Shown piece by piece: positions 1 to 64,000 of a stretch of DNA of 64,000 bases. Both the position numbers and the translations under genes were made by a program. Origin of the DNA: Chthoniobacterales bacterium (GTDB taxonomy: Bacteria > Verrucomicrobiota > Verrucomicrobiia > Chthoniobacterales > UBA10450); the NCBI GenBank assembly GCA_035635435.1, contig DASQBB010000013.1, positions 1,286 to 65,285 of the forward strand, given 5' to 3'. A model generated the notes under the pieces. The model did no database searches and had not been told where the DNA came from. It worked only from the letters and a program-made list of their open reading frames with translations. Within the stretch, counting starts at the first letter, position 1; each line of letters opens with the position of its first letter.

Positions 1-916
1 CGGCGATGTCGAGGCCGCGCGCGGCGATGTCGGTCGCGACCATCACTTCGTATTTGCCTGACTTGAAACCTTCGAGCGCTTCGATCCGCTCGCGCTGGGT
101 GCGATTCGAATGGAGAACCGCCACGGAATGATTTCCCTGTTTCAACTTGTGCGCGATGCGATCGGCGCCGTGTTTGGTTCGGGAAAAAATGAGCGCGCTA
201 TCGAAATTGGTTCGTTCGAGCAGCGCCATGAGAAGATCGAACTTTTGTTCGGCCGCGACCGGATAAACCGCATGGGTCACGGTTTCGGCCGGCGAACGGC
301 GGATGCCGATTTCCACCAACTCAGGATCGCGCAAGACCCACGCCGCGAGCCGTTCGATTTCTGGTGGCAGCGTTGCCGAGAAAAGAAGTGTTTGGCGATC
401 GGTCGAAATTTTTTCGACGATACGGCGGACATCCGGCAGAAAACCCATGTCGAGCATGCGATCGACTTCATCGAGCACCAGAACGTTGACCTGGCGCAAA
501 TCCATCGTGCGTTGCTCGAGCAGATCGAGCAGCCGGCCGGGCGTGGCGACGAGAACATCGACCCCACGTTTCAGGTCTTCGCGCTGTTTTCCGTAGCCGA
601 CGCCGCCGTGCACAACGGTCGCGCGCAAATCGGTGAAACGGCCGTAATCGCGGAACGCGGTCTCGACTTGCGCGGCCAGCTCGCGGGTTGGCTCGAGCAC
701 GAGGCATCGGAACGCGCCGTGTTTGGCCAGCAAAGTTAAGATCGGCAGGGCAAACGCCGCGGTTTTGCCGGTGCCGGTCTGCGCCGTGCCAATTAAATCT
801 TTGCCAGAAAGAATAATCGGGAAGGCGCGAAGCTGGATCGGCGTGGGCTCGGTAAAGCCCATCGCCTGGGTGCCGTGCACGACTTCCGGCGAAAGTTCGA
901 AATTATTAAATGACAC
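1..916 (-). CDS. DEAD-box ATP-dependent RNA helicase (C-terminal part runs off the left edge)
   Basis: My own minus-strand translation gives AQTGTGKTAAF, VLDEVDRMLDMGF, LLFSATLP and VMVATDIAARGLDI. It is absent from the ORF track because there is no stop inside the window. The GTG start at 916-914 (VSFNNFELSPEVV) is inferred. Confidence 0.85.
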   Translation of the reverse strand, partial: MSFNNFELSPEVVHGTQAMGFTEPTPIQLRAFPIILSGKDLIGTAQTGTGKTAAFALPILTLLAKHGAFRCLVLEPTRELAAQVETAFRDYGRFTDLRATVVHGGVGYGKQREDLKRGVDVLVATPGRLLDLLEQRTMDLRQVNVLVLDEVDRMLDMGFLPDVRRIVEKISTDRQTLLFSATLPPEIERLAAWVLRDPELVEIGIRRSPAETVTHAVYPVAAEQKFDLLMALLERTNFDSALIFSRTKHGADRIAHKLKQGNHSVAVLHSNRTQRERIEALEGFKSGKYEVMVATDIAARGLDIA

Positions 917-964
917 GAGGTGAAACTAGAGCGCAGATTCCTGGAAGCAATCGGCGTACTCAAT

Positions 965-1405
965 ATGACAAGAGTATTTGTTGTTGCGGACACTCATAAC
1001 AAGTTGCCGCAGAAAATTGTCGATCTTGCGCGCGACGCGGACGAGATCTGGCATCTCGGCGATGTTTGCGCGGAAATCATTTTGGATGAACTGCGCGCCA
1101 TCGGTCCGCCGGTCACGATCGTGCGCGGGAATTGCGACAGCAATTCCGAGTGGCCGCTGGTTGTCGATCTTACGCGAGAGGGTTTGAGATTTCGGCTGGA
1201 ACATATTCCGCCGGATCTTCTGCCCGATGATGTCGATGTTATTTTGCATGGTCATACCCACGTCCCGGGAAATGAAAAGCGCGGTGGCGTTCTGTTTCTA
1301 AATCCGGGTTGCGTCACGCGACCGAACCAAGGTTCGCCCGCGAGTGTTGCCTGGCTCGAAATCGCCAATGGAAAAATAAAGTGGCGATTAGTCCCGCTGC
1401 GCTGA
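965..1405 (+). CDS. YfcE/MJ0936-type metallophosphoesterase
   Basis: MTRVFVVADTHNK, WHLGDV, GNCD and HGHTH motifs. I chose the internal ATG at 965 rather than the ORF-track start at 920. Confidence 0.8.
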   Translation: MTRVFVVADTHNKLPQKIVDLARDADEIWHLGDVCAEIILDELRAIGPPVTIVRGNCDSNSEWPLVVDLTREGLRFRLEHIPPDLLPDDVDVILHGHTHVPGNEKRGGVLFLNPGCVTRPNQGSPASVAWLEIANGKIKWRLVPLR

Positions 1406-1414
1406 AATGCGGAT

Positions 1415-1954
1415 CTATTTCTCCTCGCTTGATTTCCGGCTGAACCAACGCCGCTTTTTCTTTGGCTCCTCCGCTGCCGGCGCTTCCTTTTCTTTCGCCT
1501 TGGGCTCTTCGCGTTTCGTTTCTTTCTGTTTTGGCTCGGCCTTTGGCTCTTTCTTTTTCGCCTTCTTTTCTTCGGCCGGTTTTTCTTCGACCACGACCTC
1601 GGCATCAACCCATTCGATGAACGCCATCGAAGCGGAATCGCTCTTGCGCTGACCGAGTCGCACGATGCGGGTGTAGCCGCCATTGCGTTCGGTCGATCGC
1701 GGCGCGATTTCGTCGAACAATTTTTTGACGGCGTCTTTGTGTCGCAACGTCGAGAAGGCCGTGCGGCGCGCGTGAATCGAGCCGTTCTTGCCGAGCGTAA
1801 CCATTTTTTCGGCAATGGGGCGGACCGCTTTCGCTTTGGCCAGTGTGGTTTTGATCCGCTGATGCTCGATTAAATTGCAAACCTGATTGGCAAGCAGCGC
1901 ATTGCGATGCGCAGCTTTGCGGCCGAGCTTCACCGTCTTTTTTTGATGTCTCAT
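1415..1954 (-). CDS. rplQ: 50S ribosomal protein L17 with a Lys/Glu/Pro-rich C-terminal extension
   Basis: MRHQKKTVKLGRKAAHRNALLANQ...RIKTTLAKAK is a typical L17 N-terminus. It lies directly downstream of rpoA. The last ~60 aa form a KE-rich tail. Confidence 0.9.
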   Translation of the reverse strand: MRHQKKTVKLGRKAAHRNALLANQVCNLIEHQRIKTTLAKAKAVRPIAEKMVTLGKNGSIHARRTAFSTLRHKDAVKKLFDEIAPRSTERNGGYTRIVRLGQRKSDSASMAFIEWVDAEVVVEEKPAEEKKAKKKEPKAEPKQKETKREEPKAKEKEAPAAEEPKKKRRWFSRKSSEEK

Positions 1955-1972
1955 CGGTTTGCCCTAATCGGA

Positions 1973-3022
1973 TTATTTGCGTTCGGTTGCGGCGACAGCA
2001 GCGCCGTTTCCAGAAGCGCCATCGGGTCCGGCAACAGGCTCGACCAAGCCGGCCTCGAATTTCATCCCGAGACTCAGGCCGAGCTGTTGCAGTTTGTCTT
2101 TGATCTCGTTGAGCGACTTCTTGCCGAAGTTGCGATACTTGAGCATTTCGCTTTCGGTCTTCTGCGCGAGCTGGCCAACGGTGGTGATGTTGGCGTTGTT
2201 CAAGCAGTTGGCCGCGCGCACGCTGAGCTCGATTTCGTTGACACTCATGTTGAGCAGCTTCTTGAGCTTCAGGTTCTCCTCGCTCACGCCCGCCGGCGTT
2301 TCGTCGAACTCGATCACTTCTTCGTTGAAGTTGACGAACACGTCGAGGTGATGGCGCAGAATCGCGGAGGCTTGGAGCAGCGCGTCGTCCGGAGTCAATC
2401 GACCGTCGGTCCAGACTTCGAGAATGAGCTTGTCGTAATCGGTGCGTTGGCCGACACGCGTATTCTCGACCGCATACTTCACGCGCGTGACCGGTGAGAA
2501 AATGGAATCGATCGGGATCAGGCCGATCGCTTGGTCGGCGCGTTTGTTTTCTTCGCCGGTGGCGAAACCGCGACCGACGCGGACTTCGAGCTCGGCGTCA
2601 AATTTGTGTTTCTTGTCCAAGGTGCAGATGACCAGCTTCGGGTTGAGCACCTCGTAGCCGGCCACTTCCTGGATGTCCCCGGCAGTGACTTCGCCTTCCT
2701 TGTTCACCATCAACGAAAGTTTTTTCGGCTCGTGATCTTCGGCTTTGAATTTCACCTTCTTGAGGTTGAGCACGATGTCGGTCACGTCTTCAACCACGCC
2801 AGGGAGCGTGGCGAACTCATGTTGCGCGCCGGTGATTTTTACCGCGGTAATGGCAGCGCCTTCGAGCGACGAAAGCAAAACGCGCCGGAGCGAATTTCCG
2901 ACGGTGTGCCCGTAGCCGGCTTCAAACGGCTCGGCGGTGAACCTGGCGTAAGTGTCTGTGGCTGTGCTCTCATCTTTGGTGAGAGTCTTCGGCATTTCAA
3001 AACGACCGTAACGAACTGGCAT
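1973..3022 (-). CDS. rpoA: DNA-directed RNA polymerase subunit alpha
   Basis: EPFEAGYGHTVGNSLRRVLLSSLEGAAITAVKI at the N-terminus. The C-terminal domain reads VNEIELSVRAANCLNNANITTVGQL. Confidence 0.95.
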   Translation of the reverse strand: MPVRYGRFEMPKTLTKDESTATDTYARFTAEPFEAGYGHTVGNSLRRVLLSSLEGAAITAVKITGAQHEFATLPGVVEDVTDIVLNLKKVKFKAEDHEPKKLSLMVNKEGEVTAGDIQEVAGYEVLNPKLVICTLDKKHKFDAELEVRVGRGFATGEENKRADQAIGLIPIDSIFSPVTRVKYAVENTRVGQRTDYDKLILEVWTDGRLTPDDALLQASAILRHHLDVFVNFNEEVIEFDETPAGVSEENLKLKKLLNMSVNEIELSVRAANCLNNANITTVGQLAQKTESEMLKYRNFGKKSLNEIKDKLQQLGLSLGMKFEAGLVEPVAGPDGASGNGAAVAATERK

Positions 3023-3031
3023 ATGTTTTAG

Positions 3032-3113
3032 GGATGAAGGATGAGGGATGAATTATGAAAAGAGAAAATGCGTCTGCGGCTTTTTCATCCTTCTTCGTTC
3101 AACCTTCATCCTT
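3032..3113. repeat. Imperfect long inverted repeat built from GGATGAAGG-type words
   Basis: Left arm ggatgaaggatgagggatgaattat (3032-3056). Right arm ttttcatccttcttcgttcaaccttcatcc (3082-3113). It lies in the 236-nt spacer upstream of rpoA. Confidence 0.5.
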
Positions 3114-3258
3114 TCGGATTGCCGGGTTTCCCCTGGCGAGTGTGGTCTCACGTCTAGCGACGGAGACCCAGGGACCAACGGCGTAATTTTAAAAACTCGC
3201 TGCGGAGCGTGGAATAAAGAGCATCAAGGCACTTTTGCAAGTGGTGATTTAGCCGAAC

Positions 3259-3696
3259 CTAGCCTTCGACGATTTCGTCCGGCAACCCGGAAGATGTCGA
3301 TCTTTTCGGAAAATACGAAGCCAGCGCTTTCCCAGCTTCCTCGATCGTGTCGACCAAAGCGTGGCTGAACTTCTCATTTCGAAAATGCTCGCGCATTCCT
3401 TCCACCAGGCGTTGCCAAAATTGCTCGCCGCACTTTTCGTGGATCGCCTTGTCGCCCACGACGGCGAACTTGTGCGCGCGCGGCGCGACGAAAATGAGGA
3501 CCGCATTGCGCTCGGGCGCTTTATGCATTCCGAGCCGGTGAAATTTTTTCTGTGCAGCGATCAACGGATCGACATCCAGCTTGCCGCGCTGAATAAAAAC
3601 CCGAATCTGGCCCGAAGTTTTCGATTCGGCCTCGCGAATTGCGCCGACGATCCGATCGTGTTCGAGTTTGCCGAGAAATTCTTTCGTTCTCATCAC
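3259..3696 (-). CDS. TPM-domain protein (TLP18.3/Psb32/MOLO-1 phosphatase family)
   Basis: AIREAESKTSGQIRVFI...ERNAVLIFVAPRAHKFAVVGDKAIH pattern. It is translationally abutted to the upstream TPM gene. Confidence 0.75.
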   Translation of the reverse strand: MMRTKEFLGKLEHDRIVGAIREAESKTSGQIRVFIQRGKLDVDPLIAAQKKFHRLGMHKAPERNAVLIFVAPRAHKFAVVGDKAIHEKCGEQFWQRLVEGMREHFRNEKFSHALVDTIEEAGKALASYFPKRSTSSGLPDEIVEG

Positions 3697-4463
3697 TACC
3701 AGCTGGAGCCTGCGCCACCGCCGCCGAAACTTCCGCCGCCGCCGCTAAATCCGCTGAATCCAGCGCCACCGCCGCCGGATGACCAGCCACCGCCACCGCC
3801 CGAACCAAGCGCCCAGGCCCATCCCGCGCCGGAGCTGCTGTAATGATATCCGCGTTTTCGACCCAATCGCGACAGAATCAGCGCGACGATGATAAAGAGG
3901 ACAAAGAAAACGAGATTGCCGCCGAAATTGCCCGTCTCGCTATGCCGCTCTCTCGCTGTTTTTCCAGTTCCTTTGTACTCGCCGCGGACCGCTTTGAAGA
4001 TTGAATCGATGCCTTCGGACAGTCCGCCTTCGTAATCGTTGCTCCGAAAATGCGGTTTGATGCGGTATTCGGTGATGTCGAACGCGGTGGCATCGGGAAG
4101 TGCACCTTCCAAACCGTAGCCGACCTGAATGAACATCTTGCGGTCTTGGGTGAAGACGAACAGCACCACGCCGTTGCGTTTTTCCTTTTGTCCAACGCCC
4201 CATGCCTGTGCGACGCGTTGCGTGTAATCGGCAATCTCCGAGTCGCTTTCCATTTTTGGAAAGACCGCGACCACGACTTGATTGGAAGTCTCACGTTCGA
4301 ATTGAGCGAGCTGTTCGTTGAAGCGATTAGCGGCTTCTTTTGAAACGACGCTGGCGTAATCGTTGAAGTAGGCGGCCGGTTTCGGTGGAATGACTTCCGC
4401 CGCGCGCGACTCAATCGCGACGAACGCGATAAACGTTGCAAGACTAAATGCGATTCGTTTCAC
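3696..4463 (-). CDS. YgcG-like TPM-domain membrane protein with a Gly-rich tail
   Basis: Signal peptide, then YFNDYASVVS...VVVAVFPKM...NGVVLFVFTQDRKMFIQVGYGLEG, a TM helix, and a GGGGAGFSGFSGGGGSFGGGGAGSSW tail. Confidence 0.8.
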   Translation of the reverse strand: MKRIAFSLATFIAFVAIESRAAEVIPPKPAAYFNDYASVVSKEAANRFNEQLAQFERETSNQVVVAVFPKMESDSEIADYTQRVAQAWGVGQKEKRNGVVLFVFTQDRKMFIQVGYGLEGALPDATAFDITEYRIKPHFRSNDYEGGLSEGIDSIFKAVRGEYKGTGKTARERHSETGNFGGNLVFFVLFIIVALILSRLGRKRGYHYSSSGAGWAWALGSGGGGGWSSGGGGAGFSGFSGGGGSFGGGGAGSSW

Positions 4464-4471
4464 ACGAAAAA

Positions 4472-4527
4472 CTGTAGAGGCAGCCGTCTCGGCTGCAATG
4501 GCGCGGGCGACACGCCCGCCACTACAG
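4472..4527. repeat. Structured intergenic element, copy 1 (outer stem plus two GC hairpins)
   Basis: ctgtagagg / gcagcc-gtctc-ggctgc / aatg / gcgggcg-aca-cgcccgc / ccactacag. A second copy at 47095-47159 carries compensatory changes. Confidence 0.5.
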
Positions 4528-4545
4528 CAAGATCGACAATCACTC

Positions 4546-5199
4546 TTACGGCGTGCCCGCAGGCGAGGCTACGGGTGCCGGCGAGGCGAAATTGAACTGC
4601 ACCGGCGGCGGTTTTTCCGCGCCCGGTTGGGCGTTAAAGAACGGCCGCGGCGAAAAGCCAAACATGCCGGCAAATAACTTCGTCGGGAACGTCATCACGG
4701 CAGTGTTATAGCTCTGCACCGTTTCGTTGAATTTATTGCGCTCGACCGAGATTCGATTCTCCGTCCCTTCGAGTTGCGCCTGCAGGCTGAGGAAATTCTG
4801 GTTCGCGCGCAATTCCGGGTAACGTTCGCTCACGACTAGCAAGCGTGAGAGCGCGTTGCTCAACTGGCCTTGCGCGGCTTGGAATTGCTCGAGTTGCGCC
4901 GCATCGGTAGGCGCCTTATTCGGATCCAATTGCACGCGCCCGACGCTGGCGCGCGCGTTGGTTATCTCGGTCAGCGTGGATTTCTCGAAATTGGCTGCGC
5001 CTTGCACGGTGTTGACCAAGTTTGGAATCAAATCCGCGCGCCGCTGATAAACATTTTGCACCTGCGCCCATTGCGCGTCGACCCCCTGCTGCAATTTGAC
5101 CAAACGATTATAGGTGCCCATCAGAGCGAGTCCCGCAACGATCGCGATAAAAAGAATGATGACGAGGAGACCGCCGCAACCGATCGCAAACTTGTTCAT
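4546..5199 (-). CDS. LemA family protein
   Basis: N-terminal TM helix, then YNRLVKLQQGVDAQWAQVQNVYQRRADLIPNLV. It shows the classic LemA-TPM-TPM gene order. Confidence 0.9.
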   Translation of the reverse strand: MNKFAIGCGGLLVIILFIAIVAGLALMGTYNRLVKLQQGVDAQWAQVQNVYQRRADLIPNLVNTVQGAANFEKSTLTEITNARASVGRVQLDPNKAPTDAAQLEQFQAAQGQLSNALSRLLVVSERYPELRANQNFLSLQAQLEGTENRISVERNKFNETVQSYNTAVMTFPTKLFAGMFGFSPRPFFNAQPGAEKPPPVQFNFASPAPVASPAGTP

Positions 5200-5258
5200 A
5201 AGGTCGACAATGTAAGTGTCAGCAACCGTTCAGGAAAGAGCTGGCTAAGTCAAACCCG

Positions 5259-6284
5259 CTATCGGCCGAGGACGAGGCGCAAAAAATATGCGTCGGAGAA
5301 CTTCGCGCTCCATCCCTGCCGGACGATGAGCGCGTTCAGCGACGGAATGATAAACAAGCGTTCATAATTCGAACCGAGCGCGACGACCGTGTCGGGCGGC
5401 GCTGCTCGGCAAACGCAGATGCCGGTCCAATGTGCGCGTTGCCATTTCAGGTCCAACTCTTTTTCGAGATCGATCTCGCGAGCGTTCGGTGCTTGCCGGT
5501 TCAACCAAAACGTCAGGCCGTAAGAAGGATTTGCGCTCGAACCGATGAACGCCTGGCCGAGCAAGTTCGCGGGAATAATTTGTTTCCCGTGATAACTTCC
5601 GTGGCCAAGCATCAACTCGCCGAACCGCCCCCATTCCCGCGCGCTCAGTTCGAAGCCGCTGGCCGGAAGCGGATTGCCGCGAAAATCTTTTTTGAATTCG
5701 AGACTCGTTAGACCGAGCGGTGAAAGAACATTCTCATCCAAATACGAGATGGTCGAGCGCCCGTTCAGTTTTCGCCGCAAGACTTCGGCGAAAATTTGGA
5801 GATGACTCGGGCCGTAAGTGAAGGCGGAACCTGGAGCAGCAGCGAGCGGCAATTGAATTGCGGCGGCATTTCGGTCGCGAATCGACTCGCTATGAAGATG
5901 CGGCGCCGGCTCGATTCCATCGGTTTGATTCAACAACTGGCGAATCGCAATCTGCGATTTGCGCGGATCGTTTTTCCATTCGGTAATGGTGTCGGCGACG
6001 CGGTCGTCGAGCTTGATCAAACCATCGCGCACGGCGCAAAGCGCCGCAATGCCCCAAAAGCTTTTGGTGCCGCTGAAAATCTTGCAGCGCAAATCGGCCC
6101 CGCCGCCATTGGCGTAATGCTCGAAAACGGTGCGCCCGTTCTGCATCACGAGCATGGAAAAGCCGCGCTTGTTTTCGGAATAGCTGGCGGCGCGCGCGCA
6201 ATTGCCGGGCTGAATGTCGGCGATGGACGATGGCGCTGATACGATTATCGCCAGAAACGACAGCGCGACAAAGCGCGCCGTCAT
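5259..6284 (-). CDS. Secreted serine hydrolase (beta-lactamase/PBP-like fold)
   Basis: Signal peptide. S-x-x-K motif in FSGTKSF. The length and overall pattern fit class C-like beta-lactamase family proteins. Confidence 0.7.
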   Translation of the reverse strand: MTARFVALSFLAIIVSAPSSIADIQPGNCARAASYSENKRGFSMLVMQNGRTVFEHYANGGGADLRCKIFSGTKSFWGIAALCAVRDGLIKLDDRVADTITEWKNDPRKSQIAIRQLLNQTDGIEPAPHLHSESIRDRNAAAIQLPLAAAPGSAFTYGPSHLQIFAEVLRRKLNGRSTISYLDENVLSPLGLTSLEFKKDFRGNPLPASGFELSAREWGRFGELMLGHGSYHGKQIIPANLLGQAFIGSSANPSYGLTFWLNRQAPNAREIDLEKELDLKWQRAHWTGICVCRAAPPDTVVALGSNYERLFIIPSLNALIVRQGWSAKFSDAYFLRLVLGR

Positions 6285-6922
6285 TCCGGTGCTGATGCTG
6301 GTGTCGCCGAGGTTGCGCTTTGGTCGTCGGGCGCGGGCACGGATGGGCGCGGGCTCACCGGCAGATGGCGGGTGCGGAGTTCCTCAACGTTTGGCAGTTC
6401 GTCGAGATTGCGCAGACCGAAATGGTCGAGAAAAAATTCGGTCGTTTCGTAAAGCAACGGACGACCGGGAATCTCGGCGCGTCCCGAAATTTTGACGAGC
6501 CCGCGCTCCATCAACGTTTGCAAAACTCCATCGATGGTGACGCCGCGGACTGCTTCGACATCGGCGCGCGTGATTGGCTGGCGATAAGCGATGATGGCGA
6601 GCGTCTCGAGCGCGGGCGAACTCAAGCGCGCCGGTTTCGGCGCGGGGAAAAGACCGCGCACCCATTGGGCGTATTTTGGATCGCTGGCCAGCTGCCAACC
6701 GTCGGCTTTTTCCGCGAGCTGAAATCCGTGTTCGTGTTCAATGTAATCGACCTTCAACTGCTCAATTGCGGCGGCGACTTCGGGCGGTCGGATTTTCGCG
6801 AATTCGTTGGGTGAAAATTCATCCTCGGCGCCGGCGTTATGGAGAACATCGACAATCTCTTTGATCGAGAGCGGCTTTTGGGCGCTGAAGAGCAAAGCCT
6901 CAATTACCCTGGCGAGCGTCAT
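6281..6922 (-). CDS. scpB: Segregation and condensation protein B
   Basis: IEALLFSAQKPLSIKEI...LETLAIIAYRQPITRADVEAVRGV...LMERGLVKISGR. Confidence 0.85.
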   Translation of the reverse strand: MTLARVIEALLFSAQKPLSIKEIVDVLHNAGAEDEFSPNEFAKIRPPEVAAAIEQLKVDYIEHEHGFQLAEKADGWQLASDPKYAQWVRGLFPAPKPARLSSPALETLAIIAYRQPITRADVEAVRGVTIDGVLQTLMERGLVKISGRAEIPGRPLLYETTEFFLDHFGLRNLDELPNVEELRTRHLPVSPRPSVPAPDDQSATSATPASAPE

Positions 6923-6927
6923 ATGAT

Positions 6928-8334
6928 CTAATTTGCGCCGATCGCGCTTTGAATTGCGTCCGCGATGCGGTTGGCGTGTTTGTCGATCTTATCGAGCTCA
7001 CGGCCCTCGATCAAAAGGCGGATCTTTGATTCCGTGCCGGAGTAGCGGAGCAGAACACGGCCTTTGCCGGCCAGCTCGCGCTCAACTTCATCGCGCAATT
7101 TCACCACTTCACGCAGTTCCTCGATCGGTGGTTTTGATTTCACTACCAGATTGCGCTGCGCCTGCGGATATTTTTTGAGACACTTCTTCAATTTACTCAA
7201 CGGCTGACCGGTCTCGTGCATGATGCGTAAAATCTGGAGCGCGCTGATGATTCCATCCCCGGTGGTCGTGAAATCGCGAAAGATGATGTGGCCGCTTTGC
7301 TCCCCGCCGAGATTGAGATTTTGCTTCATCATTTCCTCAATCACGTAACGATCGCCCACTTTTGTGCGGATCATTTTGCCGCCGTTGGCCGCGAGCGTTT
7401 CGTCCAGGCCAAAGTTGCTCATCACCGTCGCGACAAGTGTATTTTCGCGAAGCTGATTCGTTTTCAAGAGATCGAGCGCGACGATCGCGAGAATTTCATC
7501 GCCGTCGACGATCTCGCCGTTCTCGTCGCAAAGAAGAACGCGGTCGGCATCGCCATCGTGAGTGATTCCGACGTCGGCGTTGGCGAGATTCACGGCCCGT
7601 TGGATTTCTTCGGGATGCATGCTGCCGCAGCCGTCGTTGATGTTCACCCCGTTGGGCTCGTTGTGAATGATCGCCACTTCGGCGCCGAGTTCGCGCAAAA
7701 TACAGGGCGTGGATTTGTAAGCCGCGCCGTTGGCGACGTCGACCGCGACACACATTCCTTCGAGCGACATGTCACGGGGGAAACTGCGTTTCGCGAATTC
7801 AACATAGCGCCCAAGCGCGTCATCGATGCGCGCGGCGCGCCCGATTTTTCCCGCAGTTGGGCGGATGTTGTCGATCTTGCCAGTGAAAACGAGGTCCTCG
7901 ATTTGCGCTTCGATCTGGTCGTCGAGTTTGTAGCCGTCGTGCCGGAAAAATTTGATACCGTTGTCCTCGTAAGGATTGTGCGAAGCGGAAAGAACAATGC
8001 CGGCATCGGCCCGCAATGAACGCGTGATGTAAGCCACACCCGGCGTTGGCAAGGGACCAATGATGAGAACATCGACACCGAGCGAAGTGATTCCGGCGAC
8101 GAGCGCGTTCTCGAGCATGTAACCGGAAAGGCGAGTGTCTTTGCCAAGCACGATTTTCGGGCGCGCGCCTTCCGGGAGCGTGCGCGGATTCAGTTGGGTG
8201 AAAACATGCGCGGCAGCGCGGCCAAGTTTGAGCGCGGTCTCGGCCGTGACCGGCTCGACATTGGCGACACCGCGGACGCCGTCAGTGCCGAAAATCTTTG
8301 TCGCCTGTTTCACAGCCTTACTGAAACGCTCCAA
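6928..8334 (-). CDS. glmM: Phosphoglucosamine mutase
   Basis: FGTDGVRG, the active-site loop SASHNPYEDNGIKF, DGDADR and GGEQSGH. Confidence 0.95.
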   Translation of the reverse strand: MERFSKAVKQATKIFGTDGVRGVANVEPVTAETALKLGRAAAHVFTQLNPRTLPEGARPKIVLGKDTRLSGYMLENALVAGITSLGVDVLIIGPLPTPGVAYITRSLRADAGIVLSASHNPYEDNGIKFFRHDGYKLDDQIEAQIEDLVFTGKIDNIRPTAGKIGRAARIDDALGRYVEFAKRSFPRDMSLEGMCVAVDVANGAAYKSTPCILRELGAEVAIIHNEPNGVNINDGCGSMHPEEIQRAVNLANADVGITHDGDADRVLLCDENGEIVDGDEILAIVALDLLKTNQLRENTLVATVMSNFGLDETLAANGGKMIRTKVGDRYVIEEMMKQNLNLGGEQSGHIIFRDFTTTGDGIISALQILRIMHETGQPLSKLKKCLKKYPQAQRNLVVKSKPPIEELREVVKLRDEVERELAGKGRVLLRYSGTESKIRLLIEGRELDKIDKHANRIADAIQSAIGAN

Positions 8335-8373
8335 TACCGGTTCGTAAACGGGAAAGTGAAGTGATCATCGCGT

Positions 8374-9792
8374 TTAGGTAGATTCGGTTTTGGCCGCGAT
8401 TTCTTTCTTTGCTGTTTTCATTTCGTTGATTTTGCGGTGCAACGTGCGCCGGCTGATCCCGAGTTTTTTTGCGGCCGCAGTGACGTTGCCATTCGTGGTC
8501 GCCAGTGCCTGCAATATAAGCTTGCGCTCCGTTTCGTGGAGATCGAGCGGGCTGGTTTTCTCACCGAAAGCTTTGGTCGGGGAAATTCCGCGCGGGAGAG
8601 TTGCGCCTGCCGCCTGTCGCAAAGCAGAAGGTAAATCGCGCGGCGCAATTTTTGATCCCGTTGCCATGACGACGCCATGTTCGATGGCGGTACGCAGTTC
8701 GCGGACGTTACCAGGCCAGTTGTAGGTTAGCAGGGCGTTCATCGCTTCGGGCGTCAGATCGGCAACTTCCTTGTTGTTCGCTTTGGAAAATTGCCGCAAA
8801 AACGCGCGCACCAACAGCGGGATGTCGTCTTTGCGCTCGCGCAACGGCGGCATGACGATCCGCACCACGTTGAGACGAAAATACAAATCATCCCGAAATT
8901 TTCCCTCTTTCACTAATTGCTCGAGATTTTTGTTGGTTGCGGCGATGAGGCGGACGTCCGCACGCAAAGTTTGATTGCCGCCCACGCGCTCAAAGGCGCG
9001 CTCTTCGCTGATCACGCGCAGCAATTTTACTTGTGTCGCTGGCGGAATTTCGGCGACTTCGTCCAAGAAAATTGATCCGCCGTTCGCTTGCTCGAAGCGC
9101 CCGATCCGGCGTTCATGCGCGCCGGTGAACGCGCCTTTTTCGTGGCCGAACAATTCGCTTTCAAGCAATGTGGGCGAAAGCGCGGCGCAATGGACAGTGA
9201 CGAATTTCGCTTTGTTGCGCCGGCTCAAATTGTGGATCGCGTGTGCGGCCAGTTCCTTGCCCGTGCCGCTTTCGCCTTCGACCAAGACATTCGCCGAGGA
9301 CGGCGCGACCTGGCGGATGGTGTCGATCACTTCATGCAACGCCGGCGATTCGCCGATCATGTTCTCGAGGCCGTAACGTTCGTCGACTTGTCGCCGCAGC
9401 GTTTGATTCTCCTGCTCGAGCTTACTCTCCCGCAGAGCGCGCGAGATCAGCATTTCCACTTTGTCGAGATTTAGCGGTTTGGTCACGAAATCGTAAGCCC
9501 CGCTCTTCATCGCTTCGACCGCGGTGTCGACCGAGCCGTAGGCCGTCATCATGATGCAAGTCGGCGGCCGCGGCATTTTTAGTGCGCGCTCGATTAATTG
9601 CATTCCGTCTTCGGCGCCGAGGCGGAGATCGGTCAAGAGAAGATCGACATCTTCGCGCTCGAGGACATTCATTGCGCTGGCAATATCGCCCGCCACATAG
9701 ACATCGTAATCGTTTTCGAGCAGGCGGCGCAGTCCGTCCCGCGTATGTTTTTCGTCATCAACGATAAGGATGATGGGTTGGATAGAATCCAT
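8374..9792 (-). CDS. Sigma54-dependent Fis-family response regulator (REC-AAA+-HTH)
   Basis: ILIVDDE receiver domain, GESGTGKE Walker A, the GAFTGA sigma54-contact motif and a C-terminal Fis HTH ([16 protein letters not shown]). I chose the start at Met16 (9792). Confidence 0.9.
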
Positions 9793-9902
9793 GAATAGCT
9801 TTCGGAAATGGCAAGTGCGCCATTTATTCTCACTCAATCACGCCATCTCTCAATCAGGAAGATAATGCTAGCAAGTTTCGGAACTGGCGGTAAAAGCGCA
9901 CG

Positions 9903-10658
9903 ATGCCGTTGAAAGTAGTTTTAATTATTTTGATCGTTTACGCGATCGGGTTCGCAATTTTGCTGGCGCGAAAGGCGCCGCAGCGCAAATCGTCGAAACC
10001 AATTTCGCGCGGCTGGGGCAATCGACTGCGAATCCTGATTATTGGTGCGACCGGACGGACCGGGCGCGAGTTTGTCCGGCAGGCATTGGAACAGGGTCAC
10101 CAAGTTACGGCGCTCGTGCGAAAGCCGAAGAAGATGAAGCTCGAGCACCCGAATTTGCGCGTCGTTAAAGGGAACGTTGCTGACTACGCTTCAATCGAAT
10201 CGGCAATGCGAGGGCAGAGCGCGGTGGTCTGCGCGATCGGGACGAAGCGGTTCTTTTATCCGAACCGTGTCTTATCAAAGGGGACAGCGAACATTCTTCG
10301 CGCGATGAAAAGTTGCAATGTGCCGCGCCTGGTTTGCGAAAGTTCGCTCGGCGTCGGCAACAGTGTTGGCCAGCTCGGGCTGATTTACACGTTCTTTGTC
10401 GTGCCGGTGATTTTACCGTTTATTTTTTACGACAAAGTCCGCCAGGAAAAATTAATTGAAGAGAGCGACGCCGACTGGGTGATCGTGCGCCCGGCCGTTC
10501 TCACGAATGCGCCAGCGCGCGGGAAGTATCGGCACGGCCGCAAGATTGGAAATTACATTTGGACCAATCGAATTGCACGCGCGGACGTCGCCGATTTCAT
10601 GCTCAAGCAATTGACGGATGACGATTATATCGGCTCGGCCGTCGGTGTTGCCTGGTAG
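9903..10658 (+). CDS. NAD(P)H-binding (NmrA/atypical SDR-like) protein with an N-terminal TM helix
   Basis: ILIIGATGRTGREFVRQALEQGHQVTALVR Rossmann motif. Confidence 0.7.
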   Translation: MPLKVVLIILIVYAIGFAILLARKAPQRKSSKPISRGWGNRLRILIIGATGRTGREFVRQALEQGHQVTALVRKPKKMKLEHPNLRVVKGNVADYASIESAMRGQSAVVCAIGTKRFFYPNRVLSKGTANILRAMKSCNVPRLVCESSLGVGNSVGQLGLIYTFFVVPVILPFIFYDKVRQEKLIEESDADWVIVRPAVLTNAPARGKYRHGRKIGNYIWTNRIARADVADFMLKQLTDDDYIGSAVGVAW

Positions 10659-10667
10659 AAGCGCCGG

Positions 10668-11008
10668 CTATTGCCGCGTCGACGGTGCTTCGTGATAAGG
10701 CGAGCCGGATTGATAAAGGGCGATCTTATTTCGCAGCGATTCGGCGAGAGATGTGATGCCGTTGGCATCGGCGATTTGAAGCGCGTCTTTCGCAGCGGCG
10801 ACAGCTTTGTCGAATTCACGGTTTTCCGCGTAGGCAGCGGCAAGTGTGTGAAGCAGAACCGGATCGTTTCCATCGGTCGCTAGAACGGCCTGTTCTGCGA
10901 GTTCCACGCCGGCAGATAAGCGAGGGCGGTGGCAACGATTAGCGCGAGACTAAGGAGCCAGATCCGTTGCGAATTTTTAGCTGCGCTTCTTGCGTCCGAC
11001 TTCGCCAT
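10668..11008 (-). pseudogene. Remnant of a membrane-anchored TPR protein (N-terminal stub plus frame-shifted C-terminal TPR fragment)
   Basis: The ATG at 11008 directly follows the kinase stop. It gives MAKSDARSAAKNSQRIWLLSLALIVATALAYLPAWNSQNRPF*. A different frame from the GTG at 10907 gives a 79-aa TPR-like tail (LHTLAAAYAENREFDKAVAAAKDAL). Confidence 0.35.
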
Positions 11009-12253
11009 TCAATTCGCGCTCGAGGTCGATTTCGAATCTCCTGCTTCCAGCATACGAACGCGTCGGTCGATGTAGGGCAGACGAATCGTCAGCGTGAGTC
11101 CTTTACCTTCACTGCTTTCAATCGACATTTCGCCGCCGTGTTCGCGCACAATCCGGCGAACGATCAAGAGGCCGAGTCCAGTGCCACTTGTCTTGGTGGT
11201 AAAATAGGGCTCGAAGACGCGGCTGAGATTCTCCGCCGAAATTCCGCCACCCGTATCCGTGAAGCGCACGATCACGTGTGATTCGTCCATATCGGTGCGA
11301 ATTCGCAAGATTCCGCGGGACTTCATCGCTTCGAAACTGTTTTTGATCACGTTGTAAAACGCTTGCTTCATCTGGTCGCGGTCGAGCTCGAGCAGCGGCA
11401 GATCGGAGCGCAGTTCCTGCTCGACGACGATGTCGCGGTCTTTGATTTCCGGCGCAAAAAAACGGACCGCTTCTTCGACAATGGCATTGATGTTTTCCGG
11501 GCGCAGCTGCGGACGGGTTGGACGAATCGCACGCAGGAATTGACTGATAATGGAATCGAGCCGGTTCACTTCCGCACGCGCTACTTCGACCGATTCCTGA
11601 AGTTCGGCGCGTTTTGAGCCGTCGAGGTTGCGCGCTTCGCGTTCAATCAGCTGTAAATGAATGTTCAGGGAATTGAGTGGGTTGCCGATTTCATGAGCGA
11701 CGCCGGCGGCGAGCAGAGTCAGCGCGTTCAAGCGCTCCGACTCGATTGTTTGCTGTTCGCTGCGCCGACTTTCAGTGATGTCACGAAGAATGATCGCGTG
11801 TCCGACCTTTTCGCCCGAGGTGTCGATTTTTCGATTGCCAGTCGCGCCGGAGCTTTGCGAAGGCGGATCGATCTTATCGTCAGTCGGCTGACGTTCGATT
11901 ACGAGAGGGACGCTGTAGAAATTGATGAAGCGGTTAGACGGATAAAAGATTTCCATGTCGCGGCTGACCGCGCCTTCCTGTGACAGAGCGTTCCAATCCA
12001 AGCCGCGAACCCGCTCGTCCAAGCGTTTACCGAGCGAATCTTCCGCTTCCAATCCAAACAATTGGCAGGCGGCGTTGTTCAAGTAAGTGATTTGGCCTTT
12101 CGCGTCGGTGACGATGATTCCTTCCTGGATGGAATTGAAGACCGTTTCGAGAAAGCCTTTCTCTTGCGCCAGACGCAGAAAATAATTCTGCACCTCCTCC
12201 GGCCCGATCTTGCCGAGGCGCCCGATCAGTTTTTCAACGAACCCGGCTTTCAT
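11009..12253 (-). CDS. PAS-domain sensor histidine kinase
   Basis: PAS region (SIQEGIIVTDAKGQITYLN), H-box AAGVAHEIGNPLNSL, and HATPase N/G boxes (FTDTGGGI, TSGTGLGL). Confidence 0.9.
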   Translation of the reverse strand: MKAGFVEKLIGRLGKIGPEEVQNYFLRLAQEKGFLETVFNSIQEGIIVTDAKGQITYLNNAACQLFGLEAEDSLGKRLDERVRGLDWNALSQEGAVSRDMEIFYPSNRFINFYSVPLVIERQPTDDKIDPPSQSSGATGNRKIDTSGEKVGHAIILRDITESRRSEQQTIESERLNALTLLAAGVAHEIGNPLNSLNIHLQLIEREARNLDGSKRAELQESVEVARAEVNRLDSIISQFLRAIRPTRPQLRPENINAIVEEAVRFFAPEIKDRDIVVEQELRSDLPLLELDRDQMKQAFYNVIKNSFEAMKSRGILRIRTDMDESHVIVRFTDTGGGISAENLSRVFEPYFTTKTSGTGLGLLIVRRIVREHGGEMSIESSEGKGLTLTIRLPYIDRRVRMLEAGDSKSTSSAN

Positions 12254-13230
12254 GAGCTGGTTGTAGCCTCAATCTTCGACATTTCGACGCGCAGATAATT
12301 CAAGACCACCGGTGCCAGCACCATTCCAGGAATGCCCATCAAACGTTCCCCGATGACGAGCGCGATTAGTGTCAACCAGATCGGATTACGAATACGATCG
12401 CCGATAATTTTGCTGTTAAGGAAATATTCCAGTTTGTGAATCGCGATCAGGAAAATGAGCGCAACGAGCGCGGTCTTCAACGAAACCGTGAAGGCAACGC
12501 AGACAATGATCGTGTTACTGACGAGATTTCCGACGATTGGGAGCAGGCCGCAAAGAAATGTTACTCCGATGAGCAGGGGCGCGTCTGGCAGCTGAACGGT
12601 CAGCACAAAAATGGCGGTCAGGAACGTGTTGATGAGGGATATGGTAATCTGTGCGCCCATTACTGTGGCGAAGCTTTGGTAGAAATCGCGGAAACGCGCA
12701 GAGAGTTCGCCGCCAAGAACTGAATAGAGATTGTTTCGGGAAGCCGGAACTCTTCGAGAAATATCCAGTTGGCTGTTAATGAACAAACTGACCGCCGCCA
12801 CAATTCCGATCGCGACAAATATTAAGACCGTGGTGGCGCTTCTGGCGAAGCTCGCGACGTCTTTTAGATAGTTCGTTTCTTCCTTGAAGGCGTCGATGAC
12901 GAATGCCTTCAGGCTATCGAAATCGGTAAAAGGCAACTCGATCTGCCGCGCTTGGGCCCAGGCGCTGGCTGACGGAAGAGAGCTATCGGCAACTTCTGGT
13001 AATTCGCGGATCGCGGCCCGAGTAAAGTATGCGGCGCCGCAAGCGATCCCGCCGACAACCAGGACAAACAAAATGAATGCGACCCACTTGTTTTTTGTGA
13101 CTGCGAGCAATTTGCACAACGCAAAATAGGAAAACAGAACCGCCAGCAGTGGCGCGCCGAGTCGTAACCAACCCGCCAGTACCAGCGTGGACACGAGCAC
13201 GGCGTAGGAGATTCGTCTCGGCGTTAACAT
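12250..13230 (-). CDS. AI-2E (PerM/UPF0118) family transporter
   Basis: Multi-TM protein with the C-terminal IGERLMGIPGMVLAPV signature region. It overlaps the kinase start by 4 nt. Confidence 0.8.
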   Translation of the reverse strand: MLTPRRISYAVLVSTLVLAGWLRLGAPLLAVLFSYFALCKLLAVTKNKWVAFILFVLVVGGIACGAAYFTRAAIRELPEVADSSLPSASAWAQARQIELPFTDFDSLKAFVIDAFKEETNYLKDVASFARSATTVLIFVAIGIVAAVSLFINSQLDISRRVPASRNNLYSVLGGELSARFRDFYQSFATVMGAQITISLINTFLTAIFVLTVQLPDAPLLIGVTFLCGLLPIVGNLVSNTIIVCVAFTVSLKTALVALIFLIAIHKLEYFLNSKIIGDRIRNPIWLTLIALVIGERLMGIPGMVLAPVVLNYLRVEMSKIEATTSS

Positions 13231-13314
13231 GGTCGGCCTCCGTCAGCTGTCCTCAATACAGCTTTCACGACGAAGTGAAATTCTTCACTTCAGCGGGAAA
13301 TAACAACAAAAGAA

Positions 13315-15474
13315 TCAGCGCTTCGCCGGTTCGTAATCCTCGGGCGCTTGCTGTCCGGTTTCTTTTTCGGCCCGTTCTTTCAACGCGGCTTTACGGGAAA
13401 GTTTTACCCGGCCCTTGTCGTCGATCCCAATGCATTTGACCCAGATCATGTCGCCAATTTTAACGACGTCTTCGGTCCGTTTCACTCGGAAATCGGCCAA
13501 CTCAGAAATGTGCACCAGACCGTCCTTGCCCGGCAACACTTCCACGAATGCGCCGAACTCTTTGGTGGAAACGACGCGACCCTGATAAGTCTCACCAATC
13601 TCGATCTCCTTCGCCATCCCGCCGATGATTTCCTTGGCACGCGCCATCGATTCGCCGCTGGTGGCGTAAATGTGGACTGAGCCGTCGTCTTCAATATTAA
13701 TCTCTGCGCCGGTCTCGGCCACGATCCCCTTGATCGTTTTGCCGCCCGGTCCGATGAGCGCGCCGATCTTCTCGGGATTAATTTTAATCGTCTCGATTCG
13801 CGGCGCGTACTTGGAAAGTTCGGCCCGCGGTTTGTCGAGCGAACCGCGCATGGTCTGAAGAATCTTGGTGCGGGCTTCTTTGGCGCGAGTGATCGCCTCA
13901 GCCATGATTTTGTGGCTGACGCCTGGGAGTTTCAGATCGAGCTGGAATCCGGTCACGCCATTATCCGTGCCGCAAAGTTTGAAATCCATGTCTCCGAAAT
14001 GATCTTCCGAACCGATAATGTCAGTCAGCAGTTCGTACCGTTTCAATTGTCGATCTTCGCCGTGCTCGGTCACGAGTCCGACCGAAATTCCGGCGACCAT
14101 TCCCTTAACCGGCACACCCGCGTCCATCAGCGCGAGCATTCCGCCGCACACGCTCGCCATTGAAGTCGAGCCGTTGGATTCCATAATCTCACTCGAAATT
14201 CGAATCGCGTATCGAAAATCATTTTCGCCGGGCACAACCGGTTCGATCGAACGCTCCGCCAAAGCGCCATGCCCGATCTCGCGGCGTCCGGGCCCGCCCG
14301 TCCGGCCGGTTTCGCCCACGCTGAACGGCGGAAAATTGTAATGCAGAATGAAGCGCTTCGAAGTTACTCCGCCACCGTAGGCGTCGATGTTTTGCGCTTC
14401 TTCAATTGGCGCGAGCGTAACGAGCGCGAGCGCCTGGGTTTCGCCGCGCTGAAAAATTGCCGAGCCGTGTGCTCGCGGAATCACTCCGACTTCGCAAGTG
14501 ATTTGCCGCAAATCCTGATAACCGCGGCCATCCATACGTTTCTGTTTTTCCAGAATGCTTTTGCGAAACGCTTTCTTCTGGACGTGGTCGAATGCCTGCG
14601 AAATTGAGAACGCATCGGTCTCGGGATATTTTTCCAAGATCGACATCTTCACTTCTTCACGCAGCGCTTCGACGGCCTTGGCGCGGGCGACTTTGCCCGG
14701 CGTGTAAAGCGCGGATTCAATTCGGTCGCCGGCCACTTGATAAGCGATTTCGAGTAACTCTGGTTTGACGTTGAGCAACGGCATCTCGCGTTTTGGTTTC
14801 GCGATCTGCGACGCGAGCTCTTTTTGAATCCGAATCATCTCGCGCGTCTGCTCATGCGCGAACTCGAGCGCTTTCGCGAAATCGGCTTCCGGGATTTCGT
14901 CGGCCGCGCCTTCAATCATGATCACGTCGTTTTCAGTGCCGACGTAAACCAGGTCGAGATCGCTTTGTTGCCGCTCGGTGTGAGTTGGGTTCGCGACGAA
15001 CTGTCCGTTAACCCGGCCGACGCGCACCGCGCCAATCGGACCGGCGAATGGAACGTCCGAAACAGACAGCGCCGCCGAGGCGCCGTTGATCGCGAGAATG
15101 TCCGGATCGTTCTCGCCGTCGGCGCTGAGCAAGATCGAGATGATCTGCGTGTCGTAAAAGTAACCTTGCGGGAAGAGCGGCCGCAGCGGCCGATCGATCA
15201 TCCGCGAAGTAAGCGTTTCCTTTTCGGTCGGGCGACCTTCGCGTTTGAAGTAACCGCCGGGAAATTTTCCGGCAGCGGCTGCTTTTTCACGGTAATCGAC
15301 CGTGAGCGGGAAATAATCCTGACCTTCCTTGATCGCGGTGGCGGAGACTGCGCTCACTAACACCATCGTGTCGCCGCACGAAACGATGACTGCGCCGTCA
15401 GCGAGCTTGGCGATTTTGCCGGTTTCTATCGATATCTGATTAGACCCAATTTGGGCTGTGACCTTCTGTTGCAT
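13315..15474 (-). CDS. pnp: Polyribonucleotide nucleotidyltransferase (PNPase)
   Basis: Two RNase PH domains, a KH domain ([15 protein letters not shown]) and an S1 domain ([15 protein letters not shown]). Confidence 0.97.
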
Positions 15475-15520
15475 TGTAATTTTCCTGGATGTGCGAGTTC
15501 CAAGTCGGTCACCCTGACTG

Positions 15521-15561
15521 TAGGTTTTAACTCCGAAATTTCCGGACGGACCTAAAACCTA
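15521..15561 (-). promoter_or_regulatory. Bipartite hairpin in the rpsO-pnp spacer (candidate pnp leader structure)
   Basis: taggtttta (15521-15529) pairs with taaaaccta (15553-15561), with an inner tccg/cgga stem. By analogy with the RNase III-processed pnp leader of E. coli. Confidence 0.3.
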
Positions 15562-15657
15562 AATTCAAGGTGCCTGGCGACCTGGTTGTCGCGTTGTTAA
15601 TTTTCGAATCGGCGTCGCACTGAAACGCGGACGCTAAGATCGACATCCGGCCCGCGG

Positions 15658-15921
15658 TTATTTCCGCAGGTTTAGTTTGTCGATTAACTTCTTGTAGCGT
15701 TCGGCTTGGGACCGGCTCAAATAATCGAGCAAACTCCGGCGCTGGGCCACCATTTTAAGGAGACCGCGGCGCGAAGAATGGTCCTTGGCGTGGCTTTTCA
15801 AGTGTTCGGTCAGTTCCCCGATCCGGCGCGTCAACAGCGCGACTTGAACGTCTGCGCTGCCGGTGTCCTTCCCGTGCAACTGGAACTGCTTGATATCCAA
15901 CGTTTCCGTGTTCTCAGCCAT
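15658..15921 (-). CDS. rpsO: 30S ribosomal protein S15
   Basis: [42 protein letters not shown]. Confidence 0.95.
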
Positions 15922-15979
15922 TTCGAAGCGCCTATTGTAGACTAAGACCGCGGAATCGCAAGGTCGCGACTTGAGCGTT

Positions 15980-16240
15980 TCAATGCATCATGGCCGCGCC
16001 CCATTTGCTCCAGACCCAGAGCAAAATAAGTGCGCCGATGATCGACATGATAAAGCCAGCCGGATGAAACGCGGAGCCAGGGGCCGGCTTGGAAAATATC
16101 CGCCCGATCAAACCGCCAACAATGGATCCGCCGATGCCTAGAAGCGCCGTCAGCAAGAAGCCCATTTGGAACCCCATGAAAGACTTGGCAATCCAACCGA
16201 CAATGAAACCGATAATGATCGACCAAATGATGTGTAACAT
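15980..16240 (-). CDS. GlsB/YeaQ/YmgE family stress-response membrane protein
   Basis: [14 protein letters not shown]...[13 protein letters not shown]. Small Gly-rich three-TM protein. Confidence 0.8.
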
Positions 16241-16335
16241 GAGGGTAATGCTAAACGCCTGGATGGCTTAAAGGCGATCCTTTTCTCACCGCTAAAATCG
16301 ATGCGCCTTTGCTGAAGCTACGGCGCGGCAAGCAT

Positions 16336-16677
16336 CTATTTGCGCCGGCGGTTCGCTTCGTCGATCGCGAGATATTCGTCGCGCGGCGGGCTGAACGTGT
16401 CGAGGACGCGGGTTTCGTCGATGGTCTCGACGCCGTGGGGAACGTTGCTCGCGAGATAGTATGAATCGCCGGTCTTCATTTCGTGTGGCGTTCCATCGAC
16501 AATCAATTTCATTCGTCCGGACAAAACGTGGACGATCTGCTCCTGCGGGTGCTGATGCGCCGGCATCTTGCTCCCGGGCTCGAGCGTCGCCAGCATCTGA
16601 TACATTGTTTTTCCGCTCGTCACCGTCTGGCGTTTGATGCCGGGACAAATTGCGATCCAGGGATTTTCGTTTTTCAT
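16336..16677 (-). CDS. Cupin-domain protein
   Basis: PAHQHPQEQIVHVLSG...GDSYYLASNVPHG two-motif cupin signature. Confidence 0.8.
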   Translation of the reverse strand: MKNENPWIAICPGIKRQTVTSGKTMYQMLATLEPGSKMPAHQHPQEQIVHVLSGRMKLIVDGTPHEMKTGDSYYLASNVPHGVETIDETRVLDTFSPPRDEYLAIDEANRRRK

Positions 16678-16679
16678 AA

Positions 16680-17123
16680 TCAGGCCTCGGGTTCGATCTT
16701 AATCCGAAAGTGGTAGGAGGAAATGCTCATCCGTCTGGAAAAATAGAAACGATGGGCGTCGAAACGCTGCACTCCGGAATCGAGCTCGAGATTTTCGCAG
16801 CCATGTTCGCGCGCCTGTTGGATTAACCAATCCAATAACTCACCGCCAAATCCACCAGAGCGGTCGCTCTCGCGCGTGACCAGATCGTCCACGTAAAGAA
16901 ATTTTCCAGAGAAGAGCGATTCAAGAAAGCGATAACCGGCGACGGCGCGCACGTCGCCGTCGGACTCGACGAACGCGAGCAAATACCCTTGTTGCTGCTG
17001 ACGCTGAACGCGCTCGATAAATTGTTCCGGGTTTTGAAACAGCGGTCGGAGTTCCCGCATAACCGGATGACAGCGCAAGATGTCTTTAGTCGTGGTTGCG
17101 ACTGCGGTGCGCGATTTTGTCAT
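16680..17123 (-). CDS. GNAT family N-acetyltransferase
   Basis: YVDDLVTRESDRSGGFGGELLDWLIQQAREHGC is acetyl-CoA motif A. The ATG at 17123 makes an ATGA overlap with the GT2 stop. Confidence 0.75.
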   Translation of the reverse strand: MTKSRTAVATTTKDILRCHPVMRELRPLFQNPEQFIERVQRQQQQGYLLAFVESDGDVRAVAGYRFLESLFSGKFLYVDDLVTRESDRSGGFGGELLDWLIQQAREHGCENLELDSGVQRFDAHRFYFSRRMSISSYHFRIKIEPEA

Positions 17124-17833
17124 GGGATGGATGTCGATCTTTGCTCGCGTTTGCCATCGTACCAGATGTGCAACCCGTCGCGCGAACGCGCTGCGCGGGG
17201 GCCGCACAGAATTACTCGAAAGGAATTTCCCAGGATTTCGCGCGCGGAATACATGCGGAGTTTGCGACCTGAAGTAACGATTGGTTCCGGCAGAATCGTA
17301 AATCGGCCGAGCTTTCGCAGCGCCAGGCTGAAGTAAATTTCTTCGCCGACAAAAAGAGTTTCGTCGAAGCCGCCGACGGCATCGAAGTTTTTGCGCGTCG
17401 TGAAAAGGAACGCGCCGGCGCCAAAGTTAAGTCCGAAATAAAGGACAGAGAAAGCTTTGATGAAGATGCGTGACCAGAGTGGAATCGTTCCGCCGATTAC
17501 GATGCGCGCACTACCGCCCGCGCAACCTTGCTCCAGCGCCGCGATTGCACCGGCCACATGCTTCTGACTGATGTGGGTGTCGGCATCGACAAAGAGCAAG
17601 GCATCGCCCTGCGACGCGCGCGCGCCGGCGTTACGTGCAGCTGCGATCTGTCGCCTATTAATCGAAATGACTTTCGCACCGGCGTCGCGCGCGACCTGAA
17701 CAGTCATGTCAGTGGAAGCATCGTCGACTACGACGATTTCATATGGCCGATCTCGAGCAGCTTCGCGAATCGCGGCGATGGTGGACGAGAGTTCCAGCTC
17801 CTCGTTGTAAGCCGGCACGATAAACGAGAGCAC
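17120..17833 (-). CDS. Family 2 glycosyltransferase
   Basis: SFIVPAYNEE...VVVDDASTD...LLFVDADT motifs. Confidence 0.85.
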   Translation of the reverse strand: MLSFIVPAYNEELELSSTIAAIREAARDRPYEIVVVDDASTDMTVQVARDAGAKVISINRRQIAAARNAGARASQGDALLFVDADTHISQKHVAGAIAALEQGCAGGSARIVIGGTIPLWSRIFIKAFSVLYFGLNFGAGAFLFTTRKNFDAVGGFDETLFVGEEIYFSLALRKLGRFTILPEPIVTSGRKLRMYSAREILGNSFRVILCGPRAARSRDGLHIWYDGKREQRSTSIP

Positions 17834-17869
17834 GTCCTTCTGTAGCGGCGCGACTTCTCTCCCGCAACT

Positions 17870-20800
17870 TTAGTGAATGGTAATGTCGCCGGTTACTGGA
17901 TTGCCGCTGGCGGAGTAACCGTTGCTAAGATGGATCGAGAAGAAATCGTTAGTCCCCGGGTAACCGTTGTCGATCACGTCTACGGTGAAGCTCACGTTTG
18001 CTCCGTTAGCCTTGCCCTTGCCCGCGATGTGCGCCTGGTTCCCGTTGAAGGTAAGCGTGGTGATTTTGGTGGAATGGAATGAAAGCGGTGTTGCGGGATC
18101 ATCGAACATCACGTTACCGATGATCTTGGTCTTTTTCTTGAATTTCTGCAGTGCCACGCCGAGATCGAAGCTCGCCTGATTCTCGTGCGGTCCCACGATC
18201 GTACCGTGTCCATCCACATCTGTAGGTGAAGTTGCCGGAGTCGGAGTAGGTGTCGGTGTCGGGGGAGGCGTCGGAGTCGGTGTAGGAAAAGGAGTAGGAG
18301 TAGGTGTCGGCGTGGGCGTTGGGGTTGGAGTGGGTGTCGGTGTTGGAGTGGGTGTCGGTGTCGGCGTAGGAGTAGGAGTAGGAGTAGGTGTCGGGGTAGG
18401 TGTGGGCGTAGGTTGCGGCTTGCACTTCCCCGCGCCGCCCGCGTTGTAGATCGCCTTGACTTCGTCAGCACTTAGGGCGCGATTGAAGATTTCCACTTCG
18501 TCGATCAGGCCATTCCAGAAATCGGACTGTGCGCTCAACGCGCCCAAATAGTTATTGCTCGCGCCGGACAGATCGAGCGCTTCAGAGTCGCTCGCAGTGC
18601 CGGTCACTGCGCCATCGATATACAGTGTCCATGTCGATTGGGATCTCGTTAAGGCAAAGTGGTGCCACTGGTCATTCGTGTAATCGCCGAGAGACCCAAC
18701 CTGAATAGCATTGTTTCCGTTGCTGCCTCCGTTGCTGTTCCAGTAAACCCACAGACCAAAAGTGTCGTTGAAATCGAAGTCGAGGTTCCTGACTCCACCG
18801 GCCGGCGCGAAGTCGAGCGCGTACATCCGGCTCGTGCCGGTGGCGCGCGCCCAGAAATCGAATGTGAACTCGCCGGTGCCGAAGTTCCAGTCGGTGCTGT
18901 CCGGGATCGAAACGCTATCACCGTCGCCGTTGAAGCTAAATGCATCCCTTACCTCGCCCGGACCGAAACCTGCGCCGTTCAATGTGGCGTCATGACCGCC
19001 TTGGATGTCGGTCGTGTTATCATCGGCCGGCCACCAGGCAATCATATTATTCGGTGGCGAGACGCAGGGGCACTTACCCTTGCTTCCGGCGTCAAATATC
19101 TTTTGAATTTCAGCCTGACTGAGCGCGCGATCGAAGATTTCTGCTTCGTCGATCAAACCGTTCATCATATGGGTCGTGCCGACGTCGCGACCAATCAAGA
19201 GATCCGCCGTTCCGGAGAAAACAGAGGTCACGCTAGAAGTCTTGGACGCGACTTGTGCGCCGTTCACGTAGATCTTCCAATCCCCAGCATTGAATGTCGT
19301 GGCTACATGGTACCATGAACCGGTGGTGACGACTCCTGCTCCAGAGATCAGAGAGTCGAGGCTACTGCCATCGCCGCTAACATTGGAGCGAACGCTTCCG
19401 TCAGGCTGCAGATGTAACTCATAGCTACCATTTCCACTGTTAAACTTGCTAAAGAGCATCGGGAAATCGCTCAGGTCGGTTGTATTGACCCATGCATCCA
19501 ATGTGAACTTCGTGGTGACATCGAGATTGTCAGCATCCGGCACAAGAACCCCGCCATTGCCATCGAAACTAAAAGCTTGACCTACTTTGCCTGGAGAAAA
19601 GGTGACCCCGGTTTGCAGTGTGCCGTTGTTGCCGTCCTCGACGTCCATTGCGTTACCCTCAGCTGGCCACCAGCTAATCATCCCGCCGGGCGCGGGCGTG
19701 CAGGTTCGACATTTACCTGCGCTGCCTGCGCTGTAGATCGCCGCGACTTCCGAATTGCTAAGTGCGCGAGAGAAAACTTCGACTTCGTCGATCAGACCGC
19801 CGAACGGATCGCTTACTCCATCGCCTGCCATACCTATCTTGGCCGACAAGTCGTTCTCTTCAGGTGTTCCGCCGTTGTCAGCGAAGACTGACGCAGGCGC
19901 GTTAACTCCGTTGATATAGAACAGCATTTTTGGACCCTCCACCGCATTACCGTCGTAGGTCACGGCAACGTGCTGGAAGCTACCAGTCGTAACAGCGCTA
20001 TTCGTTTCGTATATTGTGAAAGCGCCATTAGTGTTGCGTACCGATGCAATCAGGTTGCCATCAGTGTTAATCTCCAAGAAGTAGCTGCGCGCGGTGTTTC
20101 CGTCGTCTTTGGAAATGATGGAGTGAGTGATCGAGAGGTTCGTGGGGTTGATCCAGGCATCGATCGTAAAAGTGACTGGAAGATCGACATCTCCAACATC
20201 GACATATTGATTGCTGCCATTAAGAGTAAATGCTTGTCGTACTTCGCCGGCGGCGAAGCCGGCGCCGTTTTCCAACGTCCCGTCGTTACCGTCCTTCGAA
20301 TCAACGGCATCGCCTTCGGCGCGCCACCAACTCACCATCCCGTCCGGCGCGGGTGTGCACGGGCATTTGCCTAAGCTGCCCGCGTTGAAAATCCGGGCGA
20401 CTTCAGTGTCGCTCAGCGCGCGATCGAACAGTTCTACTTCGTCAACGAGTCCTTTGAAATTACGGGTGTGAGTGGAATCGAACGCCCCGATAACAAAGGG
20501 CGCGGAAGTCGGCGTCAGATTTCCTGAAGAGGGACTGCCGGATGCAACCACGACTCCGTTGACGTAAAGCTTAGTGGTAGAAGTTTCAGCATTGCCATCG
20601 TAGACGACCGCAACGTGTGTCCACGTGTTAGTGGGCGGGGTAAAGTTCGCTTGGACGGCGCCGGTATTTGCTCGTCCAACCAGTACGCCCGGGTCGCCCG
20701 GTTCCCATTCGATTGCATAGCGCACAGTTCCATCGCCCGATTTACCAAAGAACCACGACTCGGTGGTGAGATCCGCGCTCGGATTGATCCACGCGTCAAT

Positions 20801-21778
20801 CGTGACCTGGCTGCCGGTTAGATTGATCGAGGCCGAGTTGCCGGCGTCAACGTAATCATCGATTCCGTCGAAGTTAAATGCCTGGCCGACTTCGCCAGGA
20901 GCGAAGGTAGCGCCTCCGATCATTCCGTTATTGTCGTCCTGACTGTCATCAGCATTTCCTTCGGCCTTCCACCAACTGATCATGCCCGCCGGAGCTGAAT
21001 CACAGCTAGCCAGACCGACGAATTCCAGCGCGTTGGCCATGATCTTTACCCCGTCGGTGGAAGAAACCCAAAAGTCGTTCCGGCTGTCGGTGGATGGCGG
21101 AAAGAAATTAAGATCCACCCGGCGATTTCCGTTGATAGTCCGGCGCGCGATCAGCGGCTCACCGTCCGACCAATCGGCCACTCGGACGGCATTCGCATTC
21201 AATATCGGATTACCGTCGCGAAAGGAGCTAGTGCCTCCGTCAAACGATGTCACGCCCGCCATTAGAGGGCTGCTCGGCTCGTAAACCGTTCCGAGCGTAA
21301 GCTGCCCGCTCCCTTGGCTGTTAGGCTCAAGGACGTAATAATCATCTGAAACGAAACGACCGCTCAGAGGAACCGATGCATCAGTGAAGACAGCGATCAC
21401 CACCCCGCCGCCGCCGTCCACGTAATCGGCGAGATTGTTGCCCAGTGCGGTTGAGTCCCCAAAGCTGCTGTCGCTCCAAACCAACACGCTTTTATACGCC
21501 AGTAATTGCGCGAGCGTCGGTGTTGTGGTTCCGGCATCAATGGTGTCCACCTGACTGAAACGACCGGTGGCGACTAACTTGGATTGCACTTCGCTTACCC
21601 ACGACGCGTTGTCCGCCGTGACCAGCGCAATCTTTGGCAAGCTCGGCGCCATTATTTTTGACGCAGTGGATTTCAACGGCGCCTTACCGAGCGCGAGCAA
21701 CGCGCAAGAAAGCGCGGTGAGCCCCACCATCGCACCAAAAGCGCGATTAATTTTCAGCCATGAGGTTATAATTTGCAT
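17870..21778 (-). CDS. Secreted 4x LamG (concanavalin A-like lectin) repeat protein, paralog 1 (1302 aa)
   Basis: Signal peptide, then an alpha/beta N-domain (IALVTAD...VLVWSD...[10 protein letters not shown]). Four ~215-aa modules each start C..AP.GM.SWW.AEG and end GLIDEVE.F.RALS..E...I..AG..GKC. A (PT)n linker follows, then a ~115-aa C-terminal domain ending GDITIH. Confidence 0.85.
18231..18418 (-). repeat. (Pro-Thr)n linker coding repeat in paralog 1
   Basis: In-frame ACN-CCN dinucleotide-codon repeat giving PTPTPT...[19 protein letters not shown]. Confidence 0.9.
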
Positions 21779-21862
21779 AATCGGTCTCCTGTTTTGATTG
21801 CGGAGGAATCAACTGAGCCGCGGGCAGCCAGAGAATTATTTTGGAACGCGCGCCTGTGCGCT

Positions 21863-21971
21863 GGGGTCATTCCGCGCTGAAAAGAAAAAATCATTTGAGC
21901 GCGCCGAAGTTCGGCGCTGCCGGAGCGATTCTTGCGTGAATATGCGTGATGCGGTCAAGCTTTTTCCGCAA
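21863..21971 (-). promoter_or_regulatory. Conserved promoter/leader block upstream of paralog 1
   Basis: Shared with 30537-30646. Minus-strand TTGACC (21958-21953), a 19-nt diverged spacer, then AAGAAT (21933-21928). A leader follows with the palindrome gcgccgaa-g-ttcggcgc (21901-21917). Confidence 0.35.
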
Positions 21972-22059
21972 GAGGCGAGACACGAATTGCACTAATTTTC
22001 ACGAATTTCTTCGTCAGATTGGTGCCGATTCGTGTAATTGGTGTCTCACTCGCCGTCTC

Positions 22060-22108
22060 TGAATTTTACGTCCGGCTTTTTGCACTTCGCGATAAGGCAG
22101 AAGCCAGA
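22060..22108 (-). pseudogene. Relic of the 3' end of a VOC/glyoxalase gene
   Basis: tgaattttacgtccggctttttgcacttcgcgataaggcagaagccagac aligns with the last codons and stop of the intact VOC gene at 32762-32812. Confidence 0.55.
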
Positions 22109-22160
22109 CCCGCCTCCGTCAAGACTTCGGCGCGGCAAGCAGAGCGAGGCGGCTACAACT

Positions 22161-25100
22161 TTAGTGAATGGTAATGTCGCCGGTTACTGGATTGCCGCTG
22201 GCTGAGTAACCGTTACTGAGATGGATTGAGAAGAAGTCGAGTGTGCCGGGTGAGCCGTTGTCGATCGCGTCTACGGTGAAACTCACTCTCGCCTTCCCAT
22301 TCTTGCCGGCGCCCGCAATGTGAGCCGAGTTACCATTGAAAGTGAGCGTGGTCACCTTGGTTGTGCGAAACGAGATACCAGAAGCAGGATCGTCGTAGCC
22401 GAGGCCGCCGATGATCTTGGTTTTGTTTTTCACCATCTGCAGTCGCACATTGATGGAGAAAGTGCCCTCGGTCTCGTGTGGGCCAAGAATGGTACCGTTG
22501 CCGTCGACATCCTGAAGCGTATTAACCGGAGTTGCAGTCGGTGTCGGTGTCGGGGGAGGCGTAGGAGTTGGTGTAGGAAAAGGAGTTGGAGTTGGTGTTG
22601 GGGTAGGAGTTGGAGTAGGCGTCGGCGTGGGCGTTGGCGTCGGGGTAGGTGTCGGTGTAGGCGTAGGCGTGGGCGTCGGAGTAGGCGTGGGCGTGGGAGT
22701 AGGAGTTGGAGTTGGTGTCGGCGTGGGCGTTGGGGTTGGGGTTGGAGTAGGAGTCGGTGTCGGTGTCGGGGTAGGAGTTGGAGTCGGCGTCGGCGTCGGC
22801 GTAGCTTGAGGTTTGCACTTACCCGCGCCACCAGCGTTGTAGATTGCTGCGATTTCTTCATCGCTCAGGGCGCGGTTGAACAATTCAACTTCGTCAACCA
22901 ATCCATTAAAGAATTCCTGGCTGCTTTCGTTCGTGGGATTTTCGTGATGGCCTATTTCGAGAGGACCAGAGGTGCTGGGAAGAATTAGTCCACCTTTTTC
23001 GACGCTGTTATCAAGCACGCCGTTGATGTAAACCTTTGCGATCGCGAGATTGCTGTCATACGTGCCAGCGATGTGATACCAAACATTGTCCTGGATCGTA
23101 GTGTTCGATAAGACGACGTCTTCCCACGAGCCGGTATTAAAAGCGAAATCGACCTGGCGCGTCTCCGACAGGACGATCAATCCATAACGGAGATTGTCAC
23201 AACAGCCCGGGTTCGTGTCGGTTTGCTTAAGCAGAACAATGCAGTTGTCAGTGCAATTGCCCTTCTTCATCACCCATGCGTCAATGCTGATAGCGGCCTG
23301 AATGTTTTGATTGATGTTGTGCGGGATAGTGACGTATCCGCTTGATCCATCCAAGCTGAACGCTTCGCCGACCTCGCCATTCGCGTAGGTGGCACCGCCT
23401 ACCAGCATGCCATGATTGTTATCTTGATAATCGAACGGGTTAAGATCCGCCGGCCACCAGCTGACCATGCCCGACGGTGGCGGTGTGCAGGGGCACTTAC
23501 CTTTGCTGCCGGCGTCGTAGATTTTTTGAACTTCGTTCTTAGTCAAAGCCCGCCCGAAGGCTTCCGCTTCGTCAATCAAGCCGATGAAATTGGCGCTGGC
23601 GCCATTTGAACCGAGGAACAGGTCGTCAGTGCCTGGAAAGACCGAAGAGGTGTTGAACGTGTCTGATCCGACTACGGCACCGTTTACGAAAAACTGCACC
23701 GACCCGGCATCGAAGGTCACGGCCACATGTTGCCACTGGTTGGCGGAGACGACGCCGGCAGCGGTGCTGCGTGAATCATTAGTCGAGCCGTCGCTGCTGA
23801 TGTAGAGGCGAAGGCTACCGTCGCTGAATACATCGAATTCGTAACTAATCGACGTGCCCGAGCCGTTGATCTTGCTAAAGAGAATCGCGGTGGTCAAAGG
23901 ATTGGGATAAATCCATGCGTCGAGAGTAAACGCACTCGTAAAGTGGAGATTGTTCGCATCAGGGACCCTCACTACTCCATTATTAGACCCATCGAACTGA
24001 AAGGCCTGACCTACTTCGCCCGGCGCAAAAGTCACACCAGTGCCCACTGTCCCATTGTTGTTGTCCTCACTGTCGCTGGCGTTGCCTTCGGCCTTCCACC
24101 AACTGATCATTCCACCGGGAGCGACTGTGCAAGATCGACATTTACCCGCGCCGCCGGCGGCATAGATGGCCGCGACTTCGGAATCGCTAAGTGCGCGGTT
24201 GAACACTTCGATCTCATCGAGCAACCCGTGGAAAAAGTGTTGCACGCCGGCGCGAGTGCCAAATGCAAGCACGCCTGTGCTTGGACTGCGCGTGGCCGGG
24301 GCCGAGGCGGCAAGCGTGCCGTTAATGTAGACCTTCACGGTACTGCCATCGAATGTTTGCGCGACGTGAAACCACTGATTCAAAGGCACGCTGCCGTTGG
24401 CCGTACTAAACGATGTTCCATTAACGATGCTGAGAAGATTTTGATCGGGCGCATAAATGAAGATGGAATAGCTATCTTCGCCGCCTGAATCCTGAGTTTT
24501 GACCAGTAAGGCATCGTGACTCGATCCGTTAATCAACCCTTTCCAATAAACCCAGATGTCAAAACTATAGGCGGCGTTTGGATCCGGAAAACTATCCACC
24601 GTTACCGTCTGGCTCGTCCCGTTGAAGCTCATCGCCTGGTTCACCTCGCCCGCTTCAAACGTCGGCCCGCCGTTAACCGGTGTTCCGTTATGACCACCTT
24701 GTCTGTCGTCGAGATTCCCCTCGCCCGGCCACCAACCGGTCATTCCATCCGGTGCCGGTGTGCACGGACATTTGCCGTTGCTGCCCGCATTGAAAATTCG
24801 AGCAACTTCAGTCCCGCTCAGCGCGCGCTCGAACACTTCGACCTCATCAACGAGTCCGTTGAAATTACGCGTGTGGCTGGAATCAAATGCGCCAATCACA
24901 AATGGGACCGACGAGCTTGATAGATTTCCTGAAGAGGGGCTTCCAGAAGCCACCACCACTCCGTTGACGTAGAGAGTCGTCGTGGGATTGGCATTGCCAT
25001 CATAAACGACGGCAACGTGTGTCCATGTGTTAGCGGGCGGAGTAAACGTAGCTTGGACGCTGCTTGTATTTGCGCGTCCAACTAAAGAGCCCGATTCCCA

Positions 25101-26357
25101 TTCGATCGCATATCGTACGGCGCCCTCGCCGTCTTTGCCGAAGAACCAGGACTCAGTCGTGAGCGGCGAGCTCGGGTTGATCCAGCCATCGATGGTTACC
25201 TGACTGCCGGTCAGATTCAGCGAATTCGGATTGCCGACATCAACATAGTCGTCCACGCCATCGAAACTAAATGCCTGGCCGACCTCCCCACCGGCAAAAG
25301 TAGCGCCTCCGATCGTGCCGTTGTTATCGCCTTGACTGTCTTTGGCATCTCCTTCGGCTTTCCACCAGCTGACCATGCCCGCCGGAGCACCGACGCAAGA
25401 CGTGGCGGCCACACCTTGGTCAAAATCACACTGACTATTAACTGTGTCGGTGACCTGGATGGTGGTCGTAAATTGCCCGGCCGTCTGATAAGTGTGCGTT
25501 CCCGAAACCGTGTAGGGTCCGGTGCCGGGACCGCCACTCACAACTCCGGTTGTCGTCGGCGTGCCATCGCCCCAGTCGATCGTGGCCGTGAAATTAGTCG
25601 CGACGGCATCGTTTCTTAAGGAAGTAAAAGTCGCGACTGGTCCGTTGAAATTATTGCCAACGGCAGATTGAAACGTGGCGGCCCTGACAACGAGATCAAA
25701 GGTGAAACTGTACTCGGTGCCGGGAGCGGGAACAGTGTGGCAAGCGACCGGCAGGGTGTATTGGCTGCCGGTGTCTCGTTGGACGCCGATTCCACCAATG
25801 CCACTGCTTATGCTCCCATAGATGAAATCGATTCGCGGGCAACCTTCACGGAGCCGGACCTCGAAATTCACGACCGGCGGTCCAGAGCTGCAACAGTACT
25901 GCGTTCGCCATTCGATATTGAAAATTCGGTTGGGCGCCGAGCCGCTCACCGATGTGAAAATGCCCTGGCCACTGCCAGAGTCGCGCGTATACAAATCTGT
26001 CCAGCCCGGAGCGATCAAATTATTGGCGGAACTGTCCGGCACGCAGACCGTGCAGCAACTTTCGCCCGAGGTGAAATACAGGTTTCCGTTCGAGTACACT
26101 ACCGCGCTGGTGAAAACTTGGTCGTAAAATGTCACCGAAAACGGCAACGTGATTCCGGTCCCGCAATCGTCACAATGATTGCCAACGTCGGTATCGCCGG
26201 GCACGATCCGCGCACCGGTACCCGTGACTGCGGTATAATCCGGTGGCGGCACAGCTTTTGCCGCAAGCAAACCAAACACTGCTACCGCGACGATGACCTT
26301 GGCAGCGCGCGCGTTCTGCGCCGCAATCGACTTCGCCCGCTCATATGGGTGCGCCAT
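22161..26357 (-). CDS. Secreted 4x LamG repeat protein, paralog 2 (1398 aa), with a different N-terminus (Cys-rich NIDO-like plus PKD-like)
   Basis: N-terminus [27 protein letters not shown]...IAPGWTDLY, then the PKD-like IDWGDGT...YTVSGTHTY...IQVTD. It has the same 4 LamG modules, the longest PT linker and the same C-terminal domain. Confidence 0.85.
22531..22806 (-). repeat. (Pro-Thr)n linker coding repeat in paralog 2
   Basis: The longest of the four tracts. Its + strand shadow is the MGVGVGV... ORF at 22627-22809. Confidence 0.9.
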
Positions 26358-26544
26358 TTACGAGTGTCGAAGGGTCGACGACTCTGGGATCATTATTGTC
26401 CGATTGCGCTCGATGGGGTCAAGTTTTTTCGGCGAGGACGAAAACAGGAAATCGCTCGCACGCTTTCGTTCTTTAGTGTTTCGTTCGGCGGCTCGGAAGC
26501 CGCCGCTCCTTGTTATGCGACGCTCATAGAGCGCCGCTACAAAA

Positions 26545-29500
26545 TCAGTGAATGGTAATGTCGCCGGTTACTGGATTACCGCTGGCGGAGTAACCGTTAC
26601 TCAGATGGATTGAGAAATAGTCGTTGGTGCCGGGATAGCCGTTGTCGATCGCGTCCACGGTGAAGCTCACGTTTGCTCCGTTAGCCTTGCCCCTGCCCGC
26701 AATGTGCGCCTGGTTTCCGTTGAAGGTAAGCGTAGTGACTTTCGTGGAATGGAATGAAAGCGGGGTTGCCGGATCATCGAACATCACGTTACCGATGATC
26801 TTGGTCTTTTTCTTGAATTTCTGCAGTGCCACGCCGAGGTCGAAGCTGGCCGCACTCTCATGCGGCCCCACGATCGTCCCATGTCCATCCACATCAGTCG
26901 GTGAAGTTGCCGGAGTCGGAGTAGGTGTCGGTGTCGGGGGAGGCGTCGGAGTCGGTGTAGGAAAAGGAGTAGGAGTAGGTGTCGGCGTGGGAGTAGGAGT
27001 TGGAGTTGGTGTCGGCGTGGGCGTTGGGGTTGGAGTGGGAGTCGGGGTCGGCGTTGGGGTAGGTGTCGGAGTGGGAGTTGGAGTAGGCGTCGGGGTAGGC
27101 TGAGGTTTGCACTTACCCGCGCCGCCCGCGTTGTAGATAGCGGCGACTTCATCGGCGGTCAGGGCGCGGTTGAAAATTTCTACTTCATCGATTTTGCCAT
27201 TGAAGAACTGATCGATGCCACCGCGGCTGCCAATAGCTTTGGTATTGCCACCGTCGTCAGGTATCGCTCCCGAAGTCGCCCGGGTAGTGGGATCCTGAAC
27301 GCCGTTGATGTAAAGCCGCGCCGTTTCGCCGTCCCAGGTCAACGCCAAATGCGTCCACTGATTCGCCGGAATGGTGTTCGTGCTGTCGGCGCTGCCGCTA
27401 GCTGAATTATTGATGGCAAAACGAACCTGTGCCGTCGGTGTCAGTTGGATCCACCAGATGTTGGTCGGGCCGGGATAGATGATGCCTTGGTAATCGGAGA
27501 AGCCGGTTGGATAAACCCACGCATCGATCGTGACTTGCGTGAAGCCGCCGAGGAGGTTTTGCGCACCCAGATCGACATATCCAGTAGTGCCATTGAAGCT
27601 AAATGCCTTTTCAACTTCGCCACTGGAAAAGGACGTGTTTCCCTGCAGTGTGCCATCGCGGCTATCCTGAATGTCATTCGCGTTTCCATCCGCCGGCCAC
27701 CAATTGACCATGCCTTCCGGAGGGTTAGTGCAGGCGCACTTACCCGCGCTGCCGGCGTCGTAAATTTTTTGAACCTCGGCTTGGGTCAATGCTCGATCGA
27801 ACATTTCAACTTCGTCAATGATGCCGGCGAAGTTGTCGTAGAATCCACTCGTCTCGCTGTCGCCAATGACGAAGCGAGCGGTGTCAACGTTCAAGGTATC
27901 GCTCCCGAATACTTGCCCGACTTGTTCGCCGTTCGCGTAAAGTGTCATTTCGCGACTCTCACCATTATTTCGCAACGTGAGTGCAACGTGGGTGAACTGA
28001 TTGGCCTGAATAACGCCCGGATTCGAGCAAACATTCAAGACGTCGCTATTGAGATACCCGCAGAGCGAGCCGTCCTTTTTGATTTGCATGCCAATTCGAT
28101 TGAAGAGGGCAGTGCCCTTTTCAAAGACCACCGGACCGGTGACCTGATCGAGGTTGAGCGTGCTTGGATTTATCCAGGCATCGAGCGTGATCTCGGAGTT
28201 CGTCGGCGGAGTCTGGTTAACGCCGACCGAATCATCATTCCCATCGAGACTGAAACCTTGATCGACTTCGCCGGCTCCAAAGGTTGCGCCGTTCTGAAGC
28301 GTGCCGTCGTTGTGACCAATCACGTCAGCGGTGTTTCCATTGCCCGGCCACCACCCGGCCATTCCGCCGGGCGCGGGAGTGCAGGCTCGACATTTACCGG
28401 CGCCGCCGGCGGTGTAGATGGCCGTGATTTCGTCGGCGCTCAGGCCACGGTCGAATACTTCTACTTCATCAATCAAGCCAGTGAAGAAGAGACCGCCCGA
28501 TCTGCCGCCAATCGTAAATGATTCGCCGGAGTCATCGATGGTTCCACTAAAGGAGGTTGAACCGACATTTGCGCCGTTGGCGTAAACCGTCATTGTGTCT
28601 CCATCATAGGTCAGCGCCACATGGGTCCAGGCGTTAACCGGCGGAAAATAACCGGTGTTAATTTCGTGCTCGGTTCCGCCCGTTTTTATTATTGCAACGA
28701 GTTGGCAGGTTGGGCCGAAGATACAGAGCAGGGTATAGTCGTTGCCGCCCGACTGGGACTTGCCAAAATAGTTAGCCTCGTTCGTATCTGACGGATTTAT
28801 CCAGCCATCAAGGGTGACTTGGCCGCCAATGTTGATAAGATTTGAAGGCCGTCCTGCATCAGCGAAGCCACTTCCATTGAAGCTGAATGCCTGTCGGACC
28901 TCACCAGCACCAAAGGTCGCGGGACCAAGCGATAAATTATTCTGGCTAACGATATCGTCGCCGTTGCCGTCTCCTGGCCACCAGCTGATCATGCTATCCG
29001 GCGCGGGTGTGCACGGGCATTTGCCTAAGCTGCCCGCGTTGAAAATCCGGGCGACCTCAGTGTCGCTCAGCGCGCGATCGAACAGTTCTACTTCGTCAAC
29101 GAGTCCTTTGAAATTACGGGTGTGAGTGGAATCGAACGCTCCGATGACAAAGGGCGCGGAAGACGCCGTCAGATTTCCTGAAGAGGGGCTGCCGGATGCA
29201 ACCACGACTCCGTTGACGTAAAGCTTAGTAGTAGAAGTTTCAGCATTGCCATCGTAGACGACCGCAACGTGTGTCCACGTGTTAGTGGGCGGGGTAAAGT
29301 TCGCTTGGACGGCGCCGGTATTTGCTCGTCCAATCAGGGTGCCCGGGTCGCCCGGCTCCCATTCGATTGCATAGCGCACGGTTCCATCGCCCGATTTGCC
29401 AAAGAACCACGACTCGGTGCTGAGGTCCGCGCTCGGATTGATCCACGCGTCAATCGTGACCTGGCTGCCGGTTAGATTGATCGAGGCCGAGTTGCCGGCA

Positions 29501-30456
29501 TCAACGTAATCATCGACGCCATCAAAGCTAAATGCCTGGCCGACTTCGCCAGAGACAAACGTGGCACCGCCGATCGTACCGTTGTTACCGCCTTGACTGT
29601 CATCGGCATTGCCTTCCGCTTTCCACCAACTGATCATGCCGGCTGGAGCTGAATCGCACGAGGCCAGGCCGACGAATTCGAGCGCGTTGGCCATGATCTT
29701 TACGCCATCGGTAGAAGAAACCCAAAAGTCACTCTGACTGTCGGTCGATGGCGGAAAGAAATTAAGATCCACTCGGCGATTGCCATTGATGGTTCGGCGC
29801 GCGATCAGCGGCTCACCGTCCGACCAATCGGCCACTCGGATTGCGTTCGCATTCAATATCGGATTACCGTCGCGAAAGGAGCTGGTGCCGCCGTCAAACG
29901 ATGTCACGCCCGCCATGAGTGGGCTGCTCGGCTCGTAAACCGTTCCGAGTGTAAGATGCCCGAGCGTGTCGCCGTTAGGCTCGAGGACGTAATAATCATC
30001 AGATACAAAACGGCCGCTCAGAGGAACAATTGCATCCGTGAAGACAGCGATCACCACCCCGCCGCCGCCGTCCACATAGTCGGCGAGATTGTTGCCGAGT
30101 GCTGTGTCGTCGGCAAAACCACTATCGCTCCAGACGAGGATACTCTTATAGGCGCGTAATTGATTGGCCGTTGGCGTGGTTGAACTTGCATCAATAATGT
30201 CCACCTGACCGAACCGGCCGGTCGCGATCAATTTTCCCTGAACCTCGCTCACAAATGAAGGGGCGTCCGCCGCCACAAGCGCGATCTTGGGCAAGCTCGT
30301 CGCCGGTAGTTTTGGCGCGGACGGTTTGATCGAGACATGCGTGCTCGATTTCGACGGCGCTTTACCGAGCGCGAGCAGCGCGCAGAAAAGCAGAGTAGTC
30401 GTGACGGTTGCACCAAGCGTTCGATTAATTTTCAGCCACGAGGACAACAATTTCAT
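26545..30456 (-). CDS. Secreted 4x LamG repeat protein, paralog 3 (~1303 aa from Met50 of the tracked ORF)
   Basis: [18 protein letters not shown] aligns with the [18 protein letters not shown] start of paralog 1. The N-domain, module 1, PT linker and C-domain are nearly identical to paralog 1. Modules 2-4 are divergent. Confidence 0.85.
26911..27100 (-). repeat. (Pro-Thr)n linker coding repeat in paralog 3
   Basis: In-frame PT repeat. Confidence 0.9.
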
Positions 30457-30536
30457 GGGTGCTTCTTTTGCCTTGAACTGCCGCCAACGAATCGATCGGC
30501 GAAGATCGACATCTCGCGCGACACGCGCTTGCGCGT

Positions 30537-30646
30537 CGGGGTCATTCCGCGCTGAAAAGAAAAAATCATTTGGGCCCGCCGAAATTCGGCGCTGCCGCAG
30601 CAATTCTTGTCCGACTTCGCCCTACGCGGTCAAGCTTTTTCCGCAA
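30537..30646 (-). promoter_or_regulatory. Conserved promoter/leader block upstream of paralog 3
   Basis: Minus-strand TTGACC (30633-30628), a 19-nt spacer, then AAGAAT (30608-30603). The hairpin cgccgaa-a-ttcggcg lies at 30577-30591. The hexamers are conserved while the spacer differs from the paralog 1 copy. Confidence 0.35.
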
Positions 30647-30764
30647 AACGAAAACGCAAATCTGCTGAGATTCCTCGCACAAAGGGCACGACGGACACAA
30701 CGAAATATTAGCTTTTCCTTTGTGGGCCTTTGTGCGCTTGGTGCGAGCTTTGATTTCTCCGCAA

Positions 30765-30840
30765 ACTTCACGCCCGCTTTTTGCACTTCGCGATAAGGCG
30801 AAAGCCAGGCTAGCGATTCATCATGAAGATCGCACGTTGT
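30765..30840 (-). pseudogene. Relic of the 3' end of a VOC/glyoxalase gene
   Basis: acttcacgcccgctttttgcacttcgcgataaggcgaaagccaggctagcgattcatcatgaagatcgcacgttg aligns with 32768-32843. In the VOC frame it now contains a stop (QRAIFMMNR*). Confidence 0.6.
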
Positions 30841-30844
30841 TCTA

Positions 30845-32740
30845 CTACCTTTTCTTCACTGTTACCGTGAAAGTCTTGGTAGCGTTGTTGCCGCAATTAT
30901 CGCTCGCCGTCACGGTCACTGTCGTGGTTCCAATCGGGAAGAAACTGCCCGATGCCGGGTTGGCGATGGCTTGAACCGGGCCGTTTTCAGGATCGTTGGC
31001 GCTAACGTTGAAGAAAACGAAGGCGCCTTTCTGACCACCAACTCTCTTTCTCTGCGCCTTGGTCACGATATCGCCCGGAACCGTGATGACCGGCGGATTG
31101 GTGTCGCAGGTCGGAGTTGATGTGGGCGTTGGTGTTGATGTTGGCGTCGCAGTCGGTGTTGGCGTCAGCGGGGGTGTGGCCGTCGGTGTTGGTGTGGGCG
31201 TCGGACCGACAGCAGCAAAGACATCGACTCGGCCCCATCCAAAGACGTTATTTGGTGTTCCTGAACTGCTGCAAGCGGTGGAATTGATTTGAACGGCGGA
31301 GTTGTTCAACCTCGCTTCGGTCGCGTTGACATCGTGCCGCAGATCCGGCCGCGCTGACCAGAGCAAGGCGACTGCGCCGGCGATGTGCGGGGTCGCCATC
31401 GAAGTCCCGCTAAGAGATGCATATGCGGTATCAGATGTGTTGTAACTGGAGCGCGTGCTTGTGCCGGGCGCGGTGATATCGGGTTTTGTGCGGTTGCTGC
31501 CATCCACTGTAACGGGGCCGCGGCTACTAAAAGAAGCGATTGTGTCTGACCCGGTATTTAGCGCCCCGACCGTGTAGGAGGCGTCATAAAGGGAAGGCGG
31601 ATCGACGATCGTAGAACAGCCCGGTCCGGAATTGCCGGCCGCAACCACCATCACGATTCCAGCAGCGCGTTGACCTTCGACTGCGGATTGTAAGGTGTTC
31701 ACTGAACAACCTTCCGAGGGCGGACAACCCCACGAATTGATCGTGGCGTCGGGAGCTTTGGCCGGATCACCTTGACTTGGGTTACCGTTTACCGGGTACG
31801 GTGCGAGGAAGAATTCCATGCACTCGATGTATCGTGCCGGCGTGCCGTCGCCCTGGTCCATGTTACGGCAACCGATACCTTTGGCTTGGGGCGCCATCCC
31901 GATCTTATTGCCGCCGCCGTCATCGCCAATGGCAGTTCCGAGAGTGTGTGTGCCGTGACCGGAATCGTCGCAAGGAAACGGCGAATCGTTGCCGCACGGG
32001 TTGAGCGTGCTGCCGTGGATCGAGTCGTGCCAGTTGTAATCGTGGTTGGCGGTAACTCCGTCCCAACCGCGGTAATGCGGCTTGATTGCATTGTGCGTCC
32101 AGCGGAAACCAGTATCTGCCCCGGCTACGACTATGCCTTGGCCGAAGAAGCCAAGCGCCCAGACTTGAGGCGCATTAGTATAATTGATGCCCGGTTCAAT
32201 CGTCGCGGGTGCGCTCGGCTGTGACGGCGCTTCAACAGCGCCCAAACCTTGCGGGAAATTTTGGATGTGCGGATTGCCCTCGACCCGCGCCACTTCCGCT
32301 CGCGCGGCCAGCTCCTCGACGATCGAGCGGTCACCTTTCACCCAAAGCGCATTGACGATGTAAAACGAGCGGTGCTCGATTCCGCGCTCACTCAGCCATT
32401 GCCGAATCGGAGCTTGGGTGGTCTGACTCTTATTCCACAACTCGTCGCGAACGTAGCGACTCTTTTCGCTTTTGGTCGACATCGCCGCTGCCTGACTCAA
32501 GTCGGCTTGATCGGCGAGCACAACGATGAATTCGGCCTGCTGTCCATTGGTCGTGTGCTCTACCACCCACGGCGCAATCTTCGCCCCAACCGCCTGCTCG
32601 TTCGGCCAGTCGGCCGGATTTGTAGCGCGAGAAGGACTTATTGCCGCGAGCGCCACTACCGCCGCTGCCCCAAGGAACAATGAGCAAAAGATGCGTCGCC
32701 ATCCTGGCGGCGTAAATGGGCGCTTTGTGTTAATGATCAT
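30845..32740 (-). CDS. Secreted subtilisin-like S8 peptidase with an I9 propeptide, a T/P-rich linker and a C-terminal HYR-like domain
   Basis: Catalytic triad contexts VVAGADTGF, HGTHTLGT and SGTSMATPHIAG. Linker [31 protein letters not shown]-terminus CDTNPPVITVPGDIV...TVTVTASDNCGNNATKTFTVTV. Confidence 0.9.
   Translation of the reverse strand: MIINTKRPFTPPGWRRIFCSLFLGAAAVVALAAISPSRATNPADWPNEQAVGAKIAPWVVEHTTNGQQAEFIVVLADQADLSQAAAMSTKSEKSRYVRDELWNKSQTTQAPIRQWLSERGIEHRSFYIVNALWVKGDRSIVEELAARAEVARVEGNPHIQNFPQGLGAVEAPSQPSAPATIEPGINYTNAPQVWALGFFGQGIVVAGADTGFRWTHNAIKPHYRGWDGVTANHDYNWHDSIHGSTLNPCGNDSPFPCDDSGHGTHTLGTAIGDDGGGNKIGMAPQAKGIGCRNMDQGDGTPARYIECMEFFLAPYPVNGNPSQGDPAKAPDATINSWGCPPSEGCSVNTLQSAVEGQRAAGIVMVVAAGNSGPGCSTIVDPPSLYDASYTVGALNTGSDTIASFSSRGPVTVDGSNRTKPDITAPGTSTRSSYNTSDTAYASLSGTSMATPHIAGAVALLWSARPDLRHDVNATEARLNNSAVQINSTACSSSGTPNNVFGWGRVDVFAAVGPTPTPTPTATPPLTPTPTATPTSTPTPTSTPTCDTNPPVITVPGDIVTKAQRKRVGGQKGAFVFFNVSANDPENGPVQAIANPASGSFFPIGTTTVTVTASDNCGNNATKTFTVTVKKR
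31111..31206 (-). repeat. Thr/Pro-rich linker coding repeat in the S8 peptidase
   Basis: Same kind of ACN-CCN repeat as in the LamG paralogs. Confidence 0.8.
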
Positions 32741-32764
32741 GGTTGGTGAGTGCTCTGTGTTTGT

Positions 32765-33169
32765 TTAGAATTTTACACCGGCTTTTTGCATTTCGCGATA
32801 CGGCAAAAGCCAGATGAGCGATTCATCGTGAAGATCGACAACCTGGATCCGGTTGCCCCAGGGATCGTGAAAGTCGCAGCGGAAGGGCGGCTCGAGTTTG
32901 AGTTTATATTTGCCGGTTAATTTCTTTCTGACTTCTTCGAGCTGTTCTTCATCGCGCACCATGATTCCGAAATGGCGCACGTTGGCCGGCTGCACTTTCT
33001 CGACTTCAAAGATGGCGAGGAACTGGTGCTCGCCGAGCTTGAAGAAGGCATCGCCTTCGCCTTCGTCGAGTTTTTCCAAATTAAAAACGTCTTGATAAAA
33101 CACGACCGCCTTCTCGATGTCGTCGACTTCGATTGCGACGTGATTGCAGCCGTAAACTTGCACGCTCAT
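32765..33169 (-). CDS. VOC (glyoxalase/bleomycin resistance/dioxygenase) family protein
   Basis: GCNHVAIEVDDIEKAVVFYQDVFNL...HFGIMV...FHDPWGNRIQVV. Confidence 0.85.
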   Translation of the reverse strand: MSVQVYGCNHVAIEVDDIEKAVVFYQDVFNLEKLDEGEGDAFFKLGEHQFLAIFEVEKVQPANVRHFGIMVRDEEQLEEVRKKLTGKYKLKLEPPFRCDFHDPWGNRIQVVDLHDESLIWLLPYREMQKAGVKF

Positions 33170-33576
33170 TCTTTGAGTCGCTCCAAAGTCTTGATCAGTT
33201 CGGCGCTGCGGCTGCGGATCTCTTTCCGGTGCACGGTGGCCAGTTCTTCAATCATCTTCTCTCCTTTTGCGGTGAGCTGAACGTGGCGCCGGCGCCGATC
33301 CGTCTCGCCAGCTTCGCGCGTGATGAATTTTCTTCCGACCAAGCGGTCGACGATGTTGACGGCGGAGTGATGTTTTATCTGAAGCCGCTCGCTCAACTGA
33401 GAGATCGTAAGTCCTCCGACTGACGTAAACGCTTTGATGGCCAGGAGCGCCTCGTACTGCTCGGGGCTGAGATCTCCGTTGGTCTTTAGGAAATCTTTGC
33501 TGAAACGGAGAAACTTGCGAAGCAGGTAGCGAAAATTCGCCAGCGCATCGTAGTCGTCGGGATCAAGTCGTAACAT
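33166..33576 (-). CDS. MarR family transcriptional regulator
   Basis: The winged-HTH region reads LSPEQYEALLAI...GLTISQLSERLQIKHHSAVNIVDRLVGRKFITREAGETDRRRRHVQLT. It overlaps the VOC start by 4 nt. Confidence 0.85.
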   Translation of the reverse strand: MLRLDPDDYDALANFRYLLRKFLRFSKDFLKTNGDLSPEQYEALLAIKAFTSVGGLTISQLSERLQIKHHSAVNIVDRLVGRKFITREAGETDRRRRHVQLTAKGEKMIEELATVHRKEIRSRSAELIKTLERLKE

Positions 33577-33658
33577 GCGACTCCCCGTCAGATTTCGCCT
33601 TACTAACTATCGAGCGTCGATACATTGGCATGCCGGCTGCTATTCTTTTCTATATCTC

Positions 33659-33670
33659 TATATATATATA
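33659..33670. repeat. (TA)6 dinucleotide tract
   Basis: tatatatatata runs into the ATG of the pilin-like gene, in the MarR/pilin divergent spacer. Confidence 0.9.
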
Positions 33671-34071
33671 TGAATACATCCGCCGCCAAGTCGCACCAAG
33701 GCTTCACCCTCGTCGAGATCATGATCGTGGTCGCCATCATCGCACTGCTCGCCGCTATCGCCGTGCCCGGGTTTCTCCGTGCCCGCAAGCGCTCTCAGGC
33801 TAGCCGCATCTTGAACGACCTGCGGATGATCGATTCGGCGGTGGACCAATATGCTATCGAAACAAATCGCAAAACCGGTGATGCCGTGGGCGTCGCGGAT
33901 TGGACCAATTATCTCAAGAAAGGTTCGCTCCTTTATAATAACGGAAACAGCTTGCTCGGGACCGCTTACGGCTCACAAACCGTCGACACACTCCCGCAAG
34001 TGCCGCCGGCCGATTACACTGTCTTGTCCGACGTGGCCGCGACTGGTTTCTGGTCGCCTTACGGACCATAA
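33670..34071 (+). CDS. Prepilin-type N-terminal cleavage/methylation domain protein (type II/IV pseudopilin-like)
   Basis: HQGFTLVEIMIVVAIIALLAAIAVPGFLRARKRSQ. I chose the ATG at 33670. Confidence 0.8.
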   Translation: MNTSAAKSHQGFTLVEIMIVVAIIALLAAIAVPGFLRARKRSQASRILNDLRMIDSAVDQYAIETNRKTGDAVGVADWTNYLKKGSLLYNNGNSLLGTAYGSQTVDTLPQVPPADYTVLSDVAATGFWSPYGP

Positions 34072-34142
34072 CGCGATTCAGTTCGGCAAAATTTAAGGCG
34101 CAAATTTTCTTCGACGGCTAGATTTCTGCTTTTCCAAAGGTC

Positions 34143-34616
34143 ATGGATCGGCAAGCGACCATCGATCAATTGGAACAACTTCTTCCGCTGGCGGCGCAGT
34201 GGGCGGCACAACAGGAACGGCACGTTCTCTGCGAAGGCGTCCGTCTTTCTGAAATCGAATTGGCCGACGCTAGAGCGATCGGTGTGCGCAATCCGGAGCG
34301 GGTCCGTTTGTTGCGGGTCGACGCCGTCCCGGTTCCGGCGCATCCAATGCTGCGGGCGGCGGCCGCTTCAATTAATTTTCTGACTGCCGCGCCACGCGGT
34401 CTGGCTTTGGAATATGGAATTTTTGTTCGCGCTGATCACTGGCGTGATCGCGCGCTCATTGCGCACGAGCTTGTGCACACCGCGCAATTTCAAAGGCTCG
34501 GCGGCATTCTACCATTTCTTCAGACTTACATTTTCCAGTGCGCAATCGTCGGCTATCCGAACGCGCCTTTGGAACTGGAAGCGATCGCGACCGCAGCGCG
34601 GATTTGTCCGGATTAA
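34143..34616 (+). CDS. Small HExxH zincin-like protein (resembles the DUF4157 core)
   Basis: YGIFVRADHWRDRALIAHELVHTAQFQRLG. The family assignment is from memory of the DUF4157 pattern (..LLAHELTHVVQ). Confidence 0.4.
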   Translation: MDRQATIDQLEQLLPLAAQWAAQQERHVLCEGVRLSEIELADARAIGVRNPERVRLLRVDAVPVPAHPMLRAAAASINFLTAAPRGLALEYGIFVRADHWRDRALIAHELVHTAQFQRLGGILPFLQTYIFQCAIVGYPNAPLELEAIATAARICPD

Positions 34617-34689
34617 CCGACCTTTCTCGACTGGGCGAAACCGTTTGCAGGCTGGCGGAGTTGTTCCAAAGGCACGACCCTGTGGTTCG

Positions 34690-35568
34690 TCATTTCACAA
34701 CGAAGTTTAACGCGCGCGGCAGGATTTGAAATACCGCGGGTGCGTTGCCAACGAGTTCGCCGTCCACGTTGAAACACATTCCTGGCCGCGACCGGACAGA
34801 AATTTTCTTGGCCCGTCGAAATACCGTCGCATTGCTCGAAAGATGTTTACCTAAAACGATTTCGGCCGCGAGCAATGCAATTTCAGGGGCGCCGAGCTTT
34901 GGAATCAAAACGACTTCAAGCAAACCATCGCTCGGATCGGCATCGGGCGCGATTGGCAACCCGCCGGCGACGAAGCGGCCATTTGCAACGACCACATTAT
35001 AAAGCTCGGCCGACAATTGCTCATCGTCGTTTAATAAAATCTGCGTGTGATAGGCGTGTAGTTTCGGCAACGCAGCGGCCGCCCCGCGGATGTAAGCGAG
35101 CGGTCCCCATGTTCGCTTAATCTTTGGTGTTATTTTTTCGTCCACCATGCCGCTAAAACCGCCGGCTGACACGTTCACGAAATATCGGATGCGCTTGCTC
35201 TTAACCCGAACGAGATCGATTCGCTTTGTTCGGCCCGAACGAAGAATGTCGATGTTCTGCTCGATCGAAAACGGCAGTCCGAGTGTGCGCGCAAAGTCAT
35301 TCCCCGTTCCAAGCGGGACGATTCCGATACGAACGTTCTTTGCGGCGGTGGCTAATCCATTCACCACTCCGTTTAATGTTCCATCACCGCCCGCGACCAC
35401 GATGTAATCATATTTTGCCCTGACCGCGTTTCGCGCCCATTTTTCGGCGTCGCCGGCCTTTCGCGTGATCCGCAATGCCATCGGATTTAATTGTGCCAGT
35501 TGTGAAAGAACTTTTTCCCGATTGGTAACGGAACCGGCACGGGGATTTAAAATGACGTATGGCTTCAC
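34690..35568 (-). CDS. Diacylglycerol/lipid kinase family protein (YegS/BmrU-like)
   Basis: ILNPRAGS...IVVAGGDGTLNGVVNGL...IVPLGTGNDFAR. The GTG at 35568 (VKPYVILNP) is my preferred start. The tracked ORF extends to 35670. Confidence 0.7.
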   Translation of the reverse strand: MKPYVILNPRAGSVTNREKVLSQLAQLNPMALRITRKAGDAEKWARNAVRAKYDYIVVAGGDGTLNGVVNGLATAAKNVRIGIVPLGTGNDFARTLGLPFSIEQNIDILRSGRTKRIDLVRVKSKRIRYFVNVSAGGFSGMVDEKITPKIKRTWGPLAYIRGAAAALPKLHAYHTQILLNDDEQLSAELYNVVVANGRFVAGGLPIAPDADPSDGLLEVVLIPKLGAPEIALLAAEIVLGKHLSSNATVFRRAKKISVRSRPGMCFNVDGELVGNAPAVFQILPRALNFVVK

Positions 35569-35584
35569 CGCGCAGTAAATCAGC

Positions 35585-35601
35585 AGATCGACTGTCGATC
35601 T
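35585..35601. promoter_or_regulatory. Perfect 17-bp palindrome made of two inverted copies of the dispersed motif
   Basis: agatcgac-t-gtcgatct, in the divergent spacer between the lipid kinase gene and the DUF4912-like gene. Confidence 0.35.
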
Positions 35602-35668
35602 TCGCCTGCGCGGTGCAACATTTGCTCTTTTCGTCCCGCCAATTTTCGCCAAATTCGGGTTCAACATC

Positions 35669-36454
35669 ATGCCGGAAGATACTGATACTCAATCGACGCC
35701 ACACTCCGATCCGAGAACAGGATACCGAATCTCGGACGGGCCGGTGGTGCGTCTCGCTCGAAGCGACCCCAAGCTTCCCAACGATTTACCCGAAGCCGTT
35801 GAATTGCCGAGGGTTTATGGCGCGCCACTTTTGTTCGCCATCGCGCGCGATCCGCGGACGCTGTTTGTTTATTGGAATGTCGATTGGTCCTCGATTTTCG
35901 AGAACACTGCGCCGGTGGATCGGCAAGTTCACTTACGCGTTTATCGCAGCGATGGCAGCGAAGAAATTACGGCGGCGGTCGAGCCGATGGTGGGTAATTC
36001 CTACCTCACCGTTTCCGAACCTCGAGAAAGTTACCGCGTCGAGATCGGATATTATCATCCGGCAGCGGTTTGGAATTCAGTCGCAACATCGGACGAAGTC
36101 AAAATGCCGCCGGAACGCGCGGCTGAAAACGTAGATGTCGATGTTGTCACGATTCCGTTCCATCTCAGTTTTCAACGATTAATCGATCTCTTTCGCGCTT
36201 CCCACACCGGCGCGCTCAGCGAAATCATTTCCCGGCTCCAAAAGCGGGCCGTGACCGATCAAGATCGGGCGCTTTTGACTCCCGAAGAATGGGAAGTGTT
36301 GCGAGCGATGAATTTATCGATCGACGAGATTGGTGCCGCCCGCGGCGCTTTTCTTGATCGCGGAAACGGCGCAGCGTTGCGCCGGCGCGCCGAAGCGTTG
36401 CTGGGATTCGGCGCGAGCAGTGCCTCGCGCGGTTTCGGCGGCAGCAGTTGGTAG
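35669..36454 (+). CDS. DUF4912-like protein
   Basis: LPRVYGAPLLFAIARDPRTLFVYWNVDW matches my memory of DUF4912. The C-terminus reads GASSASRGFGGSSW. Confidence 0.45.
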   Translation: MPEDTDTQSTPHSDPRTGYRISDGPVVRLARSDPKLPNDLPEAVELPRVYGAPLLFAIARDPRTLFVYWNVDWSSIFENTAPVDRQVHLRVYRSDGSEEITAAVEPMVGNSYLTVSEPRESYRVEIGYYHPAAVWNSVATSDEVKMPPERAAENVDVDVVTIPFHLSFQRLIDLFRASHTGALSEIISRLQKRAVTDQDRALLTPEEWEVLRAMNLSIDEIGAARGAFLDRGNGAALRRRAEALLGFGASSASRGFGGSSW

Positions 36455-36469
36455 TTAGCGGCCGCGAGT

Positions 36470-37975
36470 CTACCGACCGAGCTTGATCCCTTCCGGCATT
36501 TCCGGCGGTGGCGTATTGATGCGACTGTGGTTTTTCCCGTAGCCGAAATAGAAAACGAACCCGATCAGCAACCAGACGATCAATCGCATCCAGTTCGTCC
36601 ATCCCAGACCGTAGATCATCGCGCCGCAGGTAATGATTCCGAGGATTGCGACAACGGGAGCCGCTGGAACGCGGAAACCACGCTCCACGTTGGGGTGCTT
36701 GACCCGCATGATCCAGACGCCGGCACAAACGAGACTGAACGCGAACAATGTTCCGATGCTCGTCATTTCGCCGGTGACATCGGCCGGCACCAACGCTGCG
36801 AGCGCGCCGGTGAAAACGAAAAAGAGCATGTTCGATTTCCACGGCGTGCGATATCGCGGATGAACTTCGGAGAAAATCGGCGGCACGAGCCCGTCGCGAC
36901 TCATGGAAAAGAACACGCGGGATTGGCCGAGCAACATCACGAGAATGACGGAGGAAAATCCGGCGAGGATCGCGACCGTGACCGCGCGTGAGAGCCATTC
37001 GTAACCGTGCATGTATTTGCTGATCGCGAACGCGACCGACGCTTCACGGCCAGCGGCGCGGAAATCATCGACTGTTCCGACGCCGCTGAGCACAAACGAA
37101 AAGAGCACGTAGAGAATGGTGCAGAAGAACAACGAACCCAGAATGCCAATTGGCATATCGCGTTTCGGATTGCGCGCTTCCTGAGCGGCGGTCGAGACGG
37201 CGTCGAATCCGATGTAAGCGAAGAACACGACGCCGGCCGCGCCGAGAATTCCGAGCAAGCCGCCGTAATGATGCGTGATGCCTTGCGCGGTCGTGTGGGC
37301 GGTCGCCGCCGGAATGAACGGCGTGTGGTTGGCCGGATTAATGAAGTGCCAGCCGATGCCGATGAAGAGTAGCACGATTGACACCTTCACAATGACGATG
37401 AGCCCGTTAACGAACGCCGATTCTTTCGTGCCGCGGATGAGCAGCATCGTAAGGATCAACAAAATGAAAAGCGCAGGCACGTTCATGATGCCGTAGGTGC
37501 CGCCGGGATCGTGCTCGAACGGCGAATGCGTCCATTGATAAGGGAGCTGCCAGTTAAACCAACTCAGAACGCGATTAGCGTACTCGCTCCACGCGTCTGA
37601 TACGGTCGCTGCGGCCACGGCATATTCGAGAATCAAATCCCAGCCAATGATCCAGGCGACGAGTTCGCCCATCGTCGCGTACGAATATGTGTAGGCGCTG
37701 CCCGCGACTGGAATCATCGACGCGAATTCGGCGTAACAAAGTCCGGCGAAAGCGCAGCCGATTCCTGCGACGACGAACGCGAGCACAACCGACGGACCGG
37801 CGCGATCGGCGATGGCCGCGGCGGTTCGAACGAACAGACCGGCCCCAATGATTCCGCCGATTCCAAGCGCGACCAGGTTTACCCAACCGAGCGAACGTTT
37901 GAGACTGTGCTCGCCGACTTCCTCGGCTTGGGCCATGAGACGCTCGATCGGTTTTTTCGCGAATAGATTTCCCAT
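36470..37975 (-). CDS. APC-superfamily amino acid permease (cationic amino acid transporter-like)
   Basis: 12+ TM helices. N-terminal SLGWVNLVALGIGGIIGAGLFV signature. Confidence 0.9.
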   Translation of the reverse strand: MGNLFAKKPIERLMAQAEEVGEHSLKRSLGWVNLVALGIGGIIGAGLFVRTAAAIADRAGPSVVLAFVVAGIGCAFAGLCYAEFASMIPVAGSAYTYSYATMGELVAWIIGWDLILEYAVAAATVSDAWSEYANRVLSWFNWQLPYQWTHSPFEHDPGGTYGIMNVPALFILLILTMLLIRGTKESAFVNGLIVIVKVSIVLLFIGIGWHFINPANHTPFIPAATAHTTAQGITHHYGGLLGILGAAGVVFFAYIGFDAVSTAAQEARNPKRDMPIGILGSLFFCTILYVLFSFVLSGVGTVDDFRAAGREASVAFAISKYMHGYEWLSRAVTVAILAGFSSVILVMLLGQSRVFFSMSRDGLVPPIFSEVHPRYRTPWKSNMLFFVFTGALAALVPADVTGEMTSIGTLFAFSLVCAGVWIMRVKHPNVERGFRVPAAPVVAILGIITCGAMIYGLGWTNWMRLIVWLLIGFVFYFGYGKNHSRINTPPPEMPEGIKLGR

Positions 37976-38061
37976 GGGTTAACTCTCCTTGTTTGTGTAA
38001 CTACTTCGCCCGCGACGTTGTTTTGGTTTCAATAAAAGGCAGCATGCAGCAGGCCGAAAAG

Positions 38062-39561
38062 CTAAGCGGTCGGCGACTTTCGCCACAGAAAATAAATTGG
38101 GACGCCGGTCAGCACGATGATGAGTCCAGGCCATGTTGTGGCCGTTTGGTAAATGAAAAGAACAGCGAGGATCACACTCGCGCCAACGATGTAGAGAGCG
38201 GGCACGATCGGATAACCGAATGCTTTATACGGACGCTCAGCATCGGGTCGTTTCCGGCGCAGCACGAAGATGCCGATGATCGTCAGAATGTAGAAGATGA
38301 GCGCCGCGGAAATGACGTAGTCGAGTAGATTTCCGTAAAGATTTCCGTAACCGGTGACGTTGCCGGCCGCATCCGTTTTCACAGTTCGCGGAAGCACGAG
38401 CACACCGGCCCAAATTCCTTGAATGATGAGTCCCCAGGCAGGCACGTGATTTTTGTTCAACTCGCCGACCCGCCGGAAAAATAGACCGTCCCGCGCCATC
38501 GCGTAATACGCGCGCGCACCCGCGAGAATCAGTCCGTTATTGCAGCCGAAAGTCGAGATCATGATCGCGACCGCCATAATCGTCGCGCCCGTTCCTGGGA
38601 AAATCACATTGGCCGTTTCCGATGCGACACGATCACTTGGCGCATTCTGGATCGCCGCGAATGGAAGCGCCGCGAGGTACGCGACATTCGCCAACAGATA
38701 CAGTCCGATCACGAGAAATGTTCCGAACGCGAGCGAAAGTGGAATGTTCCGGCGCGGTTCTTTCACTTCGCCGGCGGTGAAGGTGATGTTGTTCCAGGCA
38801 TCGGCCGAAAAAAGCGAATTGGTTTGCGCCACGCAAATGCCGACGAACAGACCGAAAGCTGTCGCGGCCGTGAGCCCGGCGCCAACTTCCTGTAAACCGC
38901 CGCGCAAAGTCCAAAAGTCTTTGAAATTCTCCGCCCCGGCGCCCGATTTTACGCCGACAATAATGCCGAGCAAGATCAGCGCGATGAGTGCCCCGGTCTT
39001 GGCGGTTGTAAAAATATTCTGGACGATTTTGCCAAGCTTCAATCCGCGCGTGTTCATGAACGTGAGCAAGGCGATCATTGCCAGGCCAAGAAATTGCGCA
39101 GTGGAAAGGGAGACCGCATAACCGCCGAAACGAATTGGTGCGATCAAGTAATTCGACTCGGAGAACCACGGGATGAGGACTCCGGTATAACGCGCGAATC
39201 CGACCGCAACGGCCGCGATCGTCCCCGTTTGAATCACGAGAAAAAGCGTCCAGCCGTAAAGAAAACCCCAAAGCGGCGAGAACGCTTCCCGCAGATAAAC
39301 ATATTGGCCGCCTGCTTTCGGCATCATCGCCGCCAGCTCTCCGTATGAAAGAGCTGCCATCAGCGTTAACAGACCGGTAACGATCCAGACGACAAGCAAC
39401 CAGCCGGGGGCGCCGACCTGCCGCGCGATGATCGAGGAAACGATGAAAATTCCCGAACCAATCATCGAGCCCGCCACGAGCATCGTTGAATCGAGCAAAC
39501 CTAGCCCGCGAACAAACTTCTGTTCCTCAACCGGAGTCGCTGTGGCTTCTAGTGCTGACAT
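38062..39561 (-). CDS. APC-superfamily amino acid permease (LAT/APA-like)
   Basis: LGLLDSTMLVAGSMIGSGIFIV...PKAGGQYVYLREAF. Confidence 0.9.
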   Translation of the reverse strand: MSALEATATPVEEQKFVRGLGLLDSTMLVAGSMIGSGIFIVSSIIARQVGAPGWLLVVWIVTGLLTLMAALSYGELAAMMPKAGGQYVYLREAFSPLWGFLYGWTLFLVIQTGTIAAVAVGFARYTGVLIPWFSESNYLIAPIRFGGYAVSLSTAQFLGLAMIALLTFMNTRGLKLGKIVQNIFTTAKTGALIALILLGIIVGVKSGAGAENFKDFWTLRGGLQEVGAGLTAATAFGLFVGICVAQTNSLFSADAWNNITFTAGEVKEPRRNIPLSLAFGTFLVIGLYLLANVAYLAALPFAAIQNAPSDRVASETANVIFPGTGATIMAVAIMISTFGCNNGLILAGARAYYAMARDGLFFRRVGELNKNHVPAWGLIIQGIWAGVLVLPRTVKTDAAGNVTGYGNLYGNLLDYVISAALIFYILTIIGIFVLRRKRPDAERPYKAFGYPIVPALYIVGASVILAVLFIYQTATTWPGLIIVLTGVPIYFLWRKSPTA

Positions 39562-39711
39562 CTGAATCGCTCGGCTGGCGCAGAGTTAAGCAATCCCGCC
39601 CAGATCAAGCAACGTCAAACATTGTCTTTGGTTGCGTTTTTTCCGCCGCTAAAAATACTGAGGAGCGCGAAACCGCTTTCGTGTGAAACGAACCATGCTA
39701 TTCTCCGCCGC

Positions 39712-40695
39712 GTGAAAATCCTGGCCCGGTGCTTCTCCCCCCAAACTTTTTCGATCTTGCTCATCGGTCTTTTCGCGCTCGCGGAAATCTGCCCGGCTGC
39801 CCAAAGAGATCCGCGCGTTCCCAAGTCTTCCGCGCCGCGCTTTGAAGCGCTGCCACTAACACGGTCGCGGCAAAATCATTTGTTAGTTCGAGCATTCATC
39901 AATGGAAAACCGGCGCTGCTCGGGGTGGATAGCGGCGCGCCGATCAGTGCCATCGCCCTAAAACGCCGCGCGCATTTTGGGCTGACCGGCATTCCCGGGA
40001 GTTCGACTCTGCCGGCCCGGCTGCAGATTAATGGCGCGTTTAACAACGTTGCCATCGCGCGCAACTTCCGCCTGGGCGCGCTCAATCTGGTCGATGAGCC
40101 AGTGGTGGTTGTCGATCTTTCCGGCTCAGGGCGCGCGTCCCGTTTGCGTAATGAGCAGGAAATCGATGGGATTTTAGGGGCTGATATTCTCTTTCCGACC
40201 GGCGCAGTTCTCGACTGCCAGAAACAAGTGTTGATTCTGAAAATGGACCCTGAGCTCTCTGGTAGAGCGCCTGGCCTGCAATATCGCGGGTTCCGCAGCG
40301 TGCCGATTCGCGTGAGCGAAACTTACAATTTGTATGTTGATGTTGCGATCAACGGAGAACCAGCGCGACTGATGGTCGATACCGGCGCGTTTGCGACTTT
40401 GCTCCACCGCGGGTTTGTCCGCCGATTGCACGTGCCGCTTCAACAAACCGCCTTTAGTTCATCGGCCGTCAACTTAAAGCAGCGTGGCGTGTCGATTGCC
40501 CGGATCCGCCGACTATCGGTGGGTTCGGTGGATATTGTTGGCAAGGACGTCGGGGTGGTTGATCTCGAAGGCCTGATCCACAGCGATCTTCTTCGAGGTG
40601 CTCAGCCGGTGGCGGGTTTACTTGGCGCCGAGATCCTGCGCAGCCACCACGGAATTATCGATTTCGGGACTCGCACACTTTATCTGAAGAACTGA
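39712..40695 (+). CDS. Secreted tandem retropepsin-like (clan AA) aspartic protease
   Basis: Two D-S/T-G-A motifs: INGKPALLGVDSGAPISAI and INGEPARLMVDTGAFATLL. I chose the GTG at 39712, followed by a signal peptide. Confidence 0.65.
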   Translation: MKILARCFSPQTFSILLIGLFALAEICPAAQRDPRVPKSSAPRFEALPLTRSRQNHLLVRAFINGKPALLGVDSGAPISAIALKRRAHFGLTGIPGSSTLPARLQINGAFNNVAIARNFRLGALNLVDEPVVVVDLSGSGRASRLRNEQEIDGILGADILFPTGAVLDCQKQVLILKMDPELSGRAPGLQYRGFRSVPIRVSETYNLYVDVAINGEPARLMVDTGAFATLLHRGFVRRLHVPLQQTAFSSSAVNLKQRGVSIARIRRLSVGSVDIVGKDVGVVDLEGLIHSDLLRGAQPVAGLLGAEILRSHHGIIDFGTRTLYLKN

Positions 40696-40780
40696 TCGTT
40701 CGAAGGCGCGCAGTACTCGGGGCGCTCGTCGCCTGGGCCTCGGGCCGGAGGTTAAGTAAAGATTTGCGATGCTGAAACTG

Positions 40781-40804
40781 ATATGCAACCATTTGGTTGC
40801 ATAT
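40781..40804. promoter_or_regulatory. 10-4-10 perfect inverted repeat, candidate ArsR operator
   Basis: atatgcaacc-attt-ggttgcatat ends 10 nt upstream of the ArsR-family ATG. Confidence 0.5.
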
Positions 40805-40814
40805 TGTTCCCAGT

Positions 40815-41129
40815 ATGGACCACGTCTTTAAAGCCTTGGCCGACCCAAGCCGGCGTGCCCTCCTCGATCAGCTCCACCAAGACAACGGCCAGACTCTCAA
40901 CCAACTCTGCCGCCATCTCCGCATGACGCGCCAGGGCATTACCAAACACCTCGGCCTGCTAATCAAAGCCGACCTCGTTGTCCCCTTGTGGCGCGGCCGC
41001 GAAAAGTTGCATTATCTCAACCCGGCCCCGCTCAAGCAAATTTCCGAGCGTTGGATCGATAAGCACAAAAGCGCCTGCCTTCGCGCCTTAAATGATCTGA
41101 CCAAAGGTTTGGATGATTTGAAATCGTAG
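40815..41129 (+). CDS. ArsR/SmtB family transcriptional regulator
   Basis: VFKALADPSRRALLDQL...TLNQLCRHLRMTRQGITKHLGLL. Confidence 0.85.
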   Translation: MDHVFKALADPSRRALLDQLHQDNGQTLNQLCRHLRMTRQGITKHLGLLIKADLVVPLWRGREKLHYLNPAPLKQISERWIDKHKSACLRALNDLTKGLDDLKS

Positions 41130-41148
41130 CCGAATTGAAAGCCGGCGC

Positions 41149-41649
41149 TCACTCGACGTCGATTTCGCGGACGCCTTTTTGCTGACGAATTGTTTCGACT
41201 TGATTTCGAATTTTGTCCGCCAGGCCGACGTGATGCGGTATCGCTTCGACGAAGACGAATGGTGAAGAGGTATCCGACGTGTTGAGTTGGACGTTTTCGA
41301 TGCCGCACAGGCGATAGAGAAATGGTTGCCGCGTCTCGATGTCTTTCACGCGATACCATTCGAGCGTGTCGGTCAGTTTGCTAAAAACGCCCTCTGTCGT
41401 TTTCAATCGTTCGGTCGTTAACTCGTAAATCCTGCATTTCGTTTGGAGATAACGCTTGCCAGCGATAAAGATTGGTACCGCAAGAAGAATCAAAATGTAC
41501 GGACCAAAATTGCTAATCTGCGGCGACGAGCTTCGCCACGTTAAGACAAAAATGATGCCGATTGCCGCGGCGAGCAAAAATTGGAGAACGAAGAATCCGA
41601 AGTTTTTCCATTGCGAAACGCTCCCGCGCCAAACAGTTTCTTCGGCCAT
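41149..41649 (-). CDS. Bacterial PH-domain (bPH_2/DUF304) membrane protein
   Basis: Two TM helices, then YELTTERLKTTEGVFSKLTDTLEWYRVKDI. Confidence 0.65.
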   Translation of the reverse strand: MAEETVWRGSVSQWKNFGFFVLQFLLAAAIGIIFVLTWRSSSPQISNFGPYILILLAVPIFIAGKRYLQTKCRIYELTTERLKTTEGVFSKLTDTLEWYRVKDIETRQPFLYRLCGIENVQLNTSDTSSPFVFVEAIPHHVGLADKIRNQVETIRQQKGVREIDVE

Positions 41650-41666
41650 TCCGGAGTTCTAACGCC

Positions 41667-42614
41667 ATGGCTTCGATCAAACAAGCATTCGTCCTCGGCG
41701 CCGGGCTTGGGACACGGCTGCGCCCGCTCACGGACGATTTGCCGAAACCGCTGGTGCCGATTTTTCAGAAGCCGCTGATTACCTTCGGACTTGATCATTT
41801 GATCGACATCGGGATCGGCAAATTTCTCATTAACACCCATCGTTTGCCGCAGGCTTTTGGCGAAGCATTTCCGCAAGACAACTATGCCGGAGTTAACCTC
41901 AAGTTTGTCAACGAACCCGTGCTTCTCGAGACCGGTGGCGGGATCAAGAACCTGGAAGCCGATCTGGGAAGGGAACCGTTCATTACATATAGCGGCGATG
42001 TTTTGACCGACATTCGTTTGCAGCCGCTGGTCGAAGAGCATTTCAATCGAGGTAATGACGTCACCCTCGCGTTGCGCAAAACCGGCTTGGGTTCGGCAAT
42101 TGCCTTTCGCGAAAATCGCATAGTCGATATTTCCAACCGCTATGGCATTCCGGGCGAATACGACTTTGCCAATATTGCAGTCTGGAATCCGTCAGTTTTC
42201 GGGCGCATCCCGCCCAAACAAAAAATCTCATTCATCCCGGTTCTTGGAGATTGGATCTCCCAAGGCGGGAAAATCGGAGGGATCGTGCTCGAGAAGGGAA
42301 GGTGGTTCAATCTCGGCTCGCGCGCGGAATATTTCGAAGTGCATCGCGCGATTGCGGACAAAGGTTGGCGGCCGGCGCATGTCAAAGCGCCGGAATGGTG
42401 GGCGCCGGTGCATCCGAGCGCGGTGGTCGACCCGAGCGCGCGGATTAGTGGCTGCTCAGTTATTGGGAAGGATTGCCGGGTCGGCGCTGGCGCGGTTTTG
42501 GACGACACAATCTTGTGGCCGGGTGCACAAATTGCTTCCAAAAGCGAGTTGGTTGGTTGTATTGTCCGCGCCCGAAAAACCGTCACCGGCATCCATCGCA
42601 ACATCGACATCTGA
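41667..42614 (+). CDS. Sugar-1-phosphate nucleotidyltransferase with a C-terminal hexapeptide-repeat domain (MurU-like)
   Basis: AFVLGAGLGTRLRPLTDDLPKPLVP. It is adjacent to a kinase of the AmgK type. Confidence 0.65.
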   Translation: MASIKQAFVLGAGLGTRLRPLTDDLPKPLVPIFQKPLITFGLDHLIDIGIGKFLINTHRLPQAFGEAFPQDNYAGVNLKFVNEPVLLETGGGIKNLEADLGREPFITYSGDVLTDIRLQPLVEEHFNRGNDVTLALRKTGLGSAIAFRENRIVDISNRYGIPGEYDFANIAVWNPSVFGRIPPKQKISFIPVLGDWISQGGKIGGIVLEKGRWFNLGSRAEYFEVHRAIADKGWRPAHVKAPEWWAPVHPSAVVDPSARISGCSVIGKDCRVGAGAVLDDTILWPGAQIASKSELVGCIVRARKTVTGIHRNIDI

Positions 42615-42617
42615 CAA

Positions 42618-43589
42618 ATGAGAACCGAGGTCCTTCTTCGCCAGACGCGGCGACACTTTCCGCGATTCAATGTCGACGAAGTAAAGATTTTGCCGATCGA
42701 GAAGGGTGGGTCGGACCGGAAATTTTACCGCGTTCGTTGTTCCGCGGAACAGTCGCTCATTCTGGTAAAGTACAATCTCGAGCGGGAAGAGAACCGCCAC
42801 TATGTCGAGATCGCGCAATTTCTTGAGACGCACGGCATTCGTGCTCCGAGAATTTATTATCACGATGCCGATGAAGGTTTGGTCTGGTTGGAAGATCTCG
42901 GAGAGAGCGACTTGTTCAGTCACCGCGGTGAAAGCTGGCTGGTGCGACGCGCATTCTACGAATCAGCGTTGGATGAAGTCCGCAAACTGCACCAACTGCC
43001 CGAATCGGTTTGTGTTGAAATGCATCGGCATTTGCCGGCCGAATTCAATGCCGCTCTCTATCTCTGGGAGCAGAATTATTTCTTCGAGAACTGTCTGGGC
43101 CGTTATTTCGAAGTGGAACAAACTGAGATCGATACCTTGGCCGGACTTCCTGTCTTGCAAAAGATCGCCGAGAAGCTGGCGCAATTACCTCGAGTCCTGG
43201 TCCATCGCGATTTCCAGTCGCAAAATATTCTCCTCCGCAACGGCCAGGCCTACCTAATCGATTTCCAGGGCATGCGTCCCGGTCTCGCGCACTACGACCT
43301 GGCCTCGTTGCTTTTCGATCCATATGTCGATCTAAGTGATGCTGAGCGGAACGAACTGCTCGAGCACTACTGCGGCGAAAAACCCGACGCCGCTTTTCTG
43401 GAGACCTTGCGCCTCTGTGCCATGCAGCGGTTGATGCAAGCTTTGGGGGCGTACGGATTTCTTGGCCTGGTTAAAGATCACAGACATTTTCTCCAGCACA
43501 TCCCGAAGGCGGTGCGTTCACTCCGCGAAATCGCAGGAGACATCGCCGGTCTCGAATCGCTCGAAAACTTTCTGGCCAAGCTTGGTTAA
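42618..43589 (+). CDS. Aminoglycoside-phosphotransferase-fold sugar kinase (AmgK-like)
   Basis: LVHRDFQSQNILLRNGQAYLIDFQG catalytic loop. The start lies 3 nt after the upstream stop. Confidence 0.6.
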   Translation: MRTEVLLRQTRRHFPRFNVDEVKILPIEKGGSDRKFYRVRCSAEQSLILVKYNLEREENRHYVEIAQFLETHGIRAPRIYYHDADEGLVWLEDLGESDLFSHRGESWLVRRAFYESALDEVRKLHQLPESVCVEMHRHLPAEFNAALYLWEQNYFFENCLGRYFEVEQTEIDTLAGLPVLQKIAEKLAQLPRVLVHRDFQSQNILLRNGQAYLIDFQGMRPGLAHYDLASLLFDPYVDLSDAERNELLEHYCGEKPDAAFLETLRLCAMQRLMQALGAYGFLGLVKDHRHFLQHIPKAVRSLREIAGDIAGLESLENFLAKLG

Positions 43590-43656
43590 GTTTTCGCGCA
43601 GCGGTCGAATGCGCGGGCGCGGGTTACGTCGAACTCTGCAAATAAAGGAGTTCGCT

Positions 43657-44031
43657 ATGAAGAAGCTGATTTTAGTTATTGCGTTTGGGCTGAGCCTAGG
43701 AAGCGCTTCGGCTTTCGCGCACGAGGACGAATACGGTTACAACCAACGTTCGCAGTACATGCCGGTGCGGCACAACCAAACGGCGTCCGAGATAAATCAT
43801 ATTAACCGCATGCTTGGGCATGTGCAGCGACAGATGGCTCGATACGGGGCTGACTGGCGGACGCGCCGCGAAGTCCGTCATATTTCCCGTGAAGTGAATC
43901 ACGTCAATTGGGAATATCAGACAGGGCGTTTTGGCTGGTATCATCTGCGCAGCGAGATCGAGCATATTCACAACGAATTGCACAACGTGGAATTGCGTTT
44001 CCGTCCGAACGATTATTACCGCTGGTATTAA
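43657..44031 (+). CDS. Small secreted His-rich protein with a threefold internal repeat
   Basis: AAGGAG RBS at 43645-43650. Signal peptide MKKLILVIAFGLSLGSASAFA. Repeats: EINHINRMLGHVQRQM, EVRHISREVNHVNWEY and EIEHIHNELHNVELRF. Confidence 0.6.
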   Translation: MKKLILVIAFGLSLGSASAFAHEDEYGYNQRSQYMPVRHNQTASEINHINRMLGHVQRQMARYGADWRTRREVRHISREVNHVNWEYQTGRFGWYHLRSEIEHIHNELHNVELRFRPNDYYRWY

Positions 44032-44045
44032 CCGGCATTTTTAGC

Positions 44046-44657
44046 TCAGCTCACAAACGGATTCGTCATTCGTTCGGTGCCAATCTTCGTCGGCGGCCCG
44101 TGACCGGGCAGCACCGTCACGTTGTCGCCTAGTGGAAATAACTTTTCGCGAATTCCTCTAAATAGAAGATCGACATCTCCGCCGGGCAGATCCCAGCGCC
44201 CGACGCCGCCGGCAAAAAGAACATCGCCACCGATCAGCAAATCATCTTTGCGTGAGAAGAAACAAAGACTGCCGGGACAATGCCCCGGCACTTCCAGTAC
44301 CTGAAATTCTGCTCCCAGAAAATTTCGAGCCGGCGTTTCCTCAATAAAAAAGTCCGGCTTTGCTGGCTCGACTTCCAATTCGAAACCGAAGTTCCGAAAA
44401 AAATCCCGGTCCGAAATCATCGGCGCGGTCGCGGGATGGCAACCGATCTGGCATTTGAAGCGATCTTTGATTTTGGCGACGTCCTGGACGTGATCGATGT
44501 GGCCGTGGGTAAGCAATAACAACTTTAGATCGACATCGCGCGAGTGGACCCAGTCGCAAGCGCCTTGGGGCGCATCGAATAGAATCCAGCCTTCGGGCGC
44601 GGAAACGAGATAGCAGTTCGTTTCGAAAACCCCGCCGCAGAACGCTTCGTAAGTCAT
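44046..44657 (-). CDS. MBL-fold metallo-hydrolase (glyoxalase II-like)
   Basis: LLLTHGHIDHV...VPGHCPGS...GDVLFAGGVGR. Confidence 0.85.
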   Translation of the reverse strand: MTYEAFCGGVFETNCYLVSAPEGWILFDAPQGACDWVHSRDVDLKLLLLTHGHIDHVQDVAKIKDRFKCQIGCHPATAPMISDRDFFRNFGFELEVEPAKPDFFIEETPARNFLGAEFQVLEVPGHCPGSLCFFSRKDDLLIGGDVLFAGGVGRWDLPGGDVDLLFRGIREKLFPLGDNVTVLPGHGPPTKIGTERMTNPFVS

Positions 44658-44865
44658 TGCATTTGATCTTAAATGAGCCTGGTCGGACCTGCCAGCAGCG
44701 CTGGGGATTCAACCGATCCCGGTCTCAGGTGGCAATAAGATGAAAGATTTTGAATGTTCTTAGCGTATAATTGTCAGACCTCCTTACATGTCGATCCAGG
44801 GCCATTTGTTTGCGTTTGGGCACAAAGTCTGCGAACCTGAAGGCCGCGCTTTTCCGATTTTTCCG

Positions 44866-47082
44866 ATGAAACTACGTTTTCAGCTTCTCTCAGCGATCAC
44901 CGCGCTCAGTTTGATCAGCGTCACGCCGCAGGCGCTCCAGGCAAAGTCGGATGCTGAGCAAATCTGCGTCTCAGTTGGCCGGCTTCTCGAAGAGGGTCAT
45001 TACACTCATCAACAACTGAATGCCGAGATGTCGCAGAAATTTCTGCGCAATTACCTCGAGTTGCTCGATTTCAGTCATCTCTTCTTCACTCAAAAAGATG
45101 TCGACGCGTTAACAGCAAAGTACGGCACCGCCCTGGCGGACGATGTTTTGCTCGGAAATCTCAAACCGGCCTACGAGATTTACGACCTCTACCAAAAGCG
45201 GATTGATGAACGGGTCGCCAAAATCAAGGAGCTGCTAAAGCAGCCGATGGAGTTCAAGACCGACGCCAAGGTGGAGTTGCGTCGCGAAAAAGCGCCGTGG
45301 CCAAAGGATGAGGGTGAGGCGGATGAACTCTGGCGCGGGCGGGTCGCAAGTGAACTGCTTCAGGAGAAACTAAGCGAACATCCGATCGAACCGGGCCCTC
45401 AATTGATTGGACGTCGCTACGATCGTATCGCGCGGAACGTGCATGAGGAAGACCGAGAGGAGCAGGTGAAACTTTATCTCGATGCGCTCGCCCAAAGCTA
45501 CGACCCACATTCGGAATATTTGAGCAAGGCCGACTTCAAGAATTTCAACATCCAGATGGGACTCTCACTGGTCGGCATCGGCGCAATGCTGCGCACGGAA
45601 GACGGCTATGCCAAGATCGAGAATCTTGTTACTGGCGGTCCGGCACAAGTGGACGGGCGGCTGAAAGTTGGCGACCGGATCACGGCCGTTGGTCAAGCTC
45701 AAGGCGAGCTTGTTGATGTGCGCGACATGCGCTTGGACAAAGTCGTCGAAATGATCCGCGGGAAGAAAGGCACCAAGGTTCGCCTGCTCGCGATTCCGGC
45801 CAACGCCCCTGATCCGTCGCAGCGCAAGAACGTCGAGCTCGTGCGCGATGAAATTAAACTGAAAGACCAGGAAGCGCGCGCCGACATTATTATTAAGAAG
45901 GACGAGAACGGCAATCCAGTGAAGCTCGGCTGGCTCACGCTCCCGTCGTTTTATGCCGATATGGATCGGCATTCGAAGAGCACCACTCGCGACGTGCTCG
46001 CTCTTCTTAAGCGCCTGAAGAAGGAAAATATCGCCGGGTTGATTGTCGATCTTCGCCGCAACGGTGGCGGTTCACTCGAAGAAGCGATCGCGCTCACTGG
46101 TTTATTTTTGAAATCGGGACCGATCGTGCAAACGAAAGGTTCCAACGGGAACATCGTCATCTCGAGTGATCCGGATCCGGGCGTCGCTTATGGCGGGCCG
46201 CTGATTGTTTTGACCAGCCGGCAAAGCGCCTCCGCCAGCGAAATCTTCGCTGCTGCGCTCCAGGATTACGGACGCGCCGTCATCGCTGGCGACAAGAACA
46301 CATTTGGCAAAGGCACCGTGCAGACAATTCTGCCCATTGGCCGATTCACGTCGCTTCTTGGCAGCCGGTCCGATGACGATGGCGAGCTTAAGTTAACGAT
46401 TCAGAAATTCTATCGCGTGGCCGGGGGTTCCACTCAACTTCACGGCGTGGCTTCGGATATCGTGTTGCCGACGCTGACCGATCTGCCGGAATTCGGCGAA
46501 GGCGCGCTAAAAAACTGCTTACCGTATGACGAAGTGCCCAAGGCGCGGTTCACGAAATGGTCCGACGGTCATCCTTTGTTTGTCGAGGAACTGAAACGTC
46601 GTTCGGCCGAACGCGTCCAGCACGATGCCGAATTTCATTATGTGATGGAGGACATGGAGCGGCTCCGCCACAAGCTCGATGAGAACCGCATCACCCTGAA
46701 CGAAGACGCGCGCCGAAAAGAGATTCAGGACGACAAGCTCCGAAAAGACATGCGCTCGAAAGAGCGTTTGGCTCGTCACCAGGAAGAGCCGAGCATTTAT
46801 CGGCTTACTCTCGACACTGTCGATAAACCAAATCTGCAGTTGATCATGTATCCGGGAAAACTGGCTGAAGCCAAAGCCAAAGCCGGCGTGACCAAAGTTT
46901 CACCAGAAGCAGCGCCGGACGACGACACCGATACAATCGGCACCGCCGACGACACGAAAGAGCCCGCAATCGATCCCGAGCGCGACGAGGCGTTGAATAT
47001 TCTGGCAGATCTTGTCGACCTTTCGCGCGGTCCGAAAACCGCCAGCACCAACGTCAAGAAATCGGCCGAGCAACGGCCGTAA
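44866..47082 (+). CDS. prc: Tail-specific (C-terminal processing) S41 peptidase
   Basis: PDZ region (GIGAMLR...GGPAQVDGRLKVGDRI), then LIVDLRRNGGGSLEEA and SASASEIFAAALQDYGRAVIAGDKNTFGKGTVQ. I chose the ATG at 44866, before the signal peptide. Confidence 0.9.
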   Translation: MKLRFQLLSAITALSLISVTPQALQAKSDAEQICVSVGRLLEEGHYTHQQLNAEMSQKFLRNYLELLDFSHLFFTQKDVDALTAKYGTALADDVLLGNLKPAYEIYDLYQKRIDERVAKIKELLKQPMEFKTDAKVELRREKAPWPKDEGEADELWRGRVASELLQEKLSEHPIEPGPQLIGRRYDRIARNVHEEDREEQVKLYLDALAQSYDPHSEYLSKADFKNFNIQMGLSLVGIGAMLRTEDGYAKIENLVTGGPAQVDGRLKVGDRITAVGQAQGELVDVRDMRLDKVVEMIRGKKGTKVRLLAIPANAPDPSQRKNVELVRDEIKLKDQEARADIIIKKDENGNPVKLGWLTLPSFYADMDRHSKSTTRDVLALLKRLKKENIAGLIVDLRRNGGGSLEEAIALTGLFLKSGPIVQTKGSNGNIVISSDPDPGVAYGGPLIVLTSRQSASASEIFAAALQDYGRAVIAGDKNTFGKGTVQTILPIGRFTSLLGSRSDDDGELKLTIQKFYRVAGGSTQLHGVASDIVLPTLTDLPEFGEGALKNCLPYDEVPKARFTKWSDGHPLFVEELKRRSAERVQHDAEFHYVMEDMERLRHKLDENRITLNEDARRKEIQDDKLRKDMRSKERLARHQEEPSIYRLTLDTVDKPNLQLIMYPGKLAEAKAKAGVTKVSPEAAPDDDTDTIGTADDTKEPAIDPERDEALNILADLVDLSRGPKTASTNVKKSAEQRP

Positions 47083-47094
47083 GATTCTTCTGTG

Positions 47095-47159
47095 CTGTGG
47101 AGGCAGGCGTCTCGCCTGCAATGTATGAAAAGGAGCAGCCGGGGACGGCTGCCACCACA
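47095..47159. repeat. Structured intergenic element, copy 2
   Basis: ctgtggagg / gcaggc-gtctc-gcctgc / aatg / spacer / gcagccg-ggga-cggctgc / caccacac. Base pairs covary relative to copy 1. Confidence 0.5.
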
Positions 47160-47162
47160 CTC

Positions 47163-47789
47163 TCAAGGATAAACCGGGCGCGACTGATAAATTCGCTCCC
47201 GTCCGTATTGCGGCCCGACCGGTCGCTGAAACCACGGCCACGGCGGGCGTTGTTGCTGCGGTTGGCCGCCGTATTGTTGGAAGTATTGATTCGTTCGCGG
47301 TGTTCTGCCGAAAACTGTGACCGGCGTGCCGACCTCGACCGCATTGTAAAACGCGACCGCTAATTGATCGGGCATCCGTACGCAGCCGTGTGACGCGGGA
47401 TAACCTGGCAAATATCCGGCATGCATTCCGTCAGCGCCGTGGAAGCGCATGAAATAAGGCATCGGCGCGGGAACAAATCTGCAACCGCGCGGCACATGCA
47501 TATCCACGTCTGCGTCCGCAATCACGGTTCGTCCGCTTCCATCGACCATCTTGCCATAGATGCTCGAGTGATGGCTCCGCTCTTTTTCGACGACCTTGAA
47601 CGAGCCGGTTGAAGTGAGATGGCCGTAGCGCCCGCTCGAAATGGGCGATTGCATAACCACACTCCGCCCGCGAATCAGGGAGGCCGTTTGCTGGCTCAGG
47701 TCGATCTCGACCCGGTACGGATTTTCATCCTGGGCCAACAACGAGCCCGCGAACAAAAACAGAATTAGTAATCCCCAGAACGCCCTCAC
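47163..47789 (-). CDS. L,D-transpeptidase (YkuD domain) with a Gln/Pro-rich tail
   Basis: GYPASHGCVRMP active-site motif, plus a signal peptide. Confidence 0.85.
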   Translation of the reverse strand: MRAFWGLLILFLFAGSLLAQDENPYRVEIDLSQQTASLIRGRSVVMQSPISSGRYGHLTSTGSFKVVEKERSHHSSIYGKMVDGSGRTVIADADVDMHVPRGCRFVPAPMPYFMRFHGADGMHAGYLPGYPASHGCVRMPDQLAVAFYNAVEVGTPVTVFGRTPRTNQYFQQYGGQPQQQRPPWPWFQRPVGPQYGRERIYQSRPVYP

Positions 47790-47853
47790 ACTTAGTTGAA
47801 CCCAACAGAAATCAGAAAGTCTCAGATTGCAAAGGGCCAGTCCGGCTCGGACC

Positions 47854-48690
47854 TCACACAGCGATTGGCGCTTTGATCGAGGGGTGCGGGTTGTAATCGA
47901 CCAGTTCGAAATCTTCGAACTTGAAGTCGCGGATGTTTTTGATCGTCGGACTCAATTTCATCCGCGGCAAAGATCGACAATCACGGGTCAGTTGTTCGCG
48001 CGCCTGGTCGAGATGGTTTTGGTAAAGATGCAAATCACCGAAGGTGTGGACGAAATCGCCTGGAGTAAGATCGACAGCTTGCGCCATCATCATCGTAAGC
48101 AGCGCGTAGGACGCGATGTTGAACGGGACGCCGAGAAATAAATCGCAGCTGCGTTGGTAAAGCTGGCAGCTCAGCTCACCGTCCTGGATATAAAACTGGA
48201 ATAGCACGTGACATGGCGGCAGCGCCATCTTCTCGATCTCAGCCGGGTTCCACGCGGTCACAATCAATCGTCGACTCGACGGATTTTTTTTGATTTGCGC
48301 GATGACGTTTTCGATCTGATCGACGCGCACGCCGTTCTCGCCGCGCCAATCGCGCCATTGCGCGCCGTAAACGCGCCCGAGGTTTCCTTTTTCATCAGCC
48401 CACTCGTCCCAAATCGTGACGCCATGTTCGTTGAGATATTTGATGTTCGTATCGCCGCGGAGAAACCAGAGCAGCTCGTAAATGATCGATTTGATGTGGA
48501 GCTTCTTCGTCGTCAGCAGCGGAAATCCTGGACCGTTCGGTCGGAGATCGAAACGCGCTTGCGCACCGAAGATCGACAACGTGCCGGTGCCAGTGCGATC
48601 CGCGCGGGGCTGACCTTCTTCCAAGACGAGCCGGAGAAGATCATGATATTGCCGCACGCCAAAAAGTAACCATGCGCGCGCGGTTATCAA
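47854..48690 (-). CDS. thyA: Thymidylate synthase
   Basis: [12 protein letters not shown]...[11 protein letters not shown]...[24 protein letters not shown]. The true start may be the GTG at 48657 (VRQYHDLL). Confidence 0.95.
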
Positions 48691-48739
48691 AGAGCAGCAA
48701 TTGGATGCAACGTCACGTTGCCTGCCTCCACAGTTCCGC

Positions 48740-49198
48740 TTACGCCTTGTTCGGGCCCAGCTGTTTTTCGAGCTGCGCCTTGCGATCGTTCAAGGTCTGC
48801 AAACGCAGCTGCCAGCGATGCAATTGGATCGTGAGTTGATTGATGTAACCAGTCACTTCGGCGCGCTGCGATTCGTTTTCCTTCAGCTTGCCGCGAATTT
48901 CGTCGGCGTACGCGAGCGCGCCCGCATTTGGTTGTTCCGGTTGCGGAACGAGTGTCTGCTCTCCGCATTTCTGACACGCCAAATTCATCCCGGCGGCCGA
49001 TCGGTTCGCGACCAGCGCGGCTTTGCAATGCTGGCAGTGAAAGAAAATATCGGGATCGGATTCGACTTTGCGGACAGAATGCACGGCCAATAAACGAGCA
49101 GTCGCTATGCCGCGCTGTCCCACATTCAATCTTCGAAAAGGCCGGCTTGGTGACGCTTTGTCCCGTTTCAGCTGATTTGAAACTGGCCCATAATCCAC
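48740..49198 (-). CDS. Hypothetical zinc-ribbon plus coiled-coil protein
   Basis: CQHC-x17-CQKC, then a heptad-like C-terminus. The start is uncertain. Confidence 0.4.
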
Positions 49199-49225
49199 GC
49201 TAAGCCCTGTAGAACAGCGGTTTAG

Positions 49226-51268
<2,043 letters not shown>

Positions 51269-51271
51269 CAA

Positions 51272-52027
51272 ATGAAAAACGGAAAGCTTCAGGGAAAAGT
51301 TGCAGTCGTAACTGGCGCCTCGAAAGGGATCGGCGCGGGAATCGCTAAAGAGTTGGCCGCCGAAGGCGCTGCCGTGGTGGTTAACTACGCATCGTCAAAA
51401 ACGGATGCGGACAAAGTCGTCGACGAAATCGCGAAACGCGGCGGCAAAGCCGTCGCCGTGCAGGGAAGCGTCGCGAGCAAGTCGGAAGTTCAGCAGCTTT
51501 TTGCCGCAGCAGAAAAAGCCTTCGGCAAGATCGACATCCTGGTCAACAACGCCGGGGTTTACGAATTCGTGCCGTTGGACAGTGTCACCGAGGAGCAGTT
51601 CCACAAACATTTTAATACGAACGTTCTGGGAATAATCCTCGTCACTCAAGAGGCGCTGAAACATTTCAATTCCGAGGGCGGAAGCATCGTCAACATCGGT
51701 TCGCTCGCCAGCTCTCTCACTCCACCGACTGCGGTGGTTTACAATGCGACCAAAGGCGCGGTCGATGCGATCACCCGGACGCTGGCGAAGGAACTCGGAC
51801 CGCGAAAGATCCGCGTAAATTCGATTAACCCCGGCGTGGTGAAGACCGAGGGGTCGATCGCTGGCGGTTTCATGGAGGGCGATTTCGTGAGGACGCTCGA
51901 AGCGCAAACGCCGCTCGGTCGCGTCGGTGAACCCGACGACATCGCGCCAGCCGCGGTGTTCTTCGCGTCGGACGATTCGAGATGGATCACTGGCGAGACG
52001 CTACTAATCGCGGGGGGACTTCGTTAG
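51272..52027 (+). CDS. SDR family oxidoreductase
   Basis: TGASKGIGAGIA and NNAG, plus the Y-x3-K catalytic motif (YNATKGAV). Confidence 0.9.
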   Translation: MKNGKLQGKVAVVTGASKGIGAGIAKELAAEGAAVVVNYASSKTDADKVVDEIAKRGGKAVAVQGSVASKSEVQQLFAAAEKAFGKIDILVNNAGVYEFVPLDSVTEEQFHKHFNTNVLGIILVTQEALKHFNSEGGSIVNIGSLASSLTPPTAVVYNATKGAVDAITRTLAKELGPRKIRVNSINPGVVKTEGSIAGGFMEGDFVRTLEAQTPLGRVGEPDDIAPAAVFFASDDSRWITGETLLIAGGLR

Positions 52028-52036
52028 AAACAATTT

Positions 52037-52070
52037 GCCGGTGGCTGTCGCAACATCGACAGTCGCCGGC
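52037..52070. promoter_or_regulatory. Imperfect 14-6-14 inverted repeat between the SDR gene and groES
   Basis: gccggtggctgtcg-caacat-cgacagtcgccggc (2 mismatches). There is no T-run, so it could be a weak terminator or an operator. Confidence 0.3.
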
Positions 52071-52110
52071 TCAACCAAAAAACAAAAACCAAGAAGGAGT
52101 TAATTAACTT

Positions 52111-52407
52111 ATGGCAGGAGTGAACGTAAAACCGCTCGGAGACCGGGTGCTGGTGCAGCCGATTGAAGAGCAGGAAACAAAAAAAGGCGGGATCATTATT
52201 CCCGACACTGCGAAAGAAAAACCGCAGGAAGGCAAAGTGGTCGCTCTCGGCACCGGCAAGGTGAACGAAGAGGGCAAGAAGGTGGATTTCACCGTGAAGA
52301 AAGGGGACAAGGTTCTCATTTCGAAATACGGCGGCACCGAAATCAAAATCGATGGCGAAACTTTCCTGATCATGCGCGAGGACGACATCCTCGGCATCAT
52401 CGGCTGA
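52111..52407 (+). CDS. groES: Co-chaperonin GroES
   Basis: [42 protein letters not shown]. Confidence 0.97.
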
Positions 52408-52444
52408 TGCGCCAAATAACATTTAACCAATAACTAGGAACTAA

Positions 52445-54082
<1,638 letters not shown>

Positions 54083-54110
54083 TCCGAAACCGAAACAACA
54101 ATTAACAAAC

Positions 54111-54145
54111 AGCCGAGCTCGCAAGGGCTCGGCTGTTTTGCTTTT
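54111..54145 (+). terminator. Rho-independent terminator of groESL
   Basis: agccgagc-tcgcaagg-gctcggct followed by gttttgctttt. Confidence 0.7.
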
Positions 54146-54211
54146 GCATCCCGTTCCGGAGCCCGCACGTGAAGATTCCTACGGAGTGATAATCCAAATA
54201 GGAGGCCGAGG

Positions 54212-54997
54212 TTAAATTGCTTCGTGAATCCATAGGAGTGAAAGGCTGCGGTTAAGTGTCGGGAAGTAAATCGCGTCTTCGGTAATGCAGGATTTATCGT
54301 CGCCTCGGAAGCCTTCTAGCCAATGGCCCGCTTCGATATCTGAGCAGCGAGAACATCGCTTGGTTTCGTTCACCTCGGCCGCGCAACTGTGCCCGTGAAT
54401 ATAATCATCCTCAAGGAGGGAGAACGAAAAGCCAGCCGACGGAATGAACCACAAACGGCGCCTATTTTGGGCCGAAATCAGCACGCATTCCTCCGTTGTC
54501 GTTAGAACGAATTGCACCGCTGTTGCCGTAAGGGCCGTCTGAAAGTCTTCGGCCACGCGTTTGATCAGCTCGAAGGAAGGCTCCTGATTGGCGGTGCGCG
54601 CTTTGATAAATTCCCGCGGCATCAGCAGTTCGGCTGCAAAAAGATTGGCTTCGTACTCTTCGGTTTCCTGCCGTTCTGACCAGTTATTTGTCTGCTTGTC
54701 GTCCACCGTTTCAATCTGTCGTGTATCTGGATGCAAAAAGAAGTGGCCGAGTTCATGGCCGATAACGAACCGCTTTTGTCCCTCGTATCTAAGCGAGCGC
54801 CGAACTGTGATCACTGCTGAGACGCCCCTCCGAACAAGACAACCGTCCATTCCTTGTAGCGAAGCGTAGCGGACCTCAGCATTCTTAAACATAGCGATTC
54901 GTTCGATGTCGATCTCGCTCGGATCTTTGATCTGCAATTCGGCGAGCAGGCCGTCTGCTTTGGCGAGGACAATGGCTTTACGTTGGCTGGACGCCAT
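54212..54997 (-). CDS. ImmA/IrrE-family zinc metallopeptidase with a ~110-aa C-terminal extension
   Basis: FVIGHELGHFFLHP (HExxH) and EEYEANLFAAELLMP. The C-terminal part contains HGHSCAAEVNETKRCSRCSDIEAGHW. Confidence 0.75.
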   Translation of the reverse strand: MASSQRKAIVLAKADGLLAELQIKDPSEIDIERIAMFKNAEVRYASLQGMDGCLVRRGVSAVITVRRSLRYEGQKRFVIGHELGHFFLHPDTRQIETVDDKQTNNWSERQETEEYEANLFAAELLMPREFIKARTANQEPSFELIKRVAEDFQTALTATAVQFVLTTTEECVLISAQNRRRLWFIPSAGFSFSLLEDDYIHGHSCAAEVNETKRCSRCSDIEAGHWLEGFRGDDKSCITEDAIYFPTLNRSLSLLWIHEAI

Positions 54998-55426
54998 TTA
55001 AGTGCTGTCAGTGCCCTTTCCCTGAGTTCGTTTTTGTAAACGTTCATCGGCTTCGAGGATGGCTGCCATATCCTGCAAGGAAAGAGTCCCCTTGTTTTTG
55101 AACGCAAGAGCCCTCTCAGGACCGCCGGCCTTCAAGAACCTGGCGAACGCTATAAGTACGTGTTCTGGTTTTTGATCGGACCATTGCGCTCCGGGCGTCT
55201 CCGCTATACGAAGGGATTCTTTTTTTTCATCAGCAACTCGCATCCATGCGAGGCGCTCATGCTTGTCATGGGCCGCTATAATTGCATCCATCTTCTGCAG
55301 GAGCGCATCGATATCGATCCCGCGATCTTGTAGCTCGATTCTCAACTGATCGGACGAGAGGGCATCCGACTGTTGATCCAATCCGTTCAATAGATTCTCC
55401 ATTGGACCTGGCTCATCATTCGTCAT
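54998..55426 (-). CDS. Hypothetical acidic 142-aa protein
   Basis: I recognise no motif. Its stop abuts the ImmA start and its start lies 1 nt after the sigma-like stop. Confidence 0.5.
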   Translation of the reverse strand: MTNDEPGPMENLLNGLDQQSDALSSDQLRIELQDRGIDIDALLQKMDAIIAAHDKHERLAWMRVADEKKESLRIAETPGAQWSDQKPEHVLIAFARFLKAGGPERALAFKNKGTLSLQDMAAILEADERLQKRTQGKGTDST

Positions 55427-55427
55427 T

Positions 55428-56081
55428 TTAGTTTCCTTCCTGTAATCGCCGCTGCAATTCTTCGAAGTTAGTGACTCCGAAAAATTTTCGGGCGTATTTC
55501 GTCAATTTCCTCCGAAGTTCATCCACCTGAGCACCGGAGATTCCCATTAATTCACTTATCTCTGATCGTTTGAAGCCGACACTCAATGCTTCGATGTATT
55601 TTTGCATTTCGTCGTCGCCGTCAAACGAGGCTATCAGCGCCCCAATGCACCGCCGCTGATCTTCACGAAGCTCGTCACCGCGCAATTTCTCATCAGGCGT
55701 GAGGGCTATCGCTACGGCAGTCGAAATTGGATCGGACGGATTTCCCTCCTCATCAGTTTCCTTAGTATAATCGACGATGCCACTGCGGTCGGAGCGCTTC
55801 TTTTCTGCAGATATTAAGCTATCAGTGACGGAATTGAGGTTATCGAGAAGCGGTCTGCTCGGGTCAAAAGCGCGCCGACCGTTAATCAGTCGCAAGACTG
55901 CTTCCGAGACGAAATCCTTTGCCGTCTTATCGCCGACCATTACCTCACCCTGTGCGGAGTATCTCGGACGGTAGCCGCGCCAGATATATCTCCGGATCGT
56001 TGTGTCAGCGTGGATCGCGGCACGGGCGACCGTGTCGCGATAGCCCGGCTCGGCTAACGCAGCTTTTAGGGCAGGGTTCAT
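55428..56081 (-). CDS. Sigma70-family (ECF-like) factor candidate
   Basis: Region-2-like AKDFVSEAVLRLINGRRAFDP. Region-4-like HTH YIEALSVGFKRSEISELMGISGAQVDELRRKLTKYARK. I chose the ATG at 56081, because the longer tracked ORF (to 56234) would overlap the Ubl gene head-to-head. Confidence 0.5.
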   Translation of the reverse strand: MNPALKAALAEPGYRDTVARAAIHADTTIRRYIWRGYRPRYSAQGEVMVGDKTAKDFVSEAVLRLINGRRAFDPSRPLLDNLNSVTDSLISAEKKRSDRSGIVDYTKETDEEGNPSDPISTAVAIALTPDEKLRGDELREDQRRCIGALIASFDGDDEMQKYIEALSVGFKRSEISELMGISGAQVDELRRKLTKYARKFFGVTNFEELQRRLQEGN

Positions 56082-56210
56082 TTGGGGGGACCATTGGGTT
56101 CTCTCAGTAAACGCTCCGGATGAAAAGTTTTTTGGAAGATTTTTCCAGAAATCTCTGATTTCGGAGCGGAAGAAGGTGAGCGCGGACAACCCCGCCTCCT
56201 TTAACCTACT

Positions 56211-56489
56211 ATGAATACAACCCCGGAAACACAACAGCAGAAGACGCCGACTTCGCCAAACGCGAAGAAACCGGACATCGTGGAAATCTCAATCAACAGC
56301 AAGAAGTTCTCGACTGAACGTGGTAAGAACTCCGTGCAACATTTGCGGGAGCTTGGAAGCGTGCCGGCTAGCGAGATCTTGAGCGAGCTTAAGAACGGAA
56401 AATTCCATGACCTTCAGAACGACGGTCACGTCGAGATCAAGGGCGGCGAGGTGTTCGTTAGCCATCCTCCAAGCGGCGGTTCCTCCTAG
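56211..56489 (+). CDS. Ubiquitin-like (single beta-grasp, multiubiquitin-type) protein ending GG-SS
   Basis: IVEISINSKKFSTERGKNSVQHLRELGSVPASEILSELKNGKFHDLQNDGHVEIKGGEVFVSHPPSGGSS. It is the first gene of an operon with E2, JAB and E1. Confidence 0.6.
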   Translation: MNTTPETQQQKTPTSPNAKKPDIVEISINSKKFSTERGKNSVQHLRELGSVPASEILSELKNGKFHDLQNDGHVEIKGGEVFVSHPPSGGSS

Positions 56490-56842
56490 TGAGCTTCCCT
56501 CCAGACGAAATCGCAGAGATGAAAGCGGCCTTCGCTGGTTTATCGACAGCCAGCGAGGGCGGAACTGAGTTCATTCTAATATCTTCGCTCAAATTACCCG
56601 ACGGGTGCGATCCTGCCGTTGTAGATGCACTGCTGTGTCCATCGACGCGTGATGGATATCCGTCGCGGCTTTATTTATCCGCTCGAGTCAGTCATCAAGG
56701 CCCAGGCCAAAATTGGAGCGCCGATCAGGTTATTCTTGGCCGACGATGGTTTGCAGTGTCGTGGCGAACGCAAGAGTCTGCGGGTCGCCTCCTGGCGATT
56801 CTTGCGGGGCATCTTGAAGCGTTTACATGCAAACGAAGCTAA
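56489..56842 (+). CDS. Mini E2/UBC-like protein (prokaryotic E2 family E-like)
   Basis: LKLPDGCDPAVVDALLCPSTRDGYPSRLYL...RRWFAVSWRT. The GTG start shares one nucleotide with the Ubl stop. The family call is from memory and operon context. Confidence 0.5.
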   Translation: MSFPPDEIAEMKAAFAGLSTASEGGTEFILISSLKLPDGCDPAVVDALLCPSTRDGYPSRLYLSARVSHQGPGQNWSADQVILGRRWFAVSWRTQESAGRLLAILAGHLEAFTCKRS

Positions 56843-58182
56843 AGATTCCAAGGTTACTAGTCGAAGCAGCGCTTGCAGACCTATATCGGCCGCACCCAGT
56901 CGCAGCTGAACGCGTCGGGTTCTTCTCTACAAAAGTCACTCGCGCTAAGAGCATCGTAATCGTCCATTGCATCGCATATCATCCGGTGTCAGACGCGGAC
57001 TACATTCGCGATAATTCGGTTGGAGCTCGGATCGGGTCGGGAGCTATTACAGAGGCGATGGCGCGCTGCGCCGCCGATGTTGGGCAGCTTCATGTTCATG
57101 CGCACGGCGGCCGAGGTACGCCCGTACCGAGCATCACGGATAGCAGCGAAACACCTTCGGTAGCACGGAGCTTGTGGAATGTTAACCGAAAGCATGCGTG
57201 CGGCTGGGGAATTCTCAGCGACGACGGCGGCTGGGCGTCCGTCCTTATTTCACCTGAGCGAGACGATGCTGTGGAAGGCCAGGTTGCGCTGATTGGGTAC
57301 CCGATCACAGTCGCCCGGGCGCGACGCATAGCGGTTCAAGCGCCGCTGTGGTGGCGAAAACTATTTCGCCGAAAGTGCGCAATAGGGAATAGGTACGATC
57401 GACAGAGCTTTCTTGGCCCAGATTCAGACAAAATCTTTGCGAACTTGCGCGTCGGGATCGTTGGTCTCGGCGGCGGCGGATCTCACATCGCGCAACAATT
57501 GGCGCATCTCGGTGTGTGCCACTTCGTGCTTTGCGATCCTGACACGATTTCGGAATCAAATCTCAACCGCACGGTGGCAGCGACAGAGTCCGACGTCGAC
57601 CACCACACCTGCAAAACGACAATCGCGAAGCGACAAATTCGCGGATTACATCCGGATGCCGATATTGTTGTTATTGGAAAATGGCAAAGCCGCAGTGAGC
57701 CCCTGCTTCATTGTGACGTTGTCCTAGGATGCGTTGATACTTTCGCTGGCAGACGGGATTTGGAATCCTTTTGCCGCCGCCATCTAATTCCCTATGTCGA
57801 TGTTGGCATGGACGTGCTTAAAGAATCAGGTCGCGGCCATGAAATCATCGGCCAAGTAATTCTCTCAATGCCCGGCCGACCGTGCATGCATTGCATGGGT
57901 TTTCTAACGGAAGAGCTGCTCGCCGAGGAGGCTCGCAGATACGGTGCTGCGGGAGGACGACCACAGGTTGTCTTTGCTAACGGAGTAATCTGCTCAGCGG
58001 GGGTGGGCGTCGTTGTCGATCTTGTAACAAGTTGGTCGGGTAATCGGCGTCAGTCGGTGTATCTAAACTTCCGCGGCAGTGACCTGTCATTGCGTGATGA
58101 TCCGCGACTCCGGCATTTGGCCGACACATGCGAGCATTATCCATTGATCCAAGCGGGCGATCCTACCTGGACCCCGTTGTAA
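56827..58182 (+). CDS. JAB/MPN+ metalloprotease fused to a ThiF/E1-like adenylyltransferase
   Basis: JAB: Glu28 (AAERVGFF) and HVH-x10-SITD. E1: RVGIVGLGGGGSHIAQQL, LCDPDTISESNLNRT and PCMHCMG. Confidence 0.8.
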   Translation: MQTKLKIPRLLVEAALADLYRPHPVAAERVGFFSTKVTRAKSIVIVHCIAYHPVSDADYIRDNSVGARIGSGAITEAMARCAADVGQLHVHAHGGRGTPVPSITDSSETPSVARSLWNVNRKHACGWGILSDDGGWASVLISPERDDAVEGQVALIGYPITVARARRIAVQAPLWWRKLFRRKCAIGNRYDRQSFLGPDSDKIFANLRVGIVGLGGGGSHIAQQLAHLGVCHFVLCDPDTISESNLNRTVAATESDVDHHTCKTTIAKRQIRGLHPDADIVVIGKWQSRSEPLLHCDVVLGCVDTFAGRRDLESFCRRHLIPYVDVGMDVLKESGRGHEIIGQVILSMPGRPCMHCMGFLTEELLAEEARRYGAAGGRPQVVFANGVICSAGVGVVVDLVTSWSGNRRQSVYLNFRGSDLSLRDDPRLRHLADTCEHYPLIQAGDPTWTPL

Positions 58183-58183
58183 G

Positions 58184-58645
58184 ATGATGAACGGGCAGGA
58201 TCCAAAATTGCGCGAAATATGGTTTCAGAAAGACATTCCAGTTGTTTATCGTCCTGGCGGATCAGATCAGTTACTCGTGCGTTTGCCGTATGCTTCGGAC
58301 AATCGCGTTTGGCTTAAAGGGCACCACCGGATTAAGCCAAAATGGAATCCGGAACACAAACGATGGGAGATCGCGAAGGCTTGGTTCGAGGATGTGGTGA
58401 AACGTGCGATGGCGAAGTACGGATCCGTTTACGTTATTGAACCTTTTCGCGTGCAAAAGAAATGCGCACCGGCCTGTTGGAACGCGAAGGGACTCGAGTG
58501 CGACTGCTCATGTATGGGCGAGTATCACGGAACGGGCGACCCAGGCGGTCGATGGTACGTTATTGCCGATTCACTCGCCGTGAATTGGGGGCCACGTCGG
58601 TACTCTTATAAACTGCTGAAACCTACGGCACCGGCTTCACTCTGA
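58184..58645 (+). CDS. Hypothetical Cys/His-cluster protein, fourth gene of the Ubl operon
   Basis: LLVRLPYASDNRVWLKG...KWNPEHKRWEI, then CAPACWNAKGLECDCSCMGEYHG. The start lies 1 nt after the E1 stop. Confidence 0.5.
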   Translation: MMNGQDPKLREIWFQKDIPVVYRPGGSDQLLVRLPYASDNRVWLKGHHRIKPKWNPEHKRWEIAKAWFEDVVKRAMAKYGSVYVIEPFRVQKKCAPACWNAKGLECDCSCMGEYHGTGDPGGRWYVIADSLAVNWGPRRYSYKLLKPTAPASL

Positions 58646-58739
58646 TTGCTGTGTCTTCGTGATCTTTCGTGTGCTTCGTGGTGAAGCCGTGGGTCGCGTT
58701 TGCTGACGGGGCGTTTTTCTGCAACCTTTCCCGCCACCT

Positions 58740-60101
58740 GTGGAAAATTACGTTTCGAATTTGATGGCCGAGGTGAAGGCCAAGAACCCGGGCGAAACCG
58801 AGTTTCACCAGGCGGTGCAGGAGGTGGTCGAGTCGCTTACGCTGGTTTTGGATCGAGACTCGCGCTATCGCAAAGCGAAAGTCCTCGAGCGCATTATTGA
58901 GCCGGAACGTGTGATCATGTTCCGCGTGCCGTGGCAAGACGACAAAGGCGAGATCCACGTCAATCGTGGTTTCCGGGTGCAAATGAACAGCGCGATCGGA
59001 CCTTACAAAGGCGGGCTGCGATTTCATTCCACCGTCAATCTCGGCATCCTGAAATTTCTGGCTTTCGAACAAGTTTTTAAAAATGCGCTGACCACACTTC
59101 CAATGGGCGGCGGCAAGGGCGGCTCCGATTTCGATCCGCATGGAAAAAGCGATGCCGAGGTGACGCGTTTTTGTCAGGCGTTCATGTGCGAACTTTTCCG
59201 CCACATCGGCCCCGACACGGACGTTCCGGCGGGCGACATCGGCGTCGGCGCCCGCGAGATCGGGTTTTTGTTCGGAATGTATAAGCGGCTCAAAAACGAA
59301 TTCACCGGCGTGATGACGGGCAAAGGATTGACCTGGGGCGGATCAGTCATTCGTCCGGAGGCGACCGGTTACGGTGCGGTTTATTTCGCGGAAGAGATGC
59401 TCAAAACGCGCAAGGAAGATCTCAAGGGCAAGACCGCGCTCGTTTCGGGAAGCGGGAACGTCGCGCAATACACGGTCGAGAAATTGATCACGTTAGGCGC
59501 GAAGCCGGTCACGATGTCGGATTCCACCGGCTACATTTTTGATGAGGAAGGAGTCACGCGCGAGAAATTGGCGTTCGTGATGGACCTGAAAAATGTCCGG
59601 CGCGGGCGCATCTCCGAATACGCCGACAAATTCAAAGGCGCAGTGTTCACGCCGACGAACCCGAAGCTCGATCACAATCCGCTGTGGAATCACAAGGCGG
59701 AGTGCGCGTTCCCGAGCGCGACCCAGAACGAGATCAACGGCAAGGACGCAGCCAATCTGTTGAAGAACGGCGTTTACGTTGTTTCCGAAGGCGCGAACAT
59801 GCCGACGACAATCGACGGCATCAATCAGTTCTTGGACGCGAAGATTTTGTTCGGACCCGGTAAAGCGGCGAATGCCGGCGGCGTCGCGACTTCCGGATTG
59901 GAGATGGCGCAGAACAGTATGCGGATCAGGTGGACGCGTGAAGAAGTTGACGCGCGCCTGTTCAACATCATGAAAACGATCCACGAAGTTTGCGCGCGCA
60001 CCGCCGAGAAGTACGGGACGCCGGGAAATTACGTGAACGGCGCGAACATCGCCGGCTTTGTTAAAGTGGCCGACGCGATGCTGGACCAGGGACTCGTCTA
60101 A
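58740..60101 (+). CDS. gdhA: Glutamate dehydrogenase
   Basis: NPGETEFHQAVQEV and LPMGGGKGGSDFDPHGKS, plus GSGNVAQY. Confidence 0.95.
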   Translation: MENYVSNLMAEVKAKNPGETEFHQAVQEVVESLTLVLDRDSRYRKAKVLERIIEPERVIMFRVPWQDDKGEIHVNRGFRVQMNSAIGPYKGGLRFHSTVNLGILKFLAFEQVFKNALTTLPMGGGKGGSDFDPHGKSDAEVTRFCQAFMCELFRHIGPDTDVPAGDIGVGAREIGFLFGMYKRLKNEFTGVMTGKGLTWGGSVIRPEATGYGAVYFAEEMLKTRKEDLKGKTALVSGSGNVAQYTVEKLITLGAKPVTMSDSTGYIFDEEGVTREKLAFVMDLKNVRRGRISEYADKFKGAVFTPTNPKLDHNPLWNHKAECAFPSATQNEINGKDAANLLKNGVYVVSEGANMPTTIDGINQFLDAKILFGPGKAANAGGVATSGLEMAQNSMRIRWTREEVDARLFNIMKTIHEVCARTAEKYGTPGNYVNGANIAGFVKVADAMLDQGLV

Positions 60102-60103
60102 AA

Positions 60104-60138
60104 AGTGACGAGTGACGAGTGACGAGTGACGGGTGACG
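60104..60138. repeat. Heptamer tandem repeat (AGTGACG)x5
   Basis: agtgacg agtgacg agtgacg agtgacg ggtgacg. It starts 3 nt after the gdhA stop. Confidence 0.85.
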
Positions 60139-60143
60139 AGAGG

Positions 60144-60575
60144 ATGAGCGCGAAGTATCCGAAGAGTCCGAACGAGAAAACTGCGAACGGCATGGTTTAT
60201 TTCTCGCGGATGCTGGACAAGATCCGGCTCCACGCGCGCGGCGAGCTCCACCAGGATTATCATAAGAATCTTGGCGCGATGAGAGCGGCCGACGGCGCGT
60301 GCTGCAATTTTTTGCGGGTGGATTATGCCGATCTTCGCGAGCGAGTGGCGCAAGGCGGAAGCGACGAAGAAATTCTGGAATGGTGTTTCGAAAAAGGCCG
60401 CCGGCTTAACGAAGGCGACATCGTGGTCTGGAACGGGTTCGCCTCCAAACTGGGCTGGCGCGACTTCATGTCGCCGCGGTTTCAGAAATTAAAAGAAGAG
60501 CAAGGTTGCGCCGATCGCGACGATATCGTGTGCGTTCCCGACCTGATGGATTTCGAAGAAGGGCGACTCAAGTAG
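60144..60575 (+). CDS. DUF5069-like protein
   Basis: YPKSPNEKTANGMVYFSRMLDKIRLHARGEL matches my memory of DUF5069. I chose the ATG at 60144. Confidence 0.5.
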   Translation: MSAKYPKSPNEKTANGMVYFSRMLDKIRLHARGELHQDYHKNLGAMRAADGACCNFLRVDYADLRERVAQGGSDEEILEWCFEKGRRLNEGDIVVWNGFASKLGWRDFMSPRFQKLKEEQGCADRDDIVCVPDLMDFEEGRLK

Positions 60576-60602
60576 CAAAGGGCTAGGAGCTAAGAGCAAA
60601 GT

Positions 60603-61043
60603 GTGAAGCTTTCCATCGCGATCATTTCTAGCTCCTTCCTCTTGGCTCCTTGCTCTTGGCTCGTGGCCGGTGATGCGGTCGCAATCGGCTACAATGCCGA
60701 CGGCATTTGGACGGACGTGACCTATTATCGATCGGGAACGCCGAAACGCGGGAAGGATTACCGAACTTCCGACCAAGCTCGCGAGTTCGCGTTGCGCGAT
60801 GTGCGCAGGCGAAGCCAATCTGCCATCGCGACGACGCACATTCTTTCGTCTTCGGATTCAACCGGTTTTGTTGCCGTGGCCCGCGGCCAGGATAAGTCCG
60901 GCAGAGACTTTCACGCGGTCGGTCATGCAAAATCGCAGGCAGAGGCCGACAAAAAGGCTATCGGCGAGCTGAACGAGGCCGGCGCTGGCGCAGAGCAGAA
61001 AATCGTTTACCGATATTTCTCCTACGGCGCGGATTCAAAATGA
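60603..61043 (+). CDS. Hypothetical secreted protein
   Basis: Signal-peptide-like N-terminus (GTG start). I recognise no family. Confidence 0.4.
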   Translation: MKLSIAIISSSFLLAPCSWLVAGDAVAIGYNADGIWTDVTYYRSGTPKRGKDYRTSDQAREFALRDVRRRSQSAIATTHILSSSDSTGFVAVARGQDKSGRDFHAVGHAKSQAEADKKAIGELNEAGAGAEQKIVYRYFSYGADSK

Positions 61044-61102
61044 AGTCCGAGGTGCGAGGTCCGAGCCGGACTGGCATTGCACTGGCGTTGGACGGGCATT
61101 TT

Positions 61103-62584
61103 ATGTCGATCTTATTTGTTTCGTTCGCCTTTTTGGTTCTCGCCGCTTCTTCGAAGGCTCAGAGCGGAAGTCCAGTCGAAGGATCGACAGCCACCCCTAC
61201 GCCGACCGCGACGCCGGTTGTTTTTTCACCGCAAACGCTCATGGATTTGAAACGACTGCAGCAAGCCGCGCTGAGCAGCGATTACGCTTATCGGCAGGTC
61301 GCGCATCTGGCGGACAACATCGGGCCGCGCTTGACCGGATCGGCGCAGGCCGCGAAGGCGGTTGAGTACGTCGCGGCCGAATTGAAAGCGATCGGTTGCG
61401 AAGTGGAGCTGGAGAAGGTGATGGTACCGCACTGGGTCCGCGGCGAAGAAACCGCCGCGCTGGTGAGCTGGTCGGGAATGGCGGCCGGCACCACTCAGAA
61501 GATTTTGCTCTGCGCGCTGGGCGATAGCGTGGCGACGCCGAAAGAAGGAGTTACTGCCGATATGGTGCCAGTAAAAAATTTCGACGAATTAAAAGCGATG
61601 CCGCGGGACAAAGTGGCGGGCAAAATTGTGCTCTTTAATTATCCGTTCGACAAACAAATGGCGGCGCAAGGGCACGCCGGCCAGGCTTACGGTGAAGCGG
61701 TCGAGTATAGGAGCGATGGTCCGAGCGCGGCGGCGCGACAGGGCGCGGTCGCGTGTTTGATTCGTTCAGTAGGCGGCGCGGATTATCGAATTCCGCACAC
61801 CGGGCAAACAAAATATGCCGACGACGCGCCAAAAATTCCTGCAGGTGCGGTCACGTCGGAGGATGCGGACCTGATTGTCGATCTTGTAAAGCAGGGCCCG
61901 GTGAAAATGAAACTGACGCTAACGCCACAAACTTTGCCGAACGTCGAAAGCGCGAACGTGATCGGCGACATCAAGGGCAGCGAACATCCCGAACAAATCG
62001 TGATCGTCTCCGGCCATTTAGATTCATGGGATTTGGGAACGGGCGCGATCGATGACGGCGCCGGCGTCGCGGTTTCGATGGAGGCGGCGAACCTGGTTCA
62101 GAAGCTGCATTTGAAACCGAAGCGAACGATTCGCATGATCGCGTGGATGAACGAAGAAAACGGATTGGCCGGCTCGAAGCAGTACGTCAAAGATCACGCC
62201 AAAGATTGGGCGAATCATTTCGCGTCGATGGAAACTGACGGCGGCGCGGATCATCCGATCGGTTTGCACATCAAGGCGAAGCCGGAAGTGAAGGCGATGT
62301 TAAAAGCGGTCGCTTCGATTTTGCAGGAGTCCGGCGCTGGAGCGCTCGATCTGGCCGAGAATGCCGGCGCCGATATCGGGCCGATGGAAAAAGTGGGCGT
62401 GCCGGCGTTCGCGCCGATTCAGGACAATCGATTTTATTTCAATTTTCATCACACCGCGGCCGACACGCTGGACAAAATCAATCCGAAATATCTGGCGGAA
62501 ACGTCCGCGGTGGTCGCGGTCGCGGCGTATGCCTTGGCGAATTCAGAGCAACCGCTGCCGCGGTCCGAGCCGGACCGGCACTAG
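61103..62584 (+). CDS. M28 family aminopeptidase with a PA-domain insert
   Basis: VIVSGHLDSWDLGTGAIDDGAGVAVSME...WMNEENGLAGS...FHHTAADT. I chose the ATG at 61103, before the signal peptide. Confidence 0.85.
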   Translation: MSILFVSFAFLVLAASSKAQSGSPVEGSTATPTPTATPVVFSPQTLMDLKRLQQAALSSDYAYRQVAHLADNIGPRLTGSAQAAKAVEYVAAELKAIGCEVELEKVMVPHWVRGEETAALVSWSGMAAGTTQKILLCALGDSVATPKEGVTADMVPVKNFDELKAMPRDKVAGKIVLFNYPFDKQMAAQGHAGQAYGEAVEYRSDGPSAAARQGAVACLIRSVGGADYRIPHTGQTKYADDAPKIPAGAVTSEDADLIVDLVKQGPVKMKLTLTPQTLPNVESANVIGDIKGSEHPEQIVIVSGHLDSWDLGTGAIDDGAGVAVSMEAANLVQKLHLKPKRTIRMIAWMNEENGLAGSKQYVKDHAKDWANHFASMETDGGADHPIGLHIKAKPEVKAMLKAVASILQESGAGALDLAENAGADIGPMEKVGVPAFAPIQDNRFYFNFHHTAADTLDKINPKYLAETSAVVAVAAYALANSEQPLPRSEPDRH

Positions 62585-62603
62585 TGACGAGTGGCAAGTG
62601 AGT
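62583..62603. repeat. Degenerate heptamer repeat (AGTGACG AGTGGCA AGTGAGT)
   Basis: It starts inside the M28 stop codon and belongs to the same word family as 60104-60138. Confidence 0.5.
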
Positions 62604-62670
62604 CCGAGCCGGACTGGCCTTTGACAAGAACTTCGTCGTCAGATGCGACGCGGTTTGATAAAACTCAGGC

Positions 62671-63165
62671 GTGAGCCTGGAAACCGTTAATTCAGTGGCG
62701 CAGATCATTGCAGCGATTGGTGTGATCGCGTCATTGTTTTATCTGGCAGTCCAGATTCGGCAGAACACGCGCTCAATGCGCGCGGTGGTCGTCGATGCGC
62801 TGACGCGCGGAATCGCCGAGATCTTATCGGGGCAAACGCCTGAGACCCTGCGATCTTTCGCGCGAGTTTCAGAGGATGTGCAGAGCGCGACCGAGGAGGA
62901 TCGGCTGCGCGCGTTGCCACAATTCTTCGCGCTTTTCAAATTATTCGAGAACGCGTGGTTTCAACAACGCCAGGGCACGTTGGATCGGGAACAATGGCAA
63001 GGTTGGGACGCGTACATCCGGACTTATTATCACCGTCCAGGGGTGAAGAGCTGGTGGCTGATGCGACGCGCTACATTTGCTCCCGGATTCCGCGATTATC
63101 TCGAAGCGACGGAGCCAATTACCGAAGCCGTTTCACTGACAGATCTGATTCGAGGCAATCGATAA
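62671..63165 (+). CDS. Hypothetical membrane-anchored protein
   Basis: A single N-terminal TM helix (VAQIIAAIGVIASLFYLAV). I recognise no family. Confidence 0.4.
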   Translation: MSLETVNSVAQIIAAIGVIASLFYLAVQIRQNTRSMRAVVVDALTRGIAEILSGQTPETLRSFARVSEDVQSATEEDRLRALPQFFALFKLFENAWFQQRQGTLDREQWQGWDAYIRTYYHRPGVKSWWLMRRATFAPGFRDYLEATEPITEAVSLTDLIRGNR

Positions 63166-63169
63166 CCGC

Positions 63170-63820
63170 ATGGAAGGAATTTTTCCCGATCGCGCCGAAG
63201 CCGGACGGGTGCTTGGGCTAAAGCTCTCGAAGTATGCAGGTCGCGACGATGTGATCGTGCTCGGTTTGCCGCGCGGTGGCGTGCCGGTCGCGTACGAAGT
63301 CGCACAAGCGCTGCGCGTTCCGCTCGATGTTTTTATTGTGCGCAAACTTGGCGTGCCAGGTTTTGAAGAGCTCGCGGTGGGCGCGATCGCCTCCGGTGGT
63401 GTGCGCGTCTTGAATGAAGACGTCGCGCGCGCGTTGCCGAACGCGGTCGACATCATCGAAGCAGTGACCGCCAAAGAAACGGCCGAATTACAGCGGCGCG
63501 AGCAAAGTTATCGCGATGGAAGGCCGGCGCCGGAACTGCGGGATAAGACGGTCATTCTCATCGACGACGGTTTGGCCACGGGCGCGACTATGCGCGCAGC
63601 GATCAAAGCATTGCGGCAACGTGGCGTCGCCAGAATTGTGGTCGCGGTCCCAGTCGGCCCGCCGGACACGTGTCGCGAGTTCGAAGACGAGGCCGACGAA
63701 GTCATTTGCGCGAGCGCGCCCGATTTTTTTCAAGCGGTCGGCCAGTATTACGAAGATTTTTCGCAAACCAGCGACGAAGAAGTGCGCGAGCTGCTCGCGC
63801 GCGCCGCCCAAGGCATTTGA
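63170..63820 (+). CDS. Phosphoribosyltransferase family protein
   Basis: VLGLPRGGVPVA and the PRPP loop VILIDDGLATGATM. Confidence 0.85.
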   Translation: MEGIFPDRAEAGRVLGLKLSKYAGRDDVIVLGLPRGGVPVAYEVAQALRVPLDVFIVRKLGVPGFEELAVGAIASGGVRVLNEDVARALPNAVDIIEAVTAKETAELQRREQSYRDGRPAPELRDKTVILIDDGLATGATMRAAIKALRQRGVARIVVAVPVGPPDTCREFEDEADEVICASAPDFFQAVGQYYEDFSQTSDEEVRELLARAAQGI

Positions 63821-63824
63821 TCCG

Positions 63825-64000
63825 TTATTGCGGCGACGTTTCGGGAGAAGGACTAACGCCTCCGTGCCAGTGATGTTGGAACCAACGTCGATGGCGTTCT
63901 TCCACCTGTTTCAAGCGCTGCTGTTGCTCCGGCGTAAGGATCGGCGCGATCTCGCGGTGCGCTTGAACCATCGTGTCGCGCACGTGGCGGCCGGTGTCGC
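63825..64000 (-). CDS. Spy/CpxP-like periplasmic protein (N-terminus off the right edge)
   Basis: My own minus-strand translation gives ...HREIAPILTPEQQQRLKQVEERHRRWFQHHWHGG...*. It contains an LTPEQ-type motif. Confidence 0.35.
   Translation of the reverse strand, partial: DTGRHVRDTMVQAHREIAPILTPEQQQRLKQVEERHRRWFQHHWHGGVSPSPETSPQ

What the first reader, a model, noticed from the sequence alone, without database searches (positions are those of the whole stretch)
1018..61885. A strongly over-represented asymmetric 10-mer, AAGATCGACA, scattered through genes and spacers
By eye, the 9-mer AGATCGACA/TGTCGATCT occurs at least 31 times, and 25 of those are the full 10-mer AAGATCGACA. Copies reading AAGATCGACA on the + strand start at 4529, 9640, 14636, 15636, 20180, 24131, 27568*, 30502, 32831, 44166, 44526*, 47970, 48067, 48569, 49223* and 51527. 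Copies reading TGTCGATCTT on the + strand start at 1018, 1162, 6981, 7869, 14048, 17132, 35593, 40110, 43325*, 46044, 53905*, 54907*, 58014, 61104 and 61876. An asterisk means only the outermost A/T differs. A one-mismatch form, AACATCGACA, adds at least 9 more copies (1231, 6845, 8068, 20195, 35247, 36136, 42600, 52052, 57795). My rough base-composition estimate for any given 9-mer on both strands of 64 kb is below 1. The motif is not one protein motif. It is read as V-D-L (GTC GAT CTT; 1162, 40110, 46044, 58014 and others), K-I-D (6981, 7869, 51527), M/L-S-I-L/F (14636, 48569, 61104), C-R-S (24131, 47970), D-R-Q (14048) and R-S-T (17132). It also sits in non-coding DNA (4529, 15636, 30502, 49223). 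Nearly every Val-Asp-Leu I checked is spelled GTC-GAT-CTT, using a Leu codon I would not expect to be preferred in GC-rich DNA. That is the pattern seen when a DNA-level signal is accommodated in tolerant reading frames. About 20 of 26 genic copies carry TGTCGATCTT on the sense strand. The density (about 1 per 2 kb) and the frame behaviour resemble DNA uptake sequences (Neisseria DUS, Pasteurellaceae USS). Alternatives are a Chi-like recombination signal, a binding or methylation site (it contains GATC and TCGA), or an RNA-level signal, given the sense-strand bias.
Basis: seen in the sequence. Interest (0 to 1): 0.85.

Follow-up and report, generated by a model that had tools for sequence, protein, structure and literature searches.

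The report
Hyper-abundant conserved 10-mer in soil Verrucomicrobia
A soil bacterium related to Candidatus Udaeobacter carries the 10-base word AAGATCGACA about once every 2 kb, roughly 140 times more often than chance, and evolution preserves the word itself rather than the proteins it lies in; this looks most like the DNA "uptake sequences" known so far only from Neisseria and Haemophilus relatives, but its function is untested.

Summary
AAGATCGACA occurs 26 times on both strands of 64 kb, against 0.18 expected. The 9-mer AGATCGACA occurs 32 times and the variant AACATCGACA 9 times. The logo is AA[G>C]ATCGACA[W][C].

A codon-aware null gives 0.2-1.7 copies in genes against 24 observed. Copies lie in more than 20 unrelated genes, in all three reading phases, on both strands (13:13) and in spacers. 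Their flanks share no similarity.

The window comes from a Chthoniobacterales bacterium near Ca. Udaeobacter. Independent soil contigs from species only 82-88% identical in pnp carry the same word at the same density. They form one clade in a pnp tree, the sister clade is intermediate, and outgroups have none.

Inside motif copies, third-codon positions differ from close relatives at 4% against 35% in the adjoining 45 bp (p=4e-9). Positions 1 and 2 behave normally. The DNA word itself is therefore under constraint.

Orientation is balanced in every locus, which argues against Chi or KOPS. There is no enrichment in spacers or terminators, unlike DUS/USS, and no robust sense-strand bias.

My best guess (about 0.4) is a DUS/USS-like self-recognition signal for DNA uptake. 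A HIP1-like chromosomal motif is the main rival. No published description was found.

The parts
1018..1027 (-). exact AAGATCGACA; in YfcE-like phosphodiesterase gene 920-1405(+), read V-D-L
1162..1171 (-). exact copy; same gene, V-D-L
4529..4538 (+). exact copy; non-coding, between LemA gene and TPM gene, next to but outside two hairpins
6981..6990 (-). exact copy; phosphoglucomutase-family gene 6928-8334(-), K-I-D; conserved in L081, L085
7869..7878 (-). exact copy; same gene, K-I-D; conserved in L090
9640..9649 (+). exact copy; sigma-54 response regulator gene 8374-9837(-), V-D-L; conserved in L085, L090
14048..14057 (-). exact copy; pnp 13315-15474(-), E-D-R-Q; exact in L081, L085, L090, L089, L100 and L160 (6 of the 10 relatives aligned here), 1-2 mismatches in the other four
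14636..14645 (+). exact copy; pnp, M-S-I-L
15636..15645 (+). exact copy; non-coding, between rpsO and the pnp leader; conserved in L081, L085, L088, L091
17132..17141 (-). exact copy; glycosyltransferase-2 gene 17120-17833(-), R-S-T
20180..20189 (+). exact copy; giant Laminin_G_3 gene 17870-21778(-), V-D-L
24131..24140 (+). exact copy; giant gene 22161-26357(-), C-R-S
30502..30511 (+). exact copy; just upstream of the probable start ([11 protein letters not shown]) of giant gene 26545-30603(-), so probably non-coding
32831..32840 (+). exact copy; glyoxalase-family gene 32765-33169(-), V-D-L; conserved in 5 of 6 relatives
35593..35602 (-). exact copy; DAG-kinase-like gene 34690-35670(-), R-S-T; part of a back-to-back palindrome AGATCGAC-A-GTCGATCT
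40110..40119 (-). exact copy; aspartyl-protease gene 39622-40695(+), V-D-L
44166..44175 (+). exact copy; metallo-beta-lactamase-fold gene 44046-44657(-), V-D-L; absent at the orthologous site of L002
46044..46053 (-). exact copy; tail-specific protease gene 44788-47082(+), V-D-L; conserved in L002
47970..47979 (+). exact copy; thymidylate synthase gene 47854-48690(-), C-R-S; five relatives differ at 2-3 of the 10 motif positions here, so probably gained in this lineage
48067..48076 (+). exact copy; thyA, V-D-L
48569..48578 (+). exact copy; thyA, L-S-I-F
51527..51536 (+). exact copy; short-chain dehydrogenase gene 51272-52027(+), K-I-D
58014..58023 (-). exact copy; ThiF-family gene 56827-58182(+), V-D-L
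61104..61113 (-). exact copy; M28 peptidase gene 61040-62584(+), M-S-I-L
61876..61885 (-). exact copy; M28 peptidase gene, V-D-L
27568..27577 (+). CAGATCGACA (9-mer copy); giant gene 26545-30603(-), V-D-L
43325..43334 (-). TAGATCGACA; APH-family kinase gene 42618-43589(+), V-D-L
44526..44535 (+). TAGATCGACA; gene 44046-44657(-), V-D-L
49223..49232 (+). TAGATCGACA; non-coding, 72 bp upstream of dnaK
53905..53914 (-). TAGATCGACA; groEL 52451-54082(+), V-D-L; relatives encode T-D-L or E-G-L here
54907..54916 (-). GAGATCGACA; Peptidase_M78 gene 54212-54997(-), E-I-D
1231..1240 (-). AACATCGACA variant
6845..6854 (+). AACATCGACA variant
8068..8077 (+). AACATCGACA variant
20195..20204 (+). AACATCGACA variant, starting 15 bp after the start of the exact copy at 20180
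35247..35256 (-). AACATCGACA variant
36136..36145 (-). AACATCGACA variant
42600..42609 (+). AACATCGACA variant
52052..52061 (+). AACATCGACA variant
57795..57804 (-). AACATCGACA variant

Best explanation
SHOWN. AAGATCGACA (logo AA[G>C]ATCGACA[W][C]) is a hyper-abundant word that works at the DNA level and independently of orientation. It is kept at about one copy per 2 kb throughout the chromosome of a clade of soil Chthoniobacterales close to Ca. Udaeobacter. Constraint acts on the word itself, including its synonymous codon positions. Copies sit mainly in the reading phase that costs proteins least: AAG|ATC|GAC, which on the other strand is GTC|GAT|CTT.

INFERRED. The word is the recognition site of a sequence-specific protein that binds double-stranded DNA asymmetrically. 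The most likely candidate is the DNA receptor of a natural-transformation (type IV pilus / competence) machine. On this reading the word works like the DUS of Neisseriaceae and the USS of Pasteurellaceae. Fragments carrying it are taken up preferentially from the soil DNA pool. Homologous recombination of those fragments then spreads new copies and restores decayed ones (molecular drive). That would explain the high density, the strand symmetry, the lineage specificity and the conservation of synonymous sites.
For: - Enrichment is about 140-fold over shuffles and 14-120-fold over codon-aware nulls.
- The logo is sharp. Positions 4-10 are almost invariant and there is no information beyond about 12 bp, so this is not a repeat element.
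- Exact copies are far more enriched than one-mismatch forms (144-fold against about 5-fold). Bakkali described the same gradient for uptake sequences (PMC1939737).
- The strand split is 13:13 for exact copies, 16:16 for 9-mer copies and 21:22 for the 8-mer core. It is balanced in each of 14 loci.
- Copies lie in more than 20 unrelated genes and in spacers. Density continues in 9.8 kb beyond the window.
- Independent soil-metagenome contigs from other studies carry the same 10-mer at 3-6 per 10 kb. They are only 82-88% identical in pnp. They form one clade in a pnp tree, with an intermediate sister clade and empty outgroups.
- Third-codon positions inside copies differ from close relatives at 4.2%, against 34.5% in the flanking 45 bp (p=4e-9). 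For more distant clade members the figures are 17.9% against 42% (p=2e-5). Codon positions 1 and 2 are unchanged.
- Whole sites are conserved at 22 of 54 against about 13% background. Gains and losses occur in both directions.
- Positions 1-2 are relaxed in some lineages (L002, L093, L092), and a G3>C variant is specific to the window's lineage. This is reminiscent of DUS dialects (PMC3630211).
- A prepilin-type pilin gene lies in the window. That shows only that the organism has a pilin processed like those of type IV pilus or type II secretion systems.
Against: - No uptake, competence or receptor evidence exists for this lineage.
- comEC, dprA, pilQ and minor pilins could not be searched in the source genome.
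- About half of known DUS/USS lie in terminators, often as inverted pairs (bioRxiv 10.1101/2025.10.24.684340). Here copies are not enriched in spacers: 19 of 110 against 14% non-coding.
- None of the spacer copies read lies inside a hairpin. One 35593 back-to-back pair is the only inverted pair.
- HIP1 in cyanobacteria shows the same enrichment and cross-species conservation without any proven link to uptake (PMC5861425). The statistics therefore do not single out uptake.
- Verrucomicrobia are not known to be naturally transformable (my own knowledge; searches found nothing).
Confidence: 0.4

Rival explanations
1. HIP1-like chromosomal motif. On this reading the word is the binding or modification site of a chromosome-associated factor, such as a nucleoid-associated protein or an orphan or type III/IIL-like methyltransferase. 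Selection for chromosome organisation or epigenetic marking would maintain it, with no role in DNA uptake.
For: - The signature matches that reported for HIP1: 15-300-fold enrichment, and conservation within and between ORFs interpreted as selection (PMC5861425). This compares.
- Copies are distributed in proportion to coding and non-coding DNA, with no association with terminators.
- The word contains GATC and TCGA, and the HIP1 core is also built around GATC and methylated (PMC4390886).
- The exact copies may be slightly more evenly spaced than random.
Against: - The word is asymmetric and 10-12 bp long. HIPs are palindromes tied to palindromic methyltransferase sites.
- The AACATCGACA variant lacks GATC yet is also enriched.
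- No methyltransferase or candidate binding protein was seen in the window.
- Periodicity on the 10-90 kb scale cannot be tested in 64 kb.
Confidence: 0.27
2. By-product of sequence-specific biased repair or gene conversion. A very-short-patch-like or nickase-driven system would convert near-cognate sequences to the word in heteroduplexes. The word itself would have no cellular function.
For: - Orthologous comparisons show lineage-specific sites that differ from relatives at several of the 10 motif positions, for example 47970 (2-3 positions) and 44166 (3 positions).
- One-mismatch forms are modestly enriched.
- A lineage-specific secondary variant exists.
Against: - Xu et al. argue that strong positional conservation favours selection over neutral replenishment (PMC5861425). 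The same 8-fold reduction at synonymous sites is seen here.
- No known repair system has 10-bp asymmetric specificity or produces more than 100-fold enrichment (my own knowledge).
Confidence: 0.12
3. Chi-like or KOPS-like polar signal, read on one strand by RecBCD/AddAB or FtsK.
For: - The word is short and asymmetric.
- It is over-represented and scattered through genes.
Against: - Orientation is balanced in the window (13:13 exact, 16:16 for 9-mers, 21:22 core).
- My split of the positions at about 36 kb gives roughly even counts in each half.
- Orientation is balanced in every one of 13 further loci. Known polar signals are strongly co-oriented with replication.
- The enrichment and information content (10-12 bp, about 140-fold) far exceed known Chi or KOPS (my own knowledge).
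Confidence: 0.03
4. Protein-level, codon-usage or RNA-level cause. The candidates are a favoured peptide such as V-D-L or K-I-D, a codon-pair bias, or an mRNA signal.
For: - About 60-70% of genic copies share one codon phase.
- In this window 20 of 28 genic 9-mer copies have TGTCGATCT on the sense strand.
- ATC and GAC are preferred codons.
Against: - Codon-aware nulls give 0.2-1.7 copies against 24 observed.
- Copies occur in all three phases, both orientations and spacers.
- V-D-L is spelled GTCGATCTT 12 times of 22, against 0.65 expected.
- Only third-codon positions show extra conservation.
- Pooled de-duplicated orientation relative to genes is 33:26.
Confidence: 0.02

Closest known systems
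DNA uptake enhancing sequences: DUS of Neisseriaceae (GCCGTCTGAA, 12-mer AT-DUS) and USS of Pasteurellaceae (AAGTGCGGT core)
   Same: - It is a short (9-12 bp) asymmetric word at about one copy per 1-2 kb.
- Enrichment exceeds 100-fold.
- Numbers are equal on both strands.
- Many copies lie inside genes in a few tolerated reading frames.
- Exact copies are far more enriched than one-mismatch forms.
- It is clade-specific with small lineage variants.
- Sites are conserved between related species.
   Different: - The sequence is unrelated and the phylum is different (Verrucomicrobiota).
- There is no enrichment in spacers, terminators or inverted pairs, whereas about half of DUES lie in terminators.
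- Uptake bias, competence and a receptor (ComP-type minor pilin) are undemonstrated.
HIP1, GCGATCGC, of cyanobacteria
   Same: - Enrichment is 15-300-fold.
- It is scattered through genes and spacers in proportion to their share of the genome.
- It is conserved across species at synonymous positions.
- It contains a GATC core.
- Its function is unknown.
   Different: - HIP1 is an 8-bp palindrome recognised by orphan methyltransferases, whereas this word is asymmetric and 10-12 bp.
- One enriched variant of this word lacks GATC.
- It occurs in a different phylum.
Chi (GCTGGTGG and analogues) and KOPS/AIMS polar motifs
   Same: It is a short asymmetric word that is over-represented in genes.
   Different: - Those motifs are strongly skewed towards one strand per replichore and only a few-fold enriched.
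- This word is strand-balanced in every locus examined and about 140-fold enriched.
REP/BIME, MITEs and other small repeat elements
   Same: It has many copies per genome.
   Different: - Those elements are 20 bp or longer, structured and intergenic, and their copies share flanks.
- This word has no conserved flanks and no structure, and it lies mostly inside conserved genes at orthologous positions.

Membership tests
DUS/USS (DNA uptake enhancing sequences) | Hyper-abundant short word, hundreds to thousands of copies per genome, far above chance | tested here: met
   There are 26 copies against 0.18 expected in 64 kb. Density is the same in a 9.8-kb extension and in independent contigs. Whole-genome counts are not available.
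DUS/USS (DNA uptake enhancing sequences) | Both orientations equally frequent, with no replichore polarity | tested here: met
   13:13 exact copies, 21:22 core copies, and balance in 14 loci. Replichores are not identifiable.
DUS/USS (DNA uptake enhancing sequences) | Competent cells preferentially take up DNA carrying the word | not testable with these tools
   This needs uptake or competition assays. The organism is uncultured.
DUS/USS (DNA uptake enhancing sequences) | Competence machinery and a cognate receptor (ComP-type minor pilin; proposed ComN/PpdA for USS) | not tested
   Only one prepilin-type pilin gene was seen in the window, at 33670-34071. It is below every equivalog cut-off, and its homologues reach beyond the closest relatives. 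The rest of the genome could not be searched.
DUS/USS (DNA uptake enhancing sequences) | Frequent location in transcription terminators as inverted pairs | tested here: not met
   19 of 110 pooled copies lie in 14% non-coding DNA. The spacer copies that I read lie outside hairpins. There is one back-to-back pair, at 35593.
DUS/USS (DNA uptake enhancing sequences) | Dialects among related taxa | tested here: inconclusive
   The core GATCGACA is shared. Positions 1-2 are relaxed in L002, L093 and L092, and a G3>C variant occurs only in the window's lineage. The samples are small.
HIP1-type highly iterated palindromes | Palindromic word | tested here: not met
   AAGATCGACA is not its own reverse complement. 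Only 6 of 26 copies extend to the near-palindrome AAGATCGACATCT.
HIP1-type highly iterated palindromes | Conservation of sites between genomes beyond background | tested here: met
HIP1-type highly iterated palindromes | Cognate orphan DNA methyltransferases | not testable with these tools
   There are no methylation data and no access to the full genome. No methyltransferase lies in the window.
HIP1-type highly iterated palindromes | Periodic spacing at 10-90 kb | not testable with these tools
   The window is 64 kb. Local spacing is roughly Poisson.
Chi / KOPS polar motifs | Strong orientation skew with the direction of replication | tested here: not met
REP / MITE repeat elements | Copies share extended sequence and secondary structure and lie in intergenic DNA | tested here: not met
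   Information content is about 0 outside 12 bp. 24 of 26 copies fell in my CDS set (23 of 26 after correcting the start of the 26545-30603 gene), at orthologous positions of conserved genes.

The most novel reading that the evidence does not exclude
A third, independently evolved DNA-uptake or self-recognition sequence system. It would be the first outside Proteobacteria, and it would operate in the Ca. Udaeobacter-related Chthoniobacterales, which are among the most abundant uncultured soil bacteria. That would imply these bacteria are naturally transformable and preferentially exchange DNA with their own kind.
Probability: 0.35. Interest if true: 0.9.

Novelty: new variant of a known kind. 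Interest (0 to 1): 0.78.

Why it matters
Hyper-abundant, selectively maintained short words are known from very few bacterial groups: DUS, USS and HIP1. The first two are the only known sequence-specific DNA uptake signals.

A new example in an abundant, uncultured soil lineage of a different phylum would do one of two things. It could extend uptake specificity, and by implication natural transformation with kin preference, to soil Verrucomicrobia. Or it could give a second, asymmetric case of the unexplained HIP1 phenomenon.

There are practical uses as well:
- The word is a cheap lineage marker for binning contigs and assigning them to hosts in soil metagenomes.
- It could help find the cognate binding protein by phyletic profiling of motif-rich against motif-poor sister clades.
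- It could guide the design of DNA for genetic access to these bacteria.

Tried and rejected
- My first greedy ORF set mis-called 926-1261(-) and 1252-1815(-). An NCBIfam hit showed that 920-1405(+) is the real gene. This reversed the orientation call for two copies.
- The pooled k-mer enrichment was confounded by orthologous conserved stretches. ATCATGAT, GTGCACAT and the pnp-leader hairpin all occur 1-3 times per locus at the same place. They are not alternative motifs.
- No other hyper-abundant word was found in the sister clade or the outgroups.
- The apparent 'TGGATCGACA dialect' in L002, L003, L005 and L006 appears to be largely one orthologous groEL site (my reading), so I do not count it as a dialect.
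- The viral-contig scan for GAAGATCGACATCT gave 120 loci. All had single hits. A few had 2-3 copies, and none had host-like density.
- Literature searches found nothing on the word itself, uptake sequences in Verrucomicrobia, or Udaeobacter competence or methyltransferases.
- I considered a DnaA-box resemblance (TTATNCACA against AGATCGACA) and rejected it, by my own reasoning. The word has G where the box needs C, and no genome carries DnaA boxes at this density.
The rest was not the window's sequence. I therefore use its hits only after re-aligning them to the true translation, window:33670-34068 (55-86% identity).
- The look-up of the first window protein, 110-739(+), found nothing.
- Competence genes could not be searched.

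Full report
**1. Observation**

An exact search finds AAGATCGACA 26 times on the two strands of the 64-kb window. Dinucleotide-preserving shuffles give 0.18 +/- 0.39, with a maximum of 1. The 9-mer AGATCGACA occurs 32 times against 0.82 expected.

An unbiased count of all k-mers shows this word and its sub-words are the most frequent 8-, 9- and 10-mers in the window. Under an order-3 Markov model the 10-mer is expected 0.44 times (z = 38). Only the hexanucleotide-periodic repeats inside three giant genes score higher.

The logo built on the 7-mer core is A-A-[G 43 / C 11]-A-T-C-G-A-C-A-[T 30 / A 21]-[C 32 of 62]. There is no information further out. Single substitutions at positions 4-10 are almost absent. 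The only common variants are AACATCGACA (9 copies) and TAGATCGACA (4 copies). One-mismatch forms together occur 27 times against about 5.3 expected, so the exact word is enriched about 144-fold and its neighbours about 5-fold.

**2. Not a protein, codon or repeat-element effect**

The window is an ordinary bacterial chromosome segment, about 89% coding. It carries rplQ, rpoA, scpB, pnp, thyA, dnaK, groEL and gdh, among other genes, with no tRNA or Rfam hit.

- Shuffling synonymous codons within each gene keeps every protein and each gene's codon usage. It gives 1.7 +/- 1.1 copies in CDS against 24 observed.
- Shuffling codon order gives 0.20.
- V-D-L occurs 22 times and is spelled GTC-GAT-CTT 12 times, against 0.65 expected from codon usage. 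N-I-D is spelled AACATCGAC 4 times of 4, and V-D-V is spelled GTCGATGTT 6 times of 13.

Of the 28 genic 9-mer copies, 20 lie in the phase AAG|ATC|GAC, which is GTC|GAT|CTT on the other strand. Five lie in the second phase and three in the third. Four copies are non-coding. Copies lie in more than 20 unrelated genes and their flanks are unrelated.

**3. Orientation and placement**

- Exact copies split 13:13 between strands, 9-mer copies 16:16, and the 8-mer core 21:22.
- By my split of the positions at about 36 kb, each half of the window is also roughly balanced.
- So is each of 13 other loci of 10-22 kb. This is evidence against a polar Chi/KOPS-type signal.
- Gaps between copies are roughly Poisson (CV 0.92).
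- In 311 kb pooled from the clade, 19 of 110 copies lie in the 14% of DNA called non-coding.
- The spacer copies I read lie beside hairpins, not inside them.
- The only inverted pair is a back-to-back palindrome at 35593.
- In this window TGTCGATCT is on the sense strand in 20 of 28 genic copies. For de-duplicated sites pooled over the clade the ratio is 33:26 (p = 0.43). The sense-strand bias is therefore not robust.

**4. Organism and relatives**

The DnaK of the window is 97-90% identical to proteins of soil MAGs labelled Spartobacteria, Chthoniobacterales, Verrucomicrobia and Candidatus Udaeobacter. The window's right end is 99.96% identical to an ENA soil contig. The 9.8 kb beyond the window carries three more exact copies and one C-variant.

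A PNPase-based scan of JGI and ENA metagenomes returned 80 contigs.

- Contigs only 82-88% identical to the window in pnp carry the same 10-mer at 3-6 per 10 kb. Examples are L081 with 9 in 22 kb, L085 with 11 in 19 kb, L090 with 8 in 22 kb, L089 with 7 in 16 kb and L100 with 7 in 13 kb.
- In a neighbour-joining tree of pnp these contigs and the window form one clade. This is a single gene with no support values.
- The sister clade has an intermediate density: ATCGACA at 3.9 against about 10 per 10 kb, and 0-3 exact copies per locus.
- More distant Chthoniobacterales and other phyla have essentially none.
- The logo is the same across the clade, with weaker A1-A2 in L093/L092 and in the DnaK-set relative L002.
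- The AACATCGACA variant is absent from the three closest relatives: 0 in 63 kb against 9 in 64 kb.

**5. Constraint on the word itself**

I aligned the window to ten contigs of the motif clade. Of the window's exact copies, 22 of 54 are intact at the orthologous position, against about 13% for random 10-mers. The converse comparison shows copies present in a relative and absent in the window. At some window sites several relatives differ at 2-3 of the 10 motif positions (for example 47970 and 44166), so there is turnover.

The decisive result concerns genic copies.

| Comparison | Third-codon differences inside copies | In the flanking +/-45 bp | Whole aligned background | p (vs flanks) |
|---|---|---|---|---|
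| Three closest relatives | 3/72 (4.2%) | 34.5% | 36% | 4e-9 |
| More distant clade members | 17.9% | 42% | 46% | 2e-5 |

Codon positions 1 and 2 do not differ from background. In the L002 group, which has a looser word, there is no excess conservation of the window's 10-mers (40% against 36%). The differences there fall mainly on positions 1-3 of the word.

The relatives are not phylogenetically independent, so the p-values are optimistic. The effect is still 8-fold and is confined to 10 bp. At groEL 53905 the word coincides with amino-acid changes relative to other lineages (Y-V-D-L against Y-T-D-L or Y-E-G-L). The word can therefore override protein sequence locally.

**6. Interpretation**

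*Shown.* The word is under constraint at the DNA level, independently of orientation. It is clade-specific and hyper-abundant, and it is maintained across species.

*Inferred.* It is read on double-stranded DNA by an asymmetric sequence-specific protein.

Among known phenomena only two classes show this combination: uptake sequences (DUS/USS) and HIP1. The asymmetry, the length (10-12 bp), the steep fall from exact to one-off forms (PMC1939737), the tolerated-frame behaviour (PMC2817400, PMC2346458) and the small lineage variants (PMC3630211) fit uptake sequences best.

The lack of terminator or inverted-pair enrichment departs from them (10.1101/2025.10.24.684340). It fits HIP1 better (PMC5861425, PMC4390886). 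I therefore give the uptake-signal model about 0.4, a HIP1-like chromosomal or methylation-linked motif about 0.27, and functionless biased repair or gene conversion about 0.12. Polar-signal and protein/RNA explanations get a few percent together.

No test of uptake, competence genes, methylation or genome-scale periodicity was possible with the data available.

**7. Novelty**

Full-text searches found no report of the word, of uptake sequences in Verrucomicrobia, or of Udaeobacter competence or methyltransferases. The most recent survey I found treats uptake sequences as confined to Neisseriaceae and Pasteurellaceae. I classify the finding as a new variant of a known kind, namely hyper-abundant maintained genomic words. 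The sequence, the phylum and the combination of properties (asymmetric, intragenic, no terminators) are all new.

**8. Errors and limits**

- The query typed was partly not the window's sequence. Its hits are used only after re-alignment to the true protein.
- Gene calls are ORF-based. One was corrected with a family hit.
- All comparative evidence comes from two syntenic neighbourhoods (dnaK and pnp) plus the window.
- The clade tree rests on one gene.

Noticed in passing
window 17870-32740: Three tandem paralogous giant genes (1302, 1398 and about 1300 aa, each with 4 Laminin_G_3 domains) contain hexanucleotide-periodic Pro/Thr-type linker repeats. An S8 subtilase with a HYR domain follows. 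This roughly 15-kb block is missing from the syntenic loci of six related contigs, which join 17.8 kb directly to 32.8 kb. It still carries 3 exact motif copies..
   Followed up: partly
window 33670-34071 (+), next to MarR gene 33166-33576 (-): A small (133 aa) cysteine-free prepilin-type pilin with a GFTLVEIM cleavage/methylation motif. It is below the cut-off of every specific pilin or pseudopilin model. It has thousands of homologues in soil metagenomes, at 55-86% identity among those aligned. It shows the organism makes type IV pilin-like proteins, but there is no evidence that it binds DNA..
   Followed up: partly
window 15500-15570 (minus-strand pnp leader): An inverted repeat, TAGGTTTTA...TAAAACCTA preceded by CCTGACTGTAGG, lies between rpsO and pnp. 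Its arm sequences are among the most over-represented 10-mers in three pooled groups of Chthoniobacterales contigs, at about one copy per contig. It is probably the pnp leader processing hairpin. It gave no Rfam hit at gathering threshold..
   Followed up: partly
window 1231, 6845, 8068, 20195, 35247, 36136, 42600, 52052, 57795: AACATCGACA copies lie closer to AAGATCGACA copies than random (median 283 against 761 bp, P=0.014), in mixed relative orientations. The variant is absent from the nearest relatives. This is unexplained..
   Followed up: partly
window 35587-35605: A back-to-back palindrome, AGATCGAC-A-GTCGATCT, is formed by one exact copy and one partial copy inside the DAG-kinase-like gene..
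   Followed up: no
window ~34000-39600: Gene orientation switches from mostly minus (1-33 kb) to mostly plus (39.6-64 kb), and AT skew changes sign at about 36 kb. GC skew stays weakly positive throughout. No dnaA or DnaA-box cluster was looked for..
   Followed up: no
window 54212-56234 (-): This cluster contains a Peptidase_M78 (IrrE-like) gene, a 142-aa gene with no family hit, and a weakly ECF-sigma-like gene. It may be a remnant of a mobile-element regulatory module. It holds only one degenerate motif copy..
   Followed up: no
window 60104-60140: A 7-bp tandem repeat (AGTGACG x 5.3) lies between the glutamate dehydrogenase gene and the DUF5069 gene..
   Followed up: no
L195 (IMGVR_UViG_3300032315_000774), L166 (IMGVR_UViG_3300031853_000236): Two viral-database contigs hold 2-3 exact copies and 6 core copies in 12-13 kb. 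Their G+C content (63% and 48%) differs from the window's. They may be proviruses or host fragments of motif-bearing bacteria..
   Followed up: no

Follow-up and report, generated by a model that had tools for sequence, protein, structure and literature searches.

A tandem family of three large LamG proteins in a soil Verrucomicrobiota, apparently diversified by module shuffling

A soil member of the Verrucomicrobiota, probably of the Chthoniobacterales, carries three neighbouring minus-strand genes (A, B and C) for large secreted proteins, each with four LamG modules. They lie in a stretch of 64,000 nucleotides, called the window here. A sequence-only reading had seen in them a diversified ligand-binding repertoire on a constant scaffold. 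The locus raises the question of where the differences between the modules came from, and what proteins built in this way might do.

The genes and the accessory island

The three consecutive open reading frames were confirmed at 1302, 1398 and 1303 amino acids. They share one plan: a signal-peptide-like N-terminus, read from the sequence as of the Sec type, then a head and four Laminin_G_3 modules bounded by cysteines, with a (Pro-Thr)20-36 linker leading to a C-terminal domain of 117 aa. The genes, their neighbours and the promoter-like elements are:

17120..17833, minus strand: GT2 glycosyltransferase, conserved downstream flank of the island
17870..21778, minus strand: gene A, 1302 aa; ThuA-like head, LamG E-F-H-A, (PT)20, post-COAP-1
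21951..21966, minus strand: conserved promoter-like element upstream of A, GAAAAAGCTTGACCGC, then AAGAAT
22161..26357, minus strand: gene B, 1398 aa; Cys-rich and PKD-like head, LamG E-?-H-?, (PT)36, post-COAP-1
26415..26430, minus strand: conserved promoter-like element upstream of B, GAAAAAACTTGACCCC, with GACAAT 16 nt beyond
26545..30456, minus strand: gene C, 1303 aa; ThuA-like head, LamG E-I-V-W, (PT)22, post-COAP-1
30626..30641, minus strand: conserved promoter-like element upstream of C
30845..32740, minus strand: S8 subtilase, PT-rich linker, HYR domain at the C-terminus, island member
32765..33576, minus strand: VOC/glyoxalase and MarR genes, conserved upstream flank of the island

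Gene C is counted from an ATG, and its mechanical open reading frame extends to a TTG at 30603. The ATG start is supported by the 126 nt upstream of it, which share 84% identity with the sequence preceding gene A, and by independent gene calls in two further assemblies, which also give 1303 aa. The locus was reproduced in two other assemblies at 99.96-99.97% identity. Neither alignment has a gap; L005 shows 9 mismatches in 20,405 bp and L010 shows 6 in 20,714 bp. These near-exact matches indicate that the locus is not an assembly artefact. The promoter-like motif has three copies in the window (0.03 expected), one before each of A, B and C and none elsewhere, and is also present upstream of the giant gene at the syntenic locus L001. 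Each of the three genes would be expressed from a separate copy of this conserved sigma-70-like promoter.

The MarR, VOC and S8 peptidase genes that had been noted upstream on the same strand were all found, the peptidase with a linker similar to that of the giants. It is absent at the syntenic loci L001-L003. The flanks are 96% and 94% (PNPase) and 93% and 87% (VOC) identical to those of L001 and L003, respectively; the giants at syntenic loci number one, two or three and are only about 50% identical. One of them, L003_g1, adds a C-type lectin (Lectin_C) domain. Related genomes carry 0, 1, 2 or 3 giant genes between VOC and GT2. Among 80 related metagenome loci, VOC directly adjoins GT2 in 28, other cargo was found in 8 and a LamG/CTD gene in 5, and three have no VOC or LamG upstream; these counts are biased, since contigs are prone to break at PT repeats. 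As judged from synteny, A, B, C and the S8 peptidase are an accessory island between conserved VOC and GT2 genes.

Modules, heads and C-terminal domains

The modules were delimited from cysteine to cysteine:

20363..21004, minus strand: A module 1, type E, aa 259-472
19709..20359, minus strand: A module 2, type F, aa 474-690
19070..19702, minus strand: A module 3, type H, aa 693-903
18422..19066, minus strand: A module 4, type A, aa 905-1119
22815..25397, minus strand: B modules 1-4, aa 321-530, 532-740, 743-955 and 957-1181
27109..29658, minus strand: C modules 1-4, aa 267-480, 482-689, 692-907 and 909-1116

Laminin_G_3 (PF13385) covers four stretches per protein with Pfam E-values of 1e-107 to 1e-115. 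A profile of the 12 window modules matches LamG structures in the PDB, with the S-layer domain-containing protein 4qvs first (E 4.5e-25) and the Geobacillus arabinanase AbnA second (5hon/5ho0; E 4.9e-18 for 5hon). It also matches LamG domains that serve as lectin or receptor-binding parts in sialidases, pentraxins and clostridial neurotoxins. These matches bear out the proposal of four LamG modules per protein, each predicted to be a LamG/ConA-like jelly roll. With 4qvs and AbnA the homology is at profile level over most of the module, and the solved LamG_3 domains share the ...G.IDE..IF.RALS..E... end. The 4qvs alignment spans profile positions 17-201, however, and leaves out the N-terminal C..PP.GM.SWW..EG strand and the AGSAGKC end by which each window module is closed. 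These solved examples are single domains, whereas the window modules stand in tandem arrays.

The shared edge strands and the Cys-x-Cys and Cys-xx-Cys junctions described before were found as well, the junctions being CPC, CRTC, CRSC, CRAC and CAC. The first and last cysteines of a module probably form a closing disulfide. Because neighbouring modules are separated by one or two residues, the array is predicted to be a fairly stiff rod. The interiors diverge as strongly as had been claimed: between module types they are 27% identical, and the frames 56%. The per-column conservation profile of the window modules correlates at r = 0.88 with that of 275 modules from other proteins. On this comparison the conserved frame is not peculiar to the locus and represents the consensus sequence of a LamG_3 subfamily that is Cys-bounded and widespread.

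The rod-like build with its very short junctions, a best PDB match that is annotated as S-layer domain-containing and the high number of copies at a single locus could all fit structural proteins of the envelope or matrix, for example a coat like an S-layer or a scaffold in a biofilm. In that case the LamG modules would mainly be rigid spacers or self-association units with no distinct external ligands. The locus is accessory, however, and missing from many close relatives, which would be unusual for an essential coat, and we consider this explanation quite improbable, also in light of the module comparisons below.

The heads are of two kinds:

21005..21646, minus strand: A head, aa 45-258, ThuA-like/class I glutamine-amidotransferase-like fold, no cysteine
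29659..30300, minus strand: C head, aa 53-266, ThuA-like, 87% identical to the A head
25695..26252, minus strand: B Cys-rich head, aa 36-221, no Pfam or NCBIfam model
25398..25694, minus strand: B PKD-like domain, aa 222-320, PKD 18.8 bits, cut-off 23.5

The A/C head itself reached no Pfam hit. The AF2 model of the A head (pLDDT 94.6) has its best Foldseek matches in ThuA-like 4jqs/4pxy (TM 0.67-0.69), homologues carry PF06283, and repeats of Phycisphaerae proteins to which that family is assigned share 39-51% identity with the head. Planctomycete proteins are also known with three tandem ThuA-like domains and a dockerin-like tail. By its predicted structure, then, the head shared by A and C is ThuA-like, with a GATase1 fold. 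This head differs from ThuA-like proteins (PF06283; 4jqs/4pxy) in being joined to a LamG array and not free-standing, and in having no cysteine, so the GATase1 nucleophile is missing. For B, the head had been read as a NIDO-like domain followed by a PKD-like one. The NIDO label was rejected, since NIDO was undetected in the domain search; this part is an unclassified Cys-rich domain with relatives widespread among Acidobacteriota and Verrucomicrobiota proteins. The PKD-like assignment is weak, scoring below the cut-off, although homologues carry PKD (PF00801/PF18911).

The heads matter for another explanation, which is that A, B and C are freely released and act mainly as enzymes or as helpers of enzymes. 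The LamG domains would be carbohydrate-binding modules that target the head, or partner enzymes, to polymeric substrates, and not surface adhesins; the ThuA-like head would be the catalytic or substrate-handling part and the adjacent S8 peptidase, with the same linker style, a possible partner. LamG-type domains do serve as accessory modules of glycoside hydrolases, arabinanase AbnA being the second-best PDB match, and the head has relatives among the Planctomycete proteins that end in dockerin-like tails. PT linkers are a typical feature of secreted enzymes that degrade polysaccharides, and known anchor motifs were not found in A, B or C. However, the head lacks the nucleophile cysteine, B has no ThuA-like head at all, and syntenic homologues exchange the head freely. 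Domain searches detected no hydrolase, lyase or other catalytic family in the three proteins, and four different modules per protein exceed what is usual for substrate targeting. Altogether an enzymatic role seems unlikely.

Behind the modules come the linkers and C-terminal domains:

18224..18421, minus strand: A Pro-Thr linker, aa 1120-1185, includes (PT)20
22515..22814, minus strand: B Pro-Thr linker, aa 1182-1281, includes (PT)36
26899..27108, minus strand: C Pro-Thr linker, aa 1117-1186, (PT)22 run
17873..18223, minus strand: A post-COAP-1 domain, aa 1186-1302, NF041523 64.6 bits
22164..22514, minus strand: B post-COAP-1 domain, aa 1282-1398, NF041523 57.2 bits
26548..26898, minus strand: C post-COAP-1 domain, aa 1187-1303, NF041523 61.4 bits

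The Pro-Thr runs were thus located as expected, and the C-terminal domain of about 115 aa that had been described is NCBIfam post-COAP-1 (NF041523), about 117 aa long, above the 40-bit cut-off in all three proteins. The family is named for following choice-of-anchor P domains (NF040603), which an NCBIfam search did not detect in the three proteins. The match (57-65 bits over the last 115-117 aa) sits at the extreme C-terminus, as it does in other members. The AF2 model of the A domain is all-beta (pLDDT 91.7), and comparison of this fold with the PDB gave no significant hit. A search for the domain matched 739 clusters at E<=1e-3; among the best 150 matches, 115 end within 3 residues of the protein end, and the partner domains are extracellular (TSP_3, Kelch, Big_1, HYR, PKD, cadherin). 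In these matches post-COAP-1 appears almost always as the extreme C-terminus of diverse, unrelated secreted proteins, and its position makes it a candidate for a sorting or retention role. A long PT spacer before it, as in A, B and C, was seen in 6 of the 66 members examined.

The claim that the proteins have no C-terminal anchor holds for PEP-CTERM, LPXTG and a TM helix, none of which was found, but the terminal post-COAP-1 domain may itself have a retention role. The likeness to the T9SS C-terminal domain, PEP-CTERM and similar elements of diderm bacteria is an analogy of logic: a conserved C-terminal element on otherwise unrelated secreted proteins with adhesin-type passenger domains. Post-COAP-1 differs in having neither a sequence match to them nor a TM helix. 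Its predicted fold resembles no PDB entry significantly, and a partner sorting enzyme (sortase or translocon) was not found for it.

Origin of the module diversity

A search returned 365 homologues at E<=1e-10, mostly multi-LamG_3 proteins from Verrucomicrobiota and Acidobacteriota MAGs. Among 127 proteins examined (120 matches listed, the three window proteins and four giants from related genome loci), 87 carry 2-8 full modules. The 313 modules typed fall into 54 multi-member types and 116 singletons. The 12 window modules, which had been counted as 12 distinct ones, amount to about 9 types: module 1 is shared by A, B and C at 80-94% identity, and A3 and B3 are 58-59% identical.

These types recur in other genomes at other array positions. 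The window arrays read E-F-H-A (A), E-?-H-? (B) and E-I-V-W (C), and arrays elsewhere read A-G-Al-A, M-G-E-A, G-A-Az, Aa-M-Ak-A, Ak-Al-E-F and A-G-H. Type A, the last module of A, is also the last in L001, L002 and L003_g2. For ten of the 12 window modules, the best match from another genome (55-100% identity), often at a different array position, is closer than every non-equivalent module within the window (about 40%). B.m2 and B.m4 are without relatives, possibly as a sampling effect, since the typed proteins were retrieved with A as query. Within a type, interiors reach 91-92% identity across genomes; between C.m4 and P0087.m3 the interior is 91% and the frames 67% identical.

A and C are a mosaic that breaks at module junctions. 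At the nucleotide level they are 92-100% identical as far as the end of module 1, and at aa 473, a CxC junction, the identity falls abruptly. Modules 2-4 are saturated, and identity returns in the last 34 aa of module 4. Different shared segments have dS values of 0.23, 0.61 and 0.40, and with dN/dS of 0.07-0.15 they are under purifying selection. Between non-equivalent junctions, exact nucleotide matches reach no more than 26 and 20 nt. From this one mosaic pair, the module frames are likely the recombination sites.

Conserved frames around divergent interiors might also come from targeted hypervariation on a fixed scaffold, by a diversity-generating retroelement or by strong diversifying selection in place. 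This pattern is the only point in its favour, and we regard it as extremely improbable. The ORF scan, which took in every ORF of sufficient length, revealed no reverse transcriptase, and a repeat scan of 17000-33700 gave no template/variable repeat pair. The conservation of interiors within a type and the low dN/dS of the alignable segments also argue against it. Near-identical strains differ by 6-9 substitutions per 20 kb, with no clustering among them reported, and no sign of targeted hypermutation was found.

Comparison across genomes instead shows the module diversity to be old and to stem from shuffling rather than from variation generated in place. Its sources are tandem duplication and the replacement of whole modules from an old pool of types. 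The picture of a diversified repertoire on a constant scaffold stands for the interiors, which are distinct and conserved by type, but the scaffold is family-wide and the diversity comes from shuffling. Type-specific interiors that stay strongly conserved while arrays are shuffled suggest type-specific functions rather than the generic spacers of a structural coat, and would fit type-specific binding.

Proposed role and the wider family

The reading we moderately favour is that A, B and C are paralogues, from a secreted "beads-on-a-string" family, that provide multivalent, lectin-like binding at a surface or matrix and were diversified by duplication and module shuffling. The Lectin_C domain of the syntenic homologue L003_g1 fits the lectin theme. 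The binding part is drawn solely from the roles of LamG/ConA-fold domains elsewhere. The modules would bind polysaccharides or glycoconjugates on the cell surface or within the extracellular matrix. Retention or export would fall to the C-terminal domain, from which the Pro-Thr spacer would keep the binding array at a distance. The heads are ThuA-like and predicted to be non-catalytic in A and C, and Cys-rich and PKD-like in B.

The closest relatives are uncharacterised MAG proteins of Verrucomicrobiota and Acidobacteriota, named LamG-like jellyroll fold domain-containing proteins (P0003, P0020, P0118, L001-L003). They share the Cys-bounded module of about 211 positions, the frame consensus and the module types, with 2-8 modules per protein, a range that includes the four of A, B and C; L003 also shares the PT linker and post-COAP-1 end. 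Members elsewhere differ in heads and tails (Flg_new_2, DUF11, Lectin_C), and the exact module combination and the three-gene tandem with an S8 peptidase were seen only in the window's population. By these comparisons, the locus is not a new kind of system but part of a widespread family that reuses old module types.

Gene models, promoters and probable export signals

Three consecutive minus-strand genes, described in a sequence-only reading as encoding giant secreted proteins of 1302, 1398 and about 1303 amino acids, are present as open reading frames (ORFs) and are called A, B and C here.

17870-21778, minus strand: gene A, ORF of 1302 aa
22161-26357, minus strand: gene B, ORF of 1398 aa
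26545-30456, minus strand: gene C, ORF from ATG, 1303 aa

A longer, TTG-initiated ORF for C is unlikely, because the 126 nt before its ATG share 84% identity with the non-coding stretch that precedes A, and because the gene calls of two other assemblies place C at 1303 aa. An assembly artefact or collapsed repeat was rejected: contigs of two other assemblies each match 20 kb of the window gap-free, with the repeats (the Pro-Thr runs among them) included. The contig of the second assembly is 99.956% identical (9 mismatches and 0 gaps over 20,405 bp) and that of the third 99.971% identical (6 mismatches and 0 gaps over 20,714 bp).

The three genes have separate conserved promoters. Each is preceded by its own promoter-like element, GAAAAA[G/A]CTTGACC[G/C]C followed by an AAGAAT- or GACAAT-type hexamer, with three matches to the motif against 0.03 expected; it is also found upstream of the giant gene in L001, a syntenic locus in a related genome. 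The leaders of A and C (21865-21926 and 30540-30601, minus strand) share a GC hairpin, GCGCCGAAnTTCGGCG, and then a T-run, placed directly after the -10 hexamer and terminator-like in appearance. A regulatory RNA in these leaders was rejected, as the fold z-scores of -1.5 and -0.3 are unremarkable and there is no Rfam match.

All three proteins are probably exported by the Sec route, judging from a K/R n-region, a hydrophobic span of ~19 residues and, ahead of the mature part, A-L-G or A-K-A. A lipoprotein signal was rejected on a reading of the sequence: Cys25, conserved in the hydrophobic core of the signal, follows Phe in C and in its counterparts from the syntenic loci L002 and L003 (gene L003_g1), which leaves no lipobox.

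LamG modules and their shuffling across genomes

The proposed four LamG modules per protein are borne out by Pfam, which places four Laminin_G_3 stretches (PF13385) in each of A, B and C at 357-381 bits against a gathering cut-off of 27.6, with E-values of 1e-107 to 1e-115. A profile of the 12 modules matches the solved structures 4qvs (E 4.5e-25) and 5hon (E 4.9e-18), and also the lectin domains of neurotoxin Hc-N, pentraxin, pappalysin and sialidase. Compared in the printed alignment with 4qvs, a solved LamG_3 domain, the window module additionally has an N-terminal C..PP.GM.SWW strand and an AGSAGKC end. The hits to TafC family fimbrial protein (NF052521) were rejected, since they reach 122-175 bits against a cut-off of 410 and align to the LamG portion of that model only (~positions 185-367).

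Modules 1 to 4 of each protein, from first to last Cys
A: aa 259-472, 474-690, 693-903, 905-1119
B: aa 321-530, 532-740, 743-955, 957-1181
C: aa 267-480, 482-689, 692-907, 909-1116

Successive modules meet at CPC, CRTC, CRSC, CRAC or CAC, the Cys-x-Cys and Cys-xx-Cys junctions that had been read from the sequence. Each module may be closed by a disulfide and the array may be stiff. The description of 12 related but distinct modules holds for most pairs, which are 33-46% identical, but not for module 1, which is 80-94% identical among A, B and C, nor for the third modules of A and B (A3 and B3), which are 58-59% identical. The picture of a constant frame around a variable interior also stands in part: between module types the frames (the conserved module edges) are 56% identical and the interiors 27%, but the frame is not specific to this locus, as per-column conservation in the 12 window modules agrees with that in 275 modules of other proteins (r = 0.88). 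When 127 proteins (120 listed homologues, A, B and C, and four giants of related genome loci) were searched with an HMM of the 12 modules, 87 proved to contain 2-8 modules at full length. Across the family the consensus is C.pPP.(14 letters)...(11 letters) ... F.(15 letters).EI.aIYnAGSAGKC, with the bracketed stretches omitted here.

Modules were typed by single-linkage clustering of 313 modules at 55% identity, which gave 54 multi-member types and 116 singletons. With letters for types, the arrays in the window are E-F-H-A (A), E-?-H-? (B) and E-I-V-W (C), and those in other proteins include A-G-Al-A, M-G-E-A, G-A-Az, Aa-M-Ak-A, Ak-Al-E-F, A-G-H and H-K-W. Modules are shuffled across genomes: the majority of window modules have their nearest relative in another genome, frequently at a different array position. 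A3 is 77% identical to module 1 of the database protein P0002, C4 is 80-81% identical to module 3 of P0002 and of a second database protein, P0087, A4 is 78% identical to module 4 from L002, and A1 is 55% identical to module 3 from L002. Within a type, the interior is conserved at least as well as the frame, as in C4 and module 3 of P0087 (interior 91%, frame 67%).

A and C form a mosaic. Their heads share 65-97% nucleotide identity (dS 0.61) and their first modules 92-100% over most of the length (dS 0.23); at aa 473, where the CxC junction lies, identity then falls off sharply, and across modules 2-4 divergence is saturated. Identity returns for the final 34 aa of module 4 and extends over the linker and the C-terminal domain (dS 0.40), and dN/dS in the shared segments is 0.07-0.15. 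The pattern fits a duplication after which internal modules were replaced at breakpoints lying in the conserved frames, whether or not gene conversion took part. The longest exact nucleotide matches between non-equivalent junctions are only 26 and 20 nt, so that recombination mediated by the frames is plausible but not shown. Targeted hypervariation, by a DGR or otherwise, would instead place the source of variation in the module interiors themselves. It was rejected as a candidate and is disfavoured because selection is purifying and both a reverse transcriptase and template repeats are absent: no reverse transcriptase was found among the window ORFs scanned, and a direct-repeat scan of 17000-33700 returned only repeats between paralogous genes and Pro-Thr runs, with no template/variable repeat pair.

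Head and tail domains

The heads of A and C have no Pfam or NCBIfam match (for the A head, no Pfam family at E<=10, PF06283 included) and are 39-51% identical to the repeats of Planctomycete proteins of ~730 aa with PF06283 (ThuA). The AlphaFold2 model of the A head, made from an alignment with these repeats, has a pLDDT of 94.6 and a pTM of 0.92, and its best PDB fold matches in Foldseek are the ThuA-like structures 4jqs and 4pxy (E 2e-7 to 4e-7, TM 0.67-0.69), with GATase1 domains next. There is no Cys at aa 26-258 of A or aa 26-266 of C, so the catalytic Cys nucleophile of active GATase1 is absent and the head therefore cannot be an active amidotransferase. Among the homologues, P0043-P0117 (Phycisphaerae/Planctomycetota, alignment A1) represent an apparently uncharacterised family of ~720-780 aa, in which three ThuA-like domains in a row, all homologues of the A/C head, are followed by a dockerin/EF-hand-like tail, GDFNGDG..D.DF.

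The head of B is a Cys-rich domain of ~185 aa (aa 36-221). The earlier label of NIDO-like was not upheld: a Pfam scan at E<=10 returned only a chance match to dCache_1 and no NIDO, and the homologues are without Pfam annotation. With neither a Pfam nor an NCBIfam model, this head is a candidate new domain family. It has hundreds of relatives (572 matches at E<=1e-3), many of them uncharacterised, in which its fusion partners are PEP-CTERM, dockerin, CarboxypepD_reg, Kelch or PKD domains. The segment that follows it in B scores below the cut-offs of the PKD models (18.8 bits against 23.5, and 16.7 against 27), and many of its homologues at ~50% identity are annotated PF00801/PF18911.

The (Pro-Thr)n linker is found in all three proteins as described, in runs of 20, 36 and 22 PT units in A, B and C. 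The C-terminal domain, put at ~115 aa beforehand, occupies ~117 aa at the end of each protein and is the NCBIfam family NF041523 (post-COAP-1), matched over model positions 2-114 of 115 at 64.6 (A), 57.2 (B) and 61.4 bits (C) against a cut-off of 40. COAP is short for choice-of-anchor P (NF040603). An NCBIfam scan gave no match to NF040603 in A, B or C, and it is present in one of 66 post-COAP-1 family members examined, so a preceding choice-of-anchor P is not required by the domain model. A PT spacer precedes post-COAP-1 in 6 of the 66 and is a lineage feature, not a general one.

An exhaustive search with the domain gave 739 clusters at E<=1e-3, and among the best 150 of these, post-COAP-1 ends within 3 residues of the protein C-terminus in 115. 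The partner domains are of extracellular types: TSP_3, Kelch propellers, Big_1, HYR, PKD, cadherin and LamG_3. These architectures come from the exhaustive search; a word-indexed search was uninformative, its matches being fragments whose contigs had broken at PT repeats. Breaks at (PT)n-coding repeats are usual in public metagenome assemblies, and for this reason post-COAP-1 is mostly seen as an orphan "protein", 80-125 aa long, on a contig of ~0.5-5.5 kb (20.9 kb in one case). Such breaks probably hide the true architectures of the family in databases.

The predicted model of post-COAP-1 (pLDDT 91.7) has nine beta strands and no significant fold match in the PDB, where the best E is 0.14 and the fold weakly resembles small up-and-down barrels. 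No mention of the domain was found in the literature searched. That the proteins have no known C-terminal anchor was confirmed: Pfam and NCBIfam scans of A, B and C found no PEP-CTERM, LPXTG or T9SS C-terminal domain, and all three end in ...GDITIH with no hydrophobic tail and no TM helix. The fixed C-terminal position of post-COAP-1 and its diverse passengers suggest a possible role in retention or export.

A, B and C may provide multivalent lectin-like binding, considering the roles of the LamG/ConA fold in the profile-matched sialidases, pentraxins, neurotoxins and glycosidases, and a syntenic homologue that carries an added C-type lectin domain. In a rival explanation, the three proteins would be released CBM arrays that assist enzymes; in another, they would be structural coat or matrix proteins. 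Where the literature searched refers to Laminin_G_3 of Verrucomicrobia, it does so solely as a generic carbohydrate-binding module.

The accessory island and what the locus adds

The window is core chromosome (RpoA, ScpB, PNPase, S15, DnaK, GroEL, ThyA), and the nearest genomes are Chthoniobacterales and Verrucomicrobiota MAGs. The giants and an S8 peptidase lie between a VOC gene and a GT2 gene, and the flanks are well conserved in L001 (PNPase 96%, histidine kinase 92%, VOC 93%, MarR 78%, GT2 76% identity). The VOC-GT2 interval holds one giant in L001, two in L003, and three with the S8 peptidase in the window; giants across these loci are only ~50% identical and have differing heads and tails (Flg_new_2, DUF11, Lectin_C or post-COAP-1). 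Among 80 related metagenome loci, VOC adjoins GT2 directly in 28, unrelated cytoplasmic-enzyme genes lie between them in 8, a LamG/CTD gene is present in 5, and 3 have no VOC or LamG upstream (36 are too short to class). This makes the giants accessory cargo at a variable site, where their frequency is probably underestimated, because contigs break at the PT repeats. Foreign origin by composition was rejected, as GC is uniform throughout island and flanks (0.545-0.569); neither a tRNA nor an integrase signal was found.

In seven of the related loci (L046, L047, L049-L051, L069 and L089) the site carries other cargo of 1.7-3.2 kb, with GNAT, short-chain dehydrogenase and QueA-like genes and in some a second VOC-like gene, so the VOC-GT2 junction is a general variable spot and not LamG-specific.

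Two further gene groups in the window were noted.

33625-34616, plus strand: prepilin-type N-methylation pseudopilin-like gene (148 aa), then a 157-aa gene with no family
54212-58645: GC dip to 0.517, with two small unassigned genes and an IrrE/M78-like peptidase (54212-54997, minus strand); the plus strand carries ORFs of 92 and 117 aa, a gene for a ThiF/E1-like protein of 451 aa (56827-58182) and an ORF of 153 aa

The first pair is divergent from the adjoining MarR gene and syntenic in L001 and L003 at 78-88% identity, and the 148-aa product has weak similarity to GspG, PilA and Verru_Chthon cassette protein D. The second group may form a small cassette of ubiquitin-like conjugation or defence type.

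As a description of the three proteins, the sequence-only reading was correct and careful; the follow-up adds the module vocabulary and its shuffling, places the genes in an accessory island, identifies their head and tail domains, and points to post-COAP-1. Their domain families are all catalogued or widely present in databases, and the homologue search finds multi-LamG_3 proteins to be common in Verrucomicrobiota and Acidobacteriota. Domain architecture, family membership and accessory-island status are established for A, B and C, which are newly described members of a known, uncharacterised kind of protein, and current concepts are unchanged. Two linked ideas would go further, and we think them rather unlikely to be right. 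One is that post-COAP-1, which is confidently predicted as all-beta, lacks a significant counterpart in the PDB and closes hundreds of secreted proteins that are unrelated in their other parts, is a so far unrecognised module for C-terminal export or retention in soil Verrucomicrobiota, Acidobacteriota and other phyla. The other is that the LamG frames serve as built-in recombination sites for combinatorial assembly of variable surface lectin arrays, from a shared pool of module types, in an accessory hot spot.

In soil, Chthoniobacterales and their relatives rank among the most abundant bacteria, and most of them have not been cultured. To our knowledge, how they capture or attach to polymers is poorly known. 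The locus offers a clean, assembly-verified example from a large family of secreted LamG arrays. It also draws attention to post-COAP-1, whose predicted fold is unmatched, as a C-terminal domain that may act in sorting or retention. Members of the family are assembled from a reusable set of module types, which, together with an island that differs between close relatives, suggests niche- or strain-specific surface interactions.

Follow-up and report, generated by a model that had tools for sequence, protein, structure and literature searches.

Three genes on the minus strand form a compact group, hereafter the trio, in the window, by which we mean the whole 64-kb stretch of DNA that was analyzed. 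In the order of transcription they are a gene for a sigma-like protein (55428..56081, 217 aa from its ATG), predicted to be a divergent, ECF-like member of the sigma-70 family with sigma2 and sigma4 domains, a gene for a 142-aa protein (54998..55426) that always lies between its two neighbors, and a gene for a CapP-type M78 Zn-metallopeptidase (54212..54997, 261 aa). The ORF list agreed with a preliminary description of this DNA on the positions of the three frames and on the gaps of 1 and 0 nt between them. The description had also reported a 129-bp divergent spacer (56082-56210) separating the trio from the ATG of a Ubl gene at 56211, which we verified, and the peptide motifs that it cited were found in the proteins, as was HELGH. 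Beyond the 3' end of the trio, a bidirectional terminator-like hairpin (54107..54138, with a 14-bp stem followed by a T-run on both strands) separates it from groEL, which ends at 54082.

An alternative form of the sigma ORF, with an in-frame TTG start and a length of 268 aa, would span the conserved spacer, and JGI calls a 253-aa version of the ORF (P0033). However, 21 of the 41 related loci carry an in-frame stop no more than 30 codons upstream of the sigma ATG, and thus translation starts at the ATG at 56081 and the conservation of the spacer is at the DNA level. The spacer as an N-terminal coding extension of the sigma-like protein was ruled out by these stops and by its palindromic element.

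On the other side of the spacer lies an operon of four plus-strand genes, the cargo. The first gene (56211..56489) encodes a Ubl of 92 aa ending in ...GGSS, which by phmmer matched a Multi_ubiq-annotated gene of a related locus (L002; E = 2e-5). It overlaps by 1 nt a separate ORF (56489..56842) for an E2-like protein of 117 aa, for which no Pfam match was found and whose orthologues occupy the equivalent position in loci L007, L008, L016, and L026-28. The third gene (56827..58182) encodes a 451-aa E1 with a Pfam ThiF match (E = 1.8e-28) and matches to the PADLOC E1-E2 models; its N-terminal region is putatively JAB-like, judging from an HxH...SxxD motif that was read by eye and is not a tool match. 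The last gene (58184..58645) encodes a basic, Cys-rich protein of 153 aa; Pfam, PADLOC, and NCBIfam gave no family match for it, and its conservation extends no further than the nearest relative, L007. This cargo resembles the Bub (6E/DUF6527) and Bil operons in combining a Ubl with an E2-like protein and a JAB-like/ThiF E1. Type I Bub (6E.1) consists of a Ubl-E2 fusion, a JAB-E1 fusion, and the DUF6527 (BubE) protease (PMC11601596; PMC13373217). Here, in contrast, the Ubl and the E2 are unfused, and the fourth gene encodes the Cys-rich protein, in which Pfam detected no DUF6527; the cargo thus departs from the textbook type I Bub operon.

The protease, the sigma-like protein, and the protein between them

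Assignment of the protease to the CapP/ImmA/IrrE group, made in the preliminary description, was borne out by Pfam, PADLOC, and PDB matches. Residues 13-257 matched positions 8-241 of the 242 in the PADLOC capP profile (E = 4.9e-54), and similarity was found to Pfam Peptidase_M78 (E = 3.6e-16) and to Thauera CapP (PDB 7t5t, E = 7.6e-14). The profile covers the full-length CapP architecture, that is, the peptidase plus the C-terminal HTH-like/GAF region, and what had been taken for a C-terminal extension of about 110 aa turned out to be the ordinary C-terminal region of CapP. Trio-type CapPs are 254-267 aa long, while those of Thauera and Indioceanicola are longer (289-294 aa). The Zn site HELGH occupies residues 81-85, with E82 as the predicted catalytic Glu, and E114, which aligns with E129 of Thauera CapP, probably serves as the third Zn ligand; both HELGH and the EEYEAN block remain unchanged across 30 CapP orthologues. 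Within the C-terminal region only H201 and C205 are conserved, and a Zn-ribbon built on C215 and C218 was dropped because both Cys vary among orthologues. V98 stands where Thauera CapP has C113, the Cys of the cysteine switch; this residue is not obligatory and occurs in about 33% of CapPs (bioRxiv 10.1101/2022.04.27.489752).

The description of the first gene product as sigma-like held at the level of the fold and of one profile alignment but not at that of the curated sigma-70 HMM cut-offs. Residues 51-197 aligned with positions 24-161 of the 165 in TIGR02937 (E = 8.8e-6), with a score of 25.4 bits that lies under the curated NCBIfam cut-off of 42.9; the Pfam Sigma70_r2 score was 16.6 bits, under the cut-off of 24, and there was no Pfam match to region 4. 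Eight of the 21 family members matched TIGR02937 at E <= 0.01. An AF2 model of the protein (pLDDT 78.6) was compared with the PDB by Foldseek, and nearly all of the top 50 matches were sigma factors (SigH, sigmaE, SigL, SigK, SigW, CnrH, and sigmaS), with PhyR also among the matches, at weak scores (best E = 2.7e-4; TM-scores low, 0.25-0.4). Alignment of the family with E. coli RpoE by hhalign was weak and limited to region 4 (E = 0.032). The identification as a sigma rests on the fold search, since a sequence-profile search of the PDB with the family recovered no sigma factor. The sigma2-like domain is complete and strongly conserved, with 37 invariant columns. The model points to a very divergent member of the sigma-70 family that shares its two-domain sigma2+sigma4 fold with the ECF sigmas; as the scores lie under the curated Pfam and NCBIfam thresholds, including those for the ECF group, an outcome that the preliminary description had listed as counting against its reading, this membership is only remote.

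For the 142-aa protein, no match was found in Pfam, PADLOC, NCBIfam, or the PDB, by sequence or by fold. The AF2 monomer is all-helical, with six helices predicted at moderate confidence (pLDDT 68). Its N-terminal 45 aa are strongly acidic (pI 4.05) and contain a weak SAP/HeH-like motif; SAP matches were obtained for 6 of 19 family members, the best at E = 0.03. A108-F109-(K/R)110 is invariant in the family and is placed by AF2 just before the last helix, and "AFRN" is the best-kept motif among distant relatives. The motif resembles the mapped cleavage site of CapH, F82|R83, a likeness that is one of appearance only. Pfam, PADLOC, and NCBIfam found no HTH in the protein or in its 19 relatives, and homology with CapH was excluded (hhalign against Thauera CapH, E = 0.59; no XRE HTH). 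Thus, the earlier remark that the usual XRE/HTH repressor is absent from this locus stands.

The position of the middle gene fits two roles. It lies directly upstream of capP, co-oriented and with a gap of 0 nt, as capH does, and this position is invariant in related loci; it also lies directly downstream of the sigma gene and is strictly co-inherited with it, as expected for an anti-sigma. Two independent in-frame sigma::middle fusions were found (L005/P0250 and P0263), both in assembled metagenomes, in which an indel of 1 nt is enough to create such a fusion. Searches of the PDB by fold and sequence detected no known anti-sigma domain (ASD/ZAS, RsbW, NepR, or CnrY class), and because anti-sigmas are structurally heterogeneous, this lowers the case for an anti-sigma without excluding it. 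The protein has no transmembrane segment. We propose, from sequence and gene arrangement, that the 142-aa protein is both an anti-sigma and the substrate of CapP.

Related loci and the divergent spacer

About 60 related trio loci were collected, from soil Verrucomicrobiota, and the order sigma, protein of about 140 aa, CapP was kept in all those with a long enough contig (59/59). The same order holds around distant relatives of the middle protein and recurs in plasmids of Azospirillum, Bradyrhizobium, Pontibacter, and Rhodoferax; the plasmid trios were found via CapP, and tblastn of the sigma against the plasmids gave no match. The cargo on the other side of the spacer differed between loci. 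Besides Ubl/E2/JAB-E1 as here, we found Multi_ubiq/Prok-E2_E/ThiF operons, Bil-like operons (including BilB-like ones), type II Bub (Multi_ubiq, DUF6791-ThiF, and DUF6527/BubE), CBASS with a DncV-like cyclase, type III CBASS (TRIP13 and a cyclase), a Pycsar cyclase, a TIR effector, an MBL-like E1-E2-JAB operon, and radical SAM; the CBASS cargo spanned types I-III. The co-occurrence of the trio with Ubl operons, for which the preliminary description had called for a survey, was found, with Ubl/E1 operons at about 21 related loci, but Ubl is only one of its partners: CBASS, Pycsar, Bil, and Bub are faced as well. With cargo that varies in this way, the trio is best read as a portable regulator that is not dedicated to Ubl.

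The spacer carries a 57-bp imperfect inverted repeat with two arms of 26 nt each (56112-56137 and 56143-56168) that are 73% complementary. Read outward, both halves have the form TTTTCCA-N16-GAGCG, with the geometry of -35 and -10 elements. The trio-directed half-site (56112..56137, minus strand, TTCCAAAAAACTTTTCATCCGGAGCG, with a T after GAGCG) stops 30 nt short of the sigma ATG, and the cargo-directed half-site (56143..56168, plus strand, TTCCAGAAATCTCTGATTTCGGAGCG) ends 42 nt before the Ubl ATG. The inverted repeat TGGAA-N5-TTCCA that had been pointed out earlier is present at 56133..56147 and corresponds to the two abutting -35-like elements; taken alone, a 5+5 repeat is at chance level, and it is merely the core of the larger element. 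A nested inverted repeat was found in the same place in 39 of 41 nonredundant related spacers and is retained irrespective of the type of cargo. On the cargo side, GGAGCG occurs in 40/40 loci and the 16-nt spacing in 38/39, while on the trio side the 16-nt spacing occurs in 31/39; the distance across the center of the repeat varies from 7 to 11 nt. Fixed spacing within the half-sites together with a variable center fits two independent sites of the -35/-10 type better than one dimer operator. The half-site pattern has 2 matches in the window against 0.77 expected, a nonsignificant excess, and its weight therefore lies in its conservation only. A consensus scan detected no sigma-70 promoter in the spacer. 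Further genomic targets of the sigma were considered and rejected: in the window the loose half-site pattern is confined to the spacer, and the handful of additional matches in other loci is no more than chance would give.

In other phyla, and where the sigma has diverged, the architecture of the spacer is kept with a different sequence. The Bradyrhizobium spacer reads CTATGCC..TTTCAGAA..TTCTGAAA..GGCATAG, that of locus L067 reads ATGCCGAG..TTTTGCCA..TGGCAAAA..CTCGGCAT, and the repeats of Azospirillum and Pontibacter have arms of 29 and 28 nt, respectively. Between the cargo-directed half-site and the Ubl gene lies a segment predicted to form hairpins by minimum free energy (56175..56199, plus strand, GGTGAGCGCGGACAACCCCGCCTCC), where the cargo transcript is predicted to begin. 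A different hairpin occurs at the equivalent place in other subfamilies and phyla, and RNAalifold on a MAFFT alignment of this leader gave no consensus fold.

We infer that the half-sites are promoters used by the sigma-like protein; the nested inverted repeats could equally be operators, as two alternatives would have it. In the first, the 142-aa protein would be a diverged CapH equivalent without an HTH that binds the nested repeat, perhaps via its SAP/HeH-like motif, and represses both promoters until CapP cleaves it, while the sigma, never sequestered, would supply promoter specificity only. Such a role is implied by Lau et al. (2022) and would agree with the exact capH position of the middle gene, the same layout in the Bradyrhizobium plasmid trio, the palindromic spacer, the weak SAP/HeH matches in the family, and the AF|R-like motif. 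We nevertheless consider it unlikely, as no HTH or other DNA-binding domain was detected in the protein and its comparison with Thauera CapH gave nothing, as the part bearing the SAP-like motif is strongly acidic, and as a variable center between half-sites of fixed spacing is unlike a dimer operator.

In the second alternative, the sigma-like protein itself would be a sigma-fold repressor that replaces CapH, binding the repeat as a dimer or tetramer through its sigma4 HTH and becoming inactivated once CapP is triggered, with the 142-aa protein as an adaptor or co-repressor. The subthreshold scores of all sigma HMMs, the two-fold symmetry of the DNA element, and the reuse of sigma-like folds in nonsigma roles (e.g., PhyR, one of the Foldseek matches) are compatible with this, and the known CapP/ImmA/IrrE systems all act by derepression. 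However, a mere HTH repressor would not need the complete, conserved sigma2-like domain with its invariant columns, the half-sites are hexamers separated by 16 or 17 nt at promoter distance from both start codons, and the spacer offers no host-type promoter to repress, which makes the repressor decidedly doubtful.

It is also conceivable that the trio is an unrelated toxin-antitoxin or mobile-element immunity module, similar to ImmA/ImmR, and a chance neighbor of the Ubl operon. ImmA/IrrE peptidases are known from toxin-antitoxin modules and from ICE and prophage immunity modules, the protease matches the NCBIfam spr1629 antitoxin (E = 1.8e-7), 7t5t is labeled "CapP toxin" in the PDB, and the GC content of the trio is slightly lower (0.51 versus about 0.56). 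Yet the whole-length match of the protease is capP, the ORF list contains no integrase or ICE genes near the trio in the 64-kb window, and the trio always faces a defense-type operon, with the cargo-side half-site being the best-conserved part of the spacer. Chance neighborhood is therefore very improbable.

A proposed switch and the systems it resembles

In the reading that we favor, at a probability of roughly 0.55, the trio is a self-contained and horizontally transferable induction cassette akin to CapH/CapP, with a dedicated sigma and its cognate cytoplasmic anti-sigma in the place of CapH. At rest, the 142-aa protein would sequester the sigma-like protein. By homology with E. coli CapP, ssDNA from DNA damage or phage infection would activate the metallopeptidase, which would then cut the 142-aa protein, with the invariant A-F|K/R at residues 108-110 as the candidate site. 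The released sigma would bind the RNA polymerase core and initiate at the two back-to-back promoters of the 129-bp spacer, one of which would drive the Ubl/E2/JAB-E1 cargo and the other the trio itself, giving positive feedback, and fresh anti-sigma would afterwards reset the switch. The preliminary description had already suggested that cleavage of the 142-aa protein might release the sigma to fire the Ubl operon, and the conserved pair of back-to-back, bipartite promoter-like sites lends that suggestion indirect support. Taken further, this would be a cross-phylum, plug-and-play cassette, in which CapP destroys an anti-sigma of a new fold and frees a private sigma that reads only its twin promoter, so that any attached defense operon becomes damage inducible and self-amplifying; we hold this fuller version at about even odds.

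The trio is an uncharacterized variant of CapH/CapP. In CapH+CapP, an ssDNA-activated M78 peptidase cuts an XRE repressor and thereby induces CBASS, Bub, and other defense operons (Lau et al. 2022, bioRxiv 10.1101/2022.04.27.489752); CapP cleaves the upstream-encoded CapH at F82|R83, and activation by ssDNA was demonstrated for E. coli CapP (bioRxiv 10.1101/2022.04.27.489752). The trio likewise has a full-length CapP homologue, is divergent from a defense operon that can be CBASS, Bub, Bil, or Pycsar depending on the locus, carries the presumed substrate gene directly upstream of capP, and has a hydrophobic|Arg/Lys motif in the product of that gene that recalls F82|R83. It differs in that an XRE/HTH CapH is missing and the sigma-like gene is obligatory, in that induction is predicted to work through release of an activating sigma and not through derepression, and in that the spacer has twin bipartite sites where CapH has a single operator. 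The same study noted in passing 24 CBASS systems "alongside a sigma-70-family sigma factor" (Lau et al. 2022, bioRxiv 10.1101/2022.04.27.489752), and 168 of 544 Bub operons have been reported with "CapH+CapP" (PMC11601596; PMC13373217).

A precedent for this logic is CalpL-CalpT-CalpS of type III CRISPR, which consists of a SAVED-Lon protease, an anti-sigma, and an ECF-like sigma (bioRxiv 10.1101/2024.05.08.593097). Both are three-part soluble cascades with a signal-activated protease, a cytoplasmic anti-sigma, and an ECF-like sigma, linked to antiphage defense, although for the trio this arrangement is proposed. The proteases belong to unrelated families, and Lon-SAVED senses cA4 while the M78 CapP of the trio presumably senses ssDNA. 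Moreover, the 142-aa protein has no sequence or fold relation to any PDB chain, and the putative targets of the trio sigma are legible at the locus as twin promoters. With RseA/sigmaE, RsiW/sigmaW, and DdvS/DdvA, the last of which is an ECF sigma system driving the defense genes of a CBASS-CRISPR island (PMC11506125), the trio shares a sigma and a partner that are co-transcribed from nearly overlapping genes. The trio-directed half-site repeats the cargo-side design ahead of the sigma gene itself and so hints at autoregulation, which would parallel the promoter that ECF sigmas typically have in front of their own operons. Unlike RseA/RsiW-type pairs, the partner has neither a transmembrane segment nor a recognizable anti-sigma domain, and the protease, a cytoplasmic ImmA/IrrE enzyme, is encoded in the operon itself, where those pairs rely on a site-1/site-2 membrane protease or ClpXP. 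In the open-access literature and bioRxiv, we found no described CapP/anti-sigma/sigma mechanism beyond the one-line remark of Lau et al. and the analogues CalpLTS and DdvS/DdvA; a subscription-only report is possible.

In ImmR/ImmA of ICEBs1 and DdrO/IrrE of Deinococcus, a DNA-damage-activated M78 metallopeptidase cleaves a regulator encoded next to it. The trio also pairs such a peptidase with an adjacent presumed substrate, whereas the substrates in those systems are XRE HTH repressors and no sigma factor takes part.

To our knowledge, CapH/CapP, CapW, and CapK/CapS are the DNA-damage switches described for bacterial immune operons, and each of them acts by derepression. The predicted TTTCCA and GGAGCG boxes, the A-F|K/R site, and E82 render the present hypothesis directly testable. 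If it is true, a positive, sigma-based switch driven by a CapP protease would be added to the derepression switches, some of the systems counted as "CapH+CapP" in the literature would have to be reclassified, and what published tables list as "capH" in CBASS and Bub systems with a sigma would in fact be anti-sigmas. The trio would also supply a sigma, an anti-sigma, and a promoter as an orthogonal set, the promoter being compact (about 57 bp) and readable from sequence, and it would provide a handle for inducing the poorly understood Ubl (Bub/Bil-like) operons.

The gene trio and its cargo

The preliminary description reported three tightly packed minus-strand genes, and both their coordinates and the gaps of 0 and 1 nt between them were confirmed. 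This trio encodes a CapP protease of 261 aa (54212-54997), a middle protein of 142 aa (54998-55426) and a sigma-like protein of 217 aa (55428-56081). Across a 129-bp spacer, the divergent plus-strand operon (the cargo) consists of the Ubl gene (ATG at 56211), an E2-like gene (56489-56842), a gene for a ThiF E1 with a JAB-like N terminus (56827-58182) and a fourth, Cys-rich gene of 153 aa (58184-58645). The product of the last gene is basic (pI 9.5), carries a CxxC...CDCSC...H cluster and had zero matches in a family search; the gene sits where Bub operons encode the DUF6527 protease BubE and was kept only in the closest relative, L007. The trio and the Ubl operon form an island of roughly 4.5 kb between groESL and gdhA with a slightly lower GC content (0.51-0.53 versus ~0.56), and a bidirectional terminator (54107-54138) separates the trio from groEL. 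The housekeeping flanks comprise dnaK, SDR and groES/groEL upstream (49304-54082) and gdhA downstream (58740-60101), with neither an integrase nor a tRNA gene in the gene content of the window near the island.

Word-seeded searches returned 147 clusters of sigma-like proteins and, with an alignment query, 168 clusters of middle proteins, nearly all of them from metagenomes, and an exhaustive profile search gave 117 middle-protein representatives, mostly of 130 to 155 aa with full-length matches. Fifty-nine loci were fetched (four from Chthoniobacterales/Verrucomicrobiae MAGs), and the order sigma-like gene, middle gene, capP was unchanged wherever the contig was long enough. A link between the trio and the Ubl operon had been proposed, and the two do co-occur elsewhere, with the window-type Ubl/E2/JAB-E1 operon present at 8 loci, but the association is not Ubl specific. 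Seven loci carried a C2/Prok-E2_E/ThiF operon (or Multi_ubiq/Prok-E2_E/ThiF in L002), and others carried a Bil-like Ubl/?/Prok-JAB/ThiF operon, type II Bub (Multi_ubiq, DUF6791-ThiF and DUF6527), CBASS with a DncV-like cyclase, type III CBASS (TRIP13 and a cyclase), a Pycsar cyclase, a TIR-like effector, an MBL-like E1-E2-JAB protein, a radical-SAM/B12 enzyme or one of several unknowns. Very distant relatives of the middle protein (E down to ~1e-3) were likewise found in trios, with DpnII-like, BilB-like or type II Bub cargo.

When plasmids were searched with CapP, the trio turned up in Azospirillum ramasamyi, Bradyrhizobium sp. 26S5, Pontibacter actiniarum and Rhodoferax antarcticus, all four of them cultured. 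The Bradyrhizobium trio, whose first gene is named "sigma-70 family RNA polymerase sigma factor" by PGAP, has a type II CBASS with a patatin effector as its divergent cargo, and the Pontibacter trio has type II Bub. Thauera K11 and Indioceanicola, unlike these, have a canonical HTH CapH and a longer CapP. Profile comparison aligned the middle family with the Bradyrhizobium 143-aa protein (E 8.4e-5, 115 columns) and the sigma family with both the Bradyrhizobium sigma (E 1.3e-5) and a Pontibacter 200-aa protein (E 5.8e-5). Thus, given the unchanged order, the varied cargo and the linked plasmid families, the trio is a regulatory cassette that is portable and spans at least three phyla. That these compactly arranged genes form an unrelated TA or immunity module is very unlikely.

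DNA-damage genes accompany some trios: a LexA-like S24 repressor (L042 2746-3375) follows the radical-SAM cargo in loci L041-L043, and umuD/umuC (5952-7672 of L071, the Pontibacter locus) lie directly 3' of capP. At locus L059 (1102-3053), the sigma-like and middle genes are split over several frames and accompanied by an inverted partial copy, which suggests either decay or rearrangement of the cassette or a poor assembly.

The three trio proteins

By its sequence, the window protease is a plain CapP. Residues 13-257 covered positions 8-241 of the 242-position PADLOC capP profile (E 4.9e-54), Pfam Peptidase_M78 matched with an E value of 3.6e-16, and the sole PDB sequence match was Thauera CapP (7t5t, E 7.6e-14). 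The profile match runs end to end, and the C-terminal extension initially ascribed to this protein is therefore the ordinary C-terminal region of CapP. The HELGH motif (81-85) and the Glu block were unchanged across 30 CapP orthologues. The position of the cysteine-switch Cys is V98 in the window protein, and this Cys is present in only about a third of CapPs (bioRxiv 10.1101/2022.04.27.489752).

The middle protein had zero family, PDB sequence or PDB fold matches and was predicted by AF2, with moderate confidence, to be all-helical. Its 45 N-terminal residues are highly acidic (pI 4.05), and 6 of 19 members showed a weak SAP/HeH-like motif in this region (best E 0.03). The motif, a helix-extended-helix of the form LS..ELK.EL..RGID, lies at residues ~20-45; two long proteins from the profile search for representatives, P0310 (820 aa) and P0329 (1076 aa), match the segment 5 to 9 times, and it is therefore a repeat-prone module. 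A108-F109-(K/R)110 was unchanged throughout the family, and "AFRN" was the motif best kept in distant relatives. Kinship with CapH was considered and rejected (comparison E of only 0.59). We also observed two in-frame sigma::middle fusions from two different subfamilies (L005 9052-10074, which is P0250, and P0263). They may be a Rosetta-stone hint of physical partnership, and they could also be 1-nt assembly indels, because the genes are only 0 to 4 nt apart.

The sigma-like protein is a remote sigma relative that lies below curated thresholds. The original sigma70/ECF call agrees with the fold comparison, in which almost all of the top 50 PDB matches of the AF2 model (pLDDT 78.6) were sigma factors, including B. 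subtilis SigH, Mtb SigH/L/K, E. coli sigmaE and sigmaS, SigW and CnrH, but it misses the curated HMM cut-offs, with 16.6 bits against 24 for Sigma70_r2 and 25.4 against 42.9 for TIGR02937. The latter aligned over positions 24-161 of 165 with residues 51-197 (E 8.8e-6), and no Pfam region-4 match was found. Among 21 family members, 8 reached an E value of ≤0.01 with TIGR02937 and 5 reached ≤0.1 with Sigma70_r2. The best fold match had an E value of 2.7e-4, and the mobility of the two domains would account for the low TM-scores; hhalign of the family with E. coli RpoE aligned region 4 (E 0.032). A TTG-initiated in-frame extension (56082-56234) would give a 268-aa ORF, and one JGI gene call (P0033, 253 aa) has its start within the conserved promoter-like element. 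Such upstream starts look like mis-annotation, given that in half of the related loci this stretch is interrupted by in-frame stop codons.

The conserved spacer element

The DNA upstream of the sigma gene was conserved at every locus, irrespective of cargo. The small inverted repeat described earlier is present in the window but is merely the core of a larger, twin-promoter-like element, a 57-bp imperfect inverted repeat with arms at 56112-56137 and 56143-56168. From the centre outward, each arm reads TTTTCCA(A/G)AAA-N11-(G/A)GAGCG(G/T), that is, CCA-N16-GAGCG. GGAGCG was unchanged at all 40 cargo-side sites. On the cargo side 38 of 39 loci kept the 16-nt half-site spacing, compared with 31 of 39 for the trio side, and 7 to 11 nt separated the two inner elements. 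Between the end of the outer box and the start codon lie 42 nt on the Ubl side and 30 nt on the sigma side, and no sigma-70 consensus promoter was found in the window spacer. A coding role for the element was rejected, since the 30 codons preceding the sigma ATG include an in-frame stop at 21 of 41 loci. The diverged trios kept the spacer architecture with changed sequence words: CTATGCC-N14-TTTCAGAA-N14-TTCTGAAA-N15-GGCATAG in Bradyrhizobium, 29-nt arms in Azospirillum (TTAGGCGC...CGCGGACA / TGTCCGCG...GCGCCTAA), 28-nt arms in Pontibacter and ATGCCGAG..TTTTGCCA..TGGCAAAA..CTCGGCAT in locus L067.

Rigid half-sites, a flexible centre, promoter-like distances to the ATGs and co-change with the sigma-like protein are the features to be expected if these were the back-to-back promoters of a private sigma. 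An inverted repeat of this kind may instead be a repressor operator; a sigma-like protein that itself represses, considered against these promoter-like distances, seems quite unlikely.

At most loci, the stretch from the cargo-side GGAGCG box to the start codon of the cargo contains a hairpin-forming segment (56175-56199 in the window, 3883-3919 in L070 of Bradyrhizobium, 3849-3889 in L069, and also in the L040-L053 group), which the predicted cargo transcript would carry at its 5' end. The hairpin stems vary by subfamily or phylum (GCGG/CCGC, GCGAG/CTCGC, GTCCCCA/TGGGGAC and GGTAACTC/GAGTTACC), and RNAalifold on a MAFFT alignment of these hairpins gave no consensus.

Predicted mechanism and relation to published systems

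ECF sigmas typically regulate their own expression and are kept inactive by an anti-sigma from the same transcript. In CapH/CapP systems, ssDNA activates CapP, which cleaves CapH, encoded just upstream, at F82|R83, and the divergent operon is thereby induced after DNA damage (bioRxiv 10.1101/2022.04.27.489752). CalpL/CalpT/CalpS provides a defence-linked precedent for the release of an ECF-like sigma by a soluble protease (bioRxiv 10.1101/2024.05.08.593097). Combining this knowledge with the anatomy of the trio, we propose that ssDNA would activate CapP, that CapP would cleave the 142-aa protein, a putative anti-sigma whose candidate cleavage site is A-F|K110, and that the freed sigma would fire the promoters of both cargo and trio. 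The protease/anti-sigma/sigma hypothesis of the preliminary description is the best-supported reading. We put the probability that this is a CapP-type portable cassette, in which the sigma-like protein controls the adjacent operon via conserved twin sites, at about 0.8, and the full chain from ssDNA to both promoters has slightly better than an even chance of being correct. The 142-aa protein, which like CapH is encoded just upstream of CapP, might itself be a non-HTH "CapH" repressor with the sigma as an accessory; beside the promoter-like spacer geometry, we consider this unlikely.

No paper analysing the variant with a sigma gene, the middle protein of this variant or its promoter was found in the open-access and bioRxiv literature. 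The system is a variant and not categorically new, because its parts (CapP, sigma-like protein and defence cargo) and its logic (proteolytic sigma release) have precedents. "CapH+CapP" occurs in 168 of 544 Bub operons (PMC11601596; PMC13373217), and some of these are probably trios; Pontibacter provides an example. The 24 sigma-70 CBASS systems of Lau et al. include type II, phospholipase CBASS of Bradyrhizobium strains (bioRxiv 10.1101/2022.04.27.489752), and the Bradyrhizobium plasmid locus here has exactly that layout. The gene in its "capH position" (L070 4591-5022) gave no match in an HTH search, and its product aligned with the middle family (E 8.4e-5). In Table S1 of Lau et al. (2022), the "capH" of the CBASS systems marked "Sigma-70 present" is probably this non-HTH family of ~140 aa and not an XRE repressor.
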